Shown: positions 1-64,000 of the stretch, in pieces | How the letters are laid out: the number at the start of each line of letters is the position of its first letter | Position numbering within the stretch: the stretch's first letter is position 1 | From: Candidatus Woesebacteria bacterium | GTDB taxonomy: Bacteria; Patescibacteriota; Microgenomatia; UBA1400; PJMF01 | Length of the DNA stretch: 64,000 nt | Assembly (NCBI GenBank): GCA_017999345.1 | Contig: JAGNLY010000003.1 | Coordinates: 4,138 to 68,137, forward strand | Direction: 5' to 3' | Made by a program: the position numbers and the translations under genes | The notes under the pieces: model-generated | Database searches by the model: none | What the model was told of the DNA's origin: nothing | The model's input: only the letters and a program-made list of their open reading frames with translations

Positions 1-1
1 A

Positions 2-235
2 ATATTTAATGAGGGAGACTTAGTTAACATTGAAAAATATCACGTCTATATCAAAACCATTGTTAAAAACGAACCAGTGCCACCTTTTAGTATGTCACTT
101 GAAAAAGATATGGATGATATCAAGGCTAGAATGAATCCAAAACAGGCAGAAATGATCAAAGAGCTATCAAGACTTAAATATGGTAAAAATGTTGATGTTG
201 TTCAGGCTGAAATTCAAAGTAGAAGTAATTTGTAA
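2..235 (+). CDS. hypothetical protein, C-terminal fragment (ORF open to left window edge)
   Basis: Frame 2 has no stop from nt 2 to TAA at 233-235 (...YHVYIKTIVKNEPVPPFSMSLEKD...SRSNL*). Absent from the track because it has no in-window start. Family not identifiable from the fragment. Confidence 0.55.
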   Translation: MFNEGDLVNIEKYHVYIKTIVKNEPVPPFSMSLEKDMDDIKARMNPKQAEMIKELSRLKYGKNVDVVQAEIQSRSNL

Positions 236-327
236 ATAAATATTTTTGGCGCAAGCTCGATTTCGCTGATTTAAAAATAATTATAAATCACGCTTCAATA
301 GGCTTGCTTACACAAATATTTATTTAC
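232..327 (+). repeat. imperfect-palindrome element, copy A
   Basis: Perfect 14-nt outer arms (232-245 / 314-327), then GCAAGC/GCTTGC, then gattta/taaatc. Core 255-303 matches the reverse complement of 13544-13594 in blocks CTCGATTTCGCT and CGCTTCAATAGGC. Lies between convergent stops. Confidence 0.7.
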
Positions 328-343
328 AAGCTAATTTAGTCAA

Positions 344-856
344 TTATAGATTATTAACTTCCTCGTAATCCTTCACAACAGATTTGCAGTAAATATACTG
401 TCCGTATTCTAGGGTTTTTTCATGAAGTGGTTTTGAATCTTGAGTGGCTTCGATTGGAGATTCTAACATTTTTGAGGCGCCAAGTATGTTGCCCACATGA
501 TCTTTTACCTCTAAAGTTTTGGATGATAATTGAGAAAATTCTGCTCCAGCACTCTCAATTGTATCGTCTAAATTGAAATTACTTTTTTTTGAGTTGGCTT
601 CTTGTAGTTTTTGGCTCAGTCCACTTAGAGGCGTTTTTTCGAGAGATTCTAGGGCAGATTGAGTTACTTTTTGAGAATCACCAAAATAATAAAAAGCTGC
701 AATTGCTCCAATAAGCAATAATATTAAGACAAATTTATTTTTTAAAATTCTCATAATTTTAGTATACATGCTTAATTGATTATCTGTAATATATTCAAAA
801 TACTCTCTACGAAGCAAAGCTTCTAATGATTGCATTTTAATATTATTACGAACCAC
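344..856 (-). CDS. hypothetical single-pass membrane protein
   Basis: 170-aa ORF with one hydrophobic helix (FVLILLLIGAIAAFYYF). GTG start as tracked; an in-frame ATG at 835 is an alternative. No family recognised. Confidence 0.5.
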   Translation of the reverse strand: MVRNNIKMQSLEALLRREYFEYITDNQLSMYTKIMRILKNKFVLILLLIGAIAAFYYFGDSQKVTQSALESLEKTPLSGLSQKLQEANSKKSNFNLDDTIESAGAEFSQLSSKTLEVKDHVGNILGASKMLESPIEATQDSKPLHEKTLEYGQYIYCKSVVKDYEEVNNL

Positions 857-927
857 TTATCTAAGGAAATAATATGCCAATTTGTAAAATAAATATTTCT
901 GAATTGTTGCTCTTGTTTGAAGATTCA

Positions 928-2136
928 CTACTCGTACCTGAGTGCCTCGATAGGAGAGAGTTTAGAGGCCCTTCTAGCTGGTGCTGCGCCAAACACTAAT
1001 CCAACTACGGTGGAAACTCCAAAAGCGAGAATCACAGCTTGTAAGGTAATTTTTGCTGGGAAGTAGATTTGGATAGCCAAAGTTCCCAAAAAGGCGATTA
1101 ATAGGCCAATCAAACCTCCTAGAATTGATAAAACAGCTGCCTCAATCAAGAATTGTAATAAGATTATGTTTGGAGTGGCACCAAGTGCTTTTCTCAGACC
1201 AATCTCTCTAGTTCTTTCAGTCACTGAAACGAGCATTATATTCATAATACCAATACCGCCAACCAAGAGGGATATACTAGAAATTCCCCCAAGGGCGATT
1301 GTCAAAACTCCTAATATTTGGTTGATTGTGTCTAAAATTTCAGATTGATCAAAAACGGAAAATTCGTCTTTTTCATACTTTTTAGCCAATTGTTTTTCGA
1401 TTGCGGCAATACTTTCTGGTATATTTTCTGCACTTTTAGTTTTAACAACTATTTCAACAATTTTTTTTGTATCGTATTGTTTAAACATAGTTTCTAGAGG
1501 AATATAAATATATGTGTCTAAACTTGGTCCTCCAAATGTACCACCGGCTTCCTCTTGGACACCAATAACAGTGAAAGTTTGATTGCCAATTTTTACTTTT
1601 TTACCAATTGGGTCAATATCACCAAATAATTCTTCGGCAACAGTGTGTCCAATCGAAACTACTTTTTTCTTGGAGTCATTTTCATTTTTATTAAAGAATC
1701 TGCCTTTTGCAACTTTTGTGCTAGGTTGAGCCGCGAGATATTGTTCAGTTGAGCCGATTACTGTGACCGATTTATCTTGATCTCTATAAGAAATATTGTC
1801 AGTTTGACTGTTAAAAGGCACCGCAATATCAACAAATTCTTTAATTTTTTCAATATCTTTGACATCTTCCATCTCAATTTTACTATTTGCAAGTGCATTA
1901 AGTTGATTTTCTCTGTTAAATCCACCATTTTCACCAAATGGATCTCCAGGAAAAACTAAAACTGTATTTGCACCTAACTCATCAAACTGTTCGGAAATAT
2001 ATGCTTGCAGTCCAGTACCGATGGCGGTTAGCATTACCACTGAGCCAACACCGATTATGACTCCCAACATTGTTAGAAATGCTCGATATTTATTGACTAG
2101 AATTGCTTTGATCGCAATTTTAAATGTATTTAACAT
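928..2136 (-). CDS. ABC transporter permease, MacB/FtsX family
   Basis: 402 aa. N-terminal TM, large extracytoplasmic domain, C-terminal FtsX-type 3-TM bundle (REIGLRKALGAT...). Start ATG overlaps the upstream stop by 1 nt (TAATG). Confidence 0.85.
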   Translation of the reverse strand: MLNTFKIAIKAILVNKYRAFLTMLGVIIGVGSVVMLTAIGTGLQAYISEQFDELGANTVLVFPGDPFGENGGFNRENQLNALANSKIEMEDVKDIEKIKEFVDIAVPFNSQTDNISYRDQDKSVTVIGSTEQYLAAQPSTKVAKGRFFNKNENDSKKKVVSIGHTVAEELFGDIDPIGKKVKIGNQTFTVIGVQEEAGGTFGGPSLDTYIYIPLETMFKQYDTKKIVEIVVKTKSAENIPESIAAIEKQLAKKYEKDEFSVFDQSEILDTINQILGVLTIALGGISSISLLVGGIGIMNIMLVSVTERTREIGLRKALGATPNIILLQFLIEAAVLSILGGLIGLLIAFLGTLAIQIYFPAKITLQAVILAFGVSTVVGLVFGAAPARRASKLSPIEALRYE

Positions 2137-2828
2137 TATTTCTTTTTGATTTTCTTGGTTTTAGAATCTTTAATAATCTGACCATCCTTAAAAACAATTT
2201 GTCTTTTGGCAAATTGAGCAATATCCTCTTCATGAGTAACCATCACAATTGTCTTACCTTCTTTATTTAATCTCATCAGAATATCCATAATTTCATCGCC
2301 AGATTTAGAATCTAAATTTCCAGTTGGTTCATCAGCAAAAATAATTGAAGGATTATTAATTAATGCTCTAGCTATGGCCACTCTTTGTTGTTGGCCTCCT
2401 GAAAGCTGAGCAGGGGAGTTACTCAATCTATCTCCTAAGCCAACTTTTTCTAAAATTTCTTTTGCTCTTCTAACTTGTTCAGAATGTTTAACTCCGGCAT
2501 AAACTAGAGGAAGACAAACATTGTCGAGTGAAGAAGTTCTAGCTAATAAGTTGAATTGCTGAAAAATAAAGCCAATTTCTTTATTTCTCAGTTTTGACCT
2601 TTCTATTTCATTGTATTGGCCAACTTCTTTGTCTTTGAGATAAATTTGGCCGCTGGTTGGTTCAGCTAACATGCTGGCAACCTGAAGAAATGTTGATTTA
2701 CCTGATCCAGAAGGTCCCATTATGGATATAAATTCTCCTTCTTCAATTTCAACACTAACATTATTGAGCGCTTTTATTAGGTTATCTCCTAATTGGTAGT
2801 TTTTTGAAACTTTTGATAGTTTTAACAT
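2136..2828 (-). CDS. ABC transporter ATP-binding protein (MacB/LolD-type)
   Basis: Walker [10 protein letters not shown], signature [15 protein letters not shown], Walker [16 protein letters not shown] at 2828 lies 4 nt after the upstream stop; the tracked start 2849 would overlap it. Confidence 0.9.
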
Positions 2829-2832
2829 GCTT

Positions 2833-3876
2833 TTATTGTTGTGGAACAACTATTTCGTCAGATTCACTCAAGCCAGAAGTTACTTCAATCAAATCATCTG
2901 TCTCCAATCCAATTTGTATTTCTCTTTCCTCAGATTGATTTTCGCCGGTTTTAACACTGACGTAGTTTTTGTTATCTCTTTGAGTAATTGAAATTGTTGG
3001 AACAGTTAATATATTTTCTTTTGTTTCTAATAAAATATTGATGTCACCATTCATTCCAATTCTTAGCATGTTTCCATTTGCTAATTGATTAAGTGGAAAT
3101 TCGATTGTAAAAGCAGTGCCACTACTTGTTTCTGTACTTGTGTAGGAAACATAATTGACGGTTGTTGATATTGTTTCATCTGGAAATGCATCCAAAACCA
3201 GTTTGGCTTCTTGACCTTCAGAAATGAAAGAAATATCAGATTCATCAACCGCTGCTCTAAAAATTAAAGACTCTGGGTTAACAATTTCAAAATAATCTGA
3301 AGCTAATAATTGTATTCCAGTTACTGCGGTTGGCGAACTTGTTAGAATGCCTTCAAATGGAGCATAAATAGCTGTATTTTTGATGGCAATGTCCTGAATT
3401 TCAACATCAATTACAGTGTTGTTTAAGTCCCATTGATTTTTGTCGACTTCTCTTTGCTCGGTAGTTTCTAGTGGCTTATCTTTAATACTATCGACAGTAT
3501 TTTCCCAATCCCATCTTTCTTTCATGTATAAATTAAGATCTTTTTGGAGACTTTTTGCTAATGCAGCGCCATCAATTGTTGCGATTGTTTGCCATTTTTT
3601 AACTTTTTCGCCTTCTTTAGCGCCTAAATAAACAACTTTTCCTCCAGCAGCAAATCTTAGTCTAGCTTTTTCTTTGGCATCAACGTGTCCTGAAACTTCT
3701 AAAGTTTTATTAATAGTTTGTCGGTTTGGGTTCTCAAAAACTAGCTTTTCGTTATTTTTTGCTGCATTTGATTTAGAAATAGAAATAATCGCTAATATCA
3801 AGATTATTGCTATTACGCTGGAAATTTTCCATCTTTTTTTAATTGTTTTTAATATATTACTGATCATTTTTTTCAT
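2833..3876 (-). CDS. efflux transporter periplasmic-adaptor (HlyD/MacA-like) subunit
   Basis: 347 aa. N-terminal anchor, then barrel-sandwich and beta-barrel style sequence (YAPFEGILT..., GMNGDINILLE). Operon position upstream of the MacB-type ATPase and permease. Confidence 0.65.
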   Translation of the reverse strand: MKKMISNILKTIKKRWKISSVIAIILILAIISISKSNAAKNNEKLVFENPNRQTINKTLEVSGHVDAKEKARLRFAAGGKVVYLGAKEGEKVKKWQTIATIDGAALAKSLQKDLNLYMKERWDWENTVDSIKDKPLETTEQREVDKNQWDLNNTVIDVEIQDIAIKNTAIYAPFEGILTSSPTAVTGIQLLASDYFEIVNPESLIFRAAVDESDISFISEGQEAKLVLDAFPDETISTTVNYVSYTSTETSSGTAFTIEFPLNQLANGNMLRIGMNGDINILLETKENILTVPTISITQRDNKNYVSVKTGENQSEEREIQIGLETDDLIEVTSGLSESDEIVVPQQ

Positions 3877-3916
3877 TTTAACTCTTTCTTTCCACTAAAG
3901 ATTATATCATTTAAGA

Positions 3917-3944
3917 TTGATGTTGAGTTTTTGTGTTATATAAT
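3917..3944 (+). promoter_or_regulatory. sigma70-like promoter for tRNA-Ile
   Basis: TTGATG (3917-3922), 16-nt spacer, TATAAT (3939-3944), about 15 nt upstream of the tRNA 5' end. Confidence 0.45.
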
Positions 3945-3959
3945 AAGTTTTGTGATAAA

Positions 3960-4032
3960 GAGTCGATAGCTCAGTTGGTAGAGCGGTAAGCTTATACCTT
4001 ACTGGTCGGGGGTTCGAGTCCCTCTCGACTCA
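3960..4032 (+). tRNA. tRNA-Ile, anticodon UAU
   Basis: 73-nt cloverleaf. Acceptor GAGTCGA/TCGACTC, D stem GCTC/GAGC, anticodon stem GTAAG/CTTAC, loop CTTATAC, T arm GGGGG-TTCGAGT-CCCTC, discriminator A. No encoded CCA. Confidence 0.85.
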
Positions 4033-4037
4033 CATAT

Positions 4038-4069
4038 TAAAAAGCCCTGCTATATGCTGGGCTTTTTTA
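4038..4069. terminator. bidirectional intrinsic terminator
   Basis: aaaaAGCCCTGC-tata-TGCTGGGCTtttttt: GC-rich stem flanked by an A-run and a T-run, between the tRNA (+) and the stop of the 4087 gene (-). Confidence 0.7.
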
Positions 4070-4086
4070 GTTATTTTTGTAAATTT

Positions 4087-6489
4087 TTATAGTAGTAGGA
4101 AGAGAGCAACTCCAATTCCTAGGGTTGTTAAACCAGCCTTTAGCCATAGTAACCAGTCTTCAGGGCCAGTAGCAGGAAGCTCTGGAGGAAGGGTTGGTTG
4201 TGTTGTTTCAGATCCGGCAAGTGTGCAGTCTGTGGAGTTGGTGGAAGTTTCTAGTCTACATTTATTAGAGCCATCCGCAGTTGTCACACAGATGTGATTG
4301 TTGTTTGAACAATCTGCGTTGCTGATACAAGTCTCGTTGCAGCCAGGTTCTGAGGTAGGAGTAGGTGTTGGACTTGGCGTAGGCGTTGGCGTAGGACTTG
4401 GGGTAGGTGTAGGACTTGATGCGGCAGCAGAACAATTGGTGGACGATGGATTAGAAGCTAATCTACATTTGTCAGAAGTTGCATCACAAGTCCAACCAGC
4501 GTTTACACTCGAGCAATCAGTGTCTGAGGTACATGAATCATTACAATCTAAATCTCCTGCGGCAACCTCACAAGTAGTTGATGTTGGATTAGAAGCAAGT
4601 CTACATTTGTCGGAAGTTGCGTCACAAGTCCAACCAGCATTAGTAGTGGTGCATTGAAGATCACTCGTACAAGCAACATTACAGTTTACGCCTACTACAG
4701 CTTCACAAGTTGTCGATGTTGGATTAGAAGTCAATCTACATTTGTCGGAAGTTGCGTCACAAGTCCAGGCAGAATTGACACTTGAACACTCTGCATTAGT
4801 TGCGCAGCTGTCATTGCAGGCTAAATCCTCAACTACAGGAGCAGCACAAGTTGTCGATGTTGGATTAGAAGCTAGCCTACATTTATCAGAGGTTGCATCG
4901 CAAGTCCAGGAAGAATTGACACTAGAACACTCTGTATTAGTTGTACAGCTGTCATTACAGGCTAAATCCTCAACTACAGCAGCTTCACAGGTTGTAGATG
5001 TTAAATTTGAGGCTAATCTACATTTACTTGTAGTTTCATCACATGTCCAACCTGCATTAGTATTACTGCACTGACTATCAACGGTGCAAGTAGAGTTACA
5101 AATTTGTCCAGGTGGCGTACCATTTTCACAATAGACTTCGGTGCACTCAGCATCGCAGCCGCCTTGCTCAAGAGTTACTCCTTCTGGATGGCATGCCATC
5201 ATGCACTCGAACCAGACGCAACCGTTTGCATTACAGCTAGTAGAACTTGTCATTTCATCGCAGGATGAAGCAACTGCTTCTTGGCAGGTTATTGAAGTTG
5301 GATTTGTGGCTAATCTACATTTATTTGAAGTGTCGTCGCAAGTCCAGGCAGAGTTGGCGGATGAACATTGTTCATCTGTAGTACAGGATTGGTTACAAGT
5401 TAAAGTAGTCGCAGCCTCGCAGGTTAGTGATGTTGGATTACTTATCAATCGACATTTACTTGAAGCAGTATCGCATGTCCAATTTGGATTAACTGTAGCG
5501 CATTGAAAACTGGTAATACATGTTTCATTACAAGTCAGTGCTGCAACTGGAGGAGCACAAGTTAGAGATGTTGGATTTGAGGTAAGTCGACATTTATTAG
5601 TTGCAGTGTCACAACTCCAATCTGGATTAGTGCTCGAACATTGAGAATTTTCACTACAAGCGTCATTACAACTTAATGAAACTAATTCTTGGCAAGCTGT
5701 TGAGGTAGGATTGCTTGCTAATCTGCATGTATTTGAAGTTGCATCACAGGTCCAACCAGGATTACTGCTAGTACATTGAGCATTTGAGGTACATGTGTCA
5801 TTACATGCCTTTGGTTGAGGGCACGAAGTCATGTCAGTTGACCAAGTTGAGCCGTTGCAACAAAAGTTTTGACCACCACATGATTCAACTCTACCCACAA
5901 ATTGTCCGTTACAAACGCTAGAATTTGGAGAGCCGTCAGGTTCTACTGCATCACAACTATTTAAAATAGTTGGATCGTATGTGCCAGGACATTGTTCTTC
6001 TTCTGGACAAACTCCAGTTGTTGAAGCTTGTTGTCTGAGATCTTGACTTTGTTGACTTAAATAAAAACCAGCGCCAGATCCCAAAACAACTAAGAGCAAG
6101 ACGATAATGCCAATTACCATTTTTAAATTAAATTTTTTCTTAGGTTGTGAACCGGAATTAGCTTGCTCATTATTATCTGAGCTTGCAGAAGCGGTTGTGA
6201 CTGTACCGTCAGCCTTAACTAGACTTGCTTGAGTTGGGTCAGGAAATTTTGGTTTAGCAGGCATCACAGGTCCGGAAGTTGTTGGTGGTTTCTGTGTTGT
6301 TATGCCTGGTATTGGCGCAGTGGTTTGAACAAAACTATTTGGCTGAGCATTTGCCGGTGGCATTTGACTAGCAGGTGCAGATTGCACCCCAGTCATAAAG
6401 CTTCGATTTTGTTGTGCTGGATTATAAGTTGGGAAAGAAGGAGCAGTTTGAGTATTTATATCGCCAGGATTTGGTGCTGCTTTAATCAT
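4087..6489 (-). CDS. Cys-rich repeat surface protein (N-terminal TM anchor, 10 six-Cys modules, PT linker, C-terminal LPATG signal)
   Basis: 800 aa. P/Q/T-rich N-terminus, TM (MVIGIIVLLLVVLGSGAGFY), 10 modules C-x3-C-x5-C-x8-C-x6-C-x10-C (CNDSC..C..W.CD...KCRL.SNPTSTTC), SPTPTP linker, ELPATG plus hydrophobic tail. Confidence 0.85.
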   Translation of the reverse strand: MIKAAPNPGDINTQTAPSFPTYNPAQQNRSFMTGVQSAPASQMPPANAQPNSFVQTTAPIPGITTQKPPTTSGPVMPAKPKFPDPTQASLVKADGTVTTASASSDNNEQANSGSQPKKKFNLKMVIGIIVLLLVVLGSGAGFYLSQQSQDLRQQASTTGVCPEEEQCPGTYDPTILNSCDAVEPDGSPNSSVCNGQFVGRVESCGGQNFCCNGSTWSTDMTSCPQPKACNDTCTSNAQCTSSNPGWTCDATSNTCRLASNPTSTACQELVSLSCNDACSENSQCSSTNPDWSCDTATNKCRLTSNPTSLTCAPPVAALTCNETCITSFQCATVNPNWTCDTASSKCRLISNPTSLTCEAATTLTCNQSCTTDEQCSSANSAWTCDDTSNKCRLATNPTSITCQEAVASSCDEMTSSTSCNANGCVWFECMMACHPEGVTLEQGGCDAECTEVYCENGTPPGQICNSTCTVDSQCSNTNAGWTCDETTSKCRLASNLTSTTCEAAVVEDLACNDSCTTNTECSSVNSSWTCDATSDKCRLASNPTSTTCAAPVVEDLACNDSCATNAECSSVNSAWTCDATSDKCRLTSNPTSTTCEAVVGVNCNVACTSDLQCTTTNAGWTCDATSDKCRLASNPTSTTCEVAAGDLDCNDSCTSDTDCSSVNAGWTCDATSDKCRLASNPSSTNCSAAASSPTPTPSPTPTPTPSPTPTPTSEPGCNETCISNADCSNNNHICVTTADGSNKCRLETSTNSTDCTLAGSETTQPTLPPELPATGPEDWLLWLKAGLTTLGIGVALFLLL
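4351..4420 (-). repeat. Pro-Thr/Ser linker microsatellite-like repeat
   Basis: Plus strand reads ggtagg/agtagg/tgttgg/acttgg units with 6/12/18-nt periodicity, encoding SPTPTPSPTPTPTPSPTPTPT. Confidence 0.7.
4432..5107 (-). repeat. tandem coding repeat, 5 six-Cys modules (~135-nt period)
   Basis: Five consecutive units ...CN[DSV][SA]C...W[T]CD[AE]T[ST][DS]KCRL[AT]SN[PL][TS]ST[TN]C. Recurring DNA strings such as ctacatttgtc(a/g)gaagttgc(a/g)tcacaagtcca. Confidence 0.85.
5284..5810 (-). repeat. tandem coding repeat, 4 six-Cys modules
   Basis: Four units from PKACNDTC... to ...NPTSITC, same Cys spacing. Separated from the 5-module block by a different Cys-rich insert (CDEMTSSTSCNANGCVWFECMMACHPEG...). 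Confidence 0.8.
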
Positions 6490-6518
6490 TTTTATTAATT
6501 ATCTATTAAATCATTGTT

Positions 6519-6564
6519 CAAAGCTTAGCAAGATCATTTTAAGTTGAGATCTTACTAAGCTTTG
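6519..6564 (-). terminator. stem-loop between tandem paralogs (possible terminator or processing site)
   Basis: caaagcttagcaagatc (6519-6535) pairs with gatcttactaagctttg (6548-6564), 16/17 complementary, 12-nt loop. No clear U-tract. Confidence 0.4.
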
Positions 6565-6577
6565 ATTGTTTTCAGTT

Positions 6578-8659
6578 TTAGAGTAGTAGGAACAACATTG
6601 TACCGACTCCTAGAGTGACCAATCCTGCTTTCAACCAGTTTAACCAATCTTCAGGACCTGTTGCAGGTAATTCTGCTGGTAACTCAGGTTGTTGTGTAGC
6701 GGTTGTTTGAGCTACTGGCACAGTACATGATGTTGAGTCTGGATGGCTTTCTAATCTACATTTATTAGAGCCGTCTGCAGTTGTCACACAGATGTGATTG
6801 TTGTTTGAACAATCTGCGTTGCTGATACAAGTCTCATTACATCCAGGTGCTGGGGTAGGTGTAGGTGTTGGGCTTGGTGTAGGCGTTGGACTTGGAGTAG
6901 GTGTTGGACTTGGTGTTGGGGTAGGTGTTGTGGCTGGAGTACAACTTGTATTAGTTAAGTTAGTTTCCAATCTACAAACTTTACCTTCACTTGATGCATA
7001 GCAGACATAATTATCATTTACACTTTGGCAATGAGCGTTGGTTTCACAAGTTTCATTGCAAGCATATGTGACTTCAACTACTTCAATCTTTAATGGTAAC
7101 TCGCAAGTGTGTTCGCTTTCACCGTCTGTAGTAACAGTAGCTATGTTATCAATGGTTGTGCCTTCTGGTTCTGCAACAACCTGTACTTTGAATTGAACGT
7201 CTTTAACATCATTGTCTTGCATGACGCCGTAGTTCATGGTTACTTTTCTAGTGGTTGTGTCGTATTCAATACCCTCGGTGTTACTAGAGTCTTCGACAAA
7301 GATTAAGTTTGCTGATAATTGATCAACGACGACGACATCGCCATTTGTTGTTCCTTCAGCTTTGACTGAAACTTTGTAGATGAATTCTTGTCCGGCAGTT
7401 ACTTCACTATTTGCAGCTATCTCAGTGCCATCGAAATCCTCAAATGCCTGTTTTTCGACACATTGAGCAGTTCCATTTGGAACGATAGAGTGGGCAACTT
7501 CGCAAACACTACCAGAATCTTGAGCAACTTGCTCAGTAGTTCCATCAGTCATAATGTATACAACAGCGGAGTTAGTGAAGTCGCCAACTTTTGGTTGAGC
7601 CACAACTTTAACTACGAAGCCTAGGTTGACAGTTTCATTTTCTAGAACACCAAAGTTGACCGTAATTTCATTGTTTCCGGCAGCATTAGTGATATATTGA
7701 GCACTGTCGGCTAGTGGTCTGACGAACTCTAATGTCTCTGGGATTAGATCATATAATTTAACATCACCGTTTGTTTTGTTGCTTGCATCGACAGTTATAT
7801 AGTAGATGTATTCATCACCAATAGTTAAAGCACTACCTGCTGGAACTAGTTGAGTATGAGCATCATCTGCGTTGCCGAAGTATAGTTTTTTGCTAATACA
7901 TTCTACAGTTCCCTCAAGAGATTTGTATTGATAACTACAGACTGATGTAGTTGTAGCATCATTATTTGTAACAACTTTTACAGTATTAGTTGCTGAGAAT
8001 GCATTTGAGCCCAATCCTTCTTCTAATGATGGAATTACCTCGACCATAAATTCAACCACTGTTGTATCATTTTGAGCCATCTCTCCTAAATCAGCAGTTA
8101 CGGTTTGGCTGTCAAAACCTTCATGGGTCATTACAACTTCTAGTCCTGGTGTATTACCTGCATTTTCAACATATTTTAAATTCTTTGGAAGAACATCTAA
8201 CACTTCTACACTGCCTTCAGTGTCATCAGTTGCTGAAACCGTAATTTTAAAGACAAATTGATCTCCAATATTAAAACTGGTATTTTCTGGAATCAGAGTT
8301 CCATCATTTGCGGTGAAATCAGTTAAAGCAACTTTGTTGTCACAGACAGCATCTCCTTTTGGAACCAAAAAGCTAGCTACACAATAGTTGTTCTCATCTA
8401 TGGTTGCTTTTGGTTGAGAAGATGGGGCATTAGGAGCAACAGTTTCAACTTCACCAGTTTTGGATATTTGTTTTTGAGCAATAAATACTCCTGTTGAAGC
8501 AGCTGCTACAAAGAAGAATATACCAATGATTGCAAGAATATTTTTGAAGTTATTCTTTTTTGGTTTATTGGTTTTTTCAACCATATTTTCACTTTTAGTA
8601 CCATTATTAACTGGTATTTTTGTGTAAAAAGCTTGTGGTTGTGTGTTGTTGTTTTCCAT
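6578..8659 (-). CDS. surface protein with three DUF11-like repeat modules, 2 six-Cys modules, PT linker and LPATG signal
   Basis: 693 aa. N-terminal anchor (ILAIIGIFFFVAAASTGVFI). Three ~140-aa modules with G[DQ][EQ][FY].[FY].[IV].V.A....G.V.[VL].D.[LI]...L.[YF]V (DUF11-like). C-terminus nearly the same module as the 4087 gene, including ELPATGPEDWL. Confidence 0.8.
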   Translation of the reverse strand: MENNNTQPQAFYTKIPVNNGTKSENMVEKTNKPKKNNFKNILAIIGIFFFVAAASTGVFIAQKQISKTGEVETVAPNAPSSQPKATIDENNYCVASFLVPKGDAVCDNKVALTDFTANDGTLIPENTSFNIGDQFVFKITVSATDDTEGSVEVLDVLPKNLKYVENAGNTPGLEVVMTHEGFDSQTVTADLGEMAQNDTTVVEFMVEVIPSLEEGLGSNAFSATNTVKVVTNNDATTTSVCSYQYKSLEGTVECISKKLYFGNADDAHTQLVPAGSALTIGDEYIYYITVDASNKTNGDVKLYDLIPETLEFVRPLADSAQYITNAAGNNEITVNFGVLENETVNLGFVVKVVAQPKVGDFTNSAVVYIMTDGTTEQVAQDSGSVCEVAHSIVPNGTAQCVEKQAFEDFDGTEIAANSEVTAGQEFIYKVSVKAEGTTNGDVVVVDQLSANLIFVEDSSNTEGIEYDTTTRKVTMNYGVMQDNDVKDVQFKVQVVAEPEGTTIDNIATVTTDGESEHTCELPLKIEVVEVTYACNETCETNAHCQSVNDNYVCYASSEGKVCRLETNLTNTSCTPATTPTPTPSPTPTPSPTPTPSPTPTPTPAPGCNETCISNADCSNNNHICVTTADGSNKCRLESHPDSTSCTVPVAQTTATQQPELPAELPATGPEDWLNWLKAGLVTLGVGTMLFLLL
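6848..6940 (-). repeat. Pro-Thr/Ser linker microsatellite-like repeat
   Basis: ggggtaggtgtaggtgttgggcttggtgtaggcgttggacttgg..., encoding TPTPTPSPTPTPSPTPTPSPTPTPTPAP. Confidence 0.7.
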
Positions 8660-8682
8660 TTTGTTTTTATTTATTGCTGTTT

Positions 8683-10821
8683 TTAATTACTAACTTCGAT
8701 CCAATCTTGGCATGCATCACCTGTACAAACTCTACATTGAACTTGGTGACTTAAGTATTGGTTAATTTGATATGCCTGTGAAGTTGCTGATGAGCCTGCT
8801 GGATTAATTGCAGAGCCTTCAACTACAGTTCCATCAGGTTCAGTGACTTTAAATTCGTAGTTCGTGACTTGATTGTCTACATCGTCAGCTGCACATCTGA
8901 ATTTAAGGATCATGCCAATAGAGAAGGTGCTTGAATTTGGATTGAGAACATTGTTATTTTCATCCAAAATTGCGACATCTTTACACATTGGTTCATTCAA
9001 AACTACTTCTGGCTCGCAAGTTGTAGAAGTTAAGTTGGATGCTAATCTACATTTATTAGATGTATCATCGCAAGTCCAACCTGCATTTACTCCTGAACAT
9101 TGTAGATCAGTTGTACATGCGTCGTTACATCCTGGAATTACTTCTGCCTCACAGGTTGTAGATACAGGATTTGATGCTAATCTACACTTTTCAGATGTTT
9201 CATCGCATGTCCATGCTGAATTTACACTTGAACATTGAATATCAGCAGTACATGTTTCATTACAAGTTAGTGGAACAGCTTCTGCACAAGTTGTAGAGGT
9301 TGGATTTGTTTCTAATCTACATTTGTTGCTTTGAGCATCGCAGGTCCAATCTGGATTGACACTTGAGCATTGGATAGAATCAGTACATGTTTCATTACAA
9401 GTTAGTGGAACAGCTTCCTCACAAGTTGTTGAAGTTGGATTTGTTTCTAATCTACATTTATTAGCTGTTGTATCGCAAGTCCAATCTGGATTGACACTTG
9501 AGCATTCGCTAGCATAAGTACAGCTGTCATTACAGGTTAGTGGAACTGCTTCAGCACATGTTGTAGATGTTAAGTTTGATGCTAATCTACATTTATTAGA
9601 TGTATCATCGCAAGTCCATGCAGCATTGACACTTGAGCATTGAGTATCAGTAGTACAAGCTTCATTACATGTTAATGGAACAGCTGGTTGACATGTTGTT
9701 GATGTTGGATTTGCTGCTAATCTACATTTATTAGATGTGGCATCGCAGGTCCAGTTTGGATTTACTCCAGAACATTGAGCGTTTGTTGTACAACTTTCAT
9801 TACATGTTAGTGCAGCAGCTGGTTGGCATGTTGTTGAGGTTGGATTTGCTGCTAATCTACATTTATTAGATGTGGCATCGCAAGTCCATGCTGAATTTAT
9901 ACTTGAACATTCGGTGTTGGTACTACATGTTGAGTTACATACTAAAGCAGGTGGTGTATTTGGAGGTGTTGTTGGCTCATCGCTTCCTGGTGGTTTTGGA
10001 GTTGGTGATCCTGTGAAATAGCAACCTAATCTATTTTCTCCACAAGTGTAGCCTTCAACACAGCAGGTATTTGCTAATCCACCTTGGTTTATACACCAAG
10101 ATCTGCCTTGTTTAAGGCATGAATCATAATTTTCATCACGAGTTTCACATCTCATGTCAGTACAAGCATTTCCATCTTGGCAGTGACAAACAAGGTCACC
10201 TGCGCATAAATTACTGACGATATCGCAAGGCTCTCCAACTCCTGGTGCATCGGTAGCAGCCTGACAGTACCAAGCCCCATCACCATCATCGTCAGCGCAT
10301 ACTGTTGTATCTGAGCATCTTAATGGAGATCCTTCTGTTGCCATAGGGTCACATGGGCGCATTAAATCATGGTTAAAAGATGCTTGTTGTCTTAAATCTT
10401 GACTTTGTTGAGATAAGAAAAAGGCTGATCCAGCTCCTACAAAAAGCATAATAAGCACAACAAGAGCAGTGACGAGTTTTACATTAAATTTCTTTTTTGG
10501 TTTTGAGCCCATTGCTGAGTCAGTTCCGCCACCAAAAGCCGGTGGTGTTGCAGTAGGTGATGTGACGCTATCCATAGGTTTGGCTGTGTTGCCAACTCCA
10601 GTCATCACATTTACTCTTTGAGAAGCAATGTTTGGTGTGGTCATTGTGATTGGGGTCATTGGCATGGAATTTATATTTCTAACGTTATTCATTGGGTTTT
10701 GCATGCCTTGAGCTTGATTTACTGGTTGAGCAGATGTTGCAACATTCATTGGTGCTGAAGTTACTGCATTTGAGTTTGAATTTGTTACTTGTGGTATGTT
10801 GTCGTTGCTTGCGTTAATCAT
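8683..10821 (-). CDS. Cys-rich repeat surface protein (N-terminal TM anchor, 7 six-Cys modules, C-terminal beta-rich domain, no LPXTG)
   Basis: Start taken at ATG 10821 (MINASNDN..., parallels MIKAAPNP of the 4087 gene). The tracked 10911 start would run through a good promoter. TM and LSQQSQDLRQQAS motif shared with the 4087 gene. Only 23 nt from the next gene. Confidence 0.8.
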   Translation of the reverse strand: MINASNDNIPQVTNSNSNAVTSAPMNVATSAQPVNQAQGMQNPMNNVRNINSMPMTPITMTTPNIASQRVNVMTGVGNTAKPMDSVTSPTATPPAFGGGTDSAMGSKPKKKFNVKLVTALVVLIMLFVGAGSAFFLSQQSQDLRQQASFNHDLMRPCDPMATEGSPLRCSDTTVCADDDGDGAWYCQAATDAPGVGEPCDIVSNLCAGDLVCHCQDGNACTDMRCETRDENYDSCLKQGRSWCINQGGLANTCCVEGYTCGENRLGCYFTGSPTPKPPGSDEPTTPPNTPPALVCNSTCSTNTECSSINSAWTCDATSNKCRLAANPTSTTCQPAAALTCNESCTTNAQCSGVNPNWTCDATSNKCRLAANPTSTTCQPAVPLTCNEACTTDTQCSSVNAAWTCDDTSNKCRLASNLTSTTCAEAVPLTCNDSCTYASECSSVNPDWTCDTTANKCRLETNPTSTTCEEAVPLTCNETCTDSIQCSSVNPDWTCDAQSNKCRLETNPTSTTCAEAVPLTCNETCTADIQCSSVNSAWTCDETSEKCRLASNPVSTTCEAEVIPGCNDACTTDLQCSGVNAGWTCDDTSNKCRLASNLTSTTCEPEVVLNEPMCKDVAILDENNNVLNPNSSTFSIGMILKFRCAADDVDNQVTNYEFKVTEPDGTVVEGSAINPAGSSATSQAYQINQYLSHQVQCRVCTGDACQDWIEVSN
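9016..9939 (-). repeat. tandem coding repeat, 7 six-Cys modules (~132-nt period)
   Basis: 924 nt = 7 x ~44 codons: CN[SED][STA]C......C[S]..N..WTCD..[SA][NE]KCRL[AE][AST]N[PL][TV]STTC plus a 5-7 aa linker ending LTC. Confidence 0.85.
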
Positions 10822-10898
10822 TTTATTTGTTGCTTTTAAGGCTAAGTTATTTATTAAAAATAACCAAAATACATAATAATTTAAATGTCCTGTTACTA

Positions 10899-10928
10899 AG
10901 AATACAAACATTGCCTATCCCAAGTCAA
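10899..10928 (-). promoter_or_regulatory. sigma70-like promoter for the Cys-rich gene cluster
   Basis: On the minus strand: TTGACT (10928-10923), 18-nt spacer, TATTCT (10904-10899), about 75 nt upstream of ATG 10821. Confidence 0.4.
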
Positions 10929-10967
10929 TACCGAGTTTTACAGAACTATATCAAAAGCCAAAAATTA

Positions 10968-12266
10968 TTACTCATTTTCTTGGATTGGTTGTAGTCCTGG
11001 TAGTTTTTTACCACTTAATAGATCGAGAGCAGCTCCTCCAGCTGCTGAAACGTAGCTAAATTGTTTTTCTAAACCAAAATGTCCAGCGGCACTAATTGTG
11101 TCGCCACCACCGATAATTGTTTCTGCACTTGAAAGAGCTACAGATGCTCCAACCTTTTTTGTGCCATTTTCAAAGATTGGATTTTCCCAAACACCCATTG
11201 GTCCATTCCAAAAAACTGTTTTGGCTCGTTCTATTATTTCTTGGTAAAGCCTGGTGGTTTTTGGTCCAATATCAAGATAAAGCAAGTTCTTGCTGTTTTT
11301 GTGTTCACTTTCTACTGTTAAATCAATAACTTGTGCTTTTTCAGGATCAGTTTCTTCAAGAGAGGTAGCTGCAATGACATCAATTGGATGTAAAATTTTT
11401 GGCATTGGAATGTAGCCATCCATAAGCATTTTTTCAGTTTTATGACTCTCAATAAGTTTACTTGCTACATCAACATAATCAATGTCTTTCTTTTTTAGAT
11501 CAGCAGAAACTTCTTCTATATAAGATTTATATGTTTCCAGACCATCAGCTTTTAGAAAACTATTTGCGACAGCTCCTCCAACCAAGACAATATCAGCAAT
11601 TTTTGCTAAGTGTTCAATGGCGCCAACTTTGTCCGATATCTTAGCTCCTCCCAAGATAATCACTAAAGGTCGTTTAGGATCGCTCATCATTTTGGCAAAA
11701 GTACTAACTTCTTTTTCTAGTGCAAAGCCAGCAAAAGAGGGAAGATGTTTGGTGATACCTACTATAGATGCATGTGCTCTGTGAGAAGTTGAAAAAGCTT
11801 CATTTATATAGACATCCATGTTTTCAGCCAGCGCTTTGGAAAATTTTGAATCATTTTGTTCTTCTTCCTCATGAAAGCGCAAATTTTCTAGCAAAAATAT
11901 TTTAGGTTGGTCTGATCCTGAAACAGATTTAAGAGCATCTTCAACTTCTGTGCCAATACAGCTTTTTACAAATCTCACAGGCAAATTGAGATTTTTATTC
12001 ATGTAATTTGCAATTGTCTCAAGACTAAATTGTGTATCAGCGCTAGAAGTTGGCCTTCCAAGATGTGAGGCCATAACCACAGTGGCATTATTTTTGACTA
12101 AAAAATTTATGGTTTCAAGCGAAGCCTTAATTCTTTCATCATCGGTGACAATGCTGGTTTTTTCACCTTTGCCATTATCAACAATTTTTAGAGGTACATT
12201 AAAATCTACTCTGACAAAAACAGTTTTATTTTTAATGTCGGCAATCTTAGGTAATTTTAGTTTCAT
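10968..12266 (-). CDS. pgk: phosphoglycerate kinase
   Basis: 432 aa. VFVRVDFNVPL, ASHLGRP, C-terminal GGGDT..A motifs. Longer than the ~395-aa typical form because of an insertion near residues 250-320. Confidence 0.93.
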   Translation of the reverse strand: MKLKLPKIADIKNKTVFVRVDFNVPLKIVDNGKGEKTSIVTDDERIKASLETINFLVKNNATVVMASHLGRPTSSADTQFSLETIANYMNKNLNLPVRFVKSCIGTEVEDALKSVSGSDQPKIFLLENLRFHEEEEQNDSKFSKALAENMDVYINEAFSTSHRAHASIVGITKHLPSFAGFALEKEVSTFAKMMSDPKRPLVIILGGAKISDKVGAIEHLAKIADIVLVGGAVANSFLKADGLETYKSYIEEVSADLKKKDIDYVDVASKLIESHKTEKMLMDGYIPMPKILHPIDVIAATSLEETDPEKAQVIDLTVESEHKNSKNLLYLDIGPKTTRLYQEIIERAKTVFWNGPMGVWENPIFENGTKKVGASVALSSAETIIGGGDTISAAGHFGLEKQFSYVSAAGGAALDLLSGKKLPGLQPIQENE

Positions 12267-12377
12267 AAGCTTAAAATTATCACAATCTGACTTACTTTAG
12301 AATAGTTGTTTAGTTGGGAAAAGAATACTCAAGTATGGTATACTCCTCACACCTTAAGAAAGGGGAATTTATTTTTT

Positions 12378-13493
12378 ATGTCATCTACGAATGATAAATC
12401 AATCAAGAAGCCAAAAACCATGGCTGAGTTATTAGCAAATGCTAGTCACAAAATGGTTATCCCAAAGAAAGGATCTGTCGTTTCAGGCATAATTACATCT
12501 ATTGGAAAGAGATCGCTTGTTTTAGATATCGGTGCCAAAACAGAAGGAATTGTTGTTGATAAAGAATTTGAGAATGCTAAAGAATACGTTAACGAACTAA
12601 AAGTCGGTCAAGTTTTAGAAGCAATTGTTTTTTCAGTTGAAAATGATAGAGGTCAAGTTTTGCTTTCACTTAAAAAAGCAGCAACTGATTCCAAATGGGA
12701 ATACTTTACTGAAGCATTTGAAAAAGAAGAAATTCTTGATGCTAAGGGTTTGGAAGTTAATAAAGGTGGCTTGATCGTTTTGGTCAATGGTACCAGAGGT
12801 TTTGTTCCATCAAGTCAATTCGGCAAAGAATTAGTTGGTAATTTTTCTCAACTAAAAGGCGAAGACATCAAAGTCAGAGTCATTGAAGTTGACAGAGAAA
12901 AAAACCGTTTAATATTTTCTGAAAGACACGTTTCTGAAGCAAAAGAAATTTCTCAAAAAACTGCAGCTCTAGAATCTGTAGAAGTTGGCAAGATCTATGA
13001 AGGTGTTGTCTCTGGAGTTATGCATTTTGGCTTGTTTGTAACTGTTGAAGTTCCAGTTGAAGACAGTAAAAATGTTGGACATGTCGAAGGATTGGTTCAC
13101 ATTTCTGAAATTTCATGGGAAAAAGTTACTCATCCAAAAGATTTCAACGCTGTTGGAGATAGAATTAAAGTTAGAGTTTTGGGAATTGATGAAAAAACTG
13201 GCAAACTTAATCTCTCTGTCAAACAACTTTCAGATGATCCATGGCAATCAATTGCTGACAACTATCAAGTTGGCACAACAGTTGAGGGCACAGTTTCAAG
13301 AATTGAAGCTTTTGGAGCATTTATTAATGTTGAGCCTGGAATTGATGGCTTGATTCATTCAAGTAAATTAGATTCTTCAGTTGAGCTCAAAAAAGGTGAC
13401 AAAATCACTGTCAACGTCGAGAGTGTTGATCCAGATCACAGAAGAATGAGCTTAAGTTTGGTCTTAACAGAAGTACCGGTTGGGTACAAATAA
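12378..13493 (+). CDS. rpsA: 30S ribosomal protein S1 (short, four to five S1 domains)
   Basis: Repeated S1/OB motifs (G.VV.G.I......G..V.V....G..H.S). ATG at 12378 preceded by aaGGGGa. The tracked TTG start at 12306 is less likely. Confidence 0.85.
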   Translation: MSSTNDKSIKKPKTMAELLANASHKMVIPKKGSVVSGIITSIGKRSLVLDIGAKTEGIVVDKEFENAKEYVNELKVGQVLEAIVFSVENDRGQVLLSLKKAATDSKWEYFTEAFEKEEILDAKGLEVNKGGLIVLVNGTRGFVPSSQFGKELVGNFSQLKGEDIKVRVIEVDREKNRLIFSERHVSEAKEISQKTAALESVEVGKIYEGVVSGVMHFGLFVTVEVPVEDSKNVGHVEGLVHISEISWEKVTHPKDFNAVGDRIKVRVLGIDEKTGKLNLSVKQLSDDPWQSIADNYQVGTTVEGTVSRIEAFGAFINVEPGIDGLIHSSKLDSSVELKKGDKITVNVESVDPDHRRMSLSLVLTEVPVGYK

Positions 13494-13518
13494 GACTTTA
13501 GTTATTAGATAGTATAAA

Positions 13519-13619
13519 ATTAGGTGGGTTTAATATTTATTTAGCCTATTGAAGCGCAGATTTAAAATGTTTTGAAAATCTAGCGAAATCGAGATGAATA
13601 AATAATAAACCCACCTAAT
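13519..13619 (-). repeat. imperfect-palindrome element, copy B (inverted relative to copy A)
   Basis: Outer arms attaggtgggttta (13519-13532) / taaacccacctaat (13606-13619). Core 13544-13594 is the reverse complement of the copy A core. Sits directly after the rpsA stop. Confidence 0.7.
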
Positions 13620-13640
13620 ACAAACTAGATAAAAGGAAAT

Positions 13641-13799
13641 ATGGCAAAACAACGAATGATCGTAACCGATGATCAACTACTAATCGATATGGACTTACTT
13701 TTCAACTCTATCAGAGACGCTAATGGCGATTGGGAAAAAGTTGAGCAAGATATGAAAAATTATCTTTCTGCTATTCAATCTATGGTTGGAGAAGAATAA
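13641..13799 (+). CDS. small hypothetical protein (52 aa), below the ORF-track cutoff
   Basis: ATG 13641 preceded by aaAAGGAAat. MAKQRMIVTDDQLLIDMDLLFNSIRDANGDWEKVEQDMKNYLSAIQSMVGEE*. Acidic and helical-looking. The antisense 65-aa ORF is less plausible. Confidence 0.45.
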   Translation: MAKQRMIVTDDQLLIDMDLLFNSIRDANGDWEKVEQDMKNYLSAIQSMVGEE

Positions 13800-13916
13800 C
13801 TTTTTGCGATTACACAGCCAAAAGTGGTTGATACATGATATAATACCCTTAGATTTACCGAAATTAGAGTTGCAATTTATTATAGTTGCCAATTCTAAGG
13901 AAACGAGGATGTTTAT

Positions 13917-14567
13917 ATGACAGAAGCCGAAGAAGTAATCGAAAATAAAGTTTCAGCATACGTAATTACCTGTGGAGACGAAGGTGTCCAAATCAATGAA
14001 GGCATTAGGCTTGGTTTTGTTGGAGCTGGTTTCAAACTAGAAGGTTTCGAAAAAGCAGTAGAAGCCTTAAAATCACTTTTCGTTGGTGAAGACTTGCGTA
14101 TCGCCGCTTCTGAAGAATGCGATTGGATTAAAGAACAACTAGATTTATCAAATTGGGAACAAACAACTGCAAGTTCTCAACAACATATTGAGTCTTTAGC
14201 TGACAAAGTTGGCTTGCTTTATAGTGGTTTTTTACCATTCAAAGATCCAAGAAAATTGAACCATGACATTAAAGGTCACATGGTTAGACCTCATAATATT
14301 CACGTTGCAAATAAAATTTGTTTTACTTTGGCCGGTGGTGAACAAACCTACAACTTAGGTTGCTACTTGGTTAGTGCAGAATGGGTACACAAGGTTTCAC
14401 CTAAAATTGCCAAAAAACTAATTGACGTTCAAGTAGAGTTTTATAAGAAAATTTCCAAGAACGATAATTTAATCTTCACCTTTGAAAAGGGTGGAATTCT
14501 TGGCGAAAAAATTGCTGAGAAAAACGTCAAAGCCTTGAAAAAAATTGGCATCGTTGCTAAAGCATAA
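13917..14567 (+). CDS. hypothetical protein (216 aa), no recognisable family
   Basis: Clean ORF with an upstream AAGGAAACGAGGA. An extended -10 (TGaTATAAT, 13836-13844) lies upstream. Soluble, composition like core genes. Confidence 0.7.
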   Translation: MTEAEEVIENKVSAYVITCGDEGVQINEGIRLGFVGAGFKLEGFEKAVEALKSLFVGEDLRIAASEECDWIKEQLDLSNWEQTTASSQQHIESLADKVGLLYSGFLPFKDPRKLNHDIKGHMVRPHNIHVANKICFTLAGGEQTYNLGCYLVSAEWVHKVSPKIAKKLIDVQVEFYKKISKNDNLIFTFEKGGILGEKIAEKNVKALKKIGIVAKA

Positions 14568-14685
14568 TCTTTTTTTTGAATATTCTTATTTTAATTAGAG
14601 TGGTTTAAAATACTGGATTGTCAATCCTATGGTTGATTTATAGTTAAAAGAAATTACAAATATGTACGATAGTGAGGAGTACGAT

Positions 14686-15510
14686 ATGCAAGCATTAACG
14701 GATAATCAAAAACTTCAACTAAAAATATTAATTAACAATTTAGAAGCAATAGGTAAAGTTCCTGAGGATGTTTTGACTCATGTAAAAGAAAATTTGGTGG
14801 CTCCAACAAATGATTCCTCAATCTGTGTTGACGGTGGTTATACAAAAGAAGAGGCAGCTGGAGAGTTGGCAAGACCTGGAGCTGACTTAGGAATTTCAAT
14901 TGCATTTCTCAAACTTGGGTTTTCACCTGAAGAAGCTTTTTTAACAGTTTATGTTTATCGTCTTAAAAATGGACAAAAGTATGGCTGGCACACAGATACT
15001 CATGTTGATCCCGTTGACGGATCTCAAGCACATTCAGAAGCAATTTGTGGTTGTGGGCACTGCAATATGGCAAAACATAGATCTGGAGAGTACGGAGTTG
15101 ACGGCAACCATGTGCTTGATCATTTAAATATTATTAAAAAACATCAAGCTTCAAATCCGGAAAACATGAGATTTGTTAATTTGGACCGAGATCATCAAGA
15201 GAAGGGTATTTTAGTTATAAATAGCGACCAGGTGACTGTTTCACCTTGGGATAAATTAAAAAATTCACAGTTTTTTGTTTATGATGCTGCAAGAGATGCC
15301 CAGCTTTTGAGAAATATTGTTGAAAGTATAAATAATGATGGAAGAGGTAAAAATGTTACTTTTGAACAATTAAAAGAGGTTGTTGATAATCATACAAAAG
15401 CAACTTTGGGACTGTTGGGTACGAGCAAAGGCAAGCCAATATACAACATTACTGTTAATGGAGATAAATTGATAATTGAGCTAGTTGGCAATGCGCCAAC
15501 AATTGATTAG
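14686..15510 (+). CDS. hypothetical protein with Cys/His cluster (WHTDTH...HSEAICGCGHC)
   Basis: ATG 14686 has GAGGAG 6 nt upstream; the tracked ATG 14662 is in frame but lacks an SD. Motifs CVDGGY, RPGADLG, WHTDTHVD, CGCGHC suggest a metal or active site. Family unknown. Confidence 0.7.
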   Translation: MQALTDNQKLQLKILINNLEAIGKVPEDVLTHVKENLVAPTNDSSICVDGGYTKEEAAGELARPGADLGISIAFLKLGFSPEEAFLTVYVYRLKNGQKYGWHTDTHVDPVDGSQAHSEAICGCGHCNMAKHRSGEYGVDGNHVLDHLNIIKKHQASNPENMRFVNLDRDHQEKGILVINSDQVTVSPWDKLKNSQFFVYDAARDAQLLRNIVESINNDGRGKNVTFEQLKEVVDNHTKATLGLLGTSKGKPIYNITVNGDKLIIELVGNAPTID

Positions 15511-15599
15511 CTGGACTTCATTTTTGCACTAATTTAGCTCTTTAGCTGTTTAAATTCATTTTAGAAATCTGGATAATTTAATCTTTAGTCTTGGTTTTC

Positions 15600-15628
15600 T
15601 TGTACTGTCTGATATATTTTGATATAAT
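15600..15628 (+). promoter_or_regulatory. strong sigma70-like promoter
   Basis: TTGTAC (15600-15605), 17-nt spacer, TATAAT (15623-15628). Confidence 0.6.
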
Positions 15629-15632
15629 GACG

Positions 15633-15850
15633 TGTGCAGAAGAACTTAATTCTTTTGTGGATCTTTAAAAATTTAGTTGGAGGGGAAAAGTTGCTAATTT
15701 TGCTAATTGTGGCAATAAATTTTGGCAAAACGGTGAAAATTCTGCACTGGTTTTTGTCTAAGTTTTTTGGTAATTTTGGTTTCGGTGTAATTGGCGATTT
15801 TTTCCCTCCTACTTTAAAATTGTTTGATAAGGGGGGATACAACCAAAACT
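15633..15850 (+). promoter_or_regulatory. candidate structured 5' leader / riboswitch-like RNA
   Basis: Long-range complementarity: GTGCAGAA (15633-40) with TTCTGCAC (15740-47), and GGAGGGGAAAA (15679-89) with TTTTCCCTCC (15800-09). Lies between a promoter and a terminator hairpin, upstream of a membrane-protein gene. Confidence 0.4.
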
Positions 15851-15881
15851 GAGAATCGCTGCCCAAGTGATTCTCTTTATT
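15851..15881 (+). terminator. intrinsic terminator-like hairpin in leader (possible expression platform)
   Basis: GAGAATCGC-TGCCCAA-GTGATTCTC (9 bp including one G-U) followed by TTTATT. Ends 22 nt before the RBS GAAGGAGG and ATG 15903. Confidence 0.5.
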
Positions 15882-15902
15882 AGATTGCCGAAGGAGGCAA
15901 AA

Positions 15903-16670
15903 ATGGATCTTCTGGGATTGTTAAGATTTGGTTACGAGAACGCTTTGGCAAACGGGTCGGTGCTTTTGGTACCGACTCTGTGCTATGCGATTGCTGCAAC
16001 TCTCCTCGCCATTATATTGGGGTGGGGGAAGATTTTGTTTCAGGAAGTTAATGGGACACTTGTCCTTAAACTTCCAGGTGGCCCTCTGATGGGATCGCTG
16101 CCTTTTGCAGAAATGATTATGCTCGGTTTCGTGTTGGTGCAAAATCCCTTCATGAATGAAGGGATGTCGTTGCTCTGGTTAGGACTCAGTTTCTTTGTAG
16201 TCCTACGCCTCGAGCTGGCGGCATTGACCCACATTTTAGTGTTCTTCGGGTCAATTTATGCAAGGGGCATGGGTGGATACAAGTTTGCTATTGAGTGCAT
16301 GGATGAACGTTGCACCCATGGCATACGAACTGGGAGCTTCCTACACTACTGGGCATGCGGTGGCTTTACGCTACTAACAGCCCTTGGAGTTGCTCCCTTG
16401 ATCCTGCTCCCAGTATTTTTGGGATTGCCGGATGGTGGATTTGGGATTGCGATTCTGATATTTTGTTGCATCCCGTATCCTTTCATTATTGGGAAATTAC
16501 TTGCATCAAGATTTACCGATGACGGGCAAAAGATCGTGAAGGGCGCAGTCGATGTGTGGATGTTCATAACCGAAACGCCTGGATGGCTGATCGGTTGTGT
16601 CACAATGTCCATAGTTGCGCTCCGGTTTATGTTGCCAGGAATCAGCCCTACCAAGCTGAATAACAACTAG
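15903..16670 (+). CDS. polytopic membrane protein, unknown family, GC-rich relative to neighbours
   Basis: ATG 15903 preceded by GAAGGAGGcaaaa. About 6-7 hydrophobic segments. A hand count of 15961-16020 gives 29/60 G+C. Confidence 0.75.
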   Translation: MDLLGLLRFGYENALANGSVLLVPTLCYAIAATLLAIILGWGKILFQEVNGTLVLKLPGGPLMGSLPFAEMIMLGFVLVQNPFMNEGMSLLWLGLSFFVVLRLELAALTHILVFFGSIYARGMGGYKFAIECMDERCTHGIRTGSFLHYWACGGFTLLTALGVAPLILLPVFLGLPDGGFGIAILIFCCIPYPFIIGKLLASRFTDDGQKIVKGAVDVWMFITETPGWLIGCVTMSIVALRFMLPGISPTKLNNN

Positions 16671-16692
16671 TAAAGGTTGGATCAATTAAGTC

Positions 16693-16790
16693 GAACTCGA
16701 TCAGACAGTTTTTAGTCTGCTTCGAGTTCCAAAGTTCACAAAGTAAATTTAAAATTTATTTTTTTTGTGTGTTTTGGAACGAAGCAGACT
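16693..16790. other. three-segment mutually exclusive hairpin region
   Basis: X1 gaactcgatcagac (16693-706), X2 gtctgcttcgagttc (16715-729), X3 ggaacgaagcagac (16776-789). X2 is complementary to both X1 and X3. Confidence 0.5.
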
Positions 16791-17067
16791 TTGTTCGTGT
16801 GTAAATTATTATGGCTAACGCCATAAGGTTTATGCCTTTCAAAGTAGGATGGAAATAATCAAGGGCTTCATTTACAATGCGTATTTGAGGCCCTTTTTTG
16901 TTGATTATTTTTACTGTTGCACATCTCAAACTCTTGTCATATAATATCATTCTGATTGTTCGGGAAACACTCATTTTAGACATTCTATTTATTAAATAAT
17001 AAATAAGAATCCCTCGAAAAAATTCAAAAATAAATAAAGATTGATAAATTTTTAGTGGGTTGATCAA
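16756..17067 (-). CDS. doubtful hypothetical ORF (103 aa)
   Basis: Only ORF in a 425-nt AT-rich gap. No RBS seen, K/I-rich low-complexity sequence. May be non-coding. Confidence 0.2.
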   Translation of the reverse strand: MINPLKIYQSLFIFEFFRGILIYYLINRMSKMSVSRTIRMILYDKSLRCATVKIINKKGPQIRIVNEALDYFHPTLKGINLMALAIIIYTRTKSASFQNTQKK

Positions 17068-17096
17068 ATCTTCTCATTAATAAATTTTTCAGATTT

Positions 17097-17170
17097 GGGC
17101 CCTTAGCTCAGCTGGTCAGAGCGCTTCATTTGCAATGAAGAGGTCAAGGGTTCGACTCCCTTAGGGTCCA
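17097..17170 (+). tRNA. tRNA-Ala, anticodon UGC
   Basis: Acceptor GGGCCCT/AGGGTCC with the G3:U70 alanine identity pair, anticodon stem CTTCA/TGAAG, loop TTTGCAA, T loop GGTTCGACTCC. No encoded CCA. Confidence 0.92.
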
Positions 17171-17220
17171 CAATCTAAGAGGTCAATCAATTATTTACTT
17201 GGATTATTTTTGAACCGAAC

Positions 17221-17333
17221 TTGCTCTTTAAATAAAAATAATAAATAAATTAATATTAGAAAAGCGAACATCTAAGCTTTGCTTAGCAGAGAGCTTTTAA
17301 AATATTTAATTTATTTTTTGTATTTAAAAGCAA
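17221..17333. repeat. long AT-rich inverted repeat in the tRNA-Ala/23S spacer
   Basis: ttgctctttaaataaaaataataaataaattaatatt (17221-57) is roughly complementary to aatatttaatttattttttgtatttaaaagcaa (17301-33). Tip hairpin CTAAGC-ttt-GCTTAG. Confidence 0.5.
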
Positions 17334-17566
17334 AATTGGTTTTTAAATATTAGTTCTTTGGTTTTACCTAACCGGGTCTTACTGAGAACTAACATTTAGC
17401 AACTAATTATTGCTAAGAAATAAGGTAGTTAATACAGATGGACTCTCAAAAGTTATTAAGACTGTATAGAAACCTAAAACCTTAAAATCTGGAATGGAAA
17501 CAACTAATTGTTTGTGATTGCCGACATGGCGACTAATAACAAGTTTTCAGAAAAGAGTTGATCATT

Positions 17567-17600
17567 AACAAGTGAAGAAAACTGTCATGTATAGGTCAAA
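17567..17600 (+). promoter_or_regulatory. pre-23S processing stem, 5' strand
   Basis: aacaagtgaagaaaactgtcatgtataggtcaaa pairs with 20827-20857 (tttgacccatggcagattttcttcacttgtt). A second segment ccatgcatctttttaaaaattt (17622-43) pairs with aaatttaaaaagcatgg (20755-71). Confidence 0.7.
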
Positions 17601-17790
17601 ATGATGATTTAATCATCAGTGGCCATGCATCTTTTTAAAAATTTCAACATCAATTTATACTTTATGTATAAATATTTCGTCGAAATTACGAAAGAAAATA
17701 AAATGCTACAAGTCGAGACTGTAAGAAGTCTCGCATGCTAAAGTCTATGGCACAGCGCAAGTTGTGTTCATAGCAAGCTTATTAAACATA

Positions 17791-20732
<2,942 letters not shown>

Positions 20733-20826
20733 ATTTTTTAAATTTGTATTTATATAAATTTAAAAAGCATGGTTACTGTGTTTACGTCAACTAAATTTTA
20801 ATCTAATTAAACGTTTTTTATATCTT

Positions 20827-20857
20827 TTTGACCCATGGCAGATTTTCTTCACTTGTT
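20827..20857 (+). promoter_or_regulatory. pre-23S processing stem, 3' strand
   Basis: Complement of 17567-17600 (see that feature). Confidence 0.7.
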
Positions 20858-20998
20858 AGAGTTCAACTCTAACAAGGGTGGTGCGCACAATTTTGTGTCG
20901 CAAACCCAATTAACAATTTAATATCTAGTTTTCATAGTAAAATATGAATATTAGAAATTGCATCTGTCTTAATCAGATGTGCGACTAAGAACGTTTAA

Positions 20999-21116
20999 TT
21001 CTGGTCTCTAGAGCGAGGTGGAACCAACTCTTCCCTTCCCGAACAGAGTCTTGAAACTCCTCAGCGCTGACAATAGTGCACGGGCAACTGTGTGTGAAGA
21101 TAGGTCGAGGCCAGAA
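20999..21116 (+). rRNA. rrf: 5S ribosomal RNA
   Basis: ttctggtc...ccgaacagag...ggccagaa. Terminal helix extends into the flanks (acgtttaattctgg / ccagaattaagcgt) and is followed by a T9 run. Confidence 0.88.
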
Positions 21117-21156
21117 TTAAGCGTTTTTTTTGTGCCTTTTTATATATAATAGGATC

Positions 21157-22080
21157 ATGAAATTTTCAGTTGCAATTTGTAGTAAAAATAGAGAAAAGTC
21201 TCTTGAGAGAACTGTGCGCTCTATTTTAAATCAATCATTACTGCCATCCACTATATTTATCGTAAAGACTGTAAAAGTAGTTACCAAAAATTTTCATAAA
21301 AAAATAATAATAATCAAAGATAGTGCTATTGAGATTTACCTAATAGAAATATCAGAGAATAAGGCTAAGACAATCGGATTTTCAAGAAATATCGCCTTAA
21401 GTCTATGCAAAACAAAAGAATTATTTTTTGTGGATGATGATGTTATTTTAAAATTTAATACTTTTAAAAAACTCATGAAAGTATTAAAGAACGACAATAG
21501 ATTATTTTCTGCATCTGGAAGGGTGGTAGGAATTGACTCCTCACTTTTTTCTAGATATATGACATTTTTTCACTCGCAAGGATTTCTGAATCCATCTGTG
21601 CCACAACTGATGGATAATGCTAGTACAACATGTGTTTTAATTGACATGGATAAATGGAGAAAAAATAAAATATTTTTCCCAACTGAAATTAGCGCAGGAG
21701 AAGACGTATTATTTTTTGCATACTTTAGAGAACAAAAATATTCTTTAATGTATTGTCCAAAAATAACCATAAAACATGATTTTTTCCCTAATCGCTTTGA
21801 TTTTTTTAGAAGATTCTTTTGGTACAGCTCATCAATGATAGAAACTAATAAGATAGATAATAGATTTTTTTATGAATACTTTGATTATCTACCATTAAGG
21901 AGATTGCATTTAATTTTTTTTCCATTTTTTTTAATATTTAGAGCTTTTTCACTTACTAAAGTTTCCTATAATTCAGAAAAAATCAGAGACAAATCGCTTT
22001 TTTGGGCAGAGTATTTAAGAAATATGACATATGTTGTTGGTGTAACATACTCAAAGTTCTTCAAGAAATCTTTTATATAA
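21157..22080 (+). CDS. glycosyltransferase family 2
   Basis: MKFSVAICSKNREKSLERTVRSILNQS..., FFVDDDV motif. ATG 21157 with AGGA upstream, 41 nt after 5S. Confidence 0.75.
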   Translation: MKFSVAICSKNREKSLERTVRSILNQSLLPSTIFIVKTVKVVTKNFHKKIIIIKDSAIEIYLIEISENKAKTIGFSRNIALSLCKTKELFFVDDDVILKFNTFKKLMKVLKNDNRLFSASGRVVGIDSSLFSRYMTFFHSQGFLNPSVPQLMDNASTTCVLIDMDKWRKNKIFFPTEISAGEDVLFFAYFREQKYSLMYCPKITIKHDFFPNRFDFFRRFFWYSSSMIETNKIDNRFFYEYFDYLPLRRLHLIFFPFFLIFRAFSLTKVSYNSEKIRDKSLFWAEYLRNMTYVVGVTYSKFFKKSFI

Positions 22081-23146
22081 TTTTTTGTAGTAAAGGATAA
22101 ACTTGATCGTTAAGATTATTTAGTGGCATAGCATTGAACCATGGTGTTTTATCAGAAGATTTTATCTTGTAAATAATGCTATGAGCCAAGTACTTATACA
22201 TAAGTCTTTTATCTTTTTCTCCAGTAAAATGGATGACTTTAACCTTCGTAGGAATTAATTCATTATGAAAATTTGTCCTAAAAAAAGGTGCTAAAGTGTA
22301 ACTACTTGGTAGTTTTTTTGTTGGAAGAACATTAAAAAACCATGCATGAAGAGATTGTTCGATGACGCTTTTGCCAAAGCAAAAATCCAGCACTGCAATT
22401 TTTGATCTTGGAAAATCATTGGTATCAGTTAGTAGTCGATCATCCATTTGATCAATCATTGCTAGAAATATTTGATTAATTTTTGACAATAAGTTTTTCT
22501 TAGTAAGCAGGTGTTTTTGAATTGCGACCATGCCGGAGTTTACATTAGAGAAATTGTGTTTCTTTTTTAGCAATCTATCCATTTCTAATTTTGATAAAAC
22601 AGAGTAATTTCTGCAGTCAAATGAAAAGCGAGAAAACTTTGTTTCATTTTCTATCCAGTCAATAAGCTCCTTAGGTTTTTTTAAGAATAGAATATCGCAA
22701 TCAAATATTAAATACTTGCTTTTTTTTGAGTGAATAATGGGAGATAAAAACTTTCCCGCAGCCCATGTTTTATTGCTCCACTCGATTAGTTCAGGGAATT
22801 TTTTAATGCTCGATAAGTGAAAGTTATGTTTCAATAATTCAATTTGTGGGAAAAACATTTTAAAAAGATAGATTTGCCACTTTTTAAGTGATCCATCATT
22901 AATAATATGGATTTTAGTGTTATAGAAGAATAAAAAACTTGAAATACCGGCTATTGATACCCAAAAATATCTTCCTGGAACAGGCACGTATATATCACAA
23001 TCAGGTTTATGCAAAGACGTATCTTTGTTTTTTATAAGTTCAAAGAAGGCGCGTATGTTCACTAAATATTCATAGAATATTATGACAACTTTATTTCTTA
23101 TTTTTTTTAAAAATGTTTTCATTAATTTTTTTGTATTATATCCCAA
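22073..23146 (-). CDS. putative glycosyltransferase, GT8-like
   Basis: GT8-style motif order: IFDCDILF (DxD), NVNSGMVAI, VIHFTGEKDK. An alternative start ATG at 23122 would overlap the upstream stop as TAATG. Confidence 0.45.
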   Translation of the reverse strand: MGYNTKKLMKTFLKKIRNKVVIIFYEYLVNIRAFFELIKNKDTSLHKPDCDIYVPVPGRYFWVSIAGISSFLFFYNTKIHIINDGSLKKWQIYLFKMFFPQIELLKHNFHLSSIKKFPELIEWSNKTWAAGKFLSPIIHSKKSKYLIFDCDILFLKKPKELIDWIENETKFSRFSFDCRNYSVLSKLEMDRLLKKKHNFSNVNSGMVAIQKHLLTKKNLLSKINQIFLAMIDQMDDRLLTDTNDFPRSKIAVLDFCFGKSVIEQSLHAWFFNVLPTKKLPSSYTLAPFFRTNFHNELIPTKVKVIHFTGEKDKRLMYKYLAHSIIYKIKSSDKTPWFNAMPLNNLNDQVYPLLQKII

Positions 23147-23943
23147 GTTATTTCTAATGCTTTTTTAATTTTAGTGAATGAATATTTTAAGCGATTACTT
23201 GCTAAAACCGGGACGTTTTCTCCATTTTCTAGTTTTACAACATTGCAACTAATTTTTAATTTGTCACAAATATTGTTTGCAAAATCTGAAAGGGTTACTG
23301 ATTCTTTACCAGTTAAATGTATAATTCCGTTTATATTTTCCAACATTAACTTTTCAATAATTATATTGAAATCGTCAATAAAAATCGGCTTTCTTTTTAT
23401 TTTCGAATTAAGGTGAATAGTTTTATTATTTATAAGTGTTCCAATAAAACCATTATTTTTGTGAATAGGATCGTAACCATAGATCATGTCAGATCTGATA
23501 ATTAAATGGTCTGAAATTTTCTTAATAAGATTTTCAGATTCGATTTTTAGTTTTCCATACAAGTTGAAAGGACTACTAATATCTTGCTCAAAATATTTGT
23601 TTTTTTTGCCATCAAAAACATATATTGAAGACAAAAAAATTACTTTTATATTCAGTTTATTAATAGTTTTTAGAATAGGAACTAGTGAGGAAACATTAAT
23701 TTTAAATGCATCATCAAGATTTTTCTCTACTTCATTTGGTCTAGCGATTCCAGCAGCAAAGATAATAACATTTGGCTTAATGGAATTAATGATATTTATA
23801 GTTTCTTTTCGATTTTTTAAATCAAGCTTTATAAATGGAGGAAGGCTGTGTCTTGAAGTACCAAAAACATGATGCCTTTTCTCAAGAAATGTATATAGTT
23901 TATTTCCTAAAAAGCCAGATGCACCAATAATTAATATTTTCAT
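23122..23943 (-). CDS. SDR-family sugar-nucleotide reductase/epimerase (RmlD-like)
   Basis: MKILIIGASGFLGNKLY Rossmann motif. SSIYVFDG....Y.E......P.N.YGKLK resembles dTDP-4-dehydrorhamnose reductase. Start at ATG 23943. Confidence 0.65.
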   Translation of the reverse strand: MKILIIGASGFLGNKLYTFLEKRHHVFGTSRHSLPPFIKLDLKNRKETINIINSIKPNVIIFAAGIARPNEVEKNLDDAFKINVSSLVPILKTINKLNIKVIFLSSIYVFDGKKNKYFEQDISSPFNLYGKLKIESENLIKKISDHLIIRSDMIYGYDPIHKNNGFIGTLINNKTIHLNSKIKRKPIFIDDFNIIIEKLMLENINGIIHLTGKESVTLSDFANNICDKLKISCNVVKLENGENVPVLASNRLKYSFTKIKKALEITWDIIQKN

Positions 23944-24023
23944 AAAAAGGTATTTATGGATTATATCAAAGTACAGCTTAAATATGTTAATCATGTTAAA
24001 ATCAGAGTTGGAGTTTTTTTATA

Positions 24024-25220
24024 ATGACTTTTAATAAAAATACAAAAAGAATCATATTTGTAACTGACTATGTCAAAGTTGGCGGAAGCAGAACATTTCT
24101 AAATGACCTGTTGAAAGAATGTTATAAAGCCAAGATATATGTTGAGGTCATATTTTTTTCAAAAGAGATAGTTGATGATGAAGAATATAAATCTAGTAGA
24201 TTTAATTTTATAAAGATTCCATCTCTTAATTATCTATTTACTTTTTATAGGTTTTTTTCGCTAATTAGTTGGATTTCAAAATTTAAAAAGCACAATACAG
24301 TCATATTAACTGATTTATTTTTTCCTGCTTTTTCATTAATTTTAATAAAGAAATTTTTTAGAATAAAAACTAATATCGTTTATCAATTTCATGGATTTGA
24401 TTCTTATGAACAACAGAGCAGAGCAATTTATGAAAATATTTATAAAAGCAAACACTATTTATTTTCACAGATATTAAAAAAAATAATTGAAAGGTTTGTA
24501 TTAAGAAATGTAGACGAAGTTATCTGTTTTAGTAATTATTCAAAAAGCTTAGTTATGAAAGAGCTTAAAAATTTTAAAAATATTTCTGTTATCAATCCTG
24601 GATATTCATCAATATTTGGTCTTAATAAATTTACAAAAAAAGAATACAGACAACAAATTGGTTTATCAAATGAAGCAAAGGTAATTTTATATATTGGTAG
24701 AATAGAACCCAGAAAAGGCATTTTTAATTTTTTTAATGAGTTGGAAAAGAATCTAGATTTTTCAAAAAAATATACAATATTATTTGTTAGTTCATTTACT
24801 GATAGCTCTTTTGCAATAGATTTATTTAAATTATCTAAAAAGACAAATTATATATCAAACATATTATTTATTAATAATCCTCCTAGAAAAGATATTGATA
24901 AATTTTATTATGCTAGTGATTTAATGATTTTGCCTTCTTTAGATCTCGAAACATTTGGTTTTGTAACGCTTGAGGCAATGGCTTGTGATTTGCCCACTGT
25001 TGGTTTTGATATTGGAGCAAATGAAGATTTAATTAACAAAAATCTGCTTGTGGATAGGAAATCTGGTATGAAGGGGATTATAGATAAAATTGATTATTAT
25101 TTTTCTCTGGAAAATAAGAAAAAGAGATTGATTATTAGTTCACTAAAAAATAAAACAAATGATTACACATACAAAAATTACGTTAGCAATCTTGACAAAT
25201 ATTTTACCAAATTAAGCTAG
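24024..25220 (+). CDS. glycosyltransferase family 4 (GT-B, Glycos_transf_1)
   Basis: C-terminal ...PSLDLETFGFVTLEAMACDLPTVGFDIGANEDLI, with the E-x7-E-type motif. Confidence 0.8.
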   Translation: MTFNKNTKRIIFVTDYVKVGGSRTFLNDLLKECYKAKIYVEVIFFSKEIVDDEEYKSSRFNFIKIPSLNYLFTFYRFFSLISWISKFKKHNTVILTDLFFPAFSLILIKKFFRIKTNIVYQFHGFDSYEQQSRAIYENIYKSKHYLFSQILKKIIERFVLRNVDEVICFSNYSKSLVMKELKNFKNISVINPGYSSIFGLNKFTKKEYRQQIGLSNEAKVILYIGRIEPRKGIFNFFNELEKNLDFSKKYTILFVSSFTDSSFAIDLFKLSKKTNYISNILFINNPPRKDIDKFYYASDLMILPSLDLETFGFVTLEAMACDLPTVGFDIGANEDLINKNLLVDRKSGMKGIIDKIDYYFSLENKKKRLIISSLKNKTNDYTYKNYVSNLDKYFTKLS

Positions 25221-25244
25221 TTTGATTGTGTTAGAATAACCTTT

Positions 25245-26015
25245 ATGCCTCGATATTTTTCAAAGAATTGGATAGATTTTATTTGGGTCATGACTCATAA
25301 AGAGATCAAGGCCAGGTACAAAAGAGCATTTTTGGGATTCTTATGGATATTTTTAAATCCTTTGCTTCAAATGATTGTCATAGGTTACATATTTCAATTT
25401 TTTGTTCCTGTAAAAATTGATCATTATTTTAATTTTTTATTTTCTGGATTACTTCCATGGAATTTTATTTCATATACAGTATTAAAATGCACTCCGTTAA
25501 TTTACAACGAGAGATCATTAATACAAAAAGCAAAATTTCCTAGAGAAGCCTTAGTACTTTCTATTATATTTTCCAACTTATTTCATTTTCTTATATCCAT
25601 CGGAATTTTGCTTATATTTACAATTTTATTTGGTTCGATTTCAATAGCCAAAATTGTATTGCTAATATTTGCAATTTTTATTATGACAATATTCGTAACT
25701 GGTTTATCATTTTTGTTATCTGCATTATATGTAAAGTATCGAGATATTAAATTTATTGTTAATGCTTTAGTTCCACTTTGGTTTTATGCAACTCCAGTTG
25801 TATACACAAGATCTTTATTAGCGGGCTGGCTTGATAAAATAATTCAATTTAATCCTATTACTGGAATAATTGAGTTATTTCAATATATTTTTACTGATGC
25901 CGTTGCTGTTAACCAATTGGTTTTAGGAAAATCTATAATTATTTCAGTCGTTGTTTTTATTCTTGGTATTTATGTTTTTTCACGGGAATCAGAATATTTT
26001 GATGATTGGCTATAA
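25245..26015 (+). CDS. polysaccharide/teichoic-acid ABC exporter permease (ABC-2, Wzm/TagG-like)
   Basis: 256 aa, 6 TM. N-terminal KEIKARYKRAFLGFLWIFLNPLLQM is typical of ABC-2 type glycan exporters. Confidence 0.85.
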   Translation: MPRYFSKNWIDFIWVMTHKEIKARYKRAFLGFLWIFLNPLLQMIVIGYIFQFFVPVKIDHYFNFLFSGLLPWNFISYTVLKCTPLIYNERSLIQKAKFPREALVLSIIFSNLFHFLISIGILLIFTILFGSISIAKIVLLIFAIFIMTIFVTGLSFLLSALYVKYRDIKFIVNALVPLWFYATPVVYTRSLLAGWLDKIIQFNPITGIIELFQYIFTDAVAVNQLVLGKSIIISVVVFILGIYVFSRESEYFDDWL

Positions 26016-26017
26016 AT

Positions 26018-26752
26018 ATGAAAAAAAGCAAAAGTATCGTAATTGATGCTAAAAATATATCAAAAAAATATTTATTGAGACATGAAAAACCAACATTTGT
26101 GGAAAACCTGCTTTATAAATCAAAAACTGAATACCATACGGCATTGGACGATGTAACTTTATCTATTTTTAAAGGGGACAGACTAGGAATAATTGGAAAA
26201 AATGGTTCAGGAAAAACAACTTTGCTTAAGCTTTTCTCAGGCATCACAAGGCAGCAAACGGGCAAGCTATCTATCCATGGTAAAGTTGTATCATTAATCG
26301 ACTTAGAAGCAGGTTTTCATCCAGATTTATCTGGTGAAGATAATATTTTTTTACAAGGATTAATTCTTGGAATGAGTGTAAATGAATTATCTGAAAAAAA
26401 GAGTGAAATTATTCAATTTGCAGAGATTGGTAAGTTTATTGATGCTCCAGTATATACGTATTCAAGTGGAATGAAATTGAGATTAGGTTTTTCTATAGCA
26501 ATTCACTCTAATCCAGATATATTGCTTTTAGATGAAAATTTTGCAGTTGGTGACGAAGCTTTTAGAAATAAAATTCGTATTAAATTTAAGGAGTTTCGTA
26601 AGAATAATATAACATTAATATTGGTGAGTCACTGGATTGAGGAGCTAGAAAAAAGTTGCAATAAATTTTTGTGGTTAGATAATGGAAGAGTTGTTGCTTA
26701 TGGTGGTAAGAAAGTTATTGAAAAATATAAAAAGTCATTTTTGAACAAATAA
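26018..26752 (+). CDS. polysaccharide/teichoic-acid ABC exporter ATPase (Wzt/TagH-like, short form)
   Basis: Walker A GKNGSGKTTL, signature YSSGMKLRLGFS, Walker B ILLLDENFAVGD. ATG 26018 lies just after the permease stop. Confidence 0.88.
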   Translation: MKKSKSIVIDAKNISKKYLLRHEKPTFVENLLYKSKTEYHTALDDVTLSIFKGDRLGIIGKNGSGKTTLLKLFSGITRQQTGKLSIHGKVVSLIDLEAGFHPDLSGEDNIFLQGLILGMSVNELSEKKSEIIQFAEIGKFIDAPVYTYSSGMKLRLGFSIAIHSNPDILLLDENFAVGDEAFRNKIRIKFKEFRKNNITLILVSHWIEELEKSCNKFLWLDNGRVVAYGGKKVIEKYKKSFLNK

Positions 26753-27628
26753 TAAATTAAATCTTTGTTTTAAGTAAATTAGTAAACCTAACATAAGTCC
26801 AGTAACTTTTATTAAAAATTCTTTAGCAATAAAATTATAGTAAATATTTTTGAATTCATTTTTTATTAGATCCTTAGAAAATTTGTTCCCATTAAATAAT
26901 AATGAAGAATAACACGCGGTACCGCCAAGAGAGTAACTCAAATAAAGATTTCTGTTTTCTTTAGTACTAATCCATCTATTATGGTAAATTACCATGAATG
27001 GATTGTAGGCAATTTTATGTCCTAGCAAAAGACATTTATTGGCTATTTCAGCATCTTCAGCTGATCTACCTATCGATCCAGGTCCTAGCAAAGTTTCAAA
27101 TTTAATTACTTGGTTAAAAATATTTTTTCTAAAAGACATGTTATTGCCAAAGCCTATTTCTTCCCAATGCTTGCAAGGATTTTTTGTATAAGAAATGTAA
27201 TCATTTTCTTTAGAGAAAGTTGCCGGACAAATCATGTCTTTTTTCTTTGTTAAAATGAATGGTTTTGTATTACCAAAAACAATACTTTCTTTTTCATTTT
27301 TTTGAAAAAATTCGCTTATTTGTTTAATCCATCTTATATCAATAACACAGTCATCATCTGTGAAAGCAAGTATATTTCCTTTTGCTCTAGAAATTGCATC
27401 ATTCAAGCTTCTTGATTTACCTACATAATTAACTTTGTAGTATTTAACAATAGGAGAATTCTTTTTTTGAACTATTTTCTTTGTTTTATCAGATTTGCTT
27501 TGATCAATAACAATTATTTCAAACGGTAACACCTCAGATTTTAGAAGTGAGTAAATGCATCTGTATAGATCTTTTGGTCTATCTCTTGTGGCAATAATTA
27601 CTGAAACATTTAAAACAGATTTAGCCAT
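26735..27628 (-). CDS. glycosyltransferase family 2
   Basis: VSVIIATRDRPKDLYRCIYSLL...IIVIDQS...AFTDDDC. Confidence 0.8.
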   Translation of the reverse strand: MAKSVLNVSVIIATRDRPKDLYRCIYSLLKSEVLPFEIIVIDQSKSDKTKKIVQKKNSPIVKYYKVNYVGKSRSLNDAISRAKGNILAFTDDDCVIDIRWIKQISEFFQKNEKESIVFGNTKPFILTKKKDMICPATFSKENDYISYTKNPCKHWEEIGFGNNMSFRKNIFNQVIKFETLLGPGSIGRSAEDAEIANKCLLLGHKIAYNPFMVIYHNRWISTKENRNLYLSYSLGGTACYSSLLFNGNKFSKDLIKNEFKNIYYNFIAKEFLIKVTGLMLGLLIYLKQRFNLLFVQK

Positions 27629-28590
27629 ATTAAAGTAGCTTTTTTTAGATTTTTAAAGTATTCATTTTTTGGAAAGTTTACTTTTTTAATTAATTCTCGA
27701 TAGCTCCCAACAACATCTTTTGAAGTTAGTTTTACTTTTTCAACTTCGAGCCAAATTTTTTCATTGATTTCAATACCGGCGGCTTCTTTAATCAGATTTT
27801 TAAATGGATCTGAAGCTTTTCTATGTTCTATAAAAGGTGCGCCATTAATTACAGACATTCCTAGATGATCCATAATTTTTTTTGAAAAGATTCCTGCCCA
27901 AATATCGTCAAATCTATCGTAACCCCATTTTTTGCCATTTTTATCTTCACCCATAAGAGGAAAGTACATTAATGGAGTAATTTCTCGATTAAAAGCTAAA
28001 TTCATTGAGCACATGGGATAATAACTATTGGTTGGAATTATTTGTAAAAAGTGCTCTGCAAATTTGGCTTCGAACTGAAGATTTTGCAAATGAGTCGGGC
28101 CGTCAAAATCCAGTGCGTTCGTCCAGAGTCCATGGCTAATCATCACAGGAGCTTGGTTGCGGTTTAAATATGGCATTCCACGAGTGTACATATATCTTGA
28201 ATCAGGATAAGTATTAGTCCATTTTTGAGGTGTTTTAAGATTTAGGTTTTGTTCGTGAAGCTTGATTAGCTGGTGGTTTTTGACAGGGTAGCAGTCGTCA
28301 TCAATGGTAACTATTTTTTTTGCGCCCATTTTGTAGGCTTGTAAAAATCCATAATTACGAATCGCAGAAACTTTTCTTGGAATAATCCAGCTGTTATCTT
28401 TTAGATCTTCATCTATTTCTTTCCATGAGTAGTGAAATGTTTTTTTGCCAACTTTTGGAATTTTTACGGATTTTTCAGGTTTATCTTCGCAAACAATAAT
28501 AGTTGTGTTTTGAAACTGTTTTTTCCAGTCTAGAAGGAAGTCAAGATTGCGGATAGTTGGGATGACTATAAAGGTTTTTTCCATTGTCAT
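27610..28590 (-). CDS. reversibly-glycosylated-polypeptide family protein (GT75; UDP-arabinopyranose-mutase-like)
   Basis: Matches recalled plant RGP motifs in order: IVIPTIRNLDFL, TIDDDC, SHGLW.N..D.D.PT.L, PMCSMNLAFNRE, DDIWAG, HRKASDPFKNL.KE. Confidence 0.75.
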   Translation of the reverse strand: MTMEKTFIVIPTIRNLDFLLDWKKQFQNTTIIVCEDKPEKSVKIPKVGKKTFHYSWKEIDEDLKDNSWIIPRKVSAIRNYGFLQAYKMGAKKIVTIDDDCYPVKNHQLIKLHEQNLNLKTPQKWTNTYPDSRYMYTRGMPYLNRNQAPVMISHGLWTNALDFDGPTHLQNLQFEAKFAEHFLQIIPTNSYYPMCSMNLAFNREITPLMYFPLMGEDKNGKKWGYDRFDDIWAGIFSKKIMDHLGMSVINGAPFIEHRKASDPFKNLIKEAAGIEINEKIWLEVEKVKLTSKDVVGSYRELIKKVNFPKNEYFKNLKKATLIWLNLF

Positions 28591-28631
28591 ATATTAACAG
28601 CTATTGTTCTATTACGCCAATGATATCTAGC

Positions 28632-29813
28632 TCAAATTATATCGCTAATAGCCTCAACTTTATTTTCCCAAGAGTTGTCAATAGCAAGCAATTGCTCTTT
28701 TTTTTGCAATTCTTTTGGCCATGGTTTTTTTAATAAGGATTTAATATGTATTTCCCATTCTTTCGCAGTATCACCAATTTTAATTAGATTTTTGAATTTT
28801 GTATGCTTAAGTTCTTCAATTGGAGTACTAATTACTGGCTTTTTCATATAAAAATACTCAAAAAGTTTCATTGGATAGCAGAAACGGTTAAAATCATAGG
28901 AGATATCATAAGGTATTACGCAGATGTCTAGTTGTTTTATTATTGAGCCAATTTGATCTTTAGGTTGCGAATCAAACCACATGCAGTTTTCAAACTTTAT
29001 AAGTTCTTCAAATCTTTTTAAGAAATGATGTTTTTTATTAACTATAATGTTCGGTTCATGATGCTTTGGTCCTACAAAAATAAAATTCCATTGTTCATTT
29101 TGGCTTATTAATTCTTTTAAAAGCTCAAAATCTAGTCTTTGGCTTATTTGACCAATGAAGCCAATCAGAGGCTTATCATTTTTTAGCGTGATCTTGCTTT
29201 TGCTTTGGTTATTTTCAAATTTATCGTAACTAAATCCTTGAGGAACGACAGTCATTGGTTTATTTGTCAGAATTTTAAATTTTTTTTCTAGAATGTATGA
29301 ATTTACTGTAATAACATCAGATTTTAATAGCAAAAGTTGTTTCTGAATTGTAAGATTTTTTTGTTCTTGATAGTTCGGTGAGGTATGAAAGTCAACAATG
29401 TCATCAATAACTTTCCAAAAAGGTAGTTTAACTTTAATTAACTGGACTAGTTGAGGGAAAAACATCCATATTAAATGATTTTTCGCACTAGGGTATTTTA
29501 GCTTTAGTATAAGTTGAATTGCAACTGAATAAATTATGGAGTTAATATCTCCGATAAGTTTGATTCTTTTAAATGGGATTAGATCAATGGGATACAAGTA
29601 GCAAATATTATCTATTTTTTTTGAAAAAGTTAGTTTTTGCTGAGTTGCGAATTTTATGAAAATTTCTTTAATTGATAGAGATTGCGTATGATATAGTATG
29701 AATACTCTATTGCTGTTATTTTTAGCCAATATATTTGCAGTCTGTTCAAGATAATCACAGACTTGGGCTTGATGAGAGATATTTGGAATTAGTATTACTG
29801 AGTTTTTAATCAT
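28632..29813 (-). CDS. glycosyltransferase (GT-B fold, GT4/TuaH-like)
   Basis: 393 aa. LIGFIGQISQRLDFELL...FIFVGP... architecture. Start codon shares 2 nt with the divergent ATG at 29812. Confidence 0.5.
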   Translation of the reverse strand: MIKNSVILIPNISHQAQVCDYLEQTANILAKNNSNRVFILYHTQSLSIKEIFIKFATQQKLTFSKKIDNICYLYPIDLIPFKRIKLIGDINSIIYSVAIQLILKLKYPSAKNHLIWMFFPQLVQLIKVKLPFWKVIDDIVDFHTSPNYQEQKNLTIQKQLLLLKSDVITVNSYILEKKFKILTNKPMTVVPQGFSYDKFENNQSKSKITLKNDKPLIGFIGQISQRLDFELLKELISQNEQWNFIFVGPKHHEPNIIVNKKHHFLKRFEELIKFENCMWFDSQPKDQIGSIIKQLDICVIPYDISYDFNRFCYPMKLFEYFYMKKPVISTPIEELKHTKFKNLIKIGDTAKEWEIHIKSLLKKPWPKELQKKEQLLAIDNSWENKVEAISDII

Positions 29814-31365
29814 GCGCTTATACGATTATAATCTTTCTAAATTGCTTCATATCATGCAGAAAGATAAAATTTTAACAATATTTGCTAAATTTACTAAAGA
29901 TTTAGATTCTGCTGCTATTATATCAGTTAATGTTTATTTTTTAGTTTCGCTTGCAATTTCTTCAACAAAGATATCTTTTTTATTTAGTTTTATTTTTTTT
30001 GCTTTTCTAGTTTATTATTACTCATTTTATAAAGCTATGGTTTATAGCATGCTACCTTTATTATATTTTGGATTGGGTCAAATCCACTCTTTTATTGCAG
30101 TTCCTGCTTCAGCAGTTTTTAGCCCTCAATATTGGGAGGGCAGGCAGTTAGTTTTTTCTTTATCACCTTTTTTTATCATTTTTTTATCTGGTTTAATATT
30201 ATTAATTTTTTTGTGGAGAAAAATTAATTTGAGATTTTTAATGCATGAAAAAATGATACTAATATTATTCGCGATGTTTGGACTCTCTTTTGTCGGATCC
30301 GTAATGCCTTTCATAAGTTTTGCTTTTACAATGAACGATCTCCTATTGATTGTTTGGGGAATTTATTTGGTTTTAGCTACAAAAAATATCTCCAAATTAA
30401 AAGTAAAAAAAATATTACTTACTTTGGCAATAATTTTTGTAGCAATTTTATTGCAAAATTCACTGCTTGTTTTTGGACAAATAATTAAGGGCGGTGCTTT
30501 AGGATTAGCGATTGAAAGAACGGAAGTTGCACCGGTTTTTGGACTCGGGGCCGATGAAAGGGCGGGAGTTTTTAGGCCATTTGGTTTTAATATTCATCCT
30601 AACGGTCTTGCCAACGAAGTTATTTTAATTGGAATAAGTATTCTGATTATGCTCCAATATTTATTTGAAAAATTTACCAAAAAAAATAAAACATTTAATA
30701 TTTTAGTCATCGCTGTCTTTTTAGTATCATTATTAATAATAATACTAACTCTTAGTAGAGCAGCGTTTGTTGCAATCTTTTTATCTTTATTATTTTTTGC
30801 GCATAGACACCCAAAACAGCTTAAAAAAATTGAAAACTTGCAACAGAGAATAGCAAGCAAATCTAACCCTTGGTTGAAAGTTGTTATATTTATTGTGTTG
30901 GCAGTCTTAACTTTTAAGTTAACAAGTAGGCTATTTGATACCATCTATTCATTTAGCGAGTTAGGTGGTGTTTCTACCAGAATTGAGCAGTATAAAGAGG
31001 CATTTGAAGTTTTTAAGAATTATCCGTTATTTGGAGTAGGAGTTGGTATGTTTATGCCAGCTTCATATCAATTATTTCCTGATGGAATAATGAGATATTT
31101 TCCAGAACCAGTTCATAATGGTTTTTTACTGTTTTTAGTTGAAAGAGGTGCATTTGGTGCGATAACTTATTTGATATTTTTAATATATTTTTATTCAGAA
31201 ATTAGTAAGTTAAAACTCAGGAAGCTTACTAAGACTATGATATACTTAGGCATTATTTCTAGCTTCGTAATGATGTTATTTCATCCGCAAAATAACTTTT
31301 TAAGTTTTTTAATTGTCTTTATTTTATTTATTATTCATTATGAAAAAACAAATATTAAAATATAA
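29812..31365 (+). CDS. O-antigen ligase/polymerase family (Wzy_C) membrane protein
   Basis: 517 aa, at least 10 TM. LTLSRAAFVAIFLSLLFF plus the loop HNGFLLFLVERGAFGAITY is typical of Wzy_C. A possible later start is ATG 29854. Confidence 0.7.
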   Translation: MRLYDYNLSKLLHIMQKDKILTIFAKFTKDLDSAAIISVNVYFLVSLAISSTKISFLFSFIFFAFLVYYYSFYKAMVYSMLPLLYFGLGQIHSFIAVPASAVFSPQYWEGRQLVFSLSPFFIIFLSGLILLIFLWRKINLRFLMHEKMILILFAMFGLSFVGSVMPFISFAFTMNDLLLIVWGIYLVLATKNISKLKVKKILLTLAIIFVAILLQNSLLVFGQIIKGGALGLAIERTEVAPVFGLGADERAGVFRPFGFNIHPNGLANEVILIGISILIMLQYLFEKFTKKNKTFNILVIAVFLVSLLIIILTLSRAAFVAIFLSLLFFAHRHPKQLKKIENLQQRIASKSNPWLKVVIFIVLAVLTFKLTSRLFDTIYSFSELGGVSTRIEQYKEAFEVFKNYPLFGVGVGMFMPASYQLFPDGIMRYFPEPVHNGFLLFLVERGAFGAITYLIFLIYFYSEISKLKLRKLTKTMIYLGIISSFVMMLFHPQNNFLSFLIVFILFIIHYEKTNIKI

Positions 31366-32227
31366 AAAACTTTTGATTACAAAATTTAAATTTGTAGATA
31401 TTTTTGGTTTATTACTTATTTTTTTTGTTATCTCTTTGTCATATTTGCTTCTTAATAGAAAAGTCGAGTACTTAAATATAACTTTGAGGTTATTTAATTA
31501 CGAAGGCTCTGAATATGGTATAGGGACTAATAAGCCTCGTCCATGGTATGTAGAGCAAATTAAACCTGGAAAAAAACTAGTTGGTGGTTTTGGTCAAACT
31601 TTAATTGAAGTTACAGATGTTTACAACTATGAAGGTCCATCAACATTGCAAGATACTTATGTAACCTTAAAAATTAGAGCTGCTCAAAATAAAACTAGCA
31701 AACAGTATATTTATAATGGAAGTCCATTATTGATTCATGATGTTAGGTCATTTAAAGTCCAAGACTTGTTAATAATTGGAGAAATAATTGATATTGAAGA
31801 TAGTGAAATTAATATCAAAAAGGAAACAAAGAAATTTTTAATTTCTTTAGACTTATTTAGTCAGTTAAGTAATAATATTAATAGAAGCGATGTAGTTATA
31901 GAAGGTGTAGAAGACTATATTGCAAATTCCATAGAAAAAGGAATGAAAATTAAAGATAGTAACAATAATGTAGTTGTCGAAATTATAGATATGACAACTT
32001 CACCTGGCATAAGAAGTTGGGTTGGTCCAAATGGATATGTTGAAACAGTAGACCCTAATCGTACAAAAGTAAAATTAAAAGTGGAAATTGTGGGAGAAGA
32101 GATCAACAACTATTACTACTATCGTCGTGAAGCCCCATTTATTGTTGGCGGCGGTTTGCATCTTATATTTAATAATACGTCTGTGGTTGGGACTATAACA
32201 GATGTAAAACCATTGTCGGAAAATTAA
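31340..32227 (+). CDS. membrane-anchored hypothetical protein (DUF4330-like)
   Basis: N-terminal FKFVDIFGLLLIFFVISLSYLLL anchor, then a beta-rich ectodomain. Start at ATG 31340 (MKKQILKY). Confidence 0.45.
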   Translation: MKKQILKYKKLLITKFKFVDIFGLLLIFFVISLSYLLLNRKVEYLNITLRLFNYEGSEYGIGTNKPRPWYVEQIKPGKKLVGGFGQTLIEVTDVYNYEGPSTLQDTYVTLKIRAAQNKTSKQYIYNGSPLLIHDVRSFKVQDLLIIGEIIDIEDSEINIKKETKKFLISLDLFSQLSNNINRSDVVIEGVEDYIANSIEKGMKIKDSNNNVVVEIIDMTTSPGIRSWVGPNGYVETVDPNRTKVKLKVEIVGEEINNYYYYRREAPFIVGGGLHLIFNNTSVVGTITDVKPLSEN

Positions 32228-33078
32228 TGAAAAGATTCCCAAAAATATCAATTGTTACTCCGTCTTTCAATCAGGGAAATTTTTTAGAGAGAACTATTCT
32301 CTCTGTTATAGAACAAAATTACCCCAATTTTGAATATGTAATTATTGACGGTGGATCTAATGACGGAAGTCAAAAGATTATAAAAAAATATAAAAAATAT
32401 TTGAAATATTGGGAAAGTAAGCCAGATAGAGGCCAATCGCATGCGATTAACAAGGGTTTTGCTAAAACTGATGGCGAGATAATGTTTTGGATTAATAGTG
32501 ATGATGTTTTGAGGCCAGGAGCATTGCACTTGGTAGCTAGTATTTTTAATAAGTTTAGCGAGATTAATTGGCTAACTAGTTTGCCATCAACAGTGAATGA
32601 TGAAGGTTATCAGCTTTATTTAGCTCAGCCACCTTTATATATAAATAATTTTATTAAAAGAGGGTGGTACACTCGAAAATTTATGGGATTTATTATGCAA
32701 GAGGGCACTTTTTGGAGAAGGACTTTGTGGAATAAAGCAGGCGGAAAGTTAGAAGAGGTACCTTACTCAATGGATCTTAAACTTTGGCAATCATTTGCAA
32801 AATATGAAAAATTATATTGTGTGCATGCTTGTTTGTCTTCATACAGACTTAATCCAAATCGTAAAAACAATGATGGCCATAAAAAATATTATAAAGAAAT
32901 TAATGCTTGGGTTCCTGAAAATATTAGTTTATTAGGAAAAATCATCTGGCGCCAAATTGCAAAATTTGCAAATCATTCTAAATTAAATCCAGGAATATAT
33001 TATGATCAAAAAGAGTTGAAGTGGTATTTTAGGAAAAACATATTTAATTCTCGCAGTTTTAAATTGCTGAAAATATGA
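32227..33078 (+). CDS. glycosyltransferase family 2
   Basis: ISIVTPSFNQGNFLERTILSVIEQNYPNFEYVIIDGGSNDGS...WINSDD. TAATG overlap with the upstream gene. Confidence 0.85.
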   Translation: MKRFPKISIVTPSFNQGNFLERTILSVIEQNYPNFEYVIIDGGSNDGSQKIIKKYKKYLKYWESKPDRGQSHAINKGFAKTDGEIMFWINSDDVLRPGALHLVASIFNKFSEINWLTSLPSTVNDEGYQLYLAQPPLYINNFIKRGWYTRKFMGFIMQEGTFWRRTLWNKAGGKLEEVPYSMDLKLWQSFAKYEKLYCVHACLSSYRLNPNRKNNDGHKKYYKEINAWVPENISLLGKIIWRQIAKFANHSKLNPGIYYDQKELKWYFRKNIFNSRSFKLLKI

Positions 33079-35672
33079 AAAAAATAATCAACATTATAAT
33101 TATTTTTGTTGTTTTAACCTTCTTGTATTTTTTTAATGGTAGAAACAAAGAAGGCATTAATTGGGAATTTTATATTGATAAACAAACTGGAGCAAACTCA
33201 GTTCTTAATATTGGAAGGAATTTAACTTTCGATAATGACTTTATATATTTTAGTGATGGAGCTGGCACTATTTATTCTATTCTCCAAAAAGATGGTTCTA
33301 TTAATTGGACGAGCAAGTTAGCTAATCACACGCCATTTGAAATTACTCAGGATGATACTTCGATTTACATTGCTAGCTTTGATAAACATATTTATAAATT
33401 AGATAAAAGCAATGGGTACATCGAATGGAGCTATGTTATAGAAAGCCAATATTGGCCAGATACGGAAGTAATACTTGATGAAAATGATAAGTATGTATTT
33501 TTTGCTGATCGCGGAGGTAATTTATATGCTTTAGATAAAAATTCTGGCAACGAAGTATGGAGAAAAGAGTTTCAAGCTATTGATAATACTGTTGAATTTA
33601 AAGAAGGCTCCATTCACTTTGGTTTTTTGACACAAAATGAAGATGAACTTATTGTAGATCATTTTCCAAGCAAAACTATTTATAGGGTTAACAAAACAGA
33701 TGGATTAATTCTTGAAGAAAGCGAACCATCTTTAGATTTTAAACCTGTAAAAACAAAAGAAAACTTATTTTTTGATCAAGATGATCTTGATATAAAAAGG
33801 AATGTTGCTAACCAGCCAGCTCTTAGTTTATTTGATAAAGATGATAATTTAATTTGGGTCTATCAAACTAAAAGAAAAATTAACTTTAACGAAATATATC
33901 AATATAAAAATAGGGCTTATTTTTTAGATATTAATAATCAGATATTGTCATCAATAATAATTAGTTCTGATCCCTTGGAAGAAGAAAAAATTGTTCAAAC
34001 AAACTTTAAAGTTGAGGAAAATTTTTCTTCCCATGGTCCTTTTAATGTTTATCCTAATCCACATATTCGTTTTGAAAAAGAAAGTTCTATTACTGAAGGA
34101 ATCAAACAAAAAATTAAGGGAATATCTAATTATTTTATGTACATTTTAGATAACTTTAAAGAACTTTTTGATTTCAAAATTAATACTGAAGAGAAATATG
34201 ATTACACAGAGTTTAGTATTTTGCATCAAGATAATTTTTATAATAATAAGTTTACAGAAGTTAAAATTAATGGTGAATTTGAAAATAAATTAACAAATGA
34301 AAAACTAAAAATAAGCGGTTTTTATTATGATAAAAATACTTGGAAGCTTAGAGCAAAGCTAAATGAGGGTGAGTGGATTTACAATATCAAGGTTATCACC
34401 CCGTTTTGGATTAAGAAATTTAAAGGTTCTTTGCAAGTGAATAAGGAAAAAGAACCAGAATTATTAGTTAAAAATGGCGAATTTGTAGTTGGCGAGAATC
34501 TTTTTCTCCCGTTGGGTTTACAAGACGCAATAGTTGATTTGAGTGATGATGGAAATAGGTTAAATATGATGGGACATGCTTTTTCAAATAAACCATTGGA
34601 AGATAATTATGAATATTTGCCATTTAAAGATTATCTTGATCTTTACAAAAATGAATCATCGATGAATATTTTTCGTTACGGTCCAGATAATTGGGCTCCT
34701 TCAATTTGGAAAAACCTCAATGATTCTGAACAATTTGAAATGGATATAAATGGCAATTATGAGGGTGATTTTATTACTCAAGAGGCCAAAAAGAGAGGTT
34801 ATAGAGTAATGATGAGTGTGTTCGCATTCTATCCTCCATATTCTTCTAAGGAAGAATTTTCAAAAAAATCAAACCGTCTGGTTTTGGAAAAATATTTGGA
34901 CTATGTCATAGCACGTTATGGGGCTTCAGTAGATATTTGGGAACTTGCAAATGAAGCGATTCCTACATTAGAGTGGCAAAATTTTATTAGTGATTACTTA
35001 ATAAATAATGATCCATATAAGCACCCAATCACTATTAATTTGGAAGATTCAAGATTGGATAATTCAGATCTTCTATCAATTCATTATGTGGCAGAAGAAC
35101 CTCTTGATAATAAAAATTTTGTTTATATGATTGAAAATTTTAATACTAAACATGATCAAGATATGACTAAGATAATTAGTGAATTTGGTTTTATAAATGC
35201 CAATCATTTTCCTGGTTCAGCTGAGTGGCAACGTAAATTTGCGTGGGCTTTTTCATTTCAAAAAATTGGTATTATTTTTTGGAACACCGGATTTGGTTAT
35301 TTTGAAAATATTGAAAATCAAAACAGTAATATTTATCTTGGACCTGAAGAAAGATTTTACTTAAAAAATTTAAGAAATTTTTTACCTGATATGAGTGCAG
35401 ACTCCATTAGTAAATTATATTTTGAGAATGAAAATAAAATAGCAGTATTCAGCTTAAGTGATAATAATTTTGATTTATATTATTTGTTGAATTTGGATCA
35501 ATCTAATAAAAGTCAATTTTTTGAGGTTGATGCAACAAGCAGCGGTGTTGCTACTTTTATTAGTCCCAAAACAGGAAATAAGTTACAAGAATTTCCAGTT
35601 AAAGAAGGAAAACAACAACTAAGCTTACCTGATTTCAATGATGATCTAGCAATTAAGATTAGTTATGACTGA
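33075..35672 (+). CDS. secreted/anchored PQQ-like beta-propeller + Ig-like + GH5-like (TIM-barrel glycoside hydrolase) protein
   Basis: 865 aa. N-terminal anchor, PQQ-type repeats (GTIYSILQKDGSINW, HIYKLDKSNGYIEW, GNLYALDKNSGNEVW). C-terminal VDIWELANE resembles the GH5 acid/base NE(P) motif. Confidence 0.55.
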   Translation: MKKIINIIIIFVVLTFLYFFNGRNKEGINWEFYIDKQTGANSVLNIGRNLTFDNDFIYFSDGAGTIYSILQKDGSINWTSKLANHTPFEITQDDTSIYIASFDKHIYKLDKSNGYIEWSYVIESQYWPDTEVILDENDKYVFFADRGGNLYALDKNSGNEVWRKEFQAIDNTVEFKEGSIHFGFLTQNEDELIVDHFPSKTIYRVNKTDGLILEESEPSLDFKPVKTKENLFFDQDDLDIKRNVANQPALSLFDKDDNLIWVYQTKRKINFNEIYQYKNRAYFLDINNQILSSIIISSDPLEEEKIVQTNFKVEENFSSHGPFNVYPNPHIRFEKESSITEGIKQKIKGISNYFMYILDNFKELFDFKINTEEKYDYTEFSILHQDNFYNNKFTEVKINGEFENKLTNEKLKISGFYYDKNTWKLRAKLNEGEWIYNIKVITPFWIKKFKGSLQVNKEKEPELLVKNGEFVVGENLFLPLGLQDAIVDLSDDGNRLNMMGHAFSNKPLEDNYEYLPFKDYLDLYKNESSMNIFRYGPDNWAPSIWKNLNDSEQFEMDINGNYEGDFITQEAKKRGYRVMMSVFAFYPPYSSKEEFSKKSNRLVLEKYLDYVIARYGASVDIWELANEAIPTLEWQNFISDYLINNDPYKHPITINLEDSRLDNSDLLSIHYVAEEPLDNKNFVYMIENFNTKHDQDMTKIISEFGFINANHFPGSAEWQRKFAWAFSFQKIGIIFWNTGFGYFENIENQNSNIYLGPEERFYLKNLRNFLPDMSADSISKLYFENENKIAVFSLSDNNFDLYYLLNLDQSNKSQFFEVDATSSGVATFISPKTGNKLQEFPVKEGKQQLSLPDFNDDLAIKISYD

Positions 35673-36841
35673 TTTCCAGAATATAATTTTTCAAGTTGTT
35701 TAGCTACAATCTTCCAAGATAGTGATTCTGCTACTTTTCTTGAATTTTTTCCTAGTGTTTCAATTTTTTTAGGATTATCCAATAGATTACTAATTGCCAT
35801 AGCAAATTTTTTAGGATTTTCTGAGGCCAAGATCCCAACTTTTTCTTTATTCAGCAATTTCTCAACTTCCCCGGTTGGGTTAGCAGCAATTGGTCTACCT
35901 GCAGCCAAATAATCACCTAGTTTGTTTGGGAATTTACCAAGGTTAATTTCTTTATTAGCAAAAGGAAGCAGCATTATGTCGCTTGCAGCCAGACAGAGCG
36001 GAAGTAGTTTTCTAGAAACTATCCCAGGATGCATGACTTTTTTTAGAGCTACTGGATAATTATCAAATTCTTCATAAAATTTATCGATATTTTTTGGTCC
36101 CAACACCAGCAAAAAAGTGTCGTTTCTAATTTCGTTGAGAGCAATGAAGGTTTTAGCCAGTAGTACTTCGTCATAAGTGCCTACATAAAGATAAGTTATG
36201 ACTTTATAGTTCGCAGGAAAAGAAATTTTTTTTCTGGCTTTATCTTTCGACATTGGTTTAATGCCATCAATATTACATCCGATTGGTAAAAAGAAAATAT
36301 TTTTCTCTGAACCCCTTATTTTTATTGATTTTTTTACCAGGTCATCACTGATTGGAGTCACATATTGCGCGTGTTTGATAAACCATTGCTCAAAGTTGTG
36401 GTCTAGAGTAACCGGGATCAAACGAAAACGACCATAGCGTCGATCTGCAATTCCTCCTTTACCCCATAAATCAGCCCAATCAAGAAACCATTTAGTTTGT
36501 TTACTAAAGAATGATTTTATAAATCCTGGAACTGATGCCGCTGGCCGGTGATTAAAAGTATGAATAACATCACATTTTGAAAAAAGAATACTTAGAGAGC
36601 GATATAAAATATCAAATGGGTCATAGCCACCTTTTCTAAATCGGTAAGGAAAAATACCAATTGATTCAATCACTTTAACTTTTTTTTCAAATGACATTTT
36701 CCTGGTAATGGAAATTTCTTTTGCACTTGTCCAAAGTGTAACTTCATGTCCAAGTTCAGTTAATCCTTGAGCAAGAGATAGAGAGCGCAAATAACTGCCT
36801 CCAATTTCTTTAGCTTCGTAAGTCGAGAAAATAATTTTCAT
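35663..36841 (-). CDS. glycosyltransferase family 4
   Basis: Start ATG 36841 (MKIIFSTYEAKEIGGSYLRSLSLAQGL), 2 nt after the upstream stop. The tracked longer start overlaps the previous gene. Confidence 0.75.
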   Translation of the reverse strand: MKIIFSTYEAKEIGGSYLRSLSLAQGLTELGHEVTLWTSAKEISITRKMSFEKKVKVIESIGIFPYRFRKGGYDPFDILYRSLSILFSKCDVIHTFNHRPAASVPGFIKSFFSKQTKWFLDWADLWGKGGIADRRYGRFRLIPVTLDHNFEQWFIKHAQYVTPISDDLVKKSIKIRGSEKNIFFLPIGCNIDGIKPMSKDKARKKISFPANYKVITYLYVGTYDEVLLAKTFIALNEIRNDTFLLVLGPKNIDKFYEEFDNYPVALKKVMHPGIVSRKLLPLCLAASDIMLLPFANKEINLGKFPNKLGDYLAAGRPIAANPTGEVEKLLNKEKVGILASENPKKFAMAISNLLDNPKKIETLGKNSRKVAESLSWKIVAKQLEKLYSGNQS

Positions 36842-36843
36842 TT

Positions 36844-37566
36844 TTATTTGTTTGCCTTGAATAATTTTCTTATTATAGTTGAAAAGATAAAATTTGGAAT
36901 GACGATTAAATATCGTCTCCATAATCTTTTTGGTTCTGTAATTAACCTGAAAAGCCATTCCATCCCAATTTGTTGTATAAACTTAGGAGCCTGTTTTTTA
37001 TTATTGGTGATAAAGTCAAAGGCAGCACCCACGCAGAAAACAGTAGTTTTTTTAAGTCTAGATTTTAGTCTTGCAGCTAGTTCAACTTGTTTGGGAGAGC
37101 CAATTCCAATCCACAGGACGTCTGGCTGGATTTTAATAATCTTGTTTAATATTTCTTGTTCTTTTTTGTTAGAATCAGATTTTTTAATGAACAAATAGTA
37201 TTGAAATTGGTTTTTATCGAGTGTCTTCTTCTCTAATTTATGGAGTGTTTGTGCATCGGTACCTAAAAATACACTTGAAAAATTTTTTCTTTTTACTTTT
37301 TTCAAAATTGAGAGCATTAGGTTGGGGCCGTACACTCTATCAATAATAAAATTATTTTTAAATCTAAACCACCATGTTAGCCACATGCTATCCGTAGTAT
37401 ATATGTCAATTTTATTATAAAAGGTGTTACTTTTAGCTTGAGCCAGAGAATGAAGATCGCAAGGAAGAACGATTATTGTTTTTTGTTTTCCAATTTTACT
37501 ATTAATATTGTCTGCGACTGATTCAAAATCTCCTAGGATAAACTTGTCGCTATAAATACTCTTCAT
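36844..37566 (-). CDS. WecB/TagA/CpsF-family glycosyltransferase (GT26)
   Basis: VLWIGIGSPKQVELA..., FCVGAAFDFITNNKKQAPKFIQQIGMEWLFRLITEPKRLWRRY. Start at ATG 37566. Confidence 0.85.
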   Translation of the reverse strand: MKSIYSDKFILGDFESVADNINSKIGKQKTIIVLPCDLHSLAQAKSNTFYNKIDIYTTDSMWLTWWFRFKNNFIIDRVYGPNLMLSILKKVKRKNFSSVFLGTDAQTLHKLEKKTLDKNQFQYYLFIKKSDSNKKEQEILNKIIKIQPDVLWIGIGSPKQVELAARLKSRLKKTTVFCVGAAFDFITNNKKQAPKFIQQIGMEWLFRLITEPKRLWRRYLIVIPNFIFSTIIRKLFKANK

Positions 37567-37698
37567 AATATATAATCTTTTAGATCGGACTGTTTTTTTT
37601 GATGTCTTACAATGTTGCTTAATCCACAAGCATGCAGTTAGTATAACCTAATTTTTTTAATTTCTTATCAAAGTTATGAACAATTTTAAAGAAAAAGT

Positions 37699-38334
37699 AT
37701 GCCAGAAATAACCAAAAACTATAAAAATTTGACTATTCTCGAAAAAATATTCCTTTTTATACGTTACATTACGGCTCCTTTTGCTAGTTTAAGTAAATAT
37801 CTTCCTAAAAAAGGATTAATTTTAGATGTTGGTTGTGGTCCCGGATTACTTGAAAGTTATTTTACTAACAAAAATGATAAGTTGTTTTTTATTGGAATTG
37901 ATCCAGATCGAAAAAAGATAAAGATTGCTTCAAAACTAATCTTTGAGAGAGCGAGATTTGTTTGCGGCTACTTAGAATCTTTTTTAACTAAGTTAAAATT
38001 TGATTGCATTACCTTGATTGACGTGGAGTATTTGTTAAATACTCAAGAAAAGATAGGGTTATTAAATCAATGTACTAAGCTTTTAAATAAAGATGGAATG
38101 ATTCTACTCAAAACAAATGATGACAATGGAAGCATTGGATTTAAGCTAGGAAAGCTTCAAGAATTCTTTTCTTTAAAGATTGGGATTACAAAATCCAATA
38201 ATTCAATTAATTTTTTGACAGTCGAGGAATACAAAAGTATTTTTAACCAAATTGGTCTAAAAGTTGTTGATGAAAAAAGATTGCACACCAGGTTTTTTCA
38301 TACCCACTATTTGTTTGTTTTAAAACGTAATTGA
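37699..38334 (+). CDS. class I SAM-dependent methyltransferase
   Basis: Motif I ILDVGCGPGLL, then GIDPD... Confidence 0.75.
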   Translation: MPEITKNYKNLTILEKIFLFIRYITAPFASLSKYLPKKGLILDVGCGPGLLESYFTNKNDKLFFIGIDPDRKKIKIASKLIFERARFVCGYLESFLTKLKFDCITLIDVEYLLNTQEKIGLLNQCTKLLNKDGMILLKTNDDNGSIGFKLGKLQEFFSLKIGITKSNNSINFLTVEEYKSIFNQIGLKVVDEKRLHTRFFHTHYLFVLKRN

Positions 38335-38423
38335 ATTGTTACATCTCATACCTTACAATAATTTATGTTGTATAAGTATATAGTTAATACAATATAGATA
38401 ATTTATCTTTTTTTTTCAAAGAT

Positions 38424-39416
38424 ATGACTAAACCTAAAGAAAACGTAGTTATTTTAGTTGCTGGAGCTGGTGGTTTTATTGGCGGACACTTAGTCAAGTA
38501 TTTATTTGAATTAGGCTACAGACAAATTAGAGCAGTTGATATTAAGCCATTGGATGACTGGTATCAGAAGAGCCAGATGGCTGAGAACATAAGTTTAGAT
38601 TTGAGAGATCTTAAAAATTGCCAAACTGTTACTCGTGGAGTAGATGAAGTTTACAATTTAGCTGCAGATATGGGCGGCATGGGGTTTATCGAAGCTAATA
38701 AAGCTTTGTGTATGTTGAATGTTTTGATTAATACTCATTTGCTAATTGCAGCTAAAGATAATGGTATAAAACGATTTTTTTTCTCTTCCTCAGCTTGTGT
38801 TTATGCAAAAGACAAGCAACAACGTACTGATATGGATGGCCTAAAAGAGTCCGATGTTTATCCAGCAATGCCAGAAGATGGTTACGGTTGGGAAAAACTG
38901 TTTTCAGAGCGTATGTGTAGGCATTTTATGGAAGATTTTGGCTTAGAAACCAGAGTAGCTCGTTTTCATAATGTTTATGGTCCTCATGGCGAATATAAAG
39001 GTGGAAGAGAAAAAGCTCCGGCGGCAATTATTCGCAAGGTAGTATCAGCTCAAAAAACAGAAATGAATGAAATTGAAATTTGGGGAGATGGCAAACAGTC
39101 GCGTACTTTTATGTTTATAGATGATTGTGTAAAAGGCATTGATTTAATCATGCATAGCGATATTAGAGAACCAATTAATTTAGGGAGAAGTGAGTTAGTT
39201 ACTATAAATGAACTTGTTACTATCGTAGAATCAATCGCAAAAATCAAGTTGAAGCGCATTCATAACTTGAACGCTCCTCAGGGTGTCCGTGGAAGAAGTA
39301 GTGACAACACTTTAATTAGGAAGTTGTTGAATTGGGAACCTACTATTCCTTTGCAAGAGGGAATAGAAAAAACTTATGAGTGGATTAAAGGAGAGATGAA
39401 GAATGGCCAAAATTAA
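38424..39416 (+). CDS. gme: GDP-mannose 3,5-epimerase
   Basis: GAGGFIGGHL, NLAADMGGMGFI (recalled GME signature), SSACVY, YGWEKL, GGREKAPAA, GDGKQSRTF.FIDDCV, GVRGRSSDN. Collinear with plant GME as recalled. Confidence 0.85.
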   Translation: MTKPKENVVILVAGAGGFIGGHLVKYLFELGYRQIRAVDIKPLDDWYQKSQMAENISLDLRDLKNCQTVTRGVDEVYNLAADMGGMGFIEANKALCMLNVLINTHLLIAAKDNGIKRFFFSSSACVYAKDKQQRTDMDGLKESDVYPAMPEDGYGWEKLFSERMCRHFMEDFGLETRVARFHNVYGPHGEYKGGREKAPAAIIRKVVSAQKTEMNEIEIWGDGKQSRTFMFIDDCVKGIDLIMHSDIREPINLGRSELVTINELVTIVESIAKIKLKRIHNLNAPQGVRGRSSDNTLIRKLLNWEPTIPLQEGIEKTYEWIKGEMKNGQN

Positions 39417-40878
39417 AAAGCGCTGGAAGGAAGTTTTAATTATTTTTTCCTTTTGCCTTTTATTCTTCATTCCAAGGTATTTTGCTAGTAATTTATTTGA
39501 TCCAATGGAAGATGAATTTCTATCTTTCATGTTTTCAAGAGATCTTGGATTTGGGAAATTGCTATTGGCACCAGATTATGTTCATCCAGGATTATGGTAT
39601 GCGTTGATGAGAATTCCTATTATCTTTTTCAACACAGGAATAGACATAGGCTTGTATAGGTCAATTCAAGTTTTGATTATATTTTTTTGTTTAGTTTTTT
39701 CATATATTCATTTTAGAAAAAAGTTGTCTAATTCTTTTTTGTTTATTTTTTTTACACTATTTTTGAGTAACATATTTATTGTTCACATAACCATTCAATA
39801 CAGAATGTTTTCAATGATGCTGGGTTTAGCTGTGATTTATTCTTTATTTTGGTTTGAGCTAATAAAAAATAAGGGAGTTCTTTCTTATAAAAAAGTTTTG
39901 CTTTTATCCGTTCTAGCTGTAGTTGGATTTTTTACTGATTACAGCATGATATGGATTATTCCTTTTTGGCCTTTAGTTTATTTATTTTGTCAAAAAAAAT
40001 TAAATTTATTATCTTCACACTTTAAGAAAATATATTTATTCTTTTTCACAGTTTTTATTGGCTTGATCTGGTTCTTACCAATTTTTATTCAGAACATAAA
40101 GCAATCATTACCAGATAATAATTGGCTCCCTCCATTTAACCTTAAAAATATTCTGGAAATATTTGGCACTAGTTTCGGTGTAATTCCTCTAGTAGATTTG
40201 TCTAAATTAAATTTTTTGATTGTTCCTTATACGCTTATATTAGTTTATATAATTTGGAAGACTTTTAAGAAAAATATTAATACAAACTTAAGAAAAATGT
40301 TTGTAGGAATCTTTTTAATATTAATATTTTTTTTGATATCAAATTATTTCGTAAATAACAAACTTTTTTATGCAAGAGCGATATTATCTTTGATTCCTGT
40401 TTTCTACATTTTGTTAGCAGATTTTTTAACTACCTTTCTAAAGATAAGCCCATTTAAAAAAATATTTGTTTTACTTGTATTGATTCAATTGAGCCAATTT
40501 ATAATATATTTTTTTCAAAGTGATACTGTATTTGAAAAATATAGTTACTTTAATTTTCAAAAGCACCCAATGGCTTTTTTTAGCAATTTTCCATTTTTAT
40601 ACAACAGTTGTTTGTTACCAATTCCTGGATGGAATTCAACTTCGTTAGAATATTTTTTTGAGTCAAAAATAAATGTAATTTCAATCGAGAGTTTAAATGA
40701 CCAACTAAGTGACACCAATAAGGACTGTGCAAATATTTATCTCTTAGATCAAATCTCTGTTGAAAGAGATCAAATTGATGTTAAATATGATTATAAAATA
40801 TTAACGCAACTTGGCTATCAACCAAGAAAACTGAGTGAAAATTATAACCAAGTACTTTTTATTTTAGAGAAACATTAA
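39403..40878 (+). CDS. polytopic membrane protein, putative GT-C glycosyltransferase (paralog 1)
   Basis: 491 aa, about 11 TM. First-loop acidic motif FDPMEDE, then HPGLWY. Homologous along its full length to the next gene. Confidence 0.5.
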   Translation: MAKIKKRWKEVLIIFSFCLLFFIPRYFASNLFDPMEDEFLSFMFSRDLGFGKLLLAPDYVHPGLWYALMRIPIIFFNTGIDIGLYRSIQVLIIFFCLVFSYIHFRKKLSNSFLFIFFTLFLSNIFIVHITIQYRMFSMMLGLAVIYSLFWFELIKNKGVLSYKKVLLLSVLAVVGFFTDYSMIWIIPFWPLVYLFCQKKLNLLSSHFKKIYLFFFTVFIGLIWFLPIFIQNIKQSLPDNNWLPPFNLKNILEIFGTSFGVIPLVDLSKLNFLIVPYTLILVYIIWKTFKKNINTNLRKMFVGIFLILIFFLISNYFVNNKLFYARAILSLIPVFYILLADFLTTFLKISPFKKIFVLLVLIQLSQFIIYFFQSDTVFEKYSYFNFQKHPMAFFSNFPFLYNSCLLPIPGWNSTSLEYFFESKINVISIESLNDQLSDTNKDCANIYLLDQISVERDQIDVKYDYKILTQLGYQPRKLSENYNQVLFILEKH

Positions 40879-40880
40879 AA

Positions 40881-42341
40881 ATGGAATTTCTTTTAAAAAA
40901 CAAAAAATTTCAAACCTTTTTACTTTTTACTTCTTTTTGCTTACTTTTTTTTGTTCCAAGATATTTTGCTAGCACTAGATACGATGCCTTAGAAGATGAG
41001 ATCTTGGCAATTCAAAATAATATGAATTATTCAGTTAAAGAATTTATCTTCGCTCCAGATTTTACTCATCCAGGATTTTGGTACATGTTAATGGATTTTC
41101 CAACAAGTATATTGGGCATTAGTCACGGAATTTTTTATTATAGATTGATACAGGTTTTAAATTTATTAGTTTTAATAATTTTTGCATTTTTTTATTTTAG
41201 AAAGAAATTGTCAAATGTTTTTATTTTAATATTTTTTATACTATTTTTTACCAATATATATTTGGTTCATTTAACTGTTCAGCATAGAATGTATTCTTTA
41301 GTATTGGGATTAAGCATAATTTATTCTTTTTATTGGTATCATCTTTTTCTAAAGAAAAATGTAATTTCTTATAAAGAGGCAATATATTTGGGGGTACTAG
41401 CGTCAGCAAGCTTTTTTACGAATTATAGTGTTATATGGCTAATTCCCATTTGGCCATTGGCATATCTTGTATATAAAAGGAGCTTCCCAGTTCTAAAAAA
41501 AATGTCGGTATTTGGTTTAACAATTTTAACTTGTGTGGGGTGGTTTATACCTATTTTTATAAAAAATGCAAATACAAGTATAACTCATAATCAATGGACT
41601 CAACATTTTAGCTTGAGAAACTTTTTACAACTTATCGGTAATTATTTTGGTCTAATTCCTAGAAATTTAGGCACAAATGAAATCAATTTTTTTGTTTTGC
41701 CTTTTATATTTTTATTTATCTTTATTATTATTTGGATGATTTTTGTTAAAAAAATCATTTATATGAGATATTTGTTTCTTTCCTTACTTATTTTTTTTGC
41801 AGCCTTTGTGTTTGCTGTTCGCATAACTGGCAATAGTTTGTTGTATGCAAGAACATCAATTCCATTTGTTGTTCTTGTATACGTCATGATTGCTGATTCT
41901 TTCATTAGGGGTAATAAAGTCATCAAATTTTTATCAATTTGTTTGATGATAATGCAGCTCTTTCAATTTTTTATTTATTTTTCTTCAAATAAAGAAATTG
42001 ATGAGATGTATCATTTATTTGATTATAAAGAAAACACCTTAGGTCATTTCAAAAAATATAAGTTTGAGGAGGGGAGTTGTTTGATTCCAATACCTGGATG
42101 GAATACTACCTCAGCACATTTTTTTCTTGATAAATCTGTAAAAGTTATTGCAACAGATCTCAAGGATGTTGATCAGGAATTAAAAAAAATGTCGAGTTGT
42201 TCGAAGATTTATGTTTTAGATCAAACTTCTGTTGATAGAACAATTACTAGCCAATTTTATCAATATTTTAATATAGCTGAATCAAAAATAGAACTGGTTG
42301 AGGTTTATATAAATCAGTCGTTATATGTTCTAGAAAATTAG
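40881..42341 (+). CDS. polytopic membrane protein, putative GT-C glycosyltransferase (paralog 2)
   Basis: 486 aa. Shares LLFF[IV]PRYFAS, D.[ML]EDE, HPG[LF]WY, FRKKLSN.F, CL[LI]PIPGWN[ST]TS, IY[LV]LDQ.SV.R with the previous gene. Confidence 0.5.
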   Translation: MEFLLKNKKFQTFLLFTSFCLLFFVPRYFASTRYDALEDEILAIQNNMNYSVKEFIFAPDFTHPGFWYMLMDFPTSILGISHGIFYYRLIQVLNLLVLIIFAFFYFRKKLSNVFILIFFILFFTNIYLVHLTVQHRMYSLVLGLSIIYSFYWYHLFLKKNVISYKEAIYLGVLASASFFTNYSVIWLIPIWPLAYLVYKRSFPVLKKMSVFGLTILTCVGWFIPIFIKNANTSITHNQWTQHFSLRNFLQLIGNYFGLIPRNLGTNEINFFVLPFIFLFIFIIIWMIFVKKIIYMRYLFLSLLIFFAAFVFAVRITGNSLLYARTSIPFVVLVYVMIADSFIRGNKVIKFLSICLMIMQLFQFFIYFSSNKEIDEMYHLFDYKENTLGHFKKYKFEEGSCLIPIPGWNTTSAHFFLDKSVKVIATDLKDVDQELKKMSSCSKIYVLDQTSVDRTITSQFYQYFNIAESKIELVEVYINQSLYVLEN

Positions 42342-42353
42342 AATAATTAAAGT

Positions 42354-43790
42354 TTATTTTGGTTTAAAAACAAGAAATTTACCTATTCTTTTATCAAATC
42401 TATAATTTGACCACATCGCAATATATGTTTGACTTGACCAATGCATATATTTGTTTGCCGTAGCTATTGCCAATGAGTCAGAATCTAATTGATAGAAATC
42501 TGGTTGTTGAATTGAAATCAAAATTAAATCCGCCTTTTTTGTATTAATATAATTTATTAAAATTGAGTTTTCTATTTGCTCTCTATGGAGCATTTGCGTC
42601 GTTGCAAAGGGATCAATTATAATTTCTTTACCTGCTAATGGCAAAAGCGCAATGCTATTATCATCAGCCAATATTTTATCTGCGCGTTGAATTTCATTTA
42701 ATAACTCATGTTCTGATTGTGAAAAATTTTGTTTTGATAAAGTTATAGTCTCTCTGAAATTTATATTAATTGCTAGATACACAATAATCAAAAGAAAACT
42801 TATAATGTCGCTATGTTTAACATTTCTAATTGATTTGGTTGTCAACCAAACCAACCCAATCGTAGCCTCAAGAAAATAATTTCCGTCAGATCCTGCTTTA
42901 AAGGCTGTAATTGTAATGAGCAAAGCAGCTAAAACATAGGAAACTAATTTTATGTCCTTAAAAAATTCCTTTTTAGTAAAATAAGCAATGATTACTAGTA
43001 GTAATAATAAAATGGCATTTTGGTAGAAAAAATTTCTAAGGAAGGGCAGGATATGGAGCAAAGACCAATCCATTTTAAAATTGACAGTAATTAAGTTAAA
43101 GTAAAAACTACCATTTGTTATCAGATTAATTATAAGAAATGGAATACCAATAAATGATATTAAATATTTAATAAGATTTGATAATTCTGAATATTTTTTT
43201 TCTGTTAATAAACCAACAATCATATATACAAATGCTGGTATTCCAATATTTTGTTTAGTTAACACAGCTAATGATAAAAATAATGCGCTATAAAATATTT
43301 TATGATGTTTAACTTTTTCAAAAACCCATATTGAAAAAATACTGAATGCTATGGCCAAACCACAGACTCTATTTAATGTAAACCATTTAATTAAGTCAGG
43401 TGAGCTAAAAAAGATTATAAAAAAAGTTAGCTTATTTAAATAACTTCTTCGATCCAAAGATATTAAAACTTTGAAAATAATCAGTAAAGAAATTATTGAT
43501 AAAAAACGGCCGCCAAAAAATGACTGACTCTCGCCAAAAATTATGTGATTTATACCATAAAAAACTGGAGTATAAGCATTTAAAAGTGAAGGCTCATTCT
43601 TGAATGAAGGATACATTTTGTTCCAATTAGGAAAATTGTTACTGTTTTGTAAAACATAGCCTTCGACTAAGTTTAGAGGAGCTTTATAGTTTAATTGGTT
43701 AATAGCTACAATAAAAAATCTAAAGCCAATTATTATTGCGACTAAAGTTAAAATAATTTCACTGATCGATAATTTCGGATATTTACGCAC
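42354..43790 (-). CDS. polytopic membrane protein, possibly GT-C-like
   Basis: 478 aa, at least 10 TM, soluble C-terminal ~110 aa. GTG start. Context among glycan genes. Family not recognised. Confidence 0.4.
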   Translation of the reverse strand: MRKYPKLSISEIILTLVAIIIGFRFFIVAINQLNYKAPLNLVEGYVLQNSNNFPNWNKMYPSFKNEPSLLNAYTPVFYGINHIIFGESQSFFGGRFLSIISLLIIFKVLISLDRRSYLNKLTFFIIFFSSPDLIKWFTLNRVCGLAIAFSIFSIWVFEKVKHHKIFYSALFLSLAVLTKQNIGIPAFVYMIVGLLTEKKYSELSNLIKYLISFIGIPFLIINLITNGSFYFNLITVNFKMDWSLLHILPFLRNFFYQNAILLLLLVIIAYFTKKEFFKDIKLVSYVLAALLITITAFKAGSDGNYFLEATIGLVWLTTKSIRNVKHSDIISFLLIIVYLAININFRETITLSKQNFSQSEHELLNEIQRADKILADDNSIALLPLAGKEIIIDPFATTQMLHREQIENSILINYINTKKADLILISIQQPDFYQLDSDSLAIATANKYMHWSSQTYIAMWSNYRFDKRIGKFLVFKPK

Positions 43791-43939
43791 GTTTATGAGT
43801 TTATATTGTCATAAGTTGTTGATTCAAGTATCAAAAAAAATAGTGGCAGTTTAGCTTTTAATTTATCAAAGTCATATCTGAAGATAAGTTTTAAAAAGAG
43901 ACAGGAAGTCCAAAAATCACAAATTAGCAGCTAATAATA

Positions 43940-45262
43940 TCAATCAAAATTAGATCCTGGATGGACAATGAAATCTAAACTTTTGCTTTTTTCAACTTTT
44001 TTTTGTTTGTATATCAGCTTCAAGATTTCAGAAATTATAAAATGTATCAGGTATTTGTGAATCTTTGGTTTTAAATAATTTCTTATTGAATTCAAAGACC
44101 TAACTTTTTTAATTCCATTTTTTTCAGCTACTTCATTGAATATGCTCCTAACTGGTTCAAATGCATGAAGATGCTGTTCAGAGTTAATCTCTTTAATAGC
44201 AATATTATTTTGTTTAAAAAATAATATCTGAGCTTCAATTTCTTTAGCAATTTCTTTTTTTGAAATTCTTTTAAATAAAAGTTTAATCAAAAAAACTGGG
44301 AGACTAAAAAATATTCCATTTCGATCAACTAAGCTTGGTATAATTTTAGGCTTTAGTATTGGTTTTCCTCTCAAAATGTTTATGTGGGCAATTATATTAG
44401 ATTCATTTATAACTTTTTTAAGCATCTGCAAATCATTGATAGAAACAAGGTTTGCAAAAATTGATACATGGGTAATTGATCCCGCTGTAGCTTGGTCTAA
44501 AATCGCATTATTGATTATTTTTGACATTCCATAGTCGTCAGCTACAATTTTTTTTGATACATCTGGTTGTAATTTTTTAAATGCAAATAATCTCATAAAG
44601 TCGATCAAGATTCCAGAAATTCTTTTTAAAGAGGAATAACTTTTTGGTTTTAGTTCTTGGATGGAAGTTGGAATTTCAATTATTTCGTTTTTAAGTTTTA
44701 GTAATAGTTCGTTATCGAATAGTTCATGTTTTGTTATTGTTTCCAGCAATATTTTTTTTAGTCTTTTTGTGTTCTTAAATGCCATTATTTTATGTCCATC
44801 AGTTCCTTTGAGTTCAAAAAAACGATATGAAAATAGCTCGATTAGCTTTGCAATAGCTATTTCAAAAAAAGGTCTGTAGTCATTATTATTTTCTGATTTT
44901 AAAGCACAAACAATATTTTTTGTTTTTAGTTTTATTAGTGATTTTTTTATAAAGTTTGTATCATGAAAATCAAGGTCTAGCACGAAAAGATATGCGCAAT
45001 TAGAGCTTAAAAGTCCATGCTTTATTGCTTGTCCGTATGATGAAAATGATATTCGTCTTTTTTTAATGAAACTGTATTTTTTTTCTAGGTTACATATTTC
45101 TTCCCATGAGTTATCCAAACTTCCGTTTTCAACTAAAATAATTTCGTTTATGGGTATCTTGGATTGTTTAAGAGTCTTAATAAAAACTTCTATTTTTATT
45201 GTCAAATTTTTCTCTTCATTATAAACAGGGAAAATATAGCTAGTTTTTATTTTCTTGAACAT
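43940..45262 (-). CDS. fusion protein: GT2 polyprenol-phosphate glycosyltransferase-like domain + YdjC/ChbG-family carbohydrate deacetylase domain
   Basis: N-terminus YIFPVYNEEKNL...ILVENGSLDNS...FVLDLDF (DPM1/GtrB-like GT2). C-terminus IVADDYGMSKIINNAILDQATAGSITHVSIFANL ... HLHAFEPV ... DFIVHPG (YdjC-like). Confidence 0.7.
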   Translation of the reverse strand: MFKKIKTSYIFPVYNEEKNLTIKIEVFIKTLKQSKIPINEIILVENGSLDNSWEEICNLEKKYSFIKKRRISFSSYGQAIKHGLLSSNCAYLFVLDLDFHDTNFIKKSLIKLKTKNIVCALKSENNNDYRPFFEIAIAKLIELFSYRFFELKGTDGHKIMAFKNTKRLKKILLETITKHELFDNELLLKLKNEIIEIPTSIQELKPKSYSSLKRISGILIDFMRLFAFKKLQPDVSKKIVADDYGMSKIINNAILDQATAGSITHVSIFANLVSINDLQMLKKVINESNIIAHINILRGKPILKPKIIPSLVDRNGIFFSLPVFLIKLLFKRISKKEIAKEIEAQILFFKQNNIAIKEINSEQHLHAFEPVRSIFNEVAEKNGIKKVRSLNSIRNYLKPKIHKYLIHFIISEILKLIYKQKKVEKSKSLDFIVHPGSNFD

Positions 45263-45395
45263 GTTGCTTATAGTTATTTTTTGACATTAAATTGAGTTGT
45301 AGTATGAAGCAGCTAACTACTGAGTATATATAGCAGATATAACAATATATGTACAACTACAACTTTTATTATAGTATTTATGCTAATATTAGTAT

Positions 45396-47711
45396 ATGCA
45401 TTTTTCTCCTAAAAAGACTATTTTTTTATCAATATTTGCTTGTTTTCAATTATTGATATTTTTAACTTTTTCAACAATGTACTCTTTCATAGTAATTGCG
45501 TTTTTTTTATCTTTTTTACTTTTTTATTCTTGGTATTTCAAGTTAAAAATGGCCTTGGATTTAAAAATCTTATTGCCTTGGATTTCATTTATTGTTTTAT
45601 TGGCAATTTCATCAATATTTACGCACAGTATTTCTTTAACTTTAGATGAAGTTATTTTTCATCTAGCATCATTTTGTATTTTCATGTTCTTTTTAAGTTT
45701 GGGTGAAAGTAGAATCTTTTCTAAGTCTGATTTTATTTCAACTTTTCTAATTATTGGCATAGTTTTTTCTATTTTTTTCATAGTATTCTTTAGTTTTTCA
45801 AATCTGACATTTTTTTTGCCACCATTAAATATCTTCACAGCAGTTAACGGGCATAGTCATATGGCGGCTGTATTGCTAATTTTAATACCGCTTTCATGGA
45901 TATTTGCTTCATCAAATAAATATTCAAACTTTAGTCATCGATACCTCTTGGTAGTTTTATTTTATATTTTGTTAGTGTTAAATTTTGGAAGATTTTCTAT
46001 TTTATTAGCTTTAATCCAATTACCATTTTTATATCTATCAATTTCAAAGAAGGTTATAAATAAAAAATATTTTTTAATGGCTATTTTTTTATTAGTATTT
46101 TCAATTATATCGATTGGCTATTTTTCATTTGATGATAGAAAAACTTGCAAAGTTAGAGAGTTTGATCTTCAGTTGTGCAAACCACTTGTTCATGAAGCCA
46201 GACCTGATTATTTTAGAAGAGCAATTTTAGGAATAAAAGACTTTCCATTTTTTGGCTATGGTCCTGGTACGTATAGGCTATTAAGTGCAAAATACAACTT
46301 TGATAATAAAAATTTATCAACTTTTGCTCATAATGTGTTTTTGGAGATGTATGCTGGATCTGGAATTTTTGTTGGCACTGCTTATTTAGTGTTAATTTTT
46401 ATTTTGTTTAAATTAATGTTTTCAGTACGAGAAAATGGATATAACACCATTATTTTAATTGGTTTAATGGGGTTGCTGCTGAATTCCTTTATGGATTATG
46501 ATTGGAATGGTTTTCCAATTTATCAAATGTCGATGATTTTTATTTCATTAGTGCTTTGGGATTATCAACAAAAAAAATCGTATTCTAGTAAAATTTCTAG
46601 TAAATTAATATGGAATTTATTAACTATATTAATAATTATTTTAGGATTAGTAAATTTAACAACGAAGTTATTAATCAACTTTGATAGAGATGAAGATGCT
46701 TTTAATTTTTTTCCACACTTTTATTTTCACTCAAATTATTTTTTAACCGAATCAAATATAACTAATGATCAGAAAAAAAAGTTATACGAACTTAATCCTT
46801 ATGACGAAAAGTATGTTTATCAAAATATTTCTGAATCAACTGATCCACAAGAAAAGTCTTTATTGTATGGGAGGCTTTTGGACATATCACCTTTGATTTC
46901 TATTAATTCTTCATATTTTGATAATTTGAAGCAAATTAATGACTACGAAATGTTGGCAAGTGTCGCCACTAAAGGATTCAATTTATTAAACCAAGCAGAA
47001 GTTAATTCTTATTTGCAAAAAGATAGACTTAAAAGTGAAATTTTAAGTGTTATTCATGAAGGATCGATAAGTCTTATTGAAAGTGGTAATTTAGATAGTG
47101 CAATAAATTACTATGACACTATCTTAGAAGTTGTTTTTAATGTGTCTTTGGAAAATAATTTTCATGTTTTTTATAGTGAGTATTACTCTCTATGGAGTTC
47201 TAATTTAAATACTTTTTTTGATAAACTTTATAAAAAAGACCCAGAAAAAGTCAGATTTGAGCTTCAAAAAATATATTCTTATGATGCTAACTCTAAAAAA
47301 AGAGATGGGGAAGTAACAGTTTTTGCATATGATATTCTTTCTGCATATGCTGTAAAACTTGCTAAGTCAGATTTGGAGAGCGGAAGGTTTTCAGATTCGG
47401 CCAAGATGCTTGTTATAGCTCAAAGTTTTAATAAGTGGGTTTTAAATGAGCTTCCAGATGATTTTTTTGATCTATTGAATGCTGATGTTGAAAATGAAAA
47501 AATATTTTGGTTGGCTATGGATGAATTTCCAGACGAATATTTTGTTAAGTTTAGTGGTTTAGCATATGAAAAGAATACCATTCTTCTTTTAGAAGAATCT
47601 GACTATGATGCTTTTAAAAAAAGGCTAGAAAGAATTTTAAAAATTGCTCATTGGATTGAAAATACCCAAGAATATAAAGATCTCTCAGAAAAATTTCTTC
47701 AAGATAATTAA
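45396..47711 (+). CDS. Wzy_C (O-antigen ligase/oligosaccharyltransferase-like) membrane domain + C-terminal helical-repeat domain
   Basis: 771 aa. About 400 aa polytopic with FAHNVFLEMYAGSGIFVGTAYLVLIF (Wzy_C loop). About 330 aa soluble helical, TPR-like tail. Confidence 0.65.
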   Translation: MHFSPKKTIFLSIFACFQLLIFLTFSTMYSFIVIAFFLSFLLFYSWYFKLKMALDLKILLPWISFIVLLAISSIFTHSISLTLDEVIFHLASFCIFMFFLSLGESRIFSKSDFISTFLIIGIVFSIFFIVFFSFSNLTFFLPPLNIFTAVNGHSHMAAVLLILIPLSWIFASSNKYSNFSHRYLLVVLFYILLVLNFGRFSILLALIQLPFLYLSISKKVINKKYFLMAIFLLVFSIISIGYFSFDDRKTCKVREFDLQLCKPLVHEARPDYFRRAILGIKDFPFFGYGPGTYRLLSAKYNFDNKNLSTFAHNVFLEMYAGSGIFVGTAYLVLIFILFKLMFSVRENGYNTIILIGLMGLLLNSFMDYDWNGFPIYQMSMIFISLVLWDYQQKKSYSSKISSKLIWNLLTILIIILGLVNLTTKLLINFDRDEDAFNFFPHFYFHSNYFLTESNITNDQKKKLYELNPYDEKYVYQNISESTDPQEKSLLYGRLLDISPLISINSSYFDNLKQINDYEMLASVATKGFNLLNQAEVNSYLQKDRLKSEILSVIHEGSISLIESGNLDSAINYYDTILEVVFNVSLENNFHVFYSEYYSLWSSNLNTFFDKLYKKDPEKVRFELQKIYSYDANSKKRDGEVTVFAYDILSAYAVKLAKSDLESGRFSDSAKMLVIAQSFNKWVLNELPDDFFDLLNADVENEKIFWLAMDEFPDEYFVKFSGLAYEKNTILLLEESDYDAFKKRLERILKIAHWIENTQEYKDLSEKFLQDN

Positions 47712-48308
47712 ATTAATTGATTGAAAAATTAATTTTAAATCCAATATGCTTGACCCATGTTTTATCGTTTCAAGCTCGAGTTTTTTCCAAGCTTGAAGTG
47801 ACTTGTATCTATTTTTCGATATTGCCCATTTTGATAAAATTCCTGGCCTTACAAGATATCTAAAGTTCCATTCTGCTGGAAGTTTTTTTGCTTCATCAAG
47901 AGGTAGCGGGCGAGGTCCAACGAAACTCATTTCACCTTTAAGTATATTTAATAGTTGTGGCGCTTCATCAATTCCTAACTTTGAAATAATTTTGCCAAAT
48001 TTGATGAACCTTGGATCATCATTAACTTTAAACATAGGGTATGGGGCAGTGCTTAGTTTTCTGTACTTACTTTGTTGTTTTTCGGAGCCATTTTTCATTG
48101 TTCTAATTTTATAAATAGTAAAAGGAACTTTATCTTTGCCCATTCTTTTTTGTTTAAAGATAAAAGGTTTGCCAATCAGAAATATAAATAGGGGATAGAT
48201 GATCGCTAGAAATGGAATTATAAATAAAATACCACTTACAGATAAAATAATATCAAAAAATCTTTTTTTAAATGAATGGTAGTATGAATGAATAATATAT
48301 TTAGCCAT
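47685..48308 (-). CDS. small monotopic phosphoglycosyl transferase (bacterial sugar transferase, PglC/WbaP C-terminal type)
   Basis: FIFKQKRMGKDKVPFTIYKIRTM...DEAPQLLNILKGEMSFVGPRPLP. Confidence 0.88.
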   Translation of the reverse strand: MAKYIIHSYYHSFKKRFFDIILSVSGILFIIPFLAIIYPLFIFLIGKPFIFKQKRMGKDKVPFTIYKIRTMKNGSEKQQSKYRKLSTAPYPMFKVNDDPRFIKFGKIISKLGIDEAPQLLNILKGEMSFVGPRPLPLDEAKKLPAEWNFRYLVRPGILSKWAISKNRYKSLQAWKKLELETIKHGSSILDLKLIFQSINLIILKKFF

Positions 48309-48366
48309 GAAACATTTTGAATTTTATCACATGTAAATAAAGCTAGATTGTGGCAATTGTATAAAT

Positions 48367-50115
48367 TTAGACGCTAAATTTATTTTTATCGAGCTGTGTT
48401 GAGATCCAGAAGCTCCATAGTCCTGAAATTATGAAGAATAATCCTCCAAAGATTAATGCCATAGTAGTTCCAACTGATCCAGAAACTGGTGTTCCTTCGT
48501 CTGTGGCTAGATTTTCGGTTCTTGCCTCTGCTGTTGCTTCTGCTGAGTCAGTTGCTTCAGTTTCTGCCTCTTTAGTGGCTTCTGGTTCGGCAGTGGCTAC
48601 TTCCTCTTCCTCTTCTTCAATAGGATATGGGTTTCCTGAACCATAAGGAACTGAATTTCGATTTGATGTCGTACTAGATTGCGCAGCTGCTATTTCAGCT
48701 TGACTTACTGCATCAGCACTAACTGTAAAGTTCATGGTTTTTTTCACTACCATACCTGTGTTTGGGTCAATATAAGAGTAGTTGATTGTGTGTTCTCCAG
48801 GCTCTAATGTCTCCGACAGTTCTGCGATGTCTAATACAAACTCTCCATTTTCATTGGCAGTCAAAGTTTGTTCAATTTGGGCTTCAGAATGAACAGTTAT
48901 GTAAACTTCTGCACTTGGAAGAGCTTTTCCAACTACAGTTGGTTGAGTTGTTGTTACTGTCTGGTGGGTTTCCAATTCTAGGTCAACTTTCGTTACAACA
49001 GCACTCTCACTAGAATCATCATTGGTAAGATCATCAATTAATGCAGTTCTGTTGGAGTCATCAACTATCTCTTCTTCGTCTGTTGCTTCTTGTGAAGCTG
49101 CCATTTCCTCATCAATTTCTGCTTGCGCACGTGCTAATTCGGCAGCTTTACTTGCTTCATCTTGTTCGCGTGCTAATTCAGCGGCTTCACTGGCTGCTAA
49201 AAGACTATCTACGCTAGCTTCGCTATCTCTAATAGATTCTGGTTCAGTAATTGTTCCATCTTCATTTGAGGCAACAGTGTCTTTGCCAAGTGTAATGCCC
49301 TCAACTGGCTGAGATAGAGCAACAGTAGTAGCAAAAAAAGACTTTTGGGAACTAAGAGGACCCTGAACATTTATTATGACATTATCTTCATCCAAAATTT
49401 GTGCATAGGCGCTTCCATCCGTTGTTCTTGCATTAGAGAGGGGAATAGCCCAACTTCCAGATGCTTTAACCTGCGAAGACATAGTGCCTGCACCTTTTAC
49501 ATCCACATAAACTACAGATCCTTCAGCCGGAGCTCCTGTTTCTGTAGTCACACTTCCATAAATCGTTTTTGCTGCTGCTGGCACACCATTTCTTTTGGCT
49601 GTTTTAATCTTGAATGGTTCGCCATTATCGTCAAAAGTACTCCCACTTCCTGTGCCAAGAAGATAAAAGTAAGTAGTATCTTCTTGCAATCCTCTAATTG
49701 TGATGTGGTGGATTTGAAATTCGCCAACAGTGCCAGTTATTTGATCTCTGTCATCGCTAGCTTGAGAATTTAGACTATTTGCCTCAGTTCCATATTTTAC
49801 AAAACCAGCAACCAGATCATCAGTTAAAAATGAAATAGTAAAGCTAGTATCATGAACATTTGTAACTTTGACATTTTTTGGAGTTGTTTCAACAGAAGCT
49901 CTTGGAGCAAAAACTCCACCACCTTTTCCAATCAGAAGGGTGCCCGATATCAAAGCAACGACTAGAACAACAATTCCAAGTATTGTTGGAATTCGTTTGT
50001 CTAAAATCTTTTTTGGTACCTGAATCTTGTTCATAAATGGCAAGCTGTCAATCGAGTTTTTTTTATTTTTATCCATTAAAAAAAATAATCTAATTTTTAA
50101 TGATAATCCCTTCAT
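48367..50115 (-). CDS. large surface protein (FN3/PAP-N-like, CarboxypepD_reg-like and Ig-like domains, acidic coiled region, C-terminal TM)
   Basis: 582 aa. N-terminal anchor IPTILGIVVLVVALISGTLLI. VKVTNVHDTSFTISFLT...YFYLLG (FN3-like). E/A-rich AELAREQDEASKAAELARAQAE. C-terminal TPVSGSVG + TM + DKNKFSV. Start uncertain (50115, 50076 or 50034). Confidence 0.7.
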   Translation of the reverse strand: MKGLSLKIRLFFLMDKNKKNSIDSLPFMNKIQVPKKILDKRIPTILGIVVLVVALISGTLLIGKGGGVFAPRASVETTPKNVKVTNVHDTSFTISFLTDDLVAGFVKYGTEANSLNSQASDDRDQITGTVGEFQIHHITIRGLQEDTTYFYLLGTGSGSTFDDNGEPFKIKTAKRNGVPAAAKTIYGSVTTETGAPAEGSVVYVDVKGAGTMSSQVKASGSWAIPLSNARTTDGSAYAQILDEDNVIINVQGPLSSQKSFFATTVALSQPVEGITLGKDTVASNEDGTITEPESIRDSEASVDSLLAASEAAELAREQDEASKAAELARAQAEIDEEMAASQEATDEEEIVDDSNRTALIDDLTNDDSSESAVVTKVDLELETHQTVTTTQPTVVGKALPSAEVYITVHSEAQIEQTLTANENGEFVLDIAELSETLEPGEHTINYSYIDPNTGMVVKKTMNFTVSADAVSQAEIAAAQSSTTSNRNSVPYGSGNPYPIEEEEEEVATAEPEATKEAETEATDSAEATAEARTENLATDEGTPVSGSVGTTMALIFGGLFFIISGLWSFWISTQLDKNKFSV

Positions 50116-50209
50116 CTACTTTAGATAAATACTGTCAAGAAAGCAACGCGAACAAACTACGAATGTAATATACAAAATGAGTACAAAAGGTATCTGTTTA
50201 ATTTGAATT

Positions 50210-50698
50210 TTATTCTTGGCTCTGAGATGATTCTGAAGCAGTGTCAATTTTTGACGAATTGTCTTCTGATTCTAGAAGAGCATTTAGATTCTTTTTAGGT
50301 AGTGGAACAGCTGTGGCTTTTGGTTCAATATCGTCAATGGTGACTTCAATTGGAACCACTTTTTCATCTTTTCCATTTCTACTCACCAAAATCTTATAAA
50401 TTACGAAGGATGACAATTCCTGTTGAGTATATGAGTGTTTATCCTGAATTTTTAGCAAAGTATCTCTGTCAAAATTTGGAATAAGTGGCTTTGCGAGGTT
50501 AGTCAATTCTTTTGAAATTTCCTCTTTTGATTGAGAGGTAATTAAACTAATAGAAATCCAAAAAAGGATTGATACAAAAAGCAAAATAAGTATGGTCAAA
50601 AATTGCCTATTTGTTTTTAGACCCTGCAAATCCTTTTTGATTTCGCTTCTTGAGTTAGGGCTTGCTGATATAATTTCATTCATAGTTTTTTTATTCAA
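50210..50698 (-). CDS. hypothetical single-pass membrane protein (pilus-operon context)
   Basis: 162 aa. TM FLTILILLFVSILFWISISLI. 3 nt downstream of the pilO-like gene. Confidence 0.6.
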   Translation of the reverse strand: MNKKTMNEIISASPNSRSEIKKDLQGLKTNRQFLTILILLFVSILFWISISLITSQSKEEISKELTNLAKPLIPNFDRDTLLKIQDKHSYTQQELSSFVIYKILVSRNGKDEKVVPIEVTIDDIEPKATAVPLPKKNLNALLESEDNSSKIDTASESSQSQE

Positions 50699-50701
50699 AC
50701 T

Positions 50702-51337
50702 TTAAGAGTTTGGTTCTTTAGCTTCTGCTGTATCAACTCCAAAATAAGGAATATTTATTGTTATATTTGCGTTCAATTTTTTATTACCTTTTTCTTCCTC
50801 AAGTTCAAATGTAACTGACTCAATCACATAGCTTTTTCTTGAGTTTCTTAGCGTTTCTGCAAAATTTCTAATAGAAATATAATCTCCTGAAATACTAAGA
50901 GAGAAGGTTAGGTTTTGTTTTGATTTTTGTGAAAAAGGAATATTTTCACCAGTATTTTGAGGTAACTCAAAAATACTCATGCTTTTAATTAATACTTTAT
51001 TGTCGGCAGCAACTTTTTCAATAATTTTGGCACTTTTGATTATTTCTGGAGAAGATGGAATTGCCTCATCTAGCATTGGTAACATGGCTTCAATAGATAA
51101 ATACTCAGCTTGAGCTGTTTGCAATGCTGCAATTTTTTGAGTTAGCTGTTTTTCAAGTTTTTGTTTATTTTCAATTTCCTTAATTAGCTCAGACATGGTG
51201 AGAACCGTTGGCTTAATTGCGAAAATTGCTAAAAATAAGACTAGACCTACGGTTAGGAAAAGCTCCAAAGAAACCTTAGCAATTGGGTTTTTGTAAAAGT
51301 GGTTTAGTGTGCTAGTGATTTCGCTACTTTTTTTCAT
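50702..51337 (-). CDS. pilO: type IV pilus assembly protein PilO-like
   Basis: Short cytoplasmic N-terminus, TM, coiled coil (ELIKEIENKQKLEKQLTQKIAALQTAQAEY), C-terminal ferredoxin-like region (LTFSLSISGDYISIRNFAETL). Confidence 0.6.
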   Translation of the reverse strand: MKKSSEITSTLNHFYKNPIAKVSLELFLTVGLVLFLAIFAIKPTVLTMSELIKEIENKQKLEKQLTQKIAALQTAQAEYLSIEAMLPMLDEAIPSSPEIIKSAKIIEKVAADNKVLIKSMSIFELPQNTGENIPFSQKSKQNLTFSLSISGDYISIRNFAETLRNSRKSYVIESVTFELEEEKGNKKLNANITINIPYFGVDTAEAKEPNS

Positions 51338-51361
51338 CTTTTAAATAATTATTATTTCAAT

Positions 51362-51961
51362 TTATAACTCTTCCGTTTCAGGAGCTGCTTTTTTGGTAGG
51401 AGCCTTTTCAATTTTAACCTCTGGTTTTGTATCAGCTTTTATACTAAAGGATAATCCTGGATTATCTTTGCTGGATTCAATCTCGCTAACGTTTATGTTT
51501 GAAAATTTACTAGAAAGTTGTAAGTTATTTATTAACAAATTGAATGAATTTTGAGAAAGTGTTTGTCCAGCAATGATTACGTTTGTTGGTCTAATTGCAA
51601 GCTCGTTTAAAACAATTCCTTCAGGCATAACATTACTTATGCTTTCAAAAGTTTCAACAATATTTGTTTCCTGTTCAGTTTGTTTGTATTGGGTAATTTT
51701 TTCTTGGATTGTTCTAAAAGTTTCTTCTGTATCTCCATAAGATAAAATTATTTGTTTTTTTTGATTGATGGAGGAGTTGAGATCTGTGACTTGTCTATCA
51801 AGAGTGAATCTGGCAATAAAACTCATGATCACCACAAGTTCTGTAAAAATCACGATATATCTACCAGCAGACAAAGACCACTTCAAAATTTTTCCTATAA
51901 TTGTTGAAAAAAAAGGGTCTTTAGGAAGTAGATTAATTTCTATTTGGGCAGCTTTTTTCAT
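51362..51961 (-). CDS. pilN: type IV pilus assembly protein PilN-like
   Basis: N-terminal IEINLLPKD motif, then TM and coiled coil. Sits immediately upstream of the PilO-like gene. Confidence 0.6.
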   Translation of the reverse strand: MKKAAQIEINLLPKDPFFSTIIGKILKWSLSAGRYIVIFTELVVIMSFIARFTLDRQVTDLNSSINQKKQIILSYGDTEETFRTIQEKITQYKQTEQETNIVETFESISNVMPEGIVLNELAIRPTNVIIAGQTLSQNSFNLLINNLQLSSKFSNINVSEIESSKDNPGLSFSIKADTKPEVKIEKAPTKKAAPETEEL

Positions 51962-52030
51962 TACTTAAATTATTGTACAAGAAATTTTATTACTCTGCCA
52001 AACTAAATTAAAAGTATGAGTTTTGTTGGC

Positions 52031-53722
52031 TTAAACTAAATCATCATCAACCGATGATTCTATTAAAAACTCTTGAGATTCTTCAACACTTGATTTCCAT
52101 ATTTGACTAAAGCTTCTCATAGCTTTATTGATTAATTCTAGTTCTTTAATTTCAAAAATAGCTGCAAAATAAATGTATACGAGCATGCCGATGGTCGCAG
52201 TTGTGACGGTTAGGGCAATCAATTCAATTGTTTTGGTGGTGTCGAAGATAAGTTCGTCAAAGATTCTGAATGGAAGATAGAGAAAAATTGCCATCAAAAA
52301 TCCGGCTGAGACTATTTTTAATTGAGGCACGATCAATGCTTTTCCGATAAACTTTGGTATAAACCTGTTGAAAATAATCATAAATAGAAATAATTCCAGC
52401 AAAAAGCTAACAGAGCTGACTACTGCCAAGCCCAATATTCCATAATTTGTGTAGTTGACGACAATATATGAGGAAATTAGGTAGAAAGTGGTAAATAATA
52501 CCGAAATAATTAGTGGAGTTTTAGTGTCCTTTAGCGCGTGGAATCCTCTAATTAGAAGTTGAACCATAGCTTGAGCTGCGATAGATATCGTTAATATAGC
52601 CAAAACTTTTCCGGTTGTAATTGTTGAGTGCCAGCTAAAGTTATCTGTTCCAAATGCCAAACGAACAATTGGAACTCTCAAGATAAGTAGTAACACCGAA
52701 GTAGGAATTGCTAGGAAAGAAATTTGGTTTAACGATTGCAAGATTAAATCTCTAAATTTCTCAATGTTTTCATTTCCAGATTGTTGCGAGAGAAATGGTA
52801 GAGCAGCTTGACTTAGGGGTACACCAAATAATCTTACTGGGAACACAGAAAGATAAGTTGCATAAGAAATATATAGAAAACTAAGCTGTCCAATTGAGGT
52901 TGCAAAATATCCAAGCGCTAGGGTTTGAATTTGGCTAACTCCAATTGTTAAAAATCGAGCAGGAGAAAGCAGGAAAAGTTTTTTTACGCCAGGAAAATTG
53001 ATGTTTACAGAAAATGTTGGTTTGTATCCTAGTTTTAGAGCAAGAGGGATTTGCACAATCATGTGAAATAAAGCTCCAATAATTACTCCGATTCCAGCTG
53101 AGTAAATGCCAAAGGTTTTGTGGAAGACTGCCACACCAACAATAATTCCAAAATTGTAAATAATAGGTGCGATGCTTGGAACGATGAATCTTTTGTAAGA
53201 TTGCAATATTCCAGTCATCACGTTAGAAACAGCAAAGAAAACTTGTGCAAGCAACATTATTCTTGTTAGATTTATCACAATTGTTAATTGTTCGGCAGAG
53301 AGTTTATCGCCAATTCTTGCTAAAGTTAGTGGCTCCGCAAAAATATAAATTAGTACGCTTGTAGCCAGAAAAACTAAAAGTAAGATATTGAGAACTATCG
53401 AGCTCATCTTAAAAGCAGTTTCTTTGTTATGCTTCTCTTTTATTGATAGAAATATCGGAATGAATGAAGCTGAAAGTGCTCCAAAAATTAAAAGTTGAAA
53501 CAACATATCAGGAATTTGAAATGCAAGTGTCCAAGCTGTAACAGTTTCTTCATTAAAATATGACAAAATTGTTCTAGTTCTTACAAAACCAGAGATAATA
53601 GAGAGGATATTGGCTAAGGCAATAACTGCTGCAGCAGAGTTAATGCTTGTTTGTTGTTTTTCAAGCCACTTTCCGTTGTTGGTGAGAAGTTTGGCAAGTG
53701 TATATTTTGTAAATGAGAACAT
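52031..53722 (-). CDS. murJ: lipid II flippase MurJ (MviN family)
   Basis: 563 aa, about 14 TM, MOP-superfamily pattern (..TRTILSYFNEETVTAWTLAFQIPDMLFQLL.. and R/K-rich loops). Confidence 0.85.
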   Translation of the reverse strand: MFSFTKYTLAKLLTNNGKWLEKQQTSINSAAAVIALANILSIISGFVRTRTILSYFNEETVTAWTLAFQIPDMLFQLLIFGALSASFIPIFLSIKEKHNKETAFKMSSIVLNILLLVFLATSVLIYIFAEPLTLARIGDKLSAEQLTIVINLTRIMLLAQVFFAVSNVMTGILQSYKRFIVPSIAPIIYNFGIIVGVAVFHKTFGIYSAGIGVIIGALFHMIVQIPLALKLGYKPTFSVNINFPGVKKLFLLSPARFLTIGVSQIQTLALGYFATSIGQLSFLYISYATYLSVFPVRLFGVPLSQAALPFLSQQSGNENIEKFRDLILQSLNQISFLAIPTSVLLLILRVPIVRLAFGTDNFSWHSTITTGKVLAILTISIAAQAMVQLLIRGFHALKDTKTPLIISVLFTTFYLISSYIVVNYTNYGILGLAVVSSVSFLLELFLFMIIFNRFIPKFIGKALIVPQLKIVSAGFLMAIFLYLPFRIFDELIFDTTKTIELIALTVTTATIGMLVYIYFAAIFEIKELELINKAMRSFSQIWKSSVEESQEFLIESSVDDDLV

Positions 53723-53822
53723 TGTTTCAATTATAGAACATTTCTGATATAATTCCTGCCTAGCTCAAAAATTTTATATATTAGAAAGTTAGATTAATTA
53801 TAATTAGTATTAAACAATAAAT

Positions 53823-54182
53823 ATGCCAATATTACAAAACGCAAAAAAAGCACTTAGATCCAGCAAGAGAAAAGAAGTATTTAATTCAAGAATTAAATCA
53901 ATTCTCAAAACAATGGTTGATAAAATTAAAAAAGATCCAACCAAAAGTAATCTATCACTCGCATTTTCTAGTATAGACAAATCTGTCAAGAAAAATTTAA
54001 TGCATAAAAACAAGGCTGGTAGAATGAAATCACAGCTAAGTAAACTAGTTGGTGCTCCAAAAGATTCTAAAACAGAAAAGACAGCAACTTCCAAAGCAGT
54101 TAAGTCAGTTAAAAAAGTTGCAGCTAAGAAAAAAGTAGCCACCAAAACTAAAAAAACTGTTAAGAAGACAGTAAAAAAATAA
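53823..54182 (+). CDS. rpsT: 30S ribosomal protein S20 with Lys-rich C-terminal extension
   Basis: MPILQNAKKALRSSKRKEVFNSRIKS... is a typical S20 N-terminus. 119 aa, ending ...KKVAAKKKVATKTKKTVKKTVKK. Confidence 0.88.
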   Translation: MPILQNAKKALRSSKRKEVFNSRIKSILKTMVDKIKKDPTKSNLSLAFSSIDKSVKKNLMHKNKAGRMKSQLSKLVGAPKDSKTEKTATSKAVKSVKKVAAKKKVATKTKKTVKKTVKK

Positions 54183-54215
54183 CATCCTGTTTTTAATAGG
54201 TGAAGAAGGTGAAAA

Positions 54216-56027
54216 ATGGAAAGCCAAGTCTATTCGCGTTCATTCATTCGTAATTTCTCAATTATTGCTCATATAGATCATGGTAAAACCACGCTAACAG
54301 ACAGGTTTTTGCGTTTCACAAACACGGTTGATAAATTGGATTTTCAAGACAGAATGATGGATAGTAATCCTATCGAAAGAGAGAGAGGAATTACTATTAA
54401 ATTAGCTCCAGTCAGAATTGAATATGTCAGTGAAAAGCATGAAAATAAAACATATATTTTTAACTTAATTGATACTCCAGGCCATGTGGATTTTGCATAT
54501 GAAGTTAGTCGTTCCTTAGCTGCGTGCGAAGGTGTGGTACTTGTTGTTGACGCAACTCAAGGAATTCAAGCCCAGACCTTATCAAATTTTGATCAAGCCA
54601 GAGCTTTGGGATTGTCTGTAATTCCTGTTTTAAATAAAGTTGATCTTCCATCTGCCGAAGTCGAAAGAGTTTCACTTGAAGTTATGGAGCTTTGTGACTG
54701 CACAGAAGAAGAATTGATTATGGTTTCTGCAAAGACTGGTGAAAATGTTCAGGCAGTTTTGGAAGCAGTGATTGATAGAATTCCAGCGCCCGGTGGTGAC
54801 GATAAAAAAGATCCTAGAGCATTATTGATAACTTCTCATTTTGACGTTCACAAAGGTGCGGTTGCATTGATCAGAGTTATTGATGGAGTTATTAAGAAGG
54901 AAAAAATGGGTTTTACTCAATCCAGAGCAGCTTTTTCTCCTGTTGATATTGGAGTTTTTGTCCCAGGAATGAAACCAGTTGAAGAACTCAGAGCCGGTGA
55001 AGTGGGTTATATATCCACTGGTTTAAAAGATATTAAATCTTTAAAAATAGGTGACACACTAACAGCTTTTAGCAAAAGAGATAAAGTTCAGTCTCTTCCA
55101 GGTTATAAAGTGCCAATGCCAATGGTTTATATGGAAATTTATCCAACAGATGCGGGAGAATTTACATTTCTTCAAGATGCGATGGACAAACTTTCACTTA
55201 GAGATGCTGCGCTTATATTTTCTGGAACACATTCGCAGGCTTTAGGTAGCGGACTTAGAGTTGGATTTCTTGGAATTTTACATGCAGAAATTGTTGTTGA
55301 AAGACTTAAGAGAGAATTTAATTTGGAATTGATAGCAACTGTTCCATCTGTTACTTATGAAGTAACCACCAGCTCTGGAGAAGAGCTAATTGTGAGAACT
55401 CCTGCAGATATGCCTGATCCTTCAATTATTAGAGAAATTAGAGAGCCAATTACCACCACAAATATTTTGGCACCTATCAATCAAATGAGTGACATCATTA
55501 ATTTGTGTAGAGACAGAAGGGGTGATTTTGTAAAAAGTTCTCATGTCGGTGGAAGAGTAAACATAGAATGCACTATTCCATTGGCTGAAATAATTACAGA
55601 TTTTCATGACACATTGAAATCTCTTACCTCTGGTTATGCTTCTATGGAATACAAAATAATTCGTTTTGAGCCAGTCGATGCTGTCAAAGTTTCTATTTTG
55701 CTAAATGGCGAAGAAGTTGAGGCATTAAGTTTTATGACTGTCAGAGCCACCGCCCCTCAGCAAGGAAGAAGAGTTGTGGCCAAGCTGAAAGAAGTGATTC
55801 CAAGGCAAATGTTTGAACTTCCGGTTCAAGCTGCAATTGGAGGCACAGTTGTCGCTAGAGAAACGGTCAAAGCATTTAGAAAAGATGTTACTGCAAAGCT
55901 GTATGGTGGTGACGTTACCAGAAGAAAAAAACTTTTGTCAAAACAAACCAAGGGTAAAAAGCGTATGAAACAGTTTGGAAAAGTTGAACTTAATCAAGAC
56001 ACTTTTATGGCTGTTTTGAAGCGCTAG
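54216..56027 (+). CDS. lepA: translation elongation factor 4 (LepA)
   Basis: IRNFSIIAHIDHGKTTLTDR, DTPGHVDF, NKVDL, and the C-terminal LepA-specific region ...YGGDVTRKKKLL.KQ..GKKRMK. Confidence 0.95.
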   Translation: MESQVYSRSFIRNFSIIAHIDHGKTTLTDRFLRFTNTVDKLDFQDRMMDSNPIERERGITIKLAPVRIEYVSEKHENKTYIFNLIDTPGHVDFAYEVSRSLAACEGVVLVVDATQGIQAQTLSNFDQARALGLSVIPVLNKVDLPSAEVERVSLEVMELCDCTEEELIMVSAKTGENVQAVLEAVIDRIPAPGGDDKKDPRALLITSHFDVHKGAVALIRVIDGVIKKEKMGFTQSRAAFSPVDIGVFVPGMKPVEELRAGEVGYISTGLKDIKSLKIGDTLTAFSKRDKVQSLPGYKVPMPMVYMEIYPTDAGEFTFLQDAMDKLSLRDAALIFSGTHSQALGSGLRVGFLGILHAEIVVERLKREFNLELIATVPSVTYEVTTSSGEELIVRTPADMPDPSIIREIREPITTTNILAPINQMSDIINLCRDRRGDFVKSSHVGGRVNIECTIPLAEIITDFHDTLKSLTSGYASMEYKIIRFEPVDAVKVSILLNGEEVEALSFMTVRATAPQQGRRVVAKLKEVIPRQMFELPVQAAIGGTVVARETVKAFRKDVTAKLYGGDVTRRKKLLSKQTKGKKRMKQFGKVELNQDTFMAVLKR

Positions 56028-56099
56028 TTTTAAGATTGTGAGTTTGGGACTTTTGAAGTACATTAATATTTACTTATTAATCTACTAGACAAAGATTTC

Positions 56100-56696
56100 A
56101 TGAAAAAAACCTCAAAAAATTCAAAACCTAAATTGATATTAGGTTTGGTTGGTCCAATTGCGAGTGGTAAAGGCACAATTTCTGAGTATTTAAAATCAAA
56201 GGGATTTAAATATTTTTCATTGTCAGATGTAGTGAGGTCTGAAACAAAAAGTCGTGGCTTAGAACTTAATAGAAAAAATTTGCAAGATGTGGGTAATGAT
56301 TTGAGAGAAAATTTTTCAGGCTCAGTCTTAGTTGATAGGATTGCTGATAAGGTTAAGAAACATAATTTGGTGATTATAGACGGAATTCGTAATCCTCATG
56401 AAATAGCCAAAATTAAAAAAGAACTAGGTGGCAAAATTGTTCATATTTCCGCATATAAAAATAGAAGACTAGAAAGATATTTGGAGCGAGCCAAAGTCAG
56501 AGGTGAAGATGACGCTTCAACCTCAAAATTTAAGCAAGTTGAAGAACGAGATTTGGGTAAAGGTGAGGGAAAAAATGGTCAACAAGTTCTTGAATGTCTA
56601 AGATTGGCTGATTTTAAATTGATTAATAATTCAACGATAGACCAGTTTTATCTCGACTGTCAAAATATGTTAGACGAGCTCTTGTTAGCCGATTAA
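56100..56696 (+). CDS. P-loop nucleotide kinase (dephospho-CoA kinase / dNMP kinase-like)
   Basis: ILGLVGPIASGKGTISEYL P-loop, about 200 aa. Exact substrate not inferable. Confidence 0.5.
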   Translation: MKKTSKNSKPKLILGLVGPIASGKGTISEYLKSKGFKYFSLSDVVRSETKSRGLELNRKNLQDVGNDLRENFSGSVLVDRIADKVKKHNLVIIDGIRNPHEIAKIKKELGGKIVHISAYKNRRLERYLERAKVRGEDDASTSKFKQVEERDLGKGEGKNGQQVLECLRLADFKLINNSTIDQFYLDCQNMLDELLLAD

Positions 56697-56711
56697 ATGT
56701 TATAATAACTT

Positions 56712-57368
56712 ATGTCAAATAAAAAAGTTGGTACGACTTCAGCAGAAAGAAGCACACCAAAACGCCATGTTGATGAATATTCAGAAACGATGAGAAATGA
56801 AGTTTCTTGTGATAATCATGGAGGTACATATGTGCCAAAACCAAACAAATTATCAATTGATATTCAGGCAGAAGACGAACAAATAATTCTTTTGCTTAGA
56901 CAACATTTGCTTACTCAGTTAAATTGGGTATTTATAGCGCTGCTTTTATCCTTAGCACCAATTCTTTTTTCAGCTGCAAATATTTTTGATTTTTTGCCAA
57001 TGTCATATAGAATCGGAGGAGTACTCGGCTGGTATTTATTGGTTATTGGTTTTTCACTTGAGTCATATTTAAAATGGTTTTACAGAGTATTTGTGATCAC
57101 GGATGAAAGAATCATTGACGTTGATATAACTTCAATGATTCATAAAGATATTTCAACTACAAAGTTAGATAAAATAGAGGATATATCAGCTGTTTCAAGT
57201 GGTTTTCTTTCATCAATATTTGATTATGGTACAGTGGTAATTCAGACAGCTGGAACCGAGCAAGTCGTTGAGTTTGAAGACGTACCTCATCCAGCAAAAG
57301 TTTCAACATTATTAAATGAAATGCTGCTTGAAGAAGAACTTGAAAAATTTGAGGGGAGAGTAAAGTAA
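56712..57368 (+). CDS. membrane protein with bacterial PH (bPH_2/YdbT-like) domain
   Basis: Two TM helices, then YRVFVITDERIIDVD...YGTVVIQTAG...VEFEDVPHPAKV. Confidence 0.65.
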   Translation: MSNKKVGTTSAERSTPKRHVDEYSETMRNEVSCDNHGGTYVPKPNKLSIDIQAEDEQIILLLRQHLLTQLNWVFIALLLSLAPILFSAANIFDFLPMSYRIGGVLGWYLLVIGFSLESYLKWFYRVFVITDERIIDVDITSMIHKDISTTKLDKIEDISAVSSGFLSSIFDYGTVVIQTAGTEQVVEFEDVPHPAKVSTLLNEMLLEEELEKFEGRVK

Positions 57369-57604
57369 TGACCACATTTTTACCACAACTTCCAGAAAAT
57401 AATCAATTTCTTTTGATCGGGGTCAAAATCATGTTTGTCTTAGCGGGATTTCTTTATTTGCTTTTTGCTTTATTAATTACAAAGCAAGTTTCACTGATGA
57501 GTAAAACTTTGGGAACTACTCATGCTGCAAGAAATAAATTCTTAGCATTTATACATTTGATCATAAGTATAGGGGTTTTGATATACTATTTACTAGTTTT
57601 GTAA
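57368..57604 (+). CDS. small two-TM membrane protein
   Basis: 78 aa. TAATG-coupled to the upstream gene. Confidence 0.55.
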   Translation: MTTFLPQLPENNQFLLIGVKIMFVLAGFLYLLFALLITKQVSLMSKTLGTTHAARNKFLAFIHLIISIGVLIYYLLVL

Positions 57605-57639
57605 GGTAATTTTCATTTTCGTGTGATAGAATTTCATTA

Positions 57640-59688
57640 ATGATTCGACTAAAGGTAACTCCAGTTGTGGGATTGCCGCAGTTCACTGGCTGGTCTCAAG
57701 TGGCTGAAAGTACATCCTCTTTAAGCACTAGATTAATTAGTGTTTTTGCAATTTCTGGAAAACACGCCGGCAATGTTGGAAGAGACGTTTCAGATAAAAT
57801 TTCAGATTATTATTTTTCAGATATTGAGCAACTTCATCAATTTATTCAAGAACTTATTCTTTTTGTCGATGAGAATGAATGCGAATTATTTATCGCCTGC
57901 GCAATTGTTTCTGGAGGTAAAAGCATTTTTGTAACTAAAGGTGGATCAGTATTTTTGAAACGTGGTGAAAAAGCAGGAAAAATATTGTCTTCGGAAAATC
58001 AAATCAAAATTATTAAAGGAAACTACACTGAAAATGACGTTTTTGTTCTAACCACTTATCAGGCTTCTCAATTTTTAAATGAGATTGAACAAAAATTTTT
58101 ACAAGGATTTGACGTCGATATAATTATCACCTCAATTGTGCCAGGACTTCATGCTCAAGCAGATTCATCTTTATCAGCAATAGTTTTCATAAATCAAGAA
58201 ATCAGAGCAGTGGAAAGTTCTGAAGAGTTAGCAAATTATGCTCAAGGAATTGATTCCGAATCTAGTTCTGGTGATCAAACATTTTCACGATCTTCCTTAG
58301 AAATTGAAAATCTCGATGAAAATCATGAAAGCATTGAGGCAACAATAGACATTGAAGATGATGATGAAAATAAAATAGAGGCAAAAATCGAGTTCATTTC
58401 AGATGTCAAAACTGCCACAACAAATAAACCAAATTATTTCTTTAGTTTTTTTGGAAAGTTTTTTCAGTCATTTAAGAAAATACTTGAAATAGTATTCTTA
58501 ATTACTGTTAAGTCATTTAAAAAATTATTGCATTTAGTAAAGAGTTTTGACGTTAAAAATTTTTCCATTAATTTTGGCTCATTTTCCAATAAGTTAAATA
58601 AGAAACTGATTTTTATAGCTATACTTATCATTTTTATAGTAGTTTTTGCTTTGTCTATTTTTATAAAAAATAAGCAGGAAACAGAGAGAATTAATGGTCT
58701 TATCAACCCATATTTAGAAAAAATTGCCATAGCTAAAGAGCAAAAGGATACAGATCCAATTGCTTCGCGAGACACAGTTCGTGAAGTTATTAACTCATTA
58801 AATGTTTTACAAAAGGAAAATTCCAAAAGTAGTGCCATTAAATTAATTGATAATCAGTTAAAAGATTTATCAAATTTTTATAACGATATTTCTGGCAAGG
58901 AAGAACTCAGCGATTTAGATACTTTTTATGATCTCAGATTAATTCAGTCAGACTATATTGCAAATGATGTTGATGTTATTGGAGATCAACTGGCTATGAT
59001 AGATTCAGAAAAAAAACAAGTTGTTGTTTTGGATGTAAATACAAAAAAGGTTTATGTAAAAAGCTTTTCAGAATATGACAATGTTAAAGATTTATCTATT
59101 AATGCTGGAAAAGTTTTTGTTTTGGCAGATGGTGTTAAATCTTTTGAATTAAAAGAAGATAGTCAAATAGAGGAGGTAAAAGAACTAGGCGACTCTAATC
59201 GAGATGCTTCATTAATTAATACCTACGACAGATTTGTTTATATTCTGAATCCAGAAAAAAGAGATGTATATAGATATTCTATTGGCGAAGATGGTTATTC
59301 GGATCCGGTTGGTTGGATGAAGTCAGCCACCGGGCTTAAATATGATGAAATTACTTCATTTTCAGTTGATGGAGATATTTGGTTTTCTACAATTGATGGA
59401 CAAATTAAAAAATTTTCCGCAGGAAAAGAAGATCGGTATGAAATCAGAGGTTTAACAGAAGCTTTTTCCAAGAGAATAGAGGTTTATACAAATGCTGATT
59501 TAGAAAATATTTATGTTTTAGAAGCAGATGAAAATCGCATAGTTATTTTATCTAAATCTGGAGAATTCAAAAAAGAAATCAAGTCATCATCCCTATCAAC
59601 TGTCGGATCATTCGCTGTCAATGAAAAACTTAACAAAATCTTTGCAGTTTCTGGATCGATTATTTTTGAGATTCCAATTTCTTTATAA
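57640..59688 (+). CDS. large bitopic hypothetical protein (cytoplasmic N-domain, acidic linker, TM, extracytoplasmic beta-rich C-domain)
   Basis: 682 aa. TM LIFIAILIIFIVVFALSIFI near residues 340-360. C-terminal half has recurring strand-like motifs (possible propeller). No family recognised. Confidence 0.7.
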   Translation: MIRLKVTPVVGLPQFTGWSQVAESTSSLSTRLISVFAISGKHAGNVGRDVSDKISDYYFSDIEQLHQFIQELILFVDENECELFIACAIVSGGKSIFVTKGGSVFLKRGEKAGKILSSENQIKIIKGNYTENDVFVLTTYQASQFLNEIEQKFLQGFDVDIIITSIVPGLHAQADSSLSAIVFINQEIRAVESSEELANYAQGIDSESSSGDQTFSRSSLEIENLDENHESIEATIDIEDDDENKIEAKIEFISDVKTATTNKPNYFFSFFGKFFQSFKKILEIVFLITVKSFKKLLHLVKSFDVKNFSINFGSFSNKLNKKLIFIAILIIFIVVFALSIFIKNKQETERINGLINPYLEKIAIAKEQKDTDPIASRDTVREVINSLNVLQKENSKSSAIKLIDNQLKDLSNFYNDISGKEELSDLDTFYDLRLIQSDYIANDVDVIGDQLAMIDSEKKQVVVLDVNTKKVYVKSFSEYDNVKDLSINAGKVFVLADGVKSFELKEDSQIEEVKELGDSNRDASLINTYDRFVYILNPEKRDVYRYSIGEDGYSDPVGWMKSATGLKYDEITSFSVDGDIWFSTIDGQIKKFSAGKEDRYEIRGLTEAFSKRIEVYTNADLENIYVLEADENRIVILSKSGEFKKEIKSSSLSTVGSFAVNEKLNKIFAVSGSIIFEIPISL

Positions 59689-59724
59689 TAGACTTGACGT
59701 GAAGTAAGTTATAATAGCTAACAT

Positions 59725-60171
59725 ATGCTTTTGCTAAAAAATAAAAGAGCTAATCATGACTATGCTATAGGAAAAACCTTTTTGGCAGGTGTTGTTTTGT
59801 CTGGAGCAGAGGTAAAAAGTCTCAGAGGGAAATCTGGTAGTTTTGTTGGAAGTTATGTAAAAGTTTTGAGTGATGAGATTTTTTTAATTAATGCTCAAAT
59901 TACTCCTTATAAATATGCAGACAATTTAAAGTATGATCCAAAAAGAACAAGGAAATTATTATTGCGAAAACAAGAGATTGCTAGTCTGACAGAAGAGCTG
60001 GACAAAAAAAACAAAACATTAGTACCTTTAAGTTTTGAGGCGCTTGGTAGAAATATTAAATTAAGAATTGGCGTTGGTACCGGTCTAAAGCTCCATGATA
60101 AAAGAGCAAAACTTAAAAAGGCAACGATCGCTAGAGACATTGCAAAAGATCTTAAATTTTCTGGAAGATAA
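59725..60171 (+). CDS. smpB: SsrA-binding protein SmpB
   Basis: NKRANHDYAIGKTFLAGVVLSGAEVKS..., PKRTRKLLL.K.EI. Confidence 0.93.
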   Translation: MLLLKNKRANHDYAIGKTFLAGVVLSGAEVKSLRGKSGSFVGSYVKVLSDEIFLINAQITPYKYADNLKYDPKRTRKLLLRKQEIASLTEELDKKNKTLVPLSFEALGRNIKLRIGVGTGLKLHDKRAKLKKATIARDIAKDLKFSGR

Positions 60172-60262
60172 AAAATAAAAATCGCTCTCGACTTTTAGTT
60201 AAATTTAATCTTTAATAGATAATAGGATTTTATAATATAATTTATTAAGGAGTACACTAATT

Positions 60263-60514
60263 ATGCCTAAAAAAGTTTTCTGGCCTGCCTCACTTGTAAC
60301 CATGGGATTTGTTTTTTTGGCATCAAATCTTGGTTACTTGCCTAGAGCTTTTTGGAATCTTTGGCCAGTTATTTTGATCGTTGTTGGCTTAGGTGGACTT
60401 TTAACTTCTGATAGTGATGCTTGGGATACTGCAAAATCAACTGAAGTTAAAAAAGCTCCAGCTCAGAAAATGGCTAAGAAGTCAGCTAAGACAACGCGCA
60501 AAAGAAAGAAGTAG
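60263..60514 (+). CDS. small membrane protein with Lys/Arg-rich tail
   Basis: 83 aa. AAGGAG RBS, two TM helices, tail KKAPAQKMAKKSAKTTRKRKK. Confidence 0.6.
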   Translation: MPKKVFWPASLVTMGFVFLASNLGYLPRAFWNLWPVILIVVGLGGLLTSDSDAWDTAKSTEVKKAPAQKMAKKSAKTTRKRKK

Positions 60515-60516
60515 AG

Positions 60517-61233
60517 TTGAGTAATTTTTTCCACATTGCCATTGACGGTCCAGTTGCGGCCGGAAAAGGTACGATCTCCAGAATTATTGCTGAGAGGCTT
60601 GGTTTTTTGTATATCGATACCGGCGCTATGTATCGAGTAGCTGCTATGATTGCAATTAATAATGGCGTTGATTTTAATGATGTTACTAAGCTCGTGGATT
60701 TAATCGATAAAACAGAAATAAAAATGCACAATCCAGTTGATAGCGAAAAAGACGGTAGACTTACTACTGTTATCGCAAATGGAGAAGACGTATCTTGGAA
60801 AATCAGAACAGAAGATGCTGGACAAGGAGCTGCTATTGTTGGCCAAATCTCAGAAGTTCGAAAAGTTTTAGTGAGAAAACAACAAGAAATTTCACAAACT
60901 CAGAATGTGGTGATGGAGGGTAGAGATATCACTTATCGCGTTCTTCCAAATGCAAATTTAAAAATTTATCTCACGGGCAAGGATTTTGTTAGAGCAAACA
61001 GAAGACATATTCAGCTTCAAAGTAGAGGAATTGACCTTTCTTTTAATCAAGTTTATATGGACTTAATTCATAGAGACAAGATTGATATGGAAAGAGACAC
61101 CGATCCTCTTAAAATTGTTGAAGATGCTTGGGTTATAGACACTACTGATTTATCTATCGACCAAGTGGTTAATTTAGTTGTTTTTAAAGTTAAAATTATG
61201 CAAGAAACATTATCACAAAATGGCCAGAAATAA
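60517..61233 (+). CDS. cmk: cytidylate kinase
   Basis: IAIDGPVAAGKGTISRIIAERLGFLYIDTGAMYR. Apparent TTG start 2 nt after the previous stop. Confidence 0.9.
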   Translation: MSNFFHIAIDGPVAAGKGTISRIIAERLGFLYIDTGAMYRVAAMIAINNGVDFNDVTKLVDLIDKTEIKMHNPVDSEKDGRLTTVIANGEDVSWKIRTEDAGQGAAIVGQISEVRKVLVRKQQEISQTQNVVMEGRDITYRVLPNANLKIYLTGKDFVRANRRHIQLQSRGIDLSFNQVYMDLIHRDKIDMERDTDPLKIVEDAWVIDTTDLSIDQVVNLVVFKVKIMQETLSQNGQK

Positions 61234-61447
61234 ATCAGCAGACTACGAACTTACAAATGAAGAATTGATAAAGAGAACTCAAGAGGTAGAAGACGAAAAA
61301 GAAGATAAAAAAAGACTTCGATTAGAAAACAAAGAAGCTAAGGAAAGAAAAAAAAGACAGGAGCAAAGGGAAAAACTAGTTGCTCCAATTCTCTTAATAA
61401 TCACTGTTATTATTTCATTAATTGTTAAACTTTTGAGCAACAATTAG
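61220..61447 (+). CDS. small charged tail-anchored membrane protein
   Basis: ATG 61220 (MARNKSADYE...). K/E-rich helix, then C-terminal TM LVAPILLIITVIISLIV. Overlaps the cmk end by 14 nt. Confidence 0.5.
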   Translation: MARNKSADYELTNEELIKRTQEVEDEKEDKKRLRLENKEAKERKKRQEQREKLVAPILLIITVIISLIVKLLSNN

Positions 61448-63636
61448 TTTGGTTTTTGTTCAATATCTTGCTTTTTTACCACGCAATATCTAGTATCTTC
61501 TTTAGGTTCAGTGCCTTTTATAAAATATTCATCAACAATTTTTGTGCCTTTGCAAACTTTTCTAGTAACAATGTTGGTTGGAATAGTAAAAATATGTGGT
61601 TCTGTTTCACTAAGTTGGGTTCTCATGATTTTGTTCCATATTGGTGAGGCTCCAGTAATTCCAGAAGCAACATAGCTCATTGAAGTATTATCATTATTTC
61701 CCACCCAAACAGAAACCAATCTATTTGTGGTGTATCCAAACGTCCAGTTATCTCTCAAATTATTTGTAGTTCCAGTTTTGACAGCTACTTGTTGATTGGG
61801 AATATGCAGGGTAGAGATTGGTCCAAAGGCTGGGGTTCTAGCATCGTTGTCAGATAGAATACTAGAAATTAAATAGGCAATTCCAGTGTTTAGAACTTTT
61901 TTATCAAAGCAGGTAATTTTGTGCAAAACACATTCATTTTGATAATAAACTGTTCCTTTGTAGTCTTTAACTTCGATAATTGGATTAACCTCAACATGAT
62001 ATCCTCCAGTTGCAAAAGTGCCATAAACTTCTGTCATATCAAGCATCGTCACTTCGCCACCACCCAAAGTTAGAGACAGCCCAAATCTCGATCTGTCTTT
62101 CCAGGTTGAAATTCCCATTTTTTCTCCCAAGTCAATCATATTGTTAACACCATTTTCTGCCAAAGTTTTAACAGCGGGAATATTGTAAGAAGATGCAAGT
62201 GATTCTCTAATTGTAACGTTACCATGATATTTTCCGTCATAGTTATTTGGTGAATATGGTTTTGATCCAAAGATATTGTAAGTAATTGGAGCGTCACTTA
62301 TAACAGTGTTGGTGGTTTTACCATTAGAGAGTGCGAGGGCATAATTAATTGGTTTGATTGAACTTCCTGGCTGTCTATTTCTAAGCGCGACATTCACTTG
62401 ACCATCATTTTCAAAATCAAAGTAATCTGCGCTTCCAACCATCGCGAGAATTTCTCCAGTTTGTGGGTTGGTCACCATAGCAGCGCCATTTCCCACTCTT
62501 AATCTTTGCAGACTTAGAATTTCGTTATATACAATTTCTTCCACATTTTCTTGAGTTTTGAGATCTAGCGTCGTGGTGACTTCTAGTCCGCCATTATTTA
62601 ACAAATCCTCACCATATTGTTCAGCTAGAATTTTTTTGACATACATCACGAAATGTGGTGCTTTTATATCAATTTTACTTGTATTTAGAATTAAAGTTTC
62701 ATCTTCAGCTTTTTTTGCTGTTTCTTCTTGAATATAGCCATCTTCCACCATTCGTCTTAAAACCTCTTGTTGTCTTTGTACTGCAAGTTCTGGAGTAGAG
62801 CCAAAAGGTGTGTACACTGATGGAGACTGAGGCAAACCAGCAAGTAGGGCGCTTTCTGATAGGTTTAGTTGGCTGGCTTGTTTATTAAAGTATCTTTGTG
62901 CGGCTTCTTCAATTCCGTAAGTTGAACCACCGTATGGAACTTGATTGAGGTACATTTCTAAAATTTCATCTTTGGTATAAAAACCTTCAACCAGAACTGA
63001 GAGTAACAATTCTTTAATTTTTCTACTAAATGTTCGTTGTGAATTTAAAAGTCTGCTTTTGACCAGTTGTTGAGTTATTGTTGAACCACCCTGAAGTCTT
63101 TCACCTTTGAAATTGGCGACTACTGCTCTGGAGATTCCTCTAATTGAAAATCCATGATGGTTATAAAAGTCTTTATCTTCAATGGCAATGGTGGCATAAA
63201 TTAGGCTTTTGGGAATTTCTGACAGTGGAATAATAGTTCTATTTTCTTCTGAGTAAATCTTGAATAACAATTCACCATTTCGATCCAAAATTTTGGTGGA
63301 AACGCTTTGTTCTTTTTTAGTTAAATCCAAAGGAGAGGGTAGGTCTTTGAATATTTCATAGTATGTCCAGTAGGTGGCTGACATTATTAATAAACTGATC
63401 AAAATTGAGATAACAACATGAATTTTATAATTACTAAAAGTTTGTTTGAATGAATCTAATATTTCAAAAAATAGTTGATAGAGAGGGGATTGAATTTTTT
63501 TTGGAGGTGATTTTTTTTCTACCAGAAAACCATTATTTTTGAGTTTTTTGCTTTGGTTTATGGCATAGGAAAGTAAATACCTTTTTAGGTATTTTTTCCT
63601 TGTGGCAGTTAGTTTGATGGAATTTAATTTATCCAT
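61444..63636 (-). CDS. bifunctional penicillin-binding protein 1A (transglycosylase + transpeptidase)
   Basis: GT51 motifs IAIEDKDFYNHHGF, GGSTITQQL, RKIKE. Transpeptidase motifs SSIKP (SxxK) and KTGTTN. Confidence 0.92.
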   Translation of the reverse strand: MDKLNSIKLTATRKKYLKRYLLSYAINQSKKLKNNGFLVEKKSPPKKIQSPLYQLFFEILDSFKQTFSNYKIHVVISILISLLIMSATYWTYYEIFKDLPSPLDLTKKEQSVSTKILDRNGELLFKIYSEENRTIIPLSEIPKSLIYATIAIEDKDFYNHHGFSIRGISRAVVANFKGERLQGGSTITQQLVKSRLLNSQRTFSRKIKELLLSVLVEGFYTKDEILEMYLNQVPYGGSTYGIEEAAQRYFNKQASQLNLSESALLAGLPQSPSVYTPFGSTPELAVQRQQEVLRRMVEDGYIQEETAKKAEDETLILNTSKIDIKAPHFVMYVKKILAEQYGEDLLNNGGLEVTTTLDLKTQENVEEIVYNEILSLQRLRVGNGAAMVTNPQTGEILAMVGSADYFDFENDGQVNVALRNRQPGSSIKPINYALALSNGKTTNTVISDAPITYNIFGSKPYSPNNYDGKYHGNVTIRESLASSYNIPAVKTLAENGVNNMIDLGEKMGISTWKDRSRFGLSLTLGGGEVTMLDMTEVYGTFATGGYHVEVNPIIEVKDYKGTVYYQNECVLHKITCFDKKVLNTGIAYLISSILSDNDARTPAFGPISTLHIPNQQVAVKTGTTNNLRDNWTFGYTTNRLVSVWVGNNDNTSMSYVASGITGASPIWNKIMRTQLSETEPHIFTIPTNIVTRKVCKGTKIVDEYFIKGTEPKEDTRYCVVKKQDIEQKPN

Positions 63637-63735
63637 GAATAATCAAGTCTTAGGCTTGATTTTGGATAATAGCATAACCAAGATACTGATACAATTAGAT
63701 ATAATTTAAATACGTAGCGAATGTATATTTAGTGA

Positions 63736-64000
63736 CTAATTATTTCGTCTAATAATATCTTGAACTTCAACGGCATCTTCTATCGCTCTTTGTCTAGCAT
63801 CTTGTCTCTCTCTGCCTTTAAGCTCTTTCATCTTTTTGTTAAATTCTTCATATAGCATTGGCGCATCTTTATGCATGTTAATTTCATCATTTGTAGCATT
63901 CAATTGAATGTCATCTATGATATGTAATAAAGCATCTGAAAATCTGCTTAACTTAATCATTTCTAATATATGTTTAGCATTATCTTCTTGAATTTTTTTC
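63736..64000 (-). CDS. hypothetical protein, possibly N-terminally truncated by the window edge
   Basis: The tracked 74-aa ORF starts at ATG 63960, but the same frame stays open to nt 64000 (...KKIQEDNAKHILE-MIKLSRF...). Confidence 0.5.
   Translation of the reverse strand, partial: KKIQEDNAKHILEMIKLSRFSDALLHIIDDIQLNATNDEINMHKDAPMLYEEFNKKMKELKGRERQDARQRAIEDAVEVQDIIRRNN

Follow-up and report, generated by a model that had tools for sequence, protein, structure and literature searches.

In the present study, comparison of homologous loci indicated that the stretch preceding the gene at 15903 is a genuine, evolutionarily conserved and uncatalogued folded mRNA leader of Candidate Phyla Radiation (CPR) bacteria. 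The leader is about 270 nt long in the window (the whole 64,000-nt stretch of DNA analysed here) and is dominated by one long hairpin. Its features suggest a control element that works by swapping hairpins rather than a classical riboswitch that senses a metabolite. We consider it probable that it is a lineage-specific, cis-acting regulatory 5' leader RNA with two mutually exclusive helices and no aptamer, and our best guess is an attenuator-type strand-swap leader for the 15903 gene. Its parts follow each other in the order promoter, small hairpin P0, U-rich motif Z, long A:B hairpin (at least about 21 bp), U-rich run, C box, true Shine-Dalgarno (SD) sequence and start codon (Table 1). Across the leaders compared, the element was shown to be conserved, the A:B and B:C pairings were both maintained through compensatory change, and the constraint was greater than that on the coding sequence.

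Table 1. Positions in the window of the leader parts, the downstream gene and the 3' UTR hairpin.
Feature	Position	Strand	Description	Basis
Putative promoter	15600..15628	+	-35-like TTGTAC (15600-15605); 17-nt spacer with TGATATAT; TATAAT (15623-15628) preceded by TG, a perfect extended -10 TGATATAAT	Read from sequence
P0 small hairpin	15636..15658	+	GCAGAAGAA-CUUAA-UUCUUUUGU, near the 5' end	Minimum-energy folds
Z motif	15659..15674	+	U-rich, single-stranded, just 5' of the hairpin; GGATCTTTAAAAATTT, family consensus TTGTTCNTTAA	Alignments
A arm	15675..15699	+	5' strand; SD-like GGAGGGG 15679-15685, TTG at 15691	Inverted repeat
Apex	15700..15788	+	Variable, lineage-specific insertion; carries the TAATT..TGG repeats and TTCTGCAC	
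B arm	15789..15813	+	3' strand; anti-SD-like CCCTCC 15804-15809, then directly the U-rich run CTTTAAAATTG	Inverted repeat
C box	15830..15837	+	AGGGGGGA; second partner for the B core 15803-15810	
Hairpin T	15851..15881	+	GAGAATCGCT-GCCCA-AGTGATTCTC, then TTTATT; terminator-like	Consensus scan
SD and start	15885..15905	+	AGGAGG 15892-15897 inside the TTGCC/GGCAA hairpin; ATG 15903	
Putatively regulated gene	15903..16670	+	255-aa polytopic membrane protein; conserved ECMDxRCxHG and HxWACGG motifs	
3' UTR hairpin	16702..16790	+	Second conserved hairpin, GTCTGCTTCGAGTTCCAAAG...TTTTGGAACGAAGCAGAC; small CAGAC/GTCTG hairpin ahead	

The leader set comprised the homologues with enough flanking DNA. 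The same plan was found before every retrievable homologue, giving 11 distinct leaders from Woesebacteria/Pacebacteria-type genomes. The full architecture was observed in the window, L117, L001, L017, L009, L010, L012, L015, L011 and L006, and partial copies were observed in L002, L005 and L007; this sample of about 10 distinct leaders, spread over four clades, is small and phylogenetically clumped. A covariance model (R1), built with the window, L006 and L117 left out, gave these three scores of 48.6, 48.2 and 58.2 bits, respectively (E about 1e-8 to 1e-11), the window leader being found at E = 1e-8. No second leader copy was detected within the 64-kb window by the covariance model or by blastn, and an element that is single-copy there and always beside the same gene does not show REP- or MITE-type repetition. 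At the homologous loci it was always linked to, and oriented with, a 15903-type gene, and in L009 it was still beside that gene despite a different upstream neighbour. Between the window and its closest relative, L117, the identity was 83% in the leader (83-84% in its halves), compared with 64% in the coding sequence, 51% in the protein and 60% in the spacer before the -35 box. The window leader folded at -89.8 kcal/mol (z = -6.1), and none of 200 shuffles folded as well.

The preliminary description had assigned the element to no known class, and the Rfam scan that it recommended agreed with this view. Rfam 15 at gathering thresholds returned only rRNA and tRNA in the window, and a permissive scan of 15480-15960 returned only miRNA/U6 noise (E of at least 2.9; 12-15 bits, compared with thresholds of 100-211). 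At eight homologous loci, Rfam gave no match on the leader. The covariation check on the upstream regions of homologues, also recommended there, revealed a conserved and covarying leader. Three findings had been named as fatal to the earlier reading, namely a lack of conservation, an Rfam match and translated open reading frames (ORFs), and none of them emerged; the 72-aa and 93-aa ORFs of the window leader were both unconserved. When JGI metagenomes were scanned with a protein pattern, no homologue came up. A DNA-pattern scan yielded 99 stretches, and among the 80 loci that were returned and searched the only true instance was L038, whose sequence is that of L009; the remaining loci belonged mostly to an unrelated GC-rich hairpin family. 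In the literature, nothing specific was found on CPR regulatory RNAs or on comparable SD/anti-SD attenuators.

The TTGTAC-17-TATAAT site reported earlier is present, and in an alignment of the homologue upstream regions the promoter and its spacer were kept at the homologous loci. The description of this site as near-consensus was overstated, since the -35 box shares only 3 of its 6 positions with TTGACA; the site was also absent from the list given by a consensus promoter scan. In L117, 33 nt of the promoter region, GTCTGATATATTTTGATATAATGACGTGTGCAG, were 100% identical, and the TGnTATAAT box lay at an equal distance from the hairpin in L009, L010, L012, L015 and L011. We infer from the sequence that the TGnTATAAT site serves as a promoter, and the ends of the transcript as well as any switching are likewise matters of inference. 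L117 retains the P0 hairpin, one A-U pair being replaced by G-C in a compensatory change, and hairpins of other sequence occupied its place in L009, L010, L012 and L015. The Z motif was 100% identical between the window and L117. A likeness between Z and the 5' portion of the B arm was also observed. An upstream antiterminator pairing with the A arm was rejected, its duplex energies being no better than those of shuffles in 8 of 8 leaders.

The long-range helix GGAGGGGAAAA/TTTTCCCTCC of the preliminary description proved to be real, and it lies within the 25-nt inverted repeat formed by the A and B arms. At the base of this hairpin, GGAGG(GG)AAAA pairs with TTTT(CC)CCTCC. In the model-fitted alignment from which the pair counts were taken, A:B pairing held in 96.5% of the cells, and double-sided compensatory changes occurred at 12 of 20 pairs (10 leaders). 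None of 500 shuffles reached this level of covariation, and slid controls gave 49-62%. A MAFFT alignment not fitted to the model, analysed with RNAalifold, returned the same A:B helix, and compensatory changes were seen there at 10 of 20 pairs. The A:B hairpin was the minimum-energy fold in all complete leaders, with energies of -28 to -51 kcal/mol. The other helix proposed earlier, GTGCAGAA/TTCTGCAC, is indeed complementary, but it was unused in the predicted fold, and its 3' half falls in the part of the apex that is absent from L117.

The apex itself was highly variable. It ranged from a 3-nt loop in L011, where the minimal hairpin has 12+9 bp, through 8 nt in L117 (CTTGGTTT) to about 89 nt in the window, and the window apex was missing in L117. 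The spacing from A core to B core was 36 to 126 nt across the leaders, and the internal loops of the stem differed by clade (none in the window, 1x1 in clade III and 2x2 in clade II). The TAATT..TGG repeats, for which a protein operator had been suggested, do exist; because they are specific to the window apex, this suggestion was not supported. Directly after the stem, UU (TT in DNA) was invariant in 12 of 12 aligned leaders. Clades I and II had U4-U5 here, comparable to what is seen at the terminators of genes further upstream on those contigs; the window clade and clade III had only UUU-AAA. In clade I, A-runs were found before the stem. A layout resembling a ribosome-binding site (pseudo-RBS), consisting of U-rich Z, GGAGG and UUG or GUG 6-7 nt further on, was present in 8 of 10 leaders. 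The codon at the putative start after A was CGG in L010 and CUG in L009, and the A core of L117 was GGGGGG, unlike GGAGG. A possible promoter inside the B arm (TTGGCG/TTGACG, 17-18 nt, TAAAAT/TAAATT) was also considered and not adopted, as it was plausible solely in the window and clade III; L117 had no -10 box, and clades I and II had no site.

The CCUCC of strand B can pair with A or with the conserved, covarying C box, so that two mutually exclusive pairings result. The B:C helix formed in every leader when the A arm was omitted from the fold, and it also formed in the A-less contigs L002 and L005. In an alignment registered by hand, using pairing, B:C was 82% paired overall and 100% paired at the middle 5 pairs, with compensatory changes at 4 of 10 pairs. 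The pair T15810-A15830 of the window was replaced by C-G in L117, and the same B nucleotide is an unpaired mismatch in A:B. In clade I, the C box GCAGGAG fits the B strand CUCCUGC better than the A strand GUUGGAG does, which argues that C is not a mere copy of A. A run of U4-U7 followed C in L005, L006, L007 and L011, and B:C followed by U4-U7 was confined to clade III. The stability of A:B exceeded that of any alternative by 5-10 kcal/mol or more, and therefore the RNA might never switch; a swap of the base alone, with the upper stem retained, cost +2.5 to +11 kcal/mol. CsrA-type GGA sites were considered for the C boxes and not adopted, those of clade III being without GGA.

Closer to the gene, both the terminator hairpin with TTTATT and the TTGCC/GGCAA hairpin around the RBS, as described earlier, were recovered in the window, but they were kept only in its own clade. 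The stem of hairpin T (15851-15875) has 10 pairs and was the sole terminator-like site in 15000-17200. L117 retained it, with a single compensatory change and an identical UUUAU tail, and no counterpart was found in the homologous leaders of the other clades. In the window fold, T formed in both conformations. Canonical intrinsic terminators were not enriched in the window (14 found, 14.8 expected). A window-specific antiterminator, GCGATTTTT (15793-15801) against the 5' arm of T, was rejected because it costs 18 kcal/mol (-48.9 vs -67.1) and is unconserved in L117. The SD hairpin was present in the minimum-energy fold, and its region was nearly identical in L117. A strong SD preceded the aligned start in all homologues. 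In the predicted folds, the true SD was not clearly sequestered in either state; the inverted-repeat listing of the window indicated that the CCUCC strand is complementary to the true RBS too.

We propose a strand swap of the following kind. By default, the A:B helix would be formed. Z, GGAGG and NUG together would present an apparently complete ribosome-binding site in the 5' arm. If a 30S subunit or ribosome, the most plausible occupant, or else an RNA-binding factor sat on this pseudo-RBS, the CCUCC strand would transfer from A to C, and the swap would alter what adjoins both polymerase and ribosome. In clade III, B:C with its U-run would act as a terminator-like hairpin, while in clades I and II the U-run would come after A:B itself; in all clades, pairing with C would hold the anti-SD strand off the true SD. 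The output logic is inconsistent among the clades, with the U-run after A:B in clades I and II, after B:C in clade III, and a separate hairpin T in the window clade. Ribosome occupancy as the trigger of the swap is a tentative suggestion, and the chances are somewhat against it.

Several other explanations were weighed against the strand swap. The main competitor is that the leader might be a processing or stability element, in which the long helices (at least 21 bp in the leader of every lineage, about 26 bp in the 3' UTR) are RNase III-type cleavage sites or exonuclease blocks. Once the A arm had been cleaved or eroded, CCUCC would move onto C, and a new 5'-terminal hairpin would protect the mRNA and keep the anti-SD off the SD. 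We consider this unlikely, at roughly one chance in a handful. In its favour, helix length and the stem base alone are conserved while the apex varies freely, down to the minimal form of L011; there is no aptamer-like anatomy; and the B nucleotides that are mismatched in A:B yet paired in B:C could act as a toehold for refolding. In addition, a second conserved long hairpin lies 3' of the same gene, with 26 pairs, 10 of them with compensatory changes, at 9 loci; it was single-copy in the window. Processing leaves the GGAGG/CCUCC stem base, the conserved Z motif and the U-run unexplained, however, and the two hairpins that flank the 15903 gene have no sequence in common.

The riboswitch-like reading of the preliminary description held in part. 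A cis-acting, conserved and covarying leader with alternative pairings was confirmed, but the anatomy of an aptamer plus platform was not. The features of an expression platform were present, as A:B and B:C are exclusive, have CCUCC in common and both carry compensatory changes. Those of an aptamer core were not observed in this single hairpin, in which the invariant positions are mostly paired and the conserved nucleotides lie in the hairpin base and its U-rich flanks rather than in any junction or pocket. A new class of small-molecule or ion riboswitch, whose ligand in a pocket of Z, the stem base and the B-C linker would shift A:B against B:C, is in our judgement improbable. Such a class would fit a conserved leader before a transporter-like membrane protein with Cys/His motifs, the mutually exclusive helices and the conserved single-stranded stretches in Z and the B-C linker, and since no known family matched, the class could be new. 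Against it stand the absence of a multi-helix junction, the clade-dependent internal loops, the dispensable apex and the Watson-Crick pairing of the most conserved positions. A Z-to-linker pseudoknot was also rejected, and a tertiary contact between these parts is unsupported because AU-rich palindromes, which offer no usable covariation, are the sole sequences available for it.

An independent sRNA gene, in which the promoter, P0, Z and A:B with its U-run would form an sRNA of about 100-190 nt with its own terminator, appeared similarly improbable; the membrane-protein gene would then be expressed via read-through or from another start. The terminator-like U4-U5 runs after A:B in clades I and II and the A-runs of clade I speak for such a gene, but in the window clade and clade III the run is merely UUU. 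The element is constantly linked to and co-oriented with one gene, and no conserved second promoter was found downstream, the TTGACG-type box occurring in some clades only and L117 being without a -10. Moreover, the B:C covariation places B and C on one transcript.

Comparison of the leaders already largely refuted a small protein or leader peptide, according to which the 72-aa ORF (15634-15852) or its 53-aa form would be translated and the product or its translation would be functional, whether as a type I toxin-like hydrophobic peptide or as a codon-sensing leader peptide; we regard this as very unlikely. The 53-aa form begins at TTG 15691 with GGAGGGG 5 nt ahead, the product is hydrophobic, the 72-aa ORF was annotated by a gene caller in L004, and NUG stands at equal spacing in 8 of 10 leaders. 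The bulk of the ORF, however, lies in the window-specific apex insertion, which is missing from L117 and other leaders, and relatives' leaders carry no related peptide, which also speaks against a type I toxin-antitoxin system. Leader peptides would be 5, 7, 15, 17, 21, 21 and 53 codons long or fused to the main ORF, with unrelated sequences; CCTCC occurs in all three frames, and the differences in A-to-B distance are not multiples of 3. In L005, a stop replaces the sense codon CGA of L007, the window and L117 differ by a 1-nt indel in the leader, and at the post-A position L010 lacks a start codon. Among the homologous leaders, no short ORF was found to be conserved whose regulatory codons or stalling motif would keep a fixed frame relative to the hairpins. 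Hardly any weight can be given to a DNA-level feature (operator or cruciform) or a chance palindrome in AT-rich intergenic DNA: the conserved spacer motif (CCTATAT/TGATATAT) could be an operator and the window apex has short direct repeats, but these repeats are unconserved, arms lying 3 to about 89 nt apart, and G-U pairs preserved solely on the plus strand, point to RNA rather than to an operator, the model scored 48-112 bits on the plus strand and 16-36 bits on the minus strand, and the fold z-score and the conservation above that of the coding sequence also oppose it.

The 255-aa protein encoded downstream has no Pfam or NCBIfam match. Its AlphaFold model was confident (pLDDT 88), and a fold search of this model against the PDB gave no match. 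Only 20 relatives were found among 1.84 billion cluster representatives, and the distant relatives contained no Pfam domain. Sequence searches of Pfam, NCBIfam and the PDB with the 52-, 216-, 282- and 255-aa proteins at the locus were likewise without a match. CPR bacteria have tiny genomes and few recognisable regulators, and to our knowledge very few regulatory RNAs have been described in them. Here, a leader that is conserved above its protein and built of exclusive, covarying SD/anti-SD helices precedes a gene without a known family or fold; this combination makes it a compact, testable example of RNA control in CPR and a way into what an orphan gene cluster does. A trigger consisting of ribosome occupancy or a new ligand would add a mechanism; a processing or stability element would still be a new annotated motif, though an ordinary one. 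Two further readings taken together, a sensor in which CCUCC competes with 30S or a new riboswitch class with the Z/stem-base/B-C-linker pocket, have only a slim chance of covering the case. In the former, CCUCC would mimic the 3' end of 16S rRNA and compete with 30S for A, C and the true SD, and expression of the membrane protein would be set by free-ribosome or initiation capacity; in the latter, a ligand would be linked to a Cys/His-rich membrane protein. Under either, the leader and the 3' hairpin would form a CPR-specific cassette of post-transcriptional control.

Several known systems share parts of this design. The 5' stabilisers (STAB-SD, Bacillus thuringiensis cryIIIA) and RNase III-processed leaders have stable hairpins near the 5' end, as does this leader. 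Its C box is SD-like, has no start codon behind it and would be exposed when A:B is formed, as in STAB-SD; its helices are long enough for RNase III, and the same mRNA carries a matching long hairpin at its 3' end. The 3' strand here has a covarying alternative partner, however, for which a pure stabiliser would have no need, and the C boxes of clade III (GUAAGAG) mimic an SD poorly. With metabolite riboswitches and other Rfam cis-regulators, the leader shares its position before a membrane/transport-type gene, its strong structure, covariation and alternative pairing; it differs from them in that Rfam 15 gave no match, there is no junction or conserved pocket, and the apex is dispensable.

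The likeness to anti-SD/anti-anti-SD elements (riboswitch platforms, ROSE/fourU, ermC) lies in the series of GGAGG, CCUCC and GGAGG-like boxes, of which neighbours can pair, and in the complementarity of CCUCC to the true RBS. In contrast to those elements, CCUCC was not predicted to pair with the true SD in any leader, since it is intercepted by C. An RNA thermometer masks the SD in a weak, imperfect hairpin, which physiological temperatures melt; unlike ROSE or fourU, the A:B hairpin at -28 to -51 kcal/mol is far too stable, and the true SD lies outside it. The conserved stalling peptide of ermC-type attenuation is also absent.

The trp, his and pyrBI leaders and those controlled by TRAP or PyrR are transcription attenuators with mutually exclusive hairpins. 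Compared with them, the present leader has no conserved leader peptide or regulatory codons, and the (G/U)AG repeats and PyrR-box of TRAP and PyrR leaders are absent. Its SD-like box lies within the stem and not upstream, the helix that bears the U-run changes by clade, and the dominant helix is far more stable than its rival. The resemblance consists of a promoter followed by a long untranslated leader, a strand B common to two alternative helices, U-runs directly after one helix and an RBS-like element within the leader. In pyrBI and pyrE, the peptide sequence is irrelevant and the position of the ribosome counts; in the same way, the sequence of any peptide from this leader would not matter if ribosome position were what counted.

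The leader upstream of the 255-aa membrane-protein gene is an uncatalogued, conserved, cis-regulatory element confined to a few CPR lineages. The preliminary description had matched it to no riboswitch class, and the Rfam search agreed. At gathering thresholds, Rfam 15 returned only 23S rRNA, 5S rRNA and two tRNAs from the whole window, a permissive scan of 15480-15960 gave only miRNA-type noise, and none of the homologous leaders matched a family. Upstream DNA was obtained for every homologue. L003 and L004 were identical to the window, and the informative set of homologous loci comprised L117 (closest relative), L001 and L017 (clade II), L009, L010, L012, L015 and L002 (clade I), and L011, L006, L005 and L007 (clade III). 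The order of leader parts was common to all these loci; from A core to B core, L011 has 36 nt and the window 126 nt. The two leader halves of the window and L117 were 83-84% identical, compared with 64% for the coding DNA, 60% for the spacer from the upstream gene to the -35 box and 51% for the proteins. These identities indicated that the leader is under more constraint than the gene behind it.

Features of the leader and its surroundings, with positions in the window, and of loci from the wider searches
Feature	Position	Sequence or composition	Other loci
Promoter (read from sequence)	TATAAT 15623-15628, within 15600-15905	TTGTAC, 17-nt spacer, TATAAT with TG before	TGnTATAAT with conserved spacer motif
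Promoter-spacer motif	15606-15622	CCTATAT(T/G)AGTG (clades I and II); TGATATATTTTGA (window, L117, L011)	L001 4822-4838; L009, L010, L015
P0		small 5' hairpin
Z		U-rich single-stranded motif, consensus TTGTTCNTTAA
A arm	15675-15699	SD-like core GGAGG, AGAGG or GGGGGG, then AAAA
Apex	15700-15788	arbitrary sequence and length
B arm	15789-15813	3' end TTTT-CCTCC (or CCTCT), U-run immediately after
Linker		A/U-rich, 9-22 nt
Box C		purine box complementary to B; B/C in window UCCCUCCU/AGGGGGGA	Clade I CUCCUGC/GCAGGAG; clade II CCUCCUGU with AUAGGAGG or AUGGGAGG; clade III CUCUUAC/GUAAGAG; L117 CCUCCC/GGGAGG
Hairpin T (consensus scan)	15851-15875	10 bp, then TTTATT	L117
SD	15892-15897	AGGAGG, inside small TTGCC/GGCAA hairpin	strong SD and start codon
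Extended gene calls			L010 1204-2133 (P0007, 309 aa); L117 1144-2028 (P0012, 294 aa); P0014
Orphan gene cluster	12306-16670	52-64-aa, 203-216-aa and 243-284-aa proteins, leader, 255-aa membrane protein	L001, L011, L012, L015, L010
3' long hairpin	16714-16790 (16702-16790 with small hairpin)	26 pairs, 10 compensatory, 9 loci	L001 5813-5900; L009 ~3828-3888; L015 ~3790-3875; L010, L012, L002, L011, L017, L117
tRNA gene; 23S rRNA gene	17097-17170; 17795-20731		L001, L009, L011
GC-rich hairpin family		TGAACAGGAGGAAAC(A/G)GAG(..)AAAC(A/G)GAG ... CTCYGTTTCCTCCTGTTC	L043, L067, L083, L056, L060, L091, L074, L050, L046, L081 and others

In the window, about 270 nt separate the promoter from the ATG at 15903. 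The promoter had been called near-consensus; its -10 box is indeed a perfect extended -10, but the -35 box matched only three of six consensus positions, and the consensus scan listed no promoter at 15600-15628. The spacer carries a conserved motif that could be an operator or promoter element. The predicted fold of the leader reached -89.8 kcal/mol, against -60.7 ± 4.8 kcal/mol in dinucleotide shuffles (z = -6.1), and was dominated by one long hairpin, an inverted repeat at whose base GGAGGGGAAAA pairs with TTTTTTCCCTCC. This was one of two long-range helices proposed earlier; the halves of the other, GTGCAGAA and TTCTGCAC, are complementary but were unused by the predicted fold. A window-only insertion of ~89 nt, where L117 has a loop of 8 nt, carries the TTCTGCAC half, most of a 72-aa ORF and the TAATT..TGG repeats, so that the operator-like repeats of the preliminary description are confined to the window. 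Its claimed hairpin with TTTATT (15851-15881) was present as hairpin T, the sole terminator-like site found by the consensus scan in 15000-17200, and the ribosome-binding site was located inside its small hairpin as described. Hairpin T, with one compensatory change and an unchanged UUUAU tail, and the SD hairpin were both retained in L117; counterparts were not found in the other clades.

The pairing of the A and B arms was the minimum-energy structure of every complete leader (-28 to -51 kcal/mol). RNAalifold also predicted it from a plain MAFFT alignment of seven leaders with the window left out, with compensatory changes at 10 of 20 pairs. A covariance model built from this alignment, with a seed lacking the window, L006 and L117, scored these three at 48.6 bits (E = 1e-8), 48.2 bits and 58.2 bits, respectively, and found no second copy in the 64-kb window or the other loci. 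In a 10-sequence alignment, which was fitted to the model but agreed with the unfitted RNAalifold result, 96.5% of A:B cells were paired and 12 of 20 pairs showed double-sided changes. No column shuffle out of 500 reached these values, and pairing fell to 49-62% when the partner was slid by 1-3 columns. These comparisons of orthologous upstream regions revealed a conserved leader with a covarying A:B helix; the cis-regulatory leader is real, beyond chance.

The same CCUCC strand has an alternative partner. With the A arm left out, each of the seven leaders tested paired it with box C, as did L002 and L005, contigs that happen to lack A. Box C tracks B by clade. When nine distinct rows were aligned with the register set by hand, 82% of B:C cells were paired (the central five pairs always), and 4 of 10 pairs showed compensatory changes. 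In clade I, complementarity to B is better in C than in A, and the T15810-A15830 pair of the window becomes C-G in L117, the B nucleotide there being mismatched in A:B in both. These two observations argue that C was selected for pairing with B and not for mere likeness to A. Swapping the base from A to C with the upper stem kept was calculated to cost just +2.5 to +11 kcal/mol, so that a modest input could be enough to shift the balance between A:B and B:C.

Translation of small ORFs, raised earlier as evidence against a leader, was not borne out by the comparison. ORFs from the NUG after the A core run for 5, 7, 15, 17, 21, 21 or 53 codons, or into the main ORF, and their products are unrelated among loci. 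CCTCC turns up in each of the three frames, the spacing of A and B varies by numbers not divisible by three, L005 has TAA at the position of CGA in L007, L010 has CGG at the start-codon position, and the window and L117 differ by a 1-nt indel. In public gene calls the membrane-protein ORF nevertheless runs through the leader, with 47-54 extra codons at its 5' end. These extensions, among them an 'FPPTLK' peptide from the CCCTCC strand and a case in which the start codon falls inside the -10 box, are probably annotation artefacts.

The 255-aa product of the gene at 15903-16670 matched no Pfam or NCBIfam family, and its confident AlphaFold model (pLDDT 88) found no match in a PDB fold search (best E = 3.2). 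The family is tiny, with 11 clusters in word-indexed searches and 20 hits at E ≤ 1e-3 when 1.84 billion representatives were searched exhaustively with a profile. Source names point to Candidatus Woesebacteria and Pacebacteria, both CPR members; the 'Pseudomonadales bacterium' label on two CPR-type records, L001/L008 (CAZKVV010000003.1) and P0009 (JACKFX010000003.1), looks like a taxonomic mislabel of MAGs. The motifs ECMDxRCxHG and HxWACGG are invariant and hint at metal or redox chemistry, which is a guess. The gene belongs to a conserved orphan cluster whose proteins matched nothing in Pfam, NCBIfam or PDB sequence searches; the window copy of the 243-284-aa protein has HTDTH and CGCGHC motifs. 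In clade I, TerC precedes the cluster, and a CBS-domain gene and an ArsB/CitMHS-type transporter gene follow. In four lineages the cluster is closely followed by genes for a tRNA and 23S rRNA. Since the window contains only 23S and 5S rRNA and no 16S rRNA gene was found there, the rRNA operon may be unlinked.

A second long hairpin, GTCTGCTTCGAGTTCCAAAG...variable apex...TTTTGGAACGAAGCAGAC, is conserved directly 3' of the gene, so that a conserved structured element flanks the gene on either side. It occurs once in the window, matched no Rfam family and follows a small hairpin, CAGAC/GTCTG, whose GTCTG is common to the long stem. In wider searches, scanning JGI metagenomes with a protein pattern gave no homologue. 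A DNA-pattern scan yielded 99 stretches; only one of 80 loci returned and searched was a true instance (L038, same sequence as L009). About 25 of 81 pattern matches belonged to an unrelated GC-rich hairpin family on JGI soil metagenome contigs (55-69% GC), with some copies just before an ORF whose start resembles a signal peptide (L043).

The main rival to regulation by strand exchange is processing: the A arm would be cleaved or eroded by an exonuclease, and B:C refolding would then yield a protected 5' end. The leader hairpin is at least 21 bp everywhere and, like the 3' hairpin, long enough for RNase III, and such processing would account for the required length and for an apex free to vary; it leaves the GGAGG/CCUCC identity and the Z motif unexplained. 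The preliminary proposal of an aptamer plus expression platform held insofar as B:C and A:B are two exclusive helices. The anatomy argues against a metabolite aptamer: there is a single hairpin, its apex is dispensable, its internal loops vary from clade to clade, and conservation falls on Watson-Crick pairs and U-rich flanks. An attenuator-type strand swap agrees with this anatomy. Also rejected were CsrA sites, an internal promoter, a repeated element (no other copy in the 64-kb window) and two antiterminators, one located upstream that would pair with the A arm and one, specific to the window, that would act against hairpin T.

We consider it probable that the leader is regulatory, with two helices that exclude each other and without an aptamer. 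UUG or GUG follows the A core by 6-7 nt in 8 of 10 leaders, and together with Z and the A core it resembles a complete ribosome-binding site set in the 5' arm. Were this site held by a 30S subunit or another factor, the CCUCC strand would move to C. In clade III, U4-U7 follows B:C, which thus resembles a terminator; in clades I and II, U4-U5 follows A:B, comparable to upstream-gene terminators on the same contigs. The anti-SD strand is also complementary to the true SD, and pairing with C would keep it off that site in all clades. Because we infer these steps and the sign of regulation is inconsistent across clades, occupancy of the 5' site as the trigger is only a tentative suggestion. Rather than as a demonstrated riboswitch, the leader is best classed among attenuator and SD-anti-SD leaders, and as a new one there.

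What the first reader, a model, noticed from the sequence alone, without database searches (positions are those of the whole stretch)
21130..48308. ~27 kb very AT-rich cell-surface glycan locus starting 41 nt after the 5S rRNA
The locus holds twenty-two consecutive genes devoted to glycan assembly or embedded among such genes. There are at least 10 glycosyltransferase-type genes: GT2 x3, GT4/GT-B x3, GT8-like, GT26, RGP/GT75-like and a GT2-YdjC fusion. There are also a PglC-like initiating transferase, a Wzm/Wzt ABC exporter, two Wzy_C proteins, three GT-C-like proteins, a methyltransferase, two sugar-nucleotide enzymes and a glycoside hydrolase-like protein. Sampled lines give 17-25% G+C against ~40% in flanking core genes; gme (~40%) is an internal exception. 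ABC-dependent (Wzm/Wzt, TagA-like) and Wzy-type components coexist. This suggests two glycans, or a polymer plus a protein-glycosylation branch. The composition and the position beside an rRNA unit fit a hypervariable, horizontally exchanged locus.
Basis: partly seen in the sequence, partly recalled or inferred. Interest (0 to 1): 0.55.

Follow-up and report, generated by a model that had tools for sequence, protein, structure and literature searches.

The report
Cell-surface glycan gene cluster, CPR bacterium
This is a real 27-kb cluster of sugar-coat (surface glycan) genes in an ultrasmall Patescibacteria genome: an ordinary kind of locus, made of a conserved core plus swappable edges, whose one unusual feature is a plant-like enzyme pair predicted to make a rare furanose sugar.

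Summary
The locus is real. It holds 23 ORFs at 21157-48308. Eighteen have clear glycan-pathway Pfam domains, and a nineteenth (865 aa) is a membrane-tethered beta-propeller plus GH5-like hydrolase by structure prediction. The "GT8-like" and "three GT-C-like" calls could not be verified.

The GC contrast is overstated: 28.5% against 34-37%, not 17-25% against 40%. It lies in codon positions 1-2, where FYMINK residues make up 42% against 28% of the protein. Four-fold degenerate sites are equal (0.19 vs 0.21). Relatives show the same 3-7-point drop, so composition does not argue for recent import.

Position is conserved: most sampled close relatives also have a glycan locus starting right after the 5S rRNA, and three have one abutting the same surface-protein/PilO/PilN/MurJ block. 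Content is mosaic. The core (Wzm/Wzt ... GME, 25.2-39.4 kb) is shared at 42-80% identity, while the edges differ.

Wzy_C is the ligase/O-oligosaccharyltransferase domain, and no Wzx or Wzz is present. One ABC-transporter-dependent pathway ending in a Wzy_C transferase therefore suffices, as in Gram-positive S-layer glycosylation clusters.

The notable part is a bona fide GDP-mannose 3,5-epimerase plus a GT75 NDP-pyranose mutase, which predicts a furanose sugar. This is a new member of a known kind.

The parts
17795..21116 (+). 23S (17795-20731) and 5S (21000-21116) rRNA, forming the conserved left boundary; no 16S in the window
   Evidence: Rfam gathering hits. 5S adjacency to the glycan locus recurs in L064, L066, L025 and L029.
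21157..22080 (+). GT2 glycosyltransferase with one C-terminal TM helix; variable zone 1
   Evidence: Pfam Glycos_transf_2 at 2e-10. Start codon and RBS. Found only in conspecific L020.
22073..23146 (-).
   Evidence: No Pfam, NCBIfam or PDB hit. 26% tblastn match to an unannotated ORF in L067.
23122..23994 (-). RmlD-family NDP-4-keto-6-deoxyhexose reductase-like protein
   Evidence: Pfam RmlD_sub_bind at 3.5e-36. PDB dTDP-4-dehydrorhamnose reductases at 1e-19 to 1e-21.
24024..25220 (+). GT4 glycosyltransferase; variable zone 1
   Evidence: Pfam Glycos_transf_1 at 4e-22 plus Glyco_transf_4.
25245..26752 (+). Wzm (ABC-2 permease, 25245-26015) and Wzt (248-aa ATPase with no C-terminal glycan-binding domain, 26006-26752)
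   Evidence: Pfam ABC2_membrane at 4.5e-15 and ABC_tran at 3e-20. Orthologues at 46-66% identity in L025, L029, L041, L064, L066 and L067.
26735..27628 (-). GT2 glycosyltransferase
   Evidence: Pfam at 7.5e-24.
27610..28590 (-). GT75 (RGP) family protein, a predicted NDP-pyranose to NDP-furanose mutase
   Evidence: Pfam RGP at 1e-49, full length. PDB UDP-arabinopyranose mutase 8cid at 1e-24 and MtdL 7yua at 2e-13. DDD, catalytic Arg, D195, S228, R257, D260 and H287 equivalents align. 1246 homologues; the named ones among the listed top 120 are all CPR or unclassified bacteria.
28632..29813 (-). GT4 glycosyltransferase (best NCBIfam similarity to TuaH, below cutoff)
29812..31365 (+). Wzy_C-domain polytopic membrane protein (517 aa), a predicted glycan ligase/O-oligosaccharyltransferase; part of the core
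   Evidence: Pfam Wzy_C at 5.7e-20. 68% identity in L029 and 42% in L067.
31313..32227 (+). 304-aa single-pass membrane protein of unknown function that travels with the Wzy_C gene
   Evidence: No family hit. 70% identity in L029 and 43% in L067. The gene in the same position in a Woesebacteria contig is DUF4330.
32227..33078 (+). GT2 glycosyltransferase; part of the core
   Evidence: Pfam at 1e-24. 80% identity in L029 and 67% in L067.
33075..35672 (+). 865-aa protein: N-terminal TM anchor, BamB-like beta-propeller, DUF5060 Ig domain, GH5-like (beta/alpha)8 hydrolase and a C-terminal beta-sandwich
   Evidence: Pfam. Invariant W622-E623, N626-E627 and E703 in a 22-sequence alignment. AF2 pLDDT 85.8. 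Foldseek hit to GH5 ManDH5 at E 5e-25, TM 0.63.
35663..36841 (-). GT4 glycosyltransferase; part of the core
   Evidence: Pfam. Start taken from the conspecific gene call. 74% identity in L029.
36844..37566 (-). WecG/TagA/CpsF (GT26) transferase, acting on the lipid-linked primer
   Evidence: Pfam at 1e-42. NCBIfam superfamily model above its cutoff.
37699..38334 (+). Class I SAM methyltransferase; among fetched loci present only in the conspecific MAG
   Evidence: Pfam. Presence matrix. Present in conspecific L068.
38424..39416 (+). GDP-mannose 3,5-epimerase (GME)
   Evidence: PDB 2c59 at E 1.7e-99, with the SSAC, YG-EKL and GGREKAPAA motifs aligned. 75-76% identity in L021, L029 and L067.
39403..42341 (+). 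Two tandem paralogues (491 and 486 aa, 38% identical) of a very small family of polytopic membrane proteins with an invariant E-D-E in the first loop
   Evidence: paralogy. (30 representatives in 1.84 billion proteins). (invariant columns). Classification attempts were negative or weak.
42354..43790 (-). 478-aa polytopic membrane protein, unclassified
   Evidence: About 7 predicted TM helices. No family hit. No relation to the paralogue family by hhalign.
43940..45262 (-). GT2 fused to a YdjC-family carbohydrate deacetylase
   Evidence: Pfam YdjC at 6e-28 plus GT2 at 2e-8. NCBIfam HpnK and chitin-disaccharide-deacetylase similarity. 41% homologue in L003.
45396..47711 (+). Second Wzy_C-domain protein (771 aa) with a roughly 350-aa C-terminal extension; conserved partner of the PGT at the right end of the locus
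   Evidence: Pfam Wzy_C at 1.3e-10. 28-38% homologues next to or near PglC in L001-L003, L009 and L015.
47685..48308 (-). Small monotopic (PglC-type) polyprenyl-phosphate glycosyl-1-phosphate transferase, the initiating enzyme
   Evidence: Pfam Bac_transf at 3.6e-47. NCBIfam EPS_sugtrans C-terminal domain.
48367..50115 (-). 582-aa Thr/Ala/Ser-rich surface protein with N- and C-terminal TM segments, forming the conserved right boundary; a candidate glycan acceptor (inference only)
   Evidence: Pfam fn3-like, Big_6 and CarboxypepD_reg domains. Sequence and composition. Collinear with PilO/PilN/MurJ in 14 of the 19 loci fetched around MurJ.

Best explanation
The interval is the main envelope-glycan biosynthesis locus of a Paceibacteria-type Patescibacteria (CPR) bacterium.

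SHOWN.
- The gene families listed under 'parts'.
- The recurrence of the locus between the 5S rRNA and the surface-protein/PilO/PilN/MurJ block in close relatives.
- The mosaic of a conserved core and variable edges.

INFERRED MECHANISM.
1. The PglC-type phosphoglycosyltransferase primes undecaprenyl phosphate on the cytoplasmic face.
2. The TagA/WecG-type GT26 adds the second sugar.
3. The GT4 and GT2 enzymes extend the chain. The GT2-YdjC fusion adds and de-N-acetylates a HexNAc, and the methyltransferase modifies or caps the chain.
4. Donors include GDP-L-galactose or GDP-L-gulose from GME, a furanose nucleotide sugar from the GT75 mutase, and a 6-deoxyhexose from the RmlD-like reductase.
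5. Wzm/Wzt export the finished lipid-linked chain.
6. A Wzy_C-family enzyme transfers it to an acceptor outside the membrane, most plausibly a surface protein, as in Gram-positive S-layer glycosylation (slg) clusters.
7. The membrane-tethered beta-propeller/GH5-like enzyme trims or processes the polymer outside the cell. The three unclassified polytopic proteins add lineage-specific decoration or polymerisation.

AT-RICHNESS. It reflects AT-rich amino-acid usage in weakly constrained genes evolving under the host's own mutation bias. It does not indicate recent foreign origin.
For: - Gene families.
- GH5-like fold and catalytic Glu pair.
- No MOP/Wzx, Wzz/PCP, integrase or transposase among the 23 proteins. 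No flanking repeats.
- Organism: Patescibacteria/Pacebacteria relatives.
- Left junction: 5S is followed by Wzm in L064 (65 nt), L066 (JACKFW01) and L025, and by an RmlD-like gene in L029.
- Right junction: the 582-aa gene is followed by PglC and Wzy_C in L001-L003.
- In JACKFW01 the two junctions lie about 25.2 kb apart on one contig (coordinates).
- Core synteny: L029 at 42-80% identity and L067 at 42-76%.
- Composition: GC3 0.230 vs 0.251, four-fold GC 0.19 vs 0.21, and FYMINK 0.42 vs 0.28 in both soluble and membrane locus proteins. Relatives' loci show the same 3-7-point drop.
- Precedent for PGT + GTs + methyltransferase + Wzm/Wzt + Wzy_C O-OTase (+ ManNAc transferase) as one pathway: PMC2943079.
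- GT75 enzymes are NDP-pyranose mutases: PMC9937993.
Against: - No biochemical data exist, and the acceptor is unknown.
- Two Wzy_C proteins and three unclassified polytopic proteins are more than one pathway strictly needs. Two members of the paralogue family hit the EpsG (Wzy-like polymerase) model weakly, at 5e-5 and 1e-3, both below the gathering score.
- Wzt lacks a glycan-binding domain, so a methyl-cap recognition mechanism is not supported.
- TagA-type enzymes classically follow a WecA/TagO-type primer enzyme, not a PglC-type one.
- The mutase's nucleotide specificity (GDP vs UDP) is unresolved. It is closer to plant UDP-arabinopyranose mutase (1e-24) than to GDP-specific MtdL (2e-13).
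- The middle ~17 kb of the closest relative's locus could not be fetched.
Confidence: 0.6

Rival explanations
1. Two independent pathways share the locus. One is an ABC-transporter-dependent polymer built from Wzm/Wzt, TagA and nearby GTs. The other is a Wzy-type or block-transfer branch built from the Wzy_C proteins and the three polytopic proteins acting as polymerase/flippase. The products would be two glycans, or a polymer plus a protein-glycosylation branch.
For: - There are two Wzy_C proteins.
- There are three further polytopic proteins. Two members of their family give weak EpsG hits.
- The locus is modular. The right-end pair Wzy_C-771 + PglC is present at the right end of relatives' loci whose sampled parts show no core genes other than TagA and GME homologues in L002.
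- There are about 10 changes of transcription direction.
Against: - No MOP/Wzx flippase and no Wzz/PCP is in the locus.
- Only one priming transferase is present.
- Wzy_C is the ligase/O-OTase domain and does not mark a polymerase.
- The EpsG hits are below threshold.
- Known single pathways contain the same set of parts.
Confidence: 0.25
2. The whole 27 kb is a recently acquired, horizontally exchanged genomic island, as in O-antigen or capsule switching. Its low G+C would reveal a foreign donor.
For: - GC is 28.5% against 34-37%.
- The tetranucleotide profile of locus segments correlates better within the locus (0.83-0.88) than with the flanks (0.61-0.78).
- Edge modules are absent from the relatives sampled.
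- One 85%-related genome (L065) has unrelated genes after its 5S.
Against: - Synonymous composition equals that of the flanks.
- The same GC offset is seen in every relative and scales with host GC.
- The position recurs in most close relatives sampled, and the core is syntenic in L029 and L067.
- No mobility genes or repeats were found.
Confidence: 0.1
3. The product is a wall-teichoic-acid-like or secondary cell-wall polymer that an LCP enzyme encoded elsewhere attaches to peptidoglycan. The Wzy_C proteins would serve a different, minor role.
For: - A TagA/TarA-type GT26 and a Wzm/Wzt (TagGH-like) exporter are present.
- The best NCBIfam similarities of several GTs are to the teichuronic-acid enzymes TuaC, TuaG and TuaH, all below cutoff.
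- The envelope is Gram-positive-like, with LPATG sortase-type surface proteins nearby.
Against: - No LCP, TagO/WecA, TagB/F or CDP-glycerol/ribitol genes are in the window.
- The priming enzyme is PglC-type.
- A Wzy_C gene sits inside the conserved core next to the GTs.
Confidence: 0.2

Closest known systems
S-layer glycosylation (slg) gene clusters of Geobacillus stearothermophilus NRS 2004/3a and Paenibacillus alvei CCM 2051T (PMC2943079)
   Same: Both have a Bac_transf priming enzyme, several GT2/GT4-type transferases, a methyltransferase function, RmlD-type sugar-nucleotide enzymes, a Wzm/Wzt exporter and a Wzy_C-domain transferase. P. alvei also has a ManNAc (TagA-type) transferase. Both occur in a monoderm-type envelope.
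   Different: The primer enzyme here is the small PglC type rather than the large WbaP type. There are two Wzy_C proteins. A GME+GT75 module, a beta-propeller-GH5 exo-enzyme and three unclassified polytopic proteins are added. No S-layer gene has been identified, and the acceptor is unknown.
ABC-transporter-dependent O-antigen pathway with WaaL ligation (E. coli O8/O9a type; established knowledge)
   Same: The chain is assembled completely on undecaprenyl phosphate, exported by Wzm/Wzt, and then transferred by a Wzy_C-family ligase. A methyltransferase is present in the locus.
   Different: There is no outer membrane or lipid A-core acceptor in a CPR monoderm. Wzt lacks the carbohydrate-binding domain that reads the cap. 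The primer is not WecA.
A201A and hygromycin A sugar pathways: the GT75 mutases MtdL and Hyg20, which act on GDP-L-galactose/GDP-L-fucose (PMC9937993, PMC8787198)
   Same: A GT75 NDP-pyranose mutase with conserved DDD, Arg, Asp and His residues sits in the same locus as a GDP-mannose 3,5-epimerase, whose product GDP-L-galactose is MtdL's substrate.
   Different: The setting here is an envelope-glycan locus, not an antibiotic cluster. The CPR enzyme is closer in sequence to plant UDP-arabinopyranose mutases, so its nucleotide and sugar are unresolved.
Exopolysaccharide operons that carry their own glycoside hydrolase (e.g. BcsZ in cellulose operons, PslG in Psl; established knowledge)
   Same: A secreted or anchored clan GH-A-type hydrolase is encoded inside the biosynthetic cluster and conserved with it.
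   Different: Here the hydrolase is fused to a BamB-like beta-propeller and a DUF5060 domain and anchored by an N-terminal TM helix.

Membership tests
ABC-transporter-dependent polysaccharide pathway | Wzm-type ABC-2 permease plus Wzt-type ATPase encoded together | tested here: met
   Pfam ABC2_membrane at 4.5e-15 and ABC_tran at 3.4e-20, in overlapping genes 25245-26752.
ABC-transporter-dependent polysaccharide pathway | Polyprenyl-phosphate priming transferase and cytoplasmic GTs; no Wzx flippase needed | tested here: met
   Bac_transf at 3.6e-47. Eight cytoplasmic-type GT domains. No MOP/Polysacc_synt hit in any of the 23 proteins. Three polytopic proteins remain unclassified.
ABC-transporter-dependent polysaccharide pathway | Chain-termination cap read by a C-terminal carbohydrate-binding domain of Wzt (O8/O9a subtype) | tested here: not met
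   Wzt is 248 aa and contains the ATPase domain only. A separate methyltransferase exists but is absent from non-conspecific relatives.
Wzx/Wzy-dependent pathway | Wzx (MOP-family) flippase in the locus | tested here: not met
   None among the 23 proteins. The only MOP protein in the window is a clear MurJ (3.6e-66) outside the locus.
Wzx/Wzy-dependent pathway | Wzy polymerase | tested here: inconclusive
   The Wzy_C domain is shared with ligases and O-OTases. The 39403/40881 family gives only sub-threshold EpsG hits in 2 of 18 members.
Wzx/Wzy-dependent pathway | Wzz/PCP chain-length regulator | tested here: not met
   No Wzz or GNVR hit.
Protein O-glycosylation of the slg / PglL type | Wzy_C-domain oligosaccharyltransferase encoded with the glycan genes | tested here: met
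   Two Wzy_C proteins, one of them inside the conserved core. The domain alone cannot separate an O-OTase from a ligase.
Protein O-glycosylation of the slg / PglL type | Identified glycoprotein acceptor | not testable with these tools
   Only candidates exist: the adjacent 582-aa Thr/Ala/Ser-rich surface protein, and three LPATG proteins with PT-rich linkers at 4087-10911.
GT75 NDP-pyranose mutase (RGP/UAM/MtdL) | DDD metal motif, catalytic Arg (MtdL R159), D195, S228, R257, D260 and H287 | tested here: met
   Alignment to 7yua and 8cid: TIDDDC, TRGMPY, LDFD, PMCSMN, DRFDDIW and PFIEH. Residue roles are from PMC9937993.
GT75 NDP-pyranose mutase (RGP/UAM/MtdL) | Conserved Asp equivalent to MtdL D87; nucleotide-specificity residues (T13, N42, S86) | tested here: inconclusive
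   HMMER aligns D87 to Ser75. The N-terminal IVIPTIRNLDFL looks plant-like, but that comparison used an RGP1 sequence recalled from memory.
GDP-mannose 3,5-epimerase | Full-length similarity well above other SDR epimerases, plus catalytic Cys/Lys and Tyr-x3-Lys | tested here: met
   E 1.7e-99 to 2c59 over residues 4-326, against 7e-28 for the next family. SSAC, YGWEKL and GGREKAPAA all align.
GT-C glycosyltransferases | GT-C fold, or a hit to a GT-C family model (PMT_2, ArnT, etc.) | tested here: inconclusive
   No Pfam, NCBIfam or PDB-profile hit. One of 18 family members hits PMT_2 at E 0.39. hhalign to a PMT_2-like neighbour gene of L021 was negative. The AF2 model has pLDDT 44.
GT-C glycosyltransferases | Conserved acidic motif in the first extracytoplasmic loop | tested here: met
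   Invariant E36-D37-E38 just after TM1 in 18 sequences. This is suggestive only.
Clan GH-A / GH5-like glycoside hydrolase | (beta/alpha)8 barrel with Asn-Glu (acid/base) and a second catalytic Glu | tested here: met
   Foldseek top five hits are GH5 ManDH5 at E 5e-25, on a model with pLDDT 85.8. N626-E627 and E703 are invariant. No CAZy family assignment was possible.
Horizontally acquired genomic island | Atypical synonymous/codon composition, mobility genes and flanking repeats | tested here: not met
Horizontally acquired genomic island | Presence/absence polymorphism between close relatives at a fixed site | tested here: met
   Met for the edge modules only. The core is conserved.

The most novel reading that the evidence does not exclude
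Patescibacteria widely use a plant-like, metal-dependent GT75 mutase in place of the FAD-dependent Glf enzyme. In this lineage it is coupled to GDP-mannose 3,5-epimerase. Their surface glycans or glycoproteins would therefore carry an L-galactofuranose-type (or other GT75-derived furanose) sugar. This would be the first envelope-glycan role for bacterial GT75 enzymes. A lineage-specific beta-propeller-GH5 exo-enzyme would process the polymer.
Probability: 0.3. Interest if true: 0.55.

Novelty: new member of a known kind. Interest (0 to 1): 0.35.

Why it matters
CPR/Patescibacteria live attached to host cells, and almost nothing is known about their surface chemistry. This locus gives a concrete parts list for a CPR surface glycan. 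It separates a conserved core from strain- and species-variable modules, which are likely to matter for host or phage recognition. It also makes a testable prediction of a rare furanose sugar made by a GME + GT75 pair. Only two bacterial GT75 enzymes have been characterised, both in antibiotic pathways (PMC9937993). The result is also a caution: low G+C in a glycan locus of an AT-rich genome can arise entirely from amino-acid composition and is not evidence of import.

Tried and rejected
- Exact-sequence look-up of the window's MurJ found nothing. The source assembly is not in the collection, but a conspecific MAG, GCA_964496685.1, is. Its two contigs are 99.1% and 97.5% identical in nucleotides.
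No fold search was run on that model because it would be meaningless.
- PDB sequence searches for both Wzy_C proteins, for 22073 and for 31313 returned nothing useful.
- The idea that the GT2s with C-terminal TM helices are GtrB/ArnC-type polyprenyl-phosphate sugar synthases feeding GT-C enzymes was dropped. NCBIfam gives only generic GT2 similarities.
- The GC-rich ORF 15867-16670 was checked for a hidden RNA. No Rfam match was found.
- No repeats or mobile-element boundaries were found.
- Literature searches for GT75/RGP in the candidate phyla radiation returned no paper.

Full report
WHAT IS THERE

The window comes from a Patescibacteria (CPR) genome of the Pacebacteria/Paceibacteria type. 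The closest species representatives are MAGs HK-STAS-PATE-15 (JACKFW01), binchicken_co277_32 (CAZUHV01) and BroJett025 (BOKR01), with MurJ 73-79% identical. Their record titles carry mislabelled names such as 'Pseudomonadales'. A conspecific MAG, GCA_964496685.1, covers two pieces of the locus at 99.1% and 97.5% nucleotide identity.

Rfam places the 23S at 17795-20731 and the 5S at 21000-21116, with tRNA-Ala at 17097. No 16S is in the window. From there to 48308, 23 ORFs lie back to back.

GENE CONTENT

- three GT2, three GT4 and a WecG/TagA GT26
- an RGP/GT75 protein (1e-49)
- a GT2-YdjC fusion
- a small PglC-type Bac_transf (4e-47)
- Wzm and Wzt
- two Wzy_C proteins
- an RmlD-like reductase, an SDR epimerase and a methyltransferase.

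The epimerase is a genuine GDP-mannose 3,5-epimerase. It matches Arabidopsis GME at E 1.7e-99, against 7e-28 for the next family, and its catalytic motifs align.

The 865-aa protein was modelled from a 22-sequence alignment (pLDDT 85.8, pTM 0.83). Its C-terminal half matches a GH5 beta-mannanase (Foldseek E 5e-25) and has an invariant Asn-Glu and a second invariant Glu. Its N-terminal half is a BamB-like propeller behind a TM anchor. 'Glycoside hydrolase-like' is therefore correct.

The 'GT8-like' protein (22073-23146) and a 304-aa protein (31313-32227) match nothing.

The 'three GT-C-like' proteins could not be classified:
- Two are tandem paralogues, 38% identical.
- Their family has only 30 representatives among 1.84 billion proteins.
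- The family has an invariant Glu-Asp-Glu in the first loop, which is GT-C-like.
- The only model hits are sub-threshold EpsG matches in two members and PMT_2 at E 0.39 in one.
- The permitted two-sequence AF2 model is unusable at pLDDT 44.

COMPOSITION

The locus is 28.5% G+C. The left and right protein-coding flanks are 37.2% and 33.9%, and the rRNA is 45%.

The difference sits in codon positions 1 and 2: GC1 is 0.35 vs 0.45 and GC2 is 0.28 vs 0.36. GC3 is 0.230 vs 0.251 (p=0.11), and four-fold degenerate sites are 0.19 vs 0.21.

FYMINK residues make up 42% of locus proteins against 28% of flank proteins. The value is the same in soluble and membrane locus proteins.

The glycan loci of five relatives sit 5-7 points below their own flanks and follow each host's GC. 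The non-glycan genes that follow the 5S in L065 sit 3 points below their flank.

The modules unique to this species are the most AT-rich (26.5%), and the conserved core is 30%. No integrase, transposase or boundary repeats were found.

I read this as long residence under the host's AT mutation pressure with weak constraint on amino-acid composition, not as recent import.

COMPARISON WITH RELATIVES

Right side. The block 582-aa surface protein / 162-aa protein / PilO / PilN / MurJ / LepA is collinear in the relatives. In L001-L003 it is followed at once by glycan genes: PglC at 49-58% and Wzy_C-771 at 28-38% identity. Their order differs in each genome.

Left side. The 5S is followed by Wzm/Wzt in L064 (65 nt away), L066 (JACKFW01) and L025, and by an RmlD-like gene in L029. 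In JACKFW01 both junctions lie on one contig about 25.2 kb apart (coordinates). The site and the size of the locus are therefore conserved.

One 85%-related genome (L065) has unrelated genes after its 5S.

More distant relatives carry the 23S-5S next to the MurJ block in inverted orientation, with no glycan locus between them.

Inside the locus, a presence matrix separates four zones:
- Zone 1 (21.1-25.2 kb) is seen only in the conspecific MAG.
- The core (25.2-39.4 kb) runs Wzm, Wzt, GT2, GT75, GT4, Wzy_C, 304-aa protein, GT2, GH5-like, GT4, TagA, GME. It is syntenic in L029 (42-80% identity, one local rearrangement) and L067 (42-76%), and partly present in L025, L021 and L023.
- Zone 3 (39.4-45.3 kb) holds the three polytopic proteins, seen in no fetched relative, and GT2-YdjC, seen only in L003.
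- Zone 4 is the Wzy_C-771 + PglC pair.

Each fetched locus covers only about 10 kb either side of its anchor gene, so absences are provisional.

None of the three closest species' contigs appears among the top GT75 hits or among the 22 homologues of the 865-aa protein. This suggests, but does not prove, that they lack these genes.

MECHANISM

Wzy_C is the O-antigen-ligase domain shared by WaaL, PglL, PilO and the S-layer O-oligosaccharyltransferases WsaB and WsfB. No Wzx, Wzz or second primer enzyme is present.

The slg clusters of G. stearothermophilus and P. alvei combine a Bac_transf primer, GTs, a methyltransferase, Wzm/Wzt and a Wzy_C transferase in one pathway. P. alvei also has a ManNAc transferase (PMC2943079).

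I therefore favour one ABC-transporter-dependent pathway whose product a Wzy_C enzyme transfers to a surface acceptor. The GH5-like exo-enzyme would process the polymer. The acceptor is inferred only. Candidates are the conserved adjacent 582-aa Thr/Ala/Ser-rich protein, and three LPATG-anchored Cys-repeat proteins with PT-rich linkers upstream.

The two-pathway reading remains possible at about 0.25.

THE UNUSUAL PART

GT75 proteins are metal-dependent NDP-pyranose to NDP-furanose mutases. [quoted passage not shown]

The window's GT75 protein keeps the DDD motif and the Arg, Asp, Ser and His residues shown to be essential in MtdL. It has 1246 homologues at E<1e-5. The named entries among the listed top 120 are all CPR or unclassified bacteria, and many are 70-83% identical.

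A GME gene lies within 10 kb of it here and in L021, L025, L029 and L067. GME + GT75 would make GDP-L-galactofuranose.

However, the CPR enzyme is closer to plant UDP-arabinopyranose mutase (1e-24) than to MtdL (2e-13). UDP-Galf or UDP-L-Araf are therefore equally open. I found no paper linking GT75 to CPR.

VERDICT

This is a genuine but ordinary kind of locus, an envelope-glycan cluster in a new lineage. Its architecture is a conserved core with variable edges. Its AT-richness does not indicate foreign origin. Its one moderately novel feature is the predicted furanose module.

Noticed in passing
window 3960-4033: A tRNA-Ile with anticodon TAT (UAU). Most bacteria read AUA with a lysidine-modified CAU tRNA, so this suggests a TilS-independent decoding strategy.
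   Followed up: no
window 17097-21116; L064, L065, L066: The rRNA unit is tRNA-Ala, 23S and 5S with protein genes upstream and no 16S, so the 16S is unlinked. Relatives share this layout. A 28-nt, 89%-complementary inverted repeat (17554-17581 and 20843-20870) brackets the 23S like a processing stem. The 23S genes of the relatives carry insertions, including a LAGLIDADG ORF in L065 and a 749-nt insert in L066, whereas the window's 23S is uninterrupted.
   Followed up: partly
window 15867-16670: A 267-aa Leu/Gly-rich hydrophobic ORF with 47.5% G+C and GC3 of 0.53, far above every other gene in the window (GC3 0.20-0.29). It has no Pfam or Rfam match and no counterpart at this position in L064-L066. 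It is a better compositional candidate for recent acquisition than the glycan locus, or it may be a spurious ORF.
   Followed up: partly
window 4087-10911: Three paralogous large surface proteins. Each has tandem ~45-aa Cys-rich repeats (CN.SC...C.S.N..WTCD...KCRL), and two have PT-repeat linkers and a C-terminal LPATG motif followed by a hydrophobic tail, i.e. sortase-type sorting signals. GC2 reaches 0.61. They are possible glycosylation targets.
   Followed up: partly
window 48367-57368 versus L004, L005, L007, L010, L012, L014, L018: In more distant relatives the 23S-5S lies directly beside the LepA/MurJ/PilN/PilO/582-aa block, in the opposite orientation and with no glycan locus between. 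This implies an inversion whose endpoint coincides with the glycan-locus site.
   Followed up: partly
L029 and L030 (contig Ga0209774_1000029): One 167-kb metagenome contig carries two GT75 genes about 30 kb apart (77% and 74% identical to the window's), each in its own glycan-gene neighbourhood. One of them has a 1035-aa double-propeller version of the GH5-like protein.
   Followed up: no
L020 and L068 (GCA_964496685.1) versus window 21550-28529 and 32447-38804: The conspecific MAG is broken into 6-7-kb contigs inside this locus. Its two pieces differ from the window by 0.9% and 2.5%, which is uneven divergence and could reflect strain mixing or recombination within the locus.
   Followed up: partly
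L067 20911-22685: In a relative, AbiEii toxin-family genes sit immediately beside Wzm at the edge of the glycan locus.
   Followed up: no
L065 17393-20636: In an 85%-related genome the 5S is followed by a 339-aa unknown protein and a 739-aa SEC-C/DUF7986 protein instead of glycan genes. This may be an insertion or a replacement at the same site.
   Followed up: no

What the first reader, a model, noticed from the sequence alone, without database searches (positions are those of the whole stretch)
27610..28590. Plant-type RGP (GT75 / UDP-L-arabinopyranose mutase family) homolog in a bacterial glycan locus
Collinear matches to the plant RGP motifs I recall are striking for a family best known from plants: IVIPTIRNLDFL, TIDDDC, SHGLW.N..D.D.PT.L, PMC.MNLAF.RE, DD.WAG, H.KAS.PF.NL.KE. 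In plants these enzymes interconvert UDP-Arap and UDP-Araf and self-glycosylate on an Arg. Here the protein could supply a furanose donor or act as a self-priming transferase.
Basis: partly seen in the sequence, partly recalled or inferred. Interest (0 to 1): 0.55.

Follow-up and report, generated by a model that had tools for sequence, protein, structure and literature searches.

The report
Flavin-free sugar-ring mutase in Woesebacteria
This gene from an uncultured, tiny-celled bacterium (Woesebacteria) encodes an intact member of the manganese-dependent enzyme family that plants use to turn six-membered sugar rings into five-membered ones, and it sits inside a cell-surface sugar-polymer gene cluster; the family assignment is solid, but which sugar it acts on is still unknown.

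Summary
It matches Pfam RGP (PF03214) over its full length at 170 bits against a cut-off of 23.8. An AlphaFold model (pLDDT 87) superposes on rice UAM2 (TM 0.83) and on the bacterial GT75 mutase MtdL (TM 0.73). All residues shown by mutagenesis to be essential in MtdL or AtRGP2 are present: DDD97-99, Arg137 (the nucleophilic, autoglycosylated Arg), Asp161, Arg226, Asp229 and His256.

The gene is soluble and lies between a TuaH-like GT4 and a GT2 whose start codon overlaps its end. The surrounding ~27-kb cluster is an ABC-transporter-type envelope glycan locus. The protein is identical to GenBank MBP7700824.1, annotated "hypothetical protein", Candidatus Woesebacteria.

Homologs are common in Patescibacteria and occur in many other phyla. 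They form a prokaryotic group separate from both plants and MtdL.

The substrate is unresolved. The specificity positions are a hybrid: Ser75 and Lys258 as in plants, Ser195 as in MtdL, and Val74 unique. No UDP-xylose/arabinose genes are nearby. A genuine GDP-mannose 3,5-epimerase lies 10 kb away, but that linkage is not conserved. One clade-mate is translationally coupled to a GalE-like epimerase.

Verdict: a new, uncharacterised member of a known family, of moderate interest.

The parts
27610..28590 (-). GT75 / RGP-family NDP-sugar pyranose-furanose mutase homolog. It is 326 aa; GenBank starts it at Met3, giving 324 aa. It is soluble, with no TM segment. Catalytic residues: D97-D98-D99, R137, D161, R226, D229, H256.
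   Evidence: ORF. Pfam RGP 170 bits. PDB sequence hits. Residue map to MtdL. AF2 model plus Foldseek, TM 0.83 / 0.73. Identity to MBP7700824.1. No TM segment.
28632..29813 (-). GT4 glycosyltransferase, TuaH-like, immediately upstream of the mutase on the same strand with a 41-nt gap. It is a candidate user of the furanosyl donor.
   Evidence: Pfam Glycos_transf_1. NCBIfam TuaH 100.8 bits, below the cut-off. The same GT4 lies directly upstream of RGP in 11 of 16 clade-A loci.
26735..27628 (-). GT2 glycosyltransferase with a C-terminal TM-like segment. Its ATG lies inside the last codons of the mutase gene (19-nt overlap), so translational coupling is likely. It is a candidate furanosyltransferase.
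   Evidence: Pfam GT2 85 bits. The overlap was read from the sequence. The same arrangement occurs in L001 and L003. Only generic GT2 hits in the PDB.
25245..26752 (+). ABC-2 type glycan exporter: permease 25245..26015 and ATPase 26006..26752, convergent with the GT4-mutase-GT2 operon.
   Evidence: Pfam ABC2_membrane and ABC_tran. Orthologs lie within 10 kb of RGP in 22-23 of 79 loci.
29812..31365 (+). Wzy_C (O-antigen ligase/polymerase-like) membrane protein with 12 TM-like segments, divergent from the GT4 gene.
   Evidence: Pfam Wzy_C. TM scan. A Wzy_C gene sits in the same relative position in other clade-A loci.
36844..37629 (-). WecG/TagA/CpsF-family glycosyltransferase (linkage-unit type enzyme).
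   Evidence: Pfam 146 bits. NCBIfam superfamily hit above its cut-off.
38424..39416 (+). GDP-mannose 3',5'-epimerase (GME) homolog. It would make GDP-L-galactose / GDP-L-gulose and is a possible, unproven supplier of the mutase substrate.
   Evidence: PDB 2c59 (Arabidopsis GME), E 1.7e-99, 336 bits, full length. The next family (UXS) reaches only 101 bits. The SSAC, YGxEK and GGREK motifs are kept.
23122..23994 (-). RmlD-like NAD(P)-dependent sugar reductase. It is the only other nucleotide-sugar-modifying enzyme in the cluster.
   Evidence: Pfam RmlD_sub_bind 125 bits. NCBIfam rmlD 115.7 bits, below the 224 cut-off.
47685..48308 (-). Bac_transf initiating phosphoglycosyl transferase. It marks the far end of the ~27-kb glycan cluster (21130..48308).
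   Evidence: Pfam Bac_transf 160.7 bits. Orthologs lie directly next to RGP in 7 other loci.
21130..22080 (+). GT2 glycosyltransferase at the near end of the cluster, just after the 5S rRNA.
   Evidence: Pfam GT2.

Best explanation
The gene encodes a catalytically competent, soluble, Mn2+-dependent and flavin-independent NDP-sugar pyranose-to-furanose mutase of glycosyltransferase family 75.

By analogy with MtdL and plant UAMs, the proposed mechanism is as follows. Asp99 and His256 hold Mn2+ on the diphosphate. Arg226 binds the beta-phosphate. Arg137, activated by Asp229 and positioned by Asp161, attacks C1 to form a transient Arg-sugar adduct, which is the 'reversible glycosylation'. The ring opens and recloses through O4, and the NDP-furanose is released.

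The thermodynamically disfavoured furanose donor is consumed at once by the glycosyltransferases co-transcribed with the mutase: the GT4 upstream and the translationally coupled, membrane-anchored GT2 downstream. These build a lipid-linked envelope glycan that the adjacent ABC-2 transporter exports.

The substrate is not established. My leaning is a UDP-sugar of galacto configuration, UDP-D-Galp more likely than UDP-L-Arap. In that case the enzyme would be a functional substitute for the flavoenzyme UGM/Glf.

What is shown: family membership, fold, conservation of catalytic residues, and operon and cluster context. What is inferred: mutase activity, the identity of the nucleotide sugar, and which GT uses the product.
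For: - **Family:** Pfam RGP at 170 bits over the full length.
- **Fold:** the AF2 model (pLDDT 86.9, pTM 0.90) matches only GT75 structures well: rice UAM2 at TM 0.83 and MtdL at TM 0.73. The next hits fall below TM 0.47.
- **Catalytic residues:** every residue whose mutation abolishes activity in MtdL or AtRGP2 (PMC9937993) is present, namely D97/D98/D99, R137, D161, R226, D229 and H256. These are invariant in 70/70 locus homologs and present in 252 of 271 family members. Rice UAM2, which I take to be the non-catalytic class-2 type, lacks three of them.
- **Operon context:** GT4, a 41-nt gap, the mutase, then a 19-nt overlap into the GT2. GT4-RGP adjacency is conserved in 11 of 16 clade-A loci, and the RGP-GT2 overlap recurs in L001 and L003.
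- **Cluster context:** ABC-2 exporter, TagA, Bac_transf, Wzy_C and multiple GTs. The same partners recur around homologs in 79 genomes.
- **Fusions:** other family members are fused to GT-like domains.
- **Leaning to a plant-like UDP-Gal/Ara substrate:**
  - Identity is 38% to AtRGP1 against 27% to MtdL.
  - Pro11, Ser75 and Lys258 equal the plant residues. AtRGP2 S91D and MtdL D87S are both inactive.
  - In clade-mate L030 a GalE-like SDR overlaps the RGP start by 14 nt.
  - Most clade-A loci carry no dedicated NDP-sugar enzyme, which is consistent with a housekeeping precursor.
  - No Glf was detected near any of the 79 loci.
Against: - No biochemical data exist for any member of this prokaryotic clade.
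- The specificity positions do not fully match plants. Position 74 is Val where plants have Asp. The first 'DGD' motif reads EDK. Position 195 is Ser as in MtdL, not the plant Gly.
- No GalE, UXS, UGD or UDP-xylose 4-epimerase is present in the 64-kb window.
- The only substrate-forming enzyme in the cluster is a GDP-mannose 3,5-epimerase, which points to a GDP-sugar instead.
- The AtRGP1 sequence used for comparison was recalled from memory, although it passed 8 published numbering checkpoints.
- The NJ tree is crude.
Confidence: 0.68

Rival explanations
1. It is a GDP-L-galactopyranose mutase like MtdL. The GME at 38424..39416 converts GDP-mannose to GDP-L-galactose. The GT75 enzyme contracts it to GDP-L-galactofuranose, and L-Galf enters the envelope glycan.
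For: - A genuine GME (336 bits to Arabidopsis GME) lies in the same glycan cluster.
- GME orthologs also lie within 4-7 kb of RGP in L006, L014 and L074.
- MtdL is a characterised bacterial GT75 enzyme that performs exactly this reaction (PMC9937993).
- Position 74 is Val, not the plant Asp whose introduction (S86D) blocks GDP binding in MtdL.
- Ser195 equals MtdL Ser228.
Against: - GME is 10 kb away, in a different operon, next to TagA.
- Only 4 of about 35 Patescibacteria RGP loci have GME within 10 kb.
- None of 80 loci with close GME relatives contains an RGP homolog, whereas 13 contain TagA.
- The window protein lacks MtdL's Thr13, Asn42, Ser86, Asp87 and Arg289, and D87S inactivates MtdL.
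- A different clade of the family (clade C) does carry the MtdL-like [ST]-D / N / R signature.
- L-Gal has the opposite ring chirality to the plant substrates whose residues this protein shares.
Confidence: 0.2
2. It is specifically a UDP-L-arabinopyranose mutase, as in plants, supplying UDP-L-Araf for an L-arabinofuranose-containing bacterial glycan.
For: - It shows the highest similarity to plant class-1 UAM.
- Ser75 and Lys258 are shared with plants.
- A GalE-like 4-epimerase is coupled to RGP in L030. That enzyme could be a UDP-xylose 4-epimerase.
- JGI annotates homologs under this name.
Against: - The window has no UDP-glucose dehydrogenase, UDP-xylose synthase or UDP-xylose 4-epimerase.
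- Only 1 UGD-type dehydrogenase was found near RGP across 79 loci.
- The plant DGD motif and Asp at position 74 are missing.
- From general knowledge, L-Araf is rare in bacterial envelope glycans whereas D-Galf is common.
Confidence: 0.12
3. It does not act as a mutase. Either it is a self-glycosylating primer or arginine glycosyltransferase (the old 'RGP' idea), or it is a non-catalytic scaffold like plant class-2 RGPs.
For: GT75 enzymes do autoglycosylate on the conserved Arg, and R137 is present. Plant class-2 RGPs are non-catalytic partners.
Against: - All residues needed for mutase chemistry and Mn2+/NDP binding are intact. In the class-2 protein OsUAM2 three of them are lost (D111N, R257T, and His287 replaced).
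- In characterised members the autoglycosylation is the covalent intermediate of the mutase cycle.
- There is no second RGP paralog in the window for it to partner with.
Confidence: 0.05

Closest known systems
Plant class-1 RGP / UDP-L-arabinopyranose mutase (AtRGP1-3, OsUAM1/3; GT75, Pfam PF03214)
   Same: The fold and domain length are the same, and identity is about 38%. The two share the collinear motifs (IPTIRNLDFL, TIDDDC, SHGLW, PMCxMNLAF, DDxWAG, HxKASxPF) and the same catalytic DDD, Arg, Asp, Arg, Asp and His. They also share Pro at the MtdL-T13 position, Ser at the AtRGP2-S91 position and Lys after the Mn-binding His.
   Different: This protein belongs to a separate prokaryotic clade. 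The first DGD motif reads EDK. Val replaces the plant Asp90, and Ser replaces Gly216. It is encoded in a bacterial ABC-transporter-type envelope glycan operon, not acting as a cytosolic/Golgi-associated enzyme. No UDP-Xyl/UDP-Ara pathway genes are nearby.
MtdL (A201A pathway, Marinactinospora) and Hyg20 (hygromycin A, Streptomyces): GDP-L-Galp / GDP-L-Fucp mutases, the only characterised bacterial GT75 enzymes (PMC9937993)
   Same: Both are bacterial and share the fold (TM 0.73). The Mn2+ ligands, nucleophilic Arg and general-base Asp are the same. Ser occurs at the S228 position. A GME, which makes GDP-L-galactose, is in the same cluster as this gene.
   Different: Identity is only 27%. This protein lacks Thr13, Asn42, Ser86, Asp87 and Arg289, the residues MtdL uses for guanine and L-fucose recognition. 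MtdL and Hyg20 work in antibiotic secondary metabolism, whereas this gene is in a primary cell-envelope locus conserved across a phylum-level radiation.
UDP-galactopyranose mutase (UGM/Glf), the FAD-dependent flavoenzyme
   Same: It is the probable functional analog. Glf makes a furanose nucleotide donor and is typically encoded next to furanosyltransferases and ABC exporters in bacterial glycan clusters. Plant GT75 enzymes can also convert UDP-Galp to UDP-Galf.
   Different: The fold and cofactor are unrelated. GT75 is a GT-A fold using Mn2+ and an Arg nucleophile, with no flavin. No Glf was detected near any of the 79 RGP loci.

Membership tests
GT75 / Pfam RGP (PF03214) | Significant full-length match to the family HMM, above the curated gathering score | tested here: met
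   170 bits against a cut-off of 23.8, E 1.1e-49, covering residues 6-324 of the protein and positions 6-335 of the 342-position model.
GT75 / Pfam RGP (PF03214) | GT-A Rossmann-like N-domain plus the GT75-specific core and C-terminal helical region | tested here: met
   AF2 model with pLDDT 86.9 and pTM 0.90. Foldseek gives 8cid at TM 0.83 and MtdL at TM 0.73. Generic GT-A folds score TM 0.47 or lower.
GT75 / Pfam RGP (PF03214) | Central DxD (DDD) motif for Mn2+/NDP binding | tested here: met
   D97-D98-D99 align with MtdL D109-D111. The motif is invariant in 70/70 locus homologs.
GT75 / Pfam RGP (PF03214) | Conserved autoglycosylated / nucleophilic arginine (OsUAM1 R158, MtdL R159) | tested here: met
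   R137 in YTRGMPY aligns with MtdL R159. It is invariant.
GT75 / Pfam RGP (PF03214) | Mn2+-ligand His, beta-phosphate Arg, general-base Asp and helper Asp (MtdL H287, R257, D260, D195) | tested here: met
   H256, R226, D229 and D161 are all present. The full catalytic set occurs in 252/271 homologs.
GT75 / Pfam RGP (PF03214) | Measured NDP-pyranose/furanose mutase and reversible autoglycosylation activity | not testable with these tools
   This requires recombinant enzyme assays.
Plant class-1 UDP-L-arabinopyranose mutase subfamily | First DxD motif reads DGD (OsUAM1 position 52), and Asp occupies the position equivalent to MtdL Ser86 (UDP rather than GDP selection) | tested here: not met
   The window has E35-D36-K37 and Val74. 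The plant motifs are taken from PMC6861824 and PMC9937993.
Plant class-1 UDP-L-arabinopyranose mutase subfamily | Ser at AtRGP2 position 91 and Lys two residues after the Mn-binding His | tested here: met
   Ser75 and Lys258.
Plant class-1 UDP-L-arabinopyranose mutase subfamily | Groups phylogenetically with plant class-1 sequences | tested here: not met
   In the NJ tree the plant sequences, MtdL and the prokaryotic loci form three separate groups. The window falls in Patescibacteria clade A. The plant sequence was recalled from memory and checked at 8 published positions.
Plant class-1 UDP-L-arabinopyranose mutase subfamily | UDP-L-Arap supply (UGD, UXS, UDP-Xyl 4-epimerase) encoded in the genome or neighbourhood | tested here: inconclusive
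   None is found in the 64-kb window. The rest of the genome could not be examined.
MtdL/Hyg20-type GDP-L-Gal/L-Fuc mutase | Guanine- and L-fucose-binding residues Thr13, Asn42, Ser86, Asp87 and Arg289 | tested here: not met
   The window has Pro11, Lys37, Val74, Ser75 and Lys258. These MtdL residues do occur in clade C of the family.
MtdL/Hyg20-type GDP-L-Gal/L-Fuc mutase | Genetic linkage to a GDP-L-galactose or GDP-L-fucose supply | tested here: inconclusive
   GME is present 10 kb away in the same cluster, and in 3 further RGP loci. However, 0 of 80 GME loci contain RGP.

The most novel reading that the evidence does not exclude
Patescibacteria (CPR) and several other uncultured phyla may make the furanose building blocks of their cell envelope with a flavin-independent, Mn2+-dependent GT75 mutase instead of the flavoenzyme UGM. 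The Patescibacteria clade carries a unique Val74-Ser75 / Ser195 / Lys258 specificity signature. It may therefore act on a nucleotide sugar that no characterised GT75 enzyme uses, or on UDP-Galp as its main physiological substrate. On this reading the prokaryotic group would also be the reservoir from which plant UAMs derive.
Probability: 0.35. Interest if true: 0.6.

Novelty: new member of a known kind. Interest (0 to 1): 0.42.

Why it matters
The cell envelopes of Patescibacteria are essentially uncharacterised chemically. A conserved operon with an intact furanose-forming mutase predicts that their surface polymer contains a furanose residue (Galf, L-Araf or L-Galf). Furanoses are absent from mammals, are often immunogenic, and are useful as biomarkers or targets.

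GenBank labels this protein, and most of its roughly 1,100 representative relatives, as 'hypothetical protein', so a correct family assignment improves annotation.

GT75 enzymes are also wanted as tools for making scarce NDP-furanoses (PMC9937993). A large, diverse prokaryotic clade with distinct specificity signatures is a ready source of new substrate ranges. Finally, a flavin-free route to furanoses would suit organisms with minimal cofactor biosynthesis.

Tried and rejected
1. **GME-to-GT75 pathway as the main explanation.** This looked attractive. I downgraded it because GME is in another operon 10 kb away. Only 3 further RGP loci have a GME, none of 80 GME loci has an RGP, and the MtdL specificity residues are absent.
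2. **NCBIfam search of the RGP protein.** No model matched.
3. **Exact look-up of the 326-aa protein.** It was not on record because GenBank starts the protein at Met3. This was resolved through the P0032 cluster.
4. **Classifying the coupled GT2 as a known furanosyltransferase by PDB sequence search.** Only generic N-terminal GT2 hits appeared, such as chondroitin synthase and GalT1.
5. **Naming the RGP-adjacent SDRs of clade C.** NCBIfam places them between GalE and dTDP-glucose 4,6-dehydratase, all below the cut-offs, and the PDB hits are equally ambiguous.
6. **Promoter/terminator scan of 26000-31500.** It found fewer promoter-like sites than shuffled sequence, so it was uninformative.
7. 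**Obtaining plant sequences from the MtdL paper's supplement.** The alignment is held only as an image.
8. **Reading the PNAS 2017 MtdL paper.** It is not held.
9. **Literature searches.** Searches for CPR/prokaryotic GT75 work or a UAM2 structure paper found nothing relevant.
10. **Non-catalytic class-2 reading.** I rejected it because all catalytic residues are present, unlike in OsUAM2.
Full report
**1. Observation**

The minus-strand ORF 27610..28590 encodes 326 aa.

- Pfam's RGP model (PF03214) matches at E 1.1e-49 and 170 bits, against a gathering score of 23.8. The match covers residues 6-324 of the protein and positions 6-335 of the 342-position model.
- NCBIfam has no model for the protein.
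- By sequence, the only solved relatives are rice UAM2 (8cid, E 1e-24) and the bacterial GT75 mutase MtdL (7xpr/7yua, E 1.8e-13). With a 20-sequence profile these improve to E 3e-40 and 3e-19, with near full-length alignments.

**2. Source and annotation status**

The window is a bacterial chromosome segment. It carries tRNA-Ala, 23S and 5S rRNA at 17097..21116. GC is about 0.25-0.31 across the glycan cluster.

The exact 326-aa product is not on record. However, the protein is 100% identical over 324 aa to GenBank MBP7700824.1, 'hypothetical protein KA111_02060 [Candidatus Woesebacteria bacterium]', which starts at Met3. The public annotation therefore does not recognise the family. JGI labels some homologs 'reversibly glycosylated polypeptide / UDP-arabinopyranose mutase'.

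**3. Fold and catalytic residues**

An AlphaFold2 model built on the 20-sequence alignment is confident (mean pLDDT 86.9, pTM 0.90). Foldseek against the PDB returns rice UAM2 (TM 0.83, E 1e-22) and six MtdL entries (TM 0.72-0.74, E ~1e-19). After those come only generic GT-A enzymes at TM 0.47 or lower.

The MtdL structure paper (PMC9937993) defines the functional residues by crystallography and mutagenesis:
- The DXD motif D109-D111, and His287, the Mn2+ ligand.
- Arg257, which binds the beta-phosphate.
- Arg159, the nucleophile, equivalent to the autoglycosylated Arg of plant UAMs.
- Asp260, the general base, and Asp195.

In a MAFFT alignment of 70 locus homologs, MtdL and OsUAM2, the window protein has D97-D98-D99, H256, R226, R137, D229 and D161 at these positions. 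All are invariant in the 70 full-length homologs, and the full set occurs in 252 of 271 family members retrieved.

Rice UAM2 has DDN, Thr in place of R257, and no His at the H287 position. This fits my recollection that it is the non-catalytic class-2 type. The window protein is therefore of the catalytically competent type. It has no TM segment.

**4. Genomic context**

The gene lies in a ~27-kb envelope-glycan cluster, 21130..48308. In order, the cluster contains:
- a GT2;
- an unknown gene and an RmlD-like reductase;
- a GT4;
- an ABC-2 permease and ATPase;
- the minus-strand operon GT4 (TuaH-like) - RGP - GT2;
- a Wzy_C protein;
- a GT2;
- a PQQ-propeller protein;
- a GT4;
- TagA/WecG;
- a methyltransferase;
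- GME;
- three polytopic membrane proteins with no Pfam match;
- a GT2-YdjC fusion;
- a second Wzy_C protein;
- Bac_transf.

The upstream GT4 ends 41 nt before the RGP start. The downstream GT2 start codon lies inside the last RGP codons, giving a 19-nt overlap and indicating translational coupling.

The window contains no GalE, UDP-glucose dehydrogenase, UDP-xylose synthase, UDP-xylose 4-epimerase or Glf.

**5. Relatives and their neighbourhoods**

The word-index search finds 1,246 proteins at E<=1e-5. The best named hits are Pacebacteria, Woesebacteria, Gottesmanbacteria and Roizmanbacteria. An exhaustive profile search of 1.84 billion representatives finds 1,143 clusters at E<=1e-10.

A scan of GTDB species genomes gave 79 loci. 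They come from Patescibacteria, Chloroflexota, Dormibacterota, Planctomycetota, Acidobacteriota, Solirubrobacterales, Armatimonadota, Nitrospirae, Gemmatimonadota and one Thermoplasmata archaeon. Some MAG titles reading 'Pseudomonadales/Gammaproteobacteria' look like placeholder names.

Clustering all ORFs within +/-10 kb shows the following recurrent partners.

| Partner | Loci |
|---|---|
| ABC-2 permease / ATPase | 23 / 22 |
| TuaH-like GT4 | 19 (14 directly adjacent) |
| The window-type GT2 | 11 |
| TagA | 11 |
| DUF4330 | 11 |
| Bac_transf | 9 (7 adjacent) |
| Wzy_C | recurrent |
| GalE/RmlB-like SDR | 12 (6 adjacent) |
| DegT aminotransferase | 7 |
| Wzx | 4 |

In the window's own clade the order 'Wzy_C, DUF4330 ... 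GT4 > RGP > (GT2) ... ABC ATPase, permease' is conserved. GT4-RGP adjacency holds in 11 of 16 loci.

Some long family members fuse the RGP domain to GT-like domains: GT2_4, GT47/exostosin and DUF3405.

All of this fits a donor-supplying mutase that works with glycosyltransferases in an ABC-transporter-dependent pathway.

**6. Which substrate?**

The paper identifies specificity positions. MtdL uses Thr13, Asn42 and Ser86 for guanine, and Asp87 for the sugar. Active plant RGPs have Pro, Asp, Asp and Ser at those positions. S86D abolishes GDP binding. D87S (MtdL) and S91D (AtRGP2) are both inactive.

The prokaryotic homologs split into three signature classes.

| Class | Members | Positions 74-75 | Position 195 | Position 258 |
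|---|---|---|---|---|
| Clade A | Window type, ~76 proteins, Patescibacteria | Val-Ser | Ser | Lys |
| Clade B | Other Microgenomates | Asn-Ala | Ser | Lys |
| Clade C | Mostly non-CPR phyla | [Ser/Thr]-Asp, plus Asn37 | Gly | Arg |

Clade C reproduces MtdL's Ser86-Asp87, Asn42 and Arg289. A further set of distant members carries the plant-like Asp-Ser / Gly signature.

The window protein is thus a hybrid:
- plant-like at Pro11, Ser75 and Lys258;
- MtdL-like at Ser195;
- unique at Val74.

It is 38% identical to AtRGP1, 28% to OsUAM2 and 27% to MtdL. In an NJ tree, plants, MtdL and the prokaryotic loci form three separate groups. The AtRGP1 sequence was recalled from memory. It agreed with all eight residue numbers published for AtRGP2/OsUAM1 (S91, R158, D182, G216, D246, F280, L283, Y287), and I treat it as supporting evidence only.

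**7. The GME lead**

The SDR at 38424..39416 is a genuine GDP-mannose 3',5'-epimerase. It scores E 1.7e-99 and 336 bits against Arabidopsis GME over the full length, keeps the SSAC, YGxEK and GGREK motifs, and the next best family (UXS) reaches only 101 bits.

GME makes GDP-L-galactose, and MtdL converts GDP-L-Galp to GDP-L-Galf, so this suggested a GME-to-GT75 pathway. The tests weaken that idea:
- GME orthologs (46-47% identity) lie within 10 kb of RGP in only three other loci (L006, L014, L074), always next to TagA rather than RGP.
- In the reverse test, none of 80 metagenomic loci with close GME relatives (35 of them 8 kb or longer) contains an RGP homolog, whereas 13 contain TagA.
- The MtdL specificity residues are missing.

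Against this, in clade-mate L030 (65% identity) a GalE-like SDR overlaps the RGP start by 14 nt. That SDR's best NCBIfam hit is GalE at 182 bits, below the cut-off. Most clade-A loci carry no dedicated nucleotide-sugar enzyme at all, as expected if the precursor is a housekeeping sugar such as UDP-Gal.

A filter for Rossmann-type neighbours across all 79 loci found further SDRs and one UGD-type dehydrogenase, but no Glf.

I therefore lean towards a UDP-sugar of galacto configuration. UDP-D-Galp is more likely than UDP-L-Arap. Plant UAMs accept both, and Galf is, from general knowledge, the common bacterial furanose. GDP-L-Gal remains the main rival.

**8. Mechanism**

This is inferred by homology to MtdL and plant UAMs:
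1. Mn2+, held by Asp99 and His256, bridges the diphosphate.
2. Arg226 binds the beta-phosphate.
3. Arg137, deprotonated by Asp229 and oriented by Asp161, attacks C1 to give the covalent Arg-sugar adduct. This adduct is the 'reversible glycosylation'.
4. The ring opens and recloses through O4.
5. The NDP rejoins to release the NDP-furanose.

From general knowledge of these mutases, the equilibrium strongly favours the pyranose. Tight coupling to the consuming transferases is therefore expected, and the operon structure provides it.

**9. Comparison with what is known, and novelty**

GT75 members in bacteria and archaea are already listed in CAZy. There were 9 bacterial and 43 archaeal among 161 entries in 2019 (PMC6861824), and 308 entries in total in 2023. 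Two actinomycete enzymes from antibiotic pathways are characterised.

I found no paper dealing with Patescibacteria or cell-envelope GT75 enzymes.

The finding is therefore a new, uncharacterised member (and clade) of a known family. It has a distinct specificity signature and a primary-metabolism, cell-envelope role. It is not a new kind of system.

**10. Verdict**

- Family membership is met on every testable criterion.
- Subfamily membership fails on defining specificity residues for both the plant UAM type and the MtdL type.
- Interest is moderate, at 0.42. The main open question is the substrate, and hence which furanose decorates the Patescibacteria envelope.

Noticed in passing
window 38424..39416 (+): This is a bona fide GDP-mannose 3',5'-epimerase, roughly 57% identical to Arabidopsis GME by my count of the alignment, in a Woesebacteria glycan cluster. 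It implies GDP-L-galactose or GDP-L-gulose is made for the envelope glycan. In 13 of 80 loci with close GME relatives, and in all 4 RGP loci that have GME, it sits beside or near a TagA/WecG-family transferase.
   Followed up: partly
window 39403..43790: Three consecutive ~480-490-aa ORFs have no Pfam or NCBIfam match and 7-10 TM-like segments each. The first overlaps the end of the GME gene. They may be uncharacterised membrane glycosyltransferases or polymerases.
   Followed up: partly
window 17097..21116: The rRNA locus reads tRNA-Ala, 23S, 5S, with protein-coding ORFs rather than a 16S gene upstream. No 16S was detected anywhere in the 64-kb window, so the 16S gene appears unlinked from the 23S.
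   Followed up: no
window 3960..4033 (+): A tRNA-Ile with anticodon TAT (UAU), a type I recall being uncommon in bacteria, sits between an HlyD/MacB-type efflux operon and a block of large ORFs.
   Followed up: no
window 4087..10911 (-): Three large ORFs (800, 693 and 742 aa) have almost no Pfam matches, apart from a weak bMG10 hit. They lie in a block of noticeably higher GC (0.37-0.43) than the rest of the window (0.25-0.35).
   Followed up: no
L038 5025..6044 (+) and 8873..9919 (-): One Paceibacterota locus carries two divergent RGP paralogs, with TS/G/R and NA/G/R signatures, each near its own SDR. This suggests two different furanose donors in one glycan cluster.
   Followed up: no
P0181, P0192, P0184/P0201/P0216/P0222/P0229 (family representatives): Several unusual architectures turned up. 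One RGP is interrupted by an intein with a LAGLIDADG domain. One carries an N-terminal HNH domain. Several long proteins, which I take to be eukaryote-like from their very high Pfam RGP scores (about 390-460 bits), fuse RGP to GT2_4, GT47/exostosin or DUF3405 domains.
   Followed up: partly
L051, L052, L063, L069 and other clade C loci: Clade C homologs (Chloroflexota, Planctomycetota, Dormibacterota and others) carry MtdL's specificity residues ([ST]-D, Asn, Arg). They often sit directly after a GalE/RmlB-like SDR and near DegT aminotransferases and Wzx. They may be mutases for GDP- or 6-deoxy-sugars in Wzx/Wzy-type pathways.
   Followed up: partly
window 33075..35672 (+): An 865-aa protein with an N-terminal signal/TM-like segment, a PQQ/BamB-like beta-propeller and a DUF5060 domain is embedded in the glycan cluster. 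Its role is unknown.
   Followed up: no
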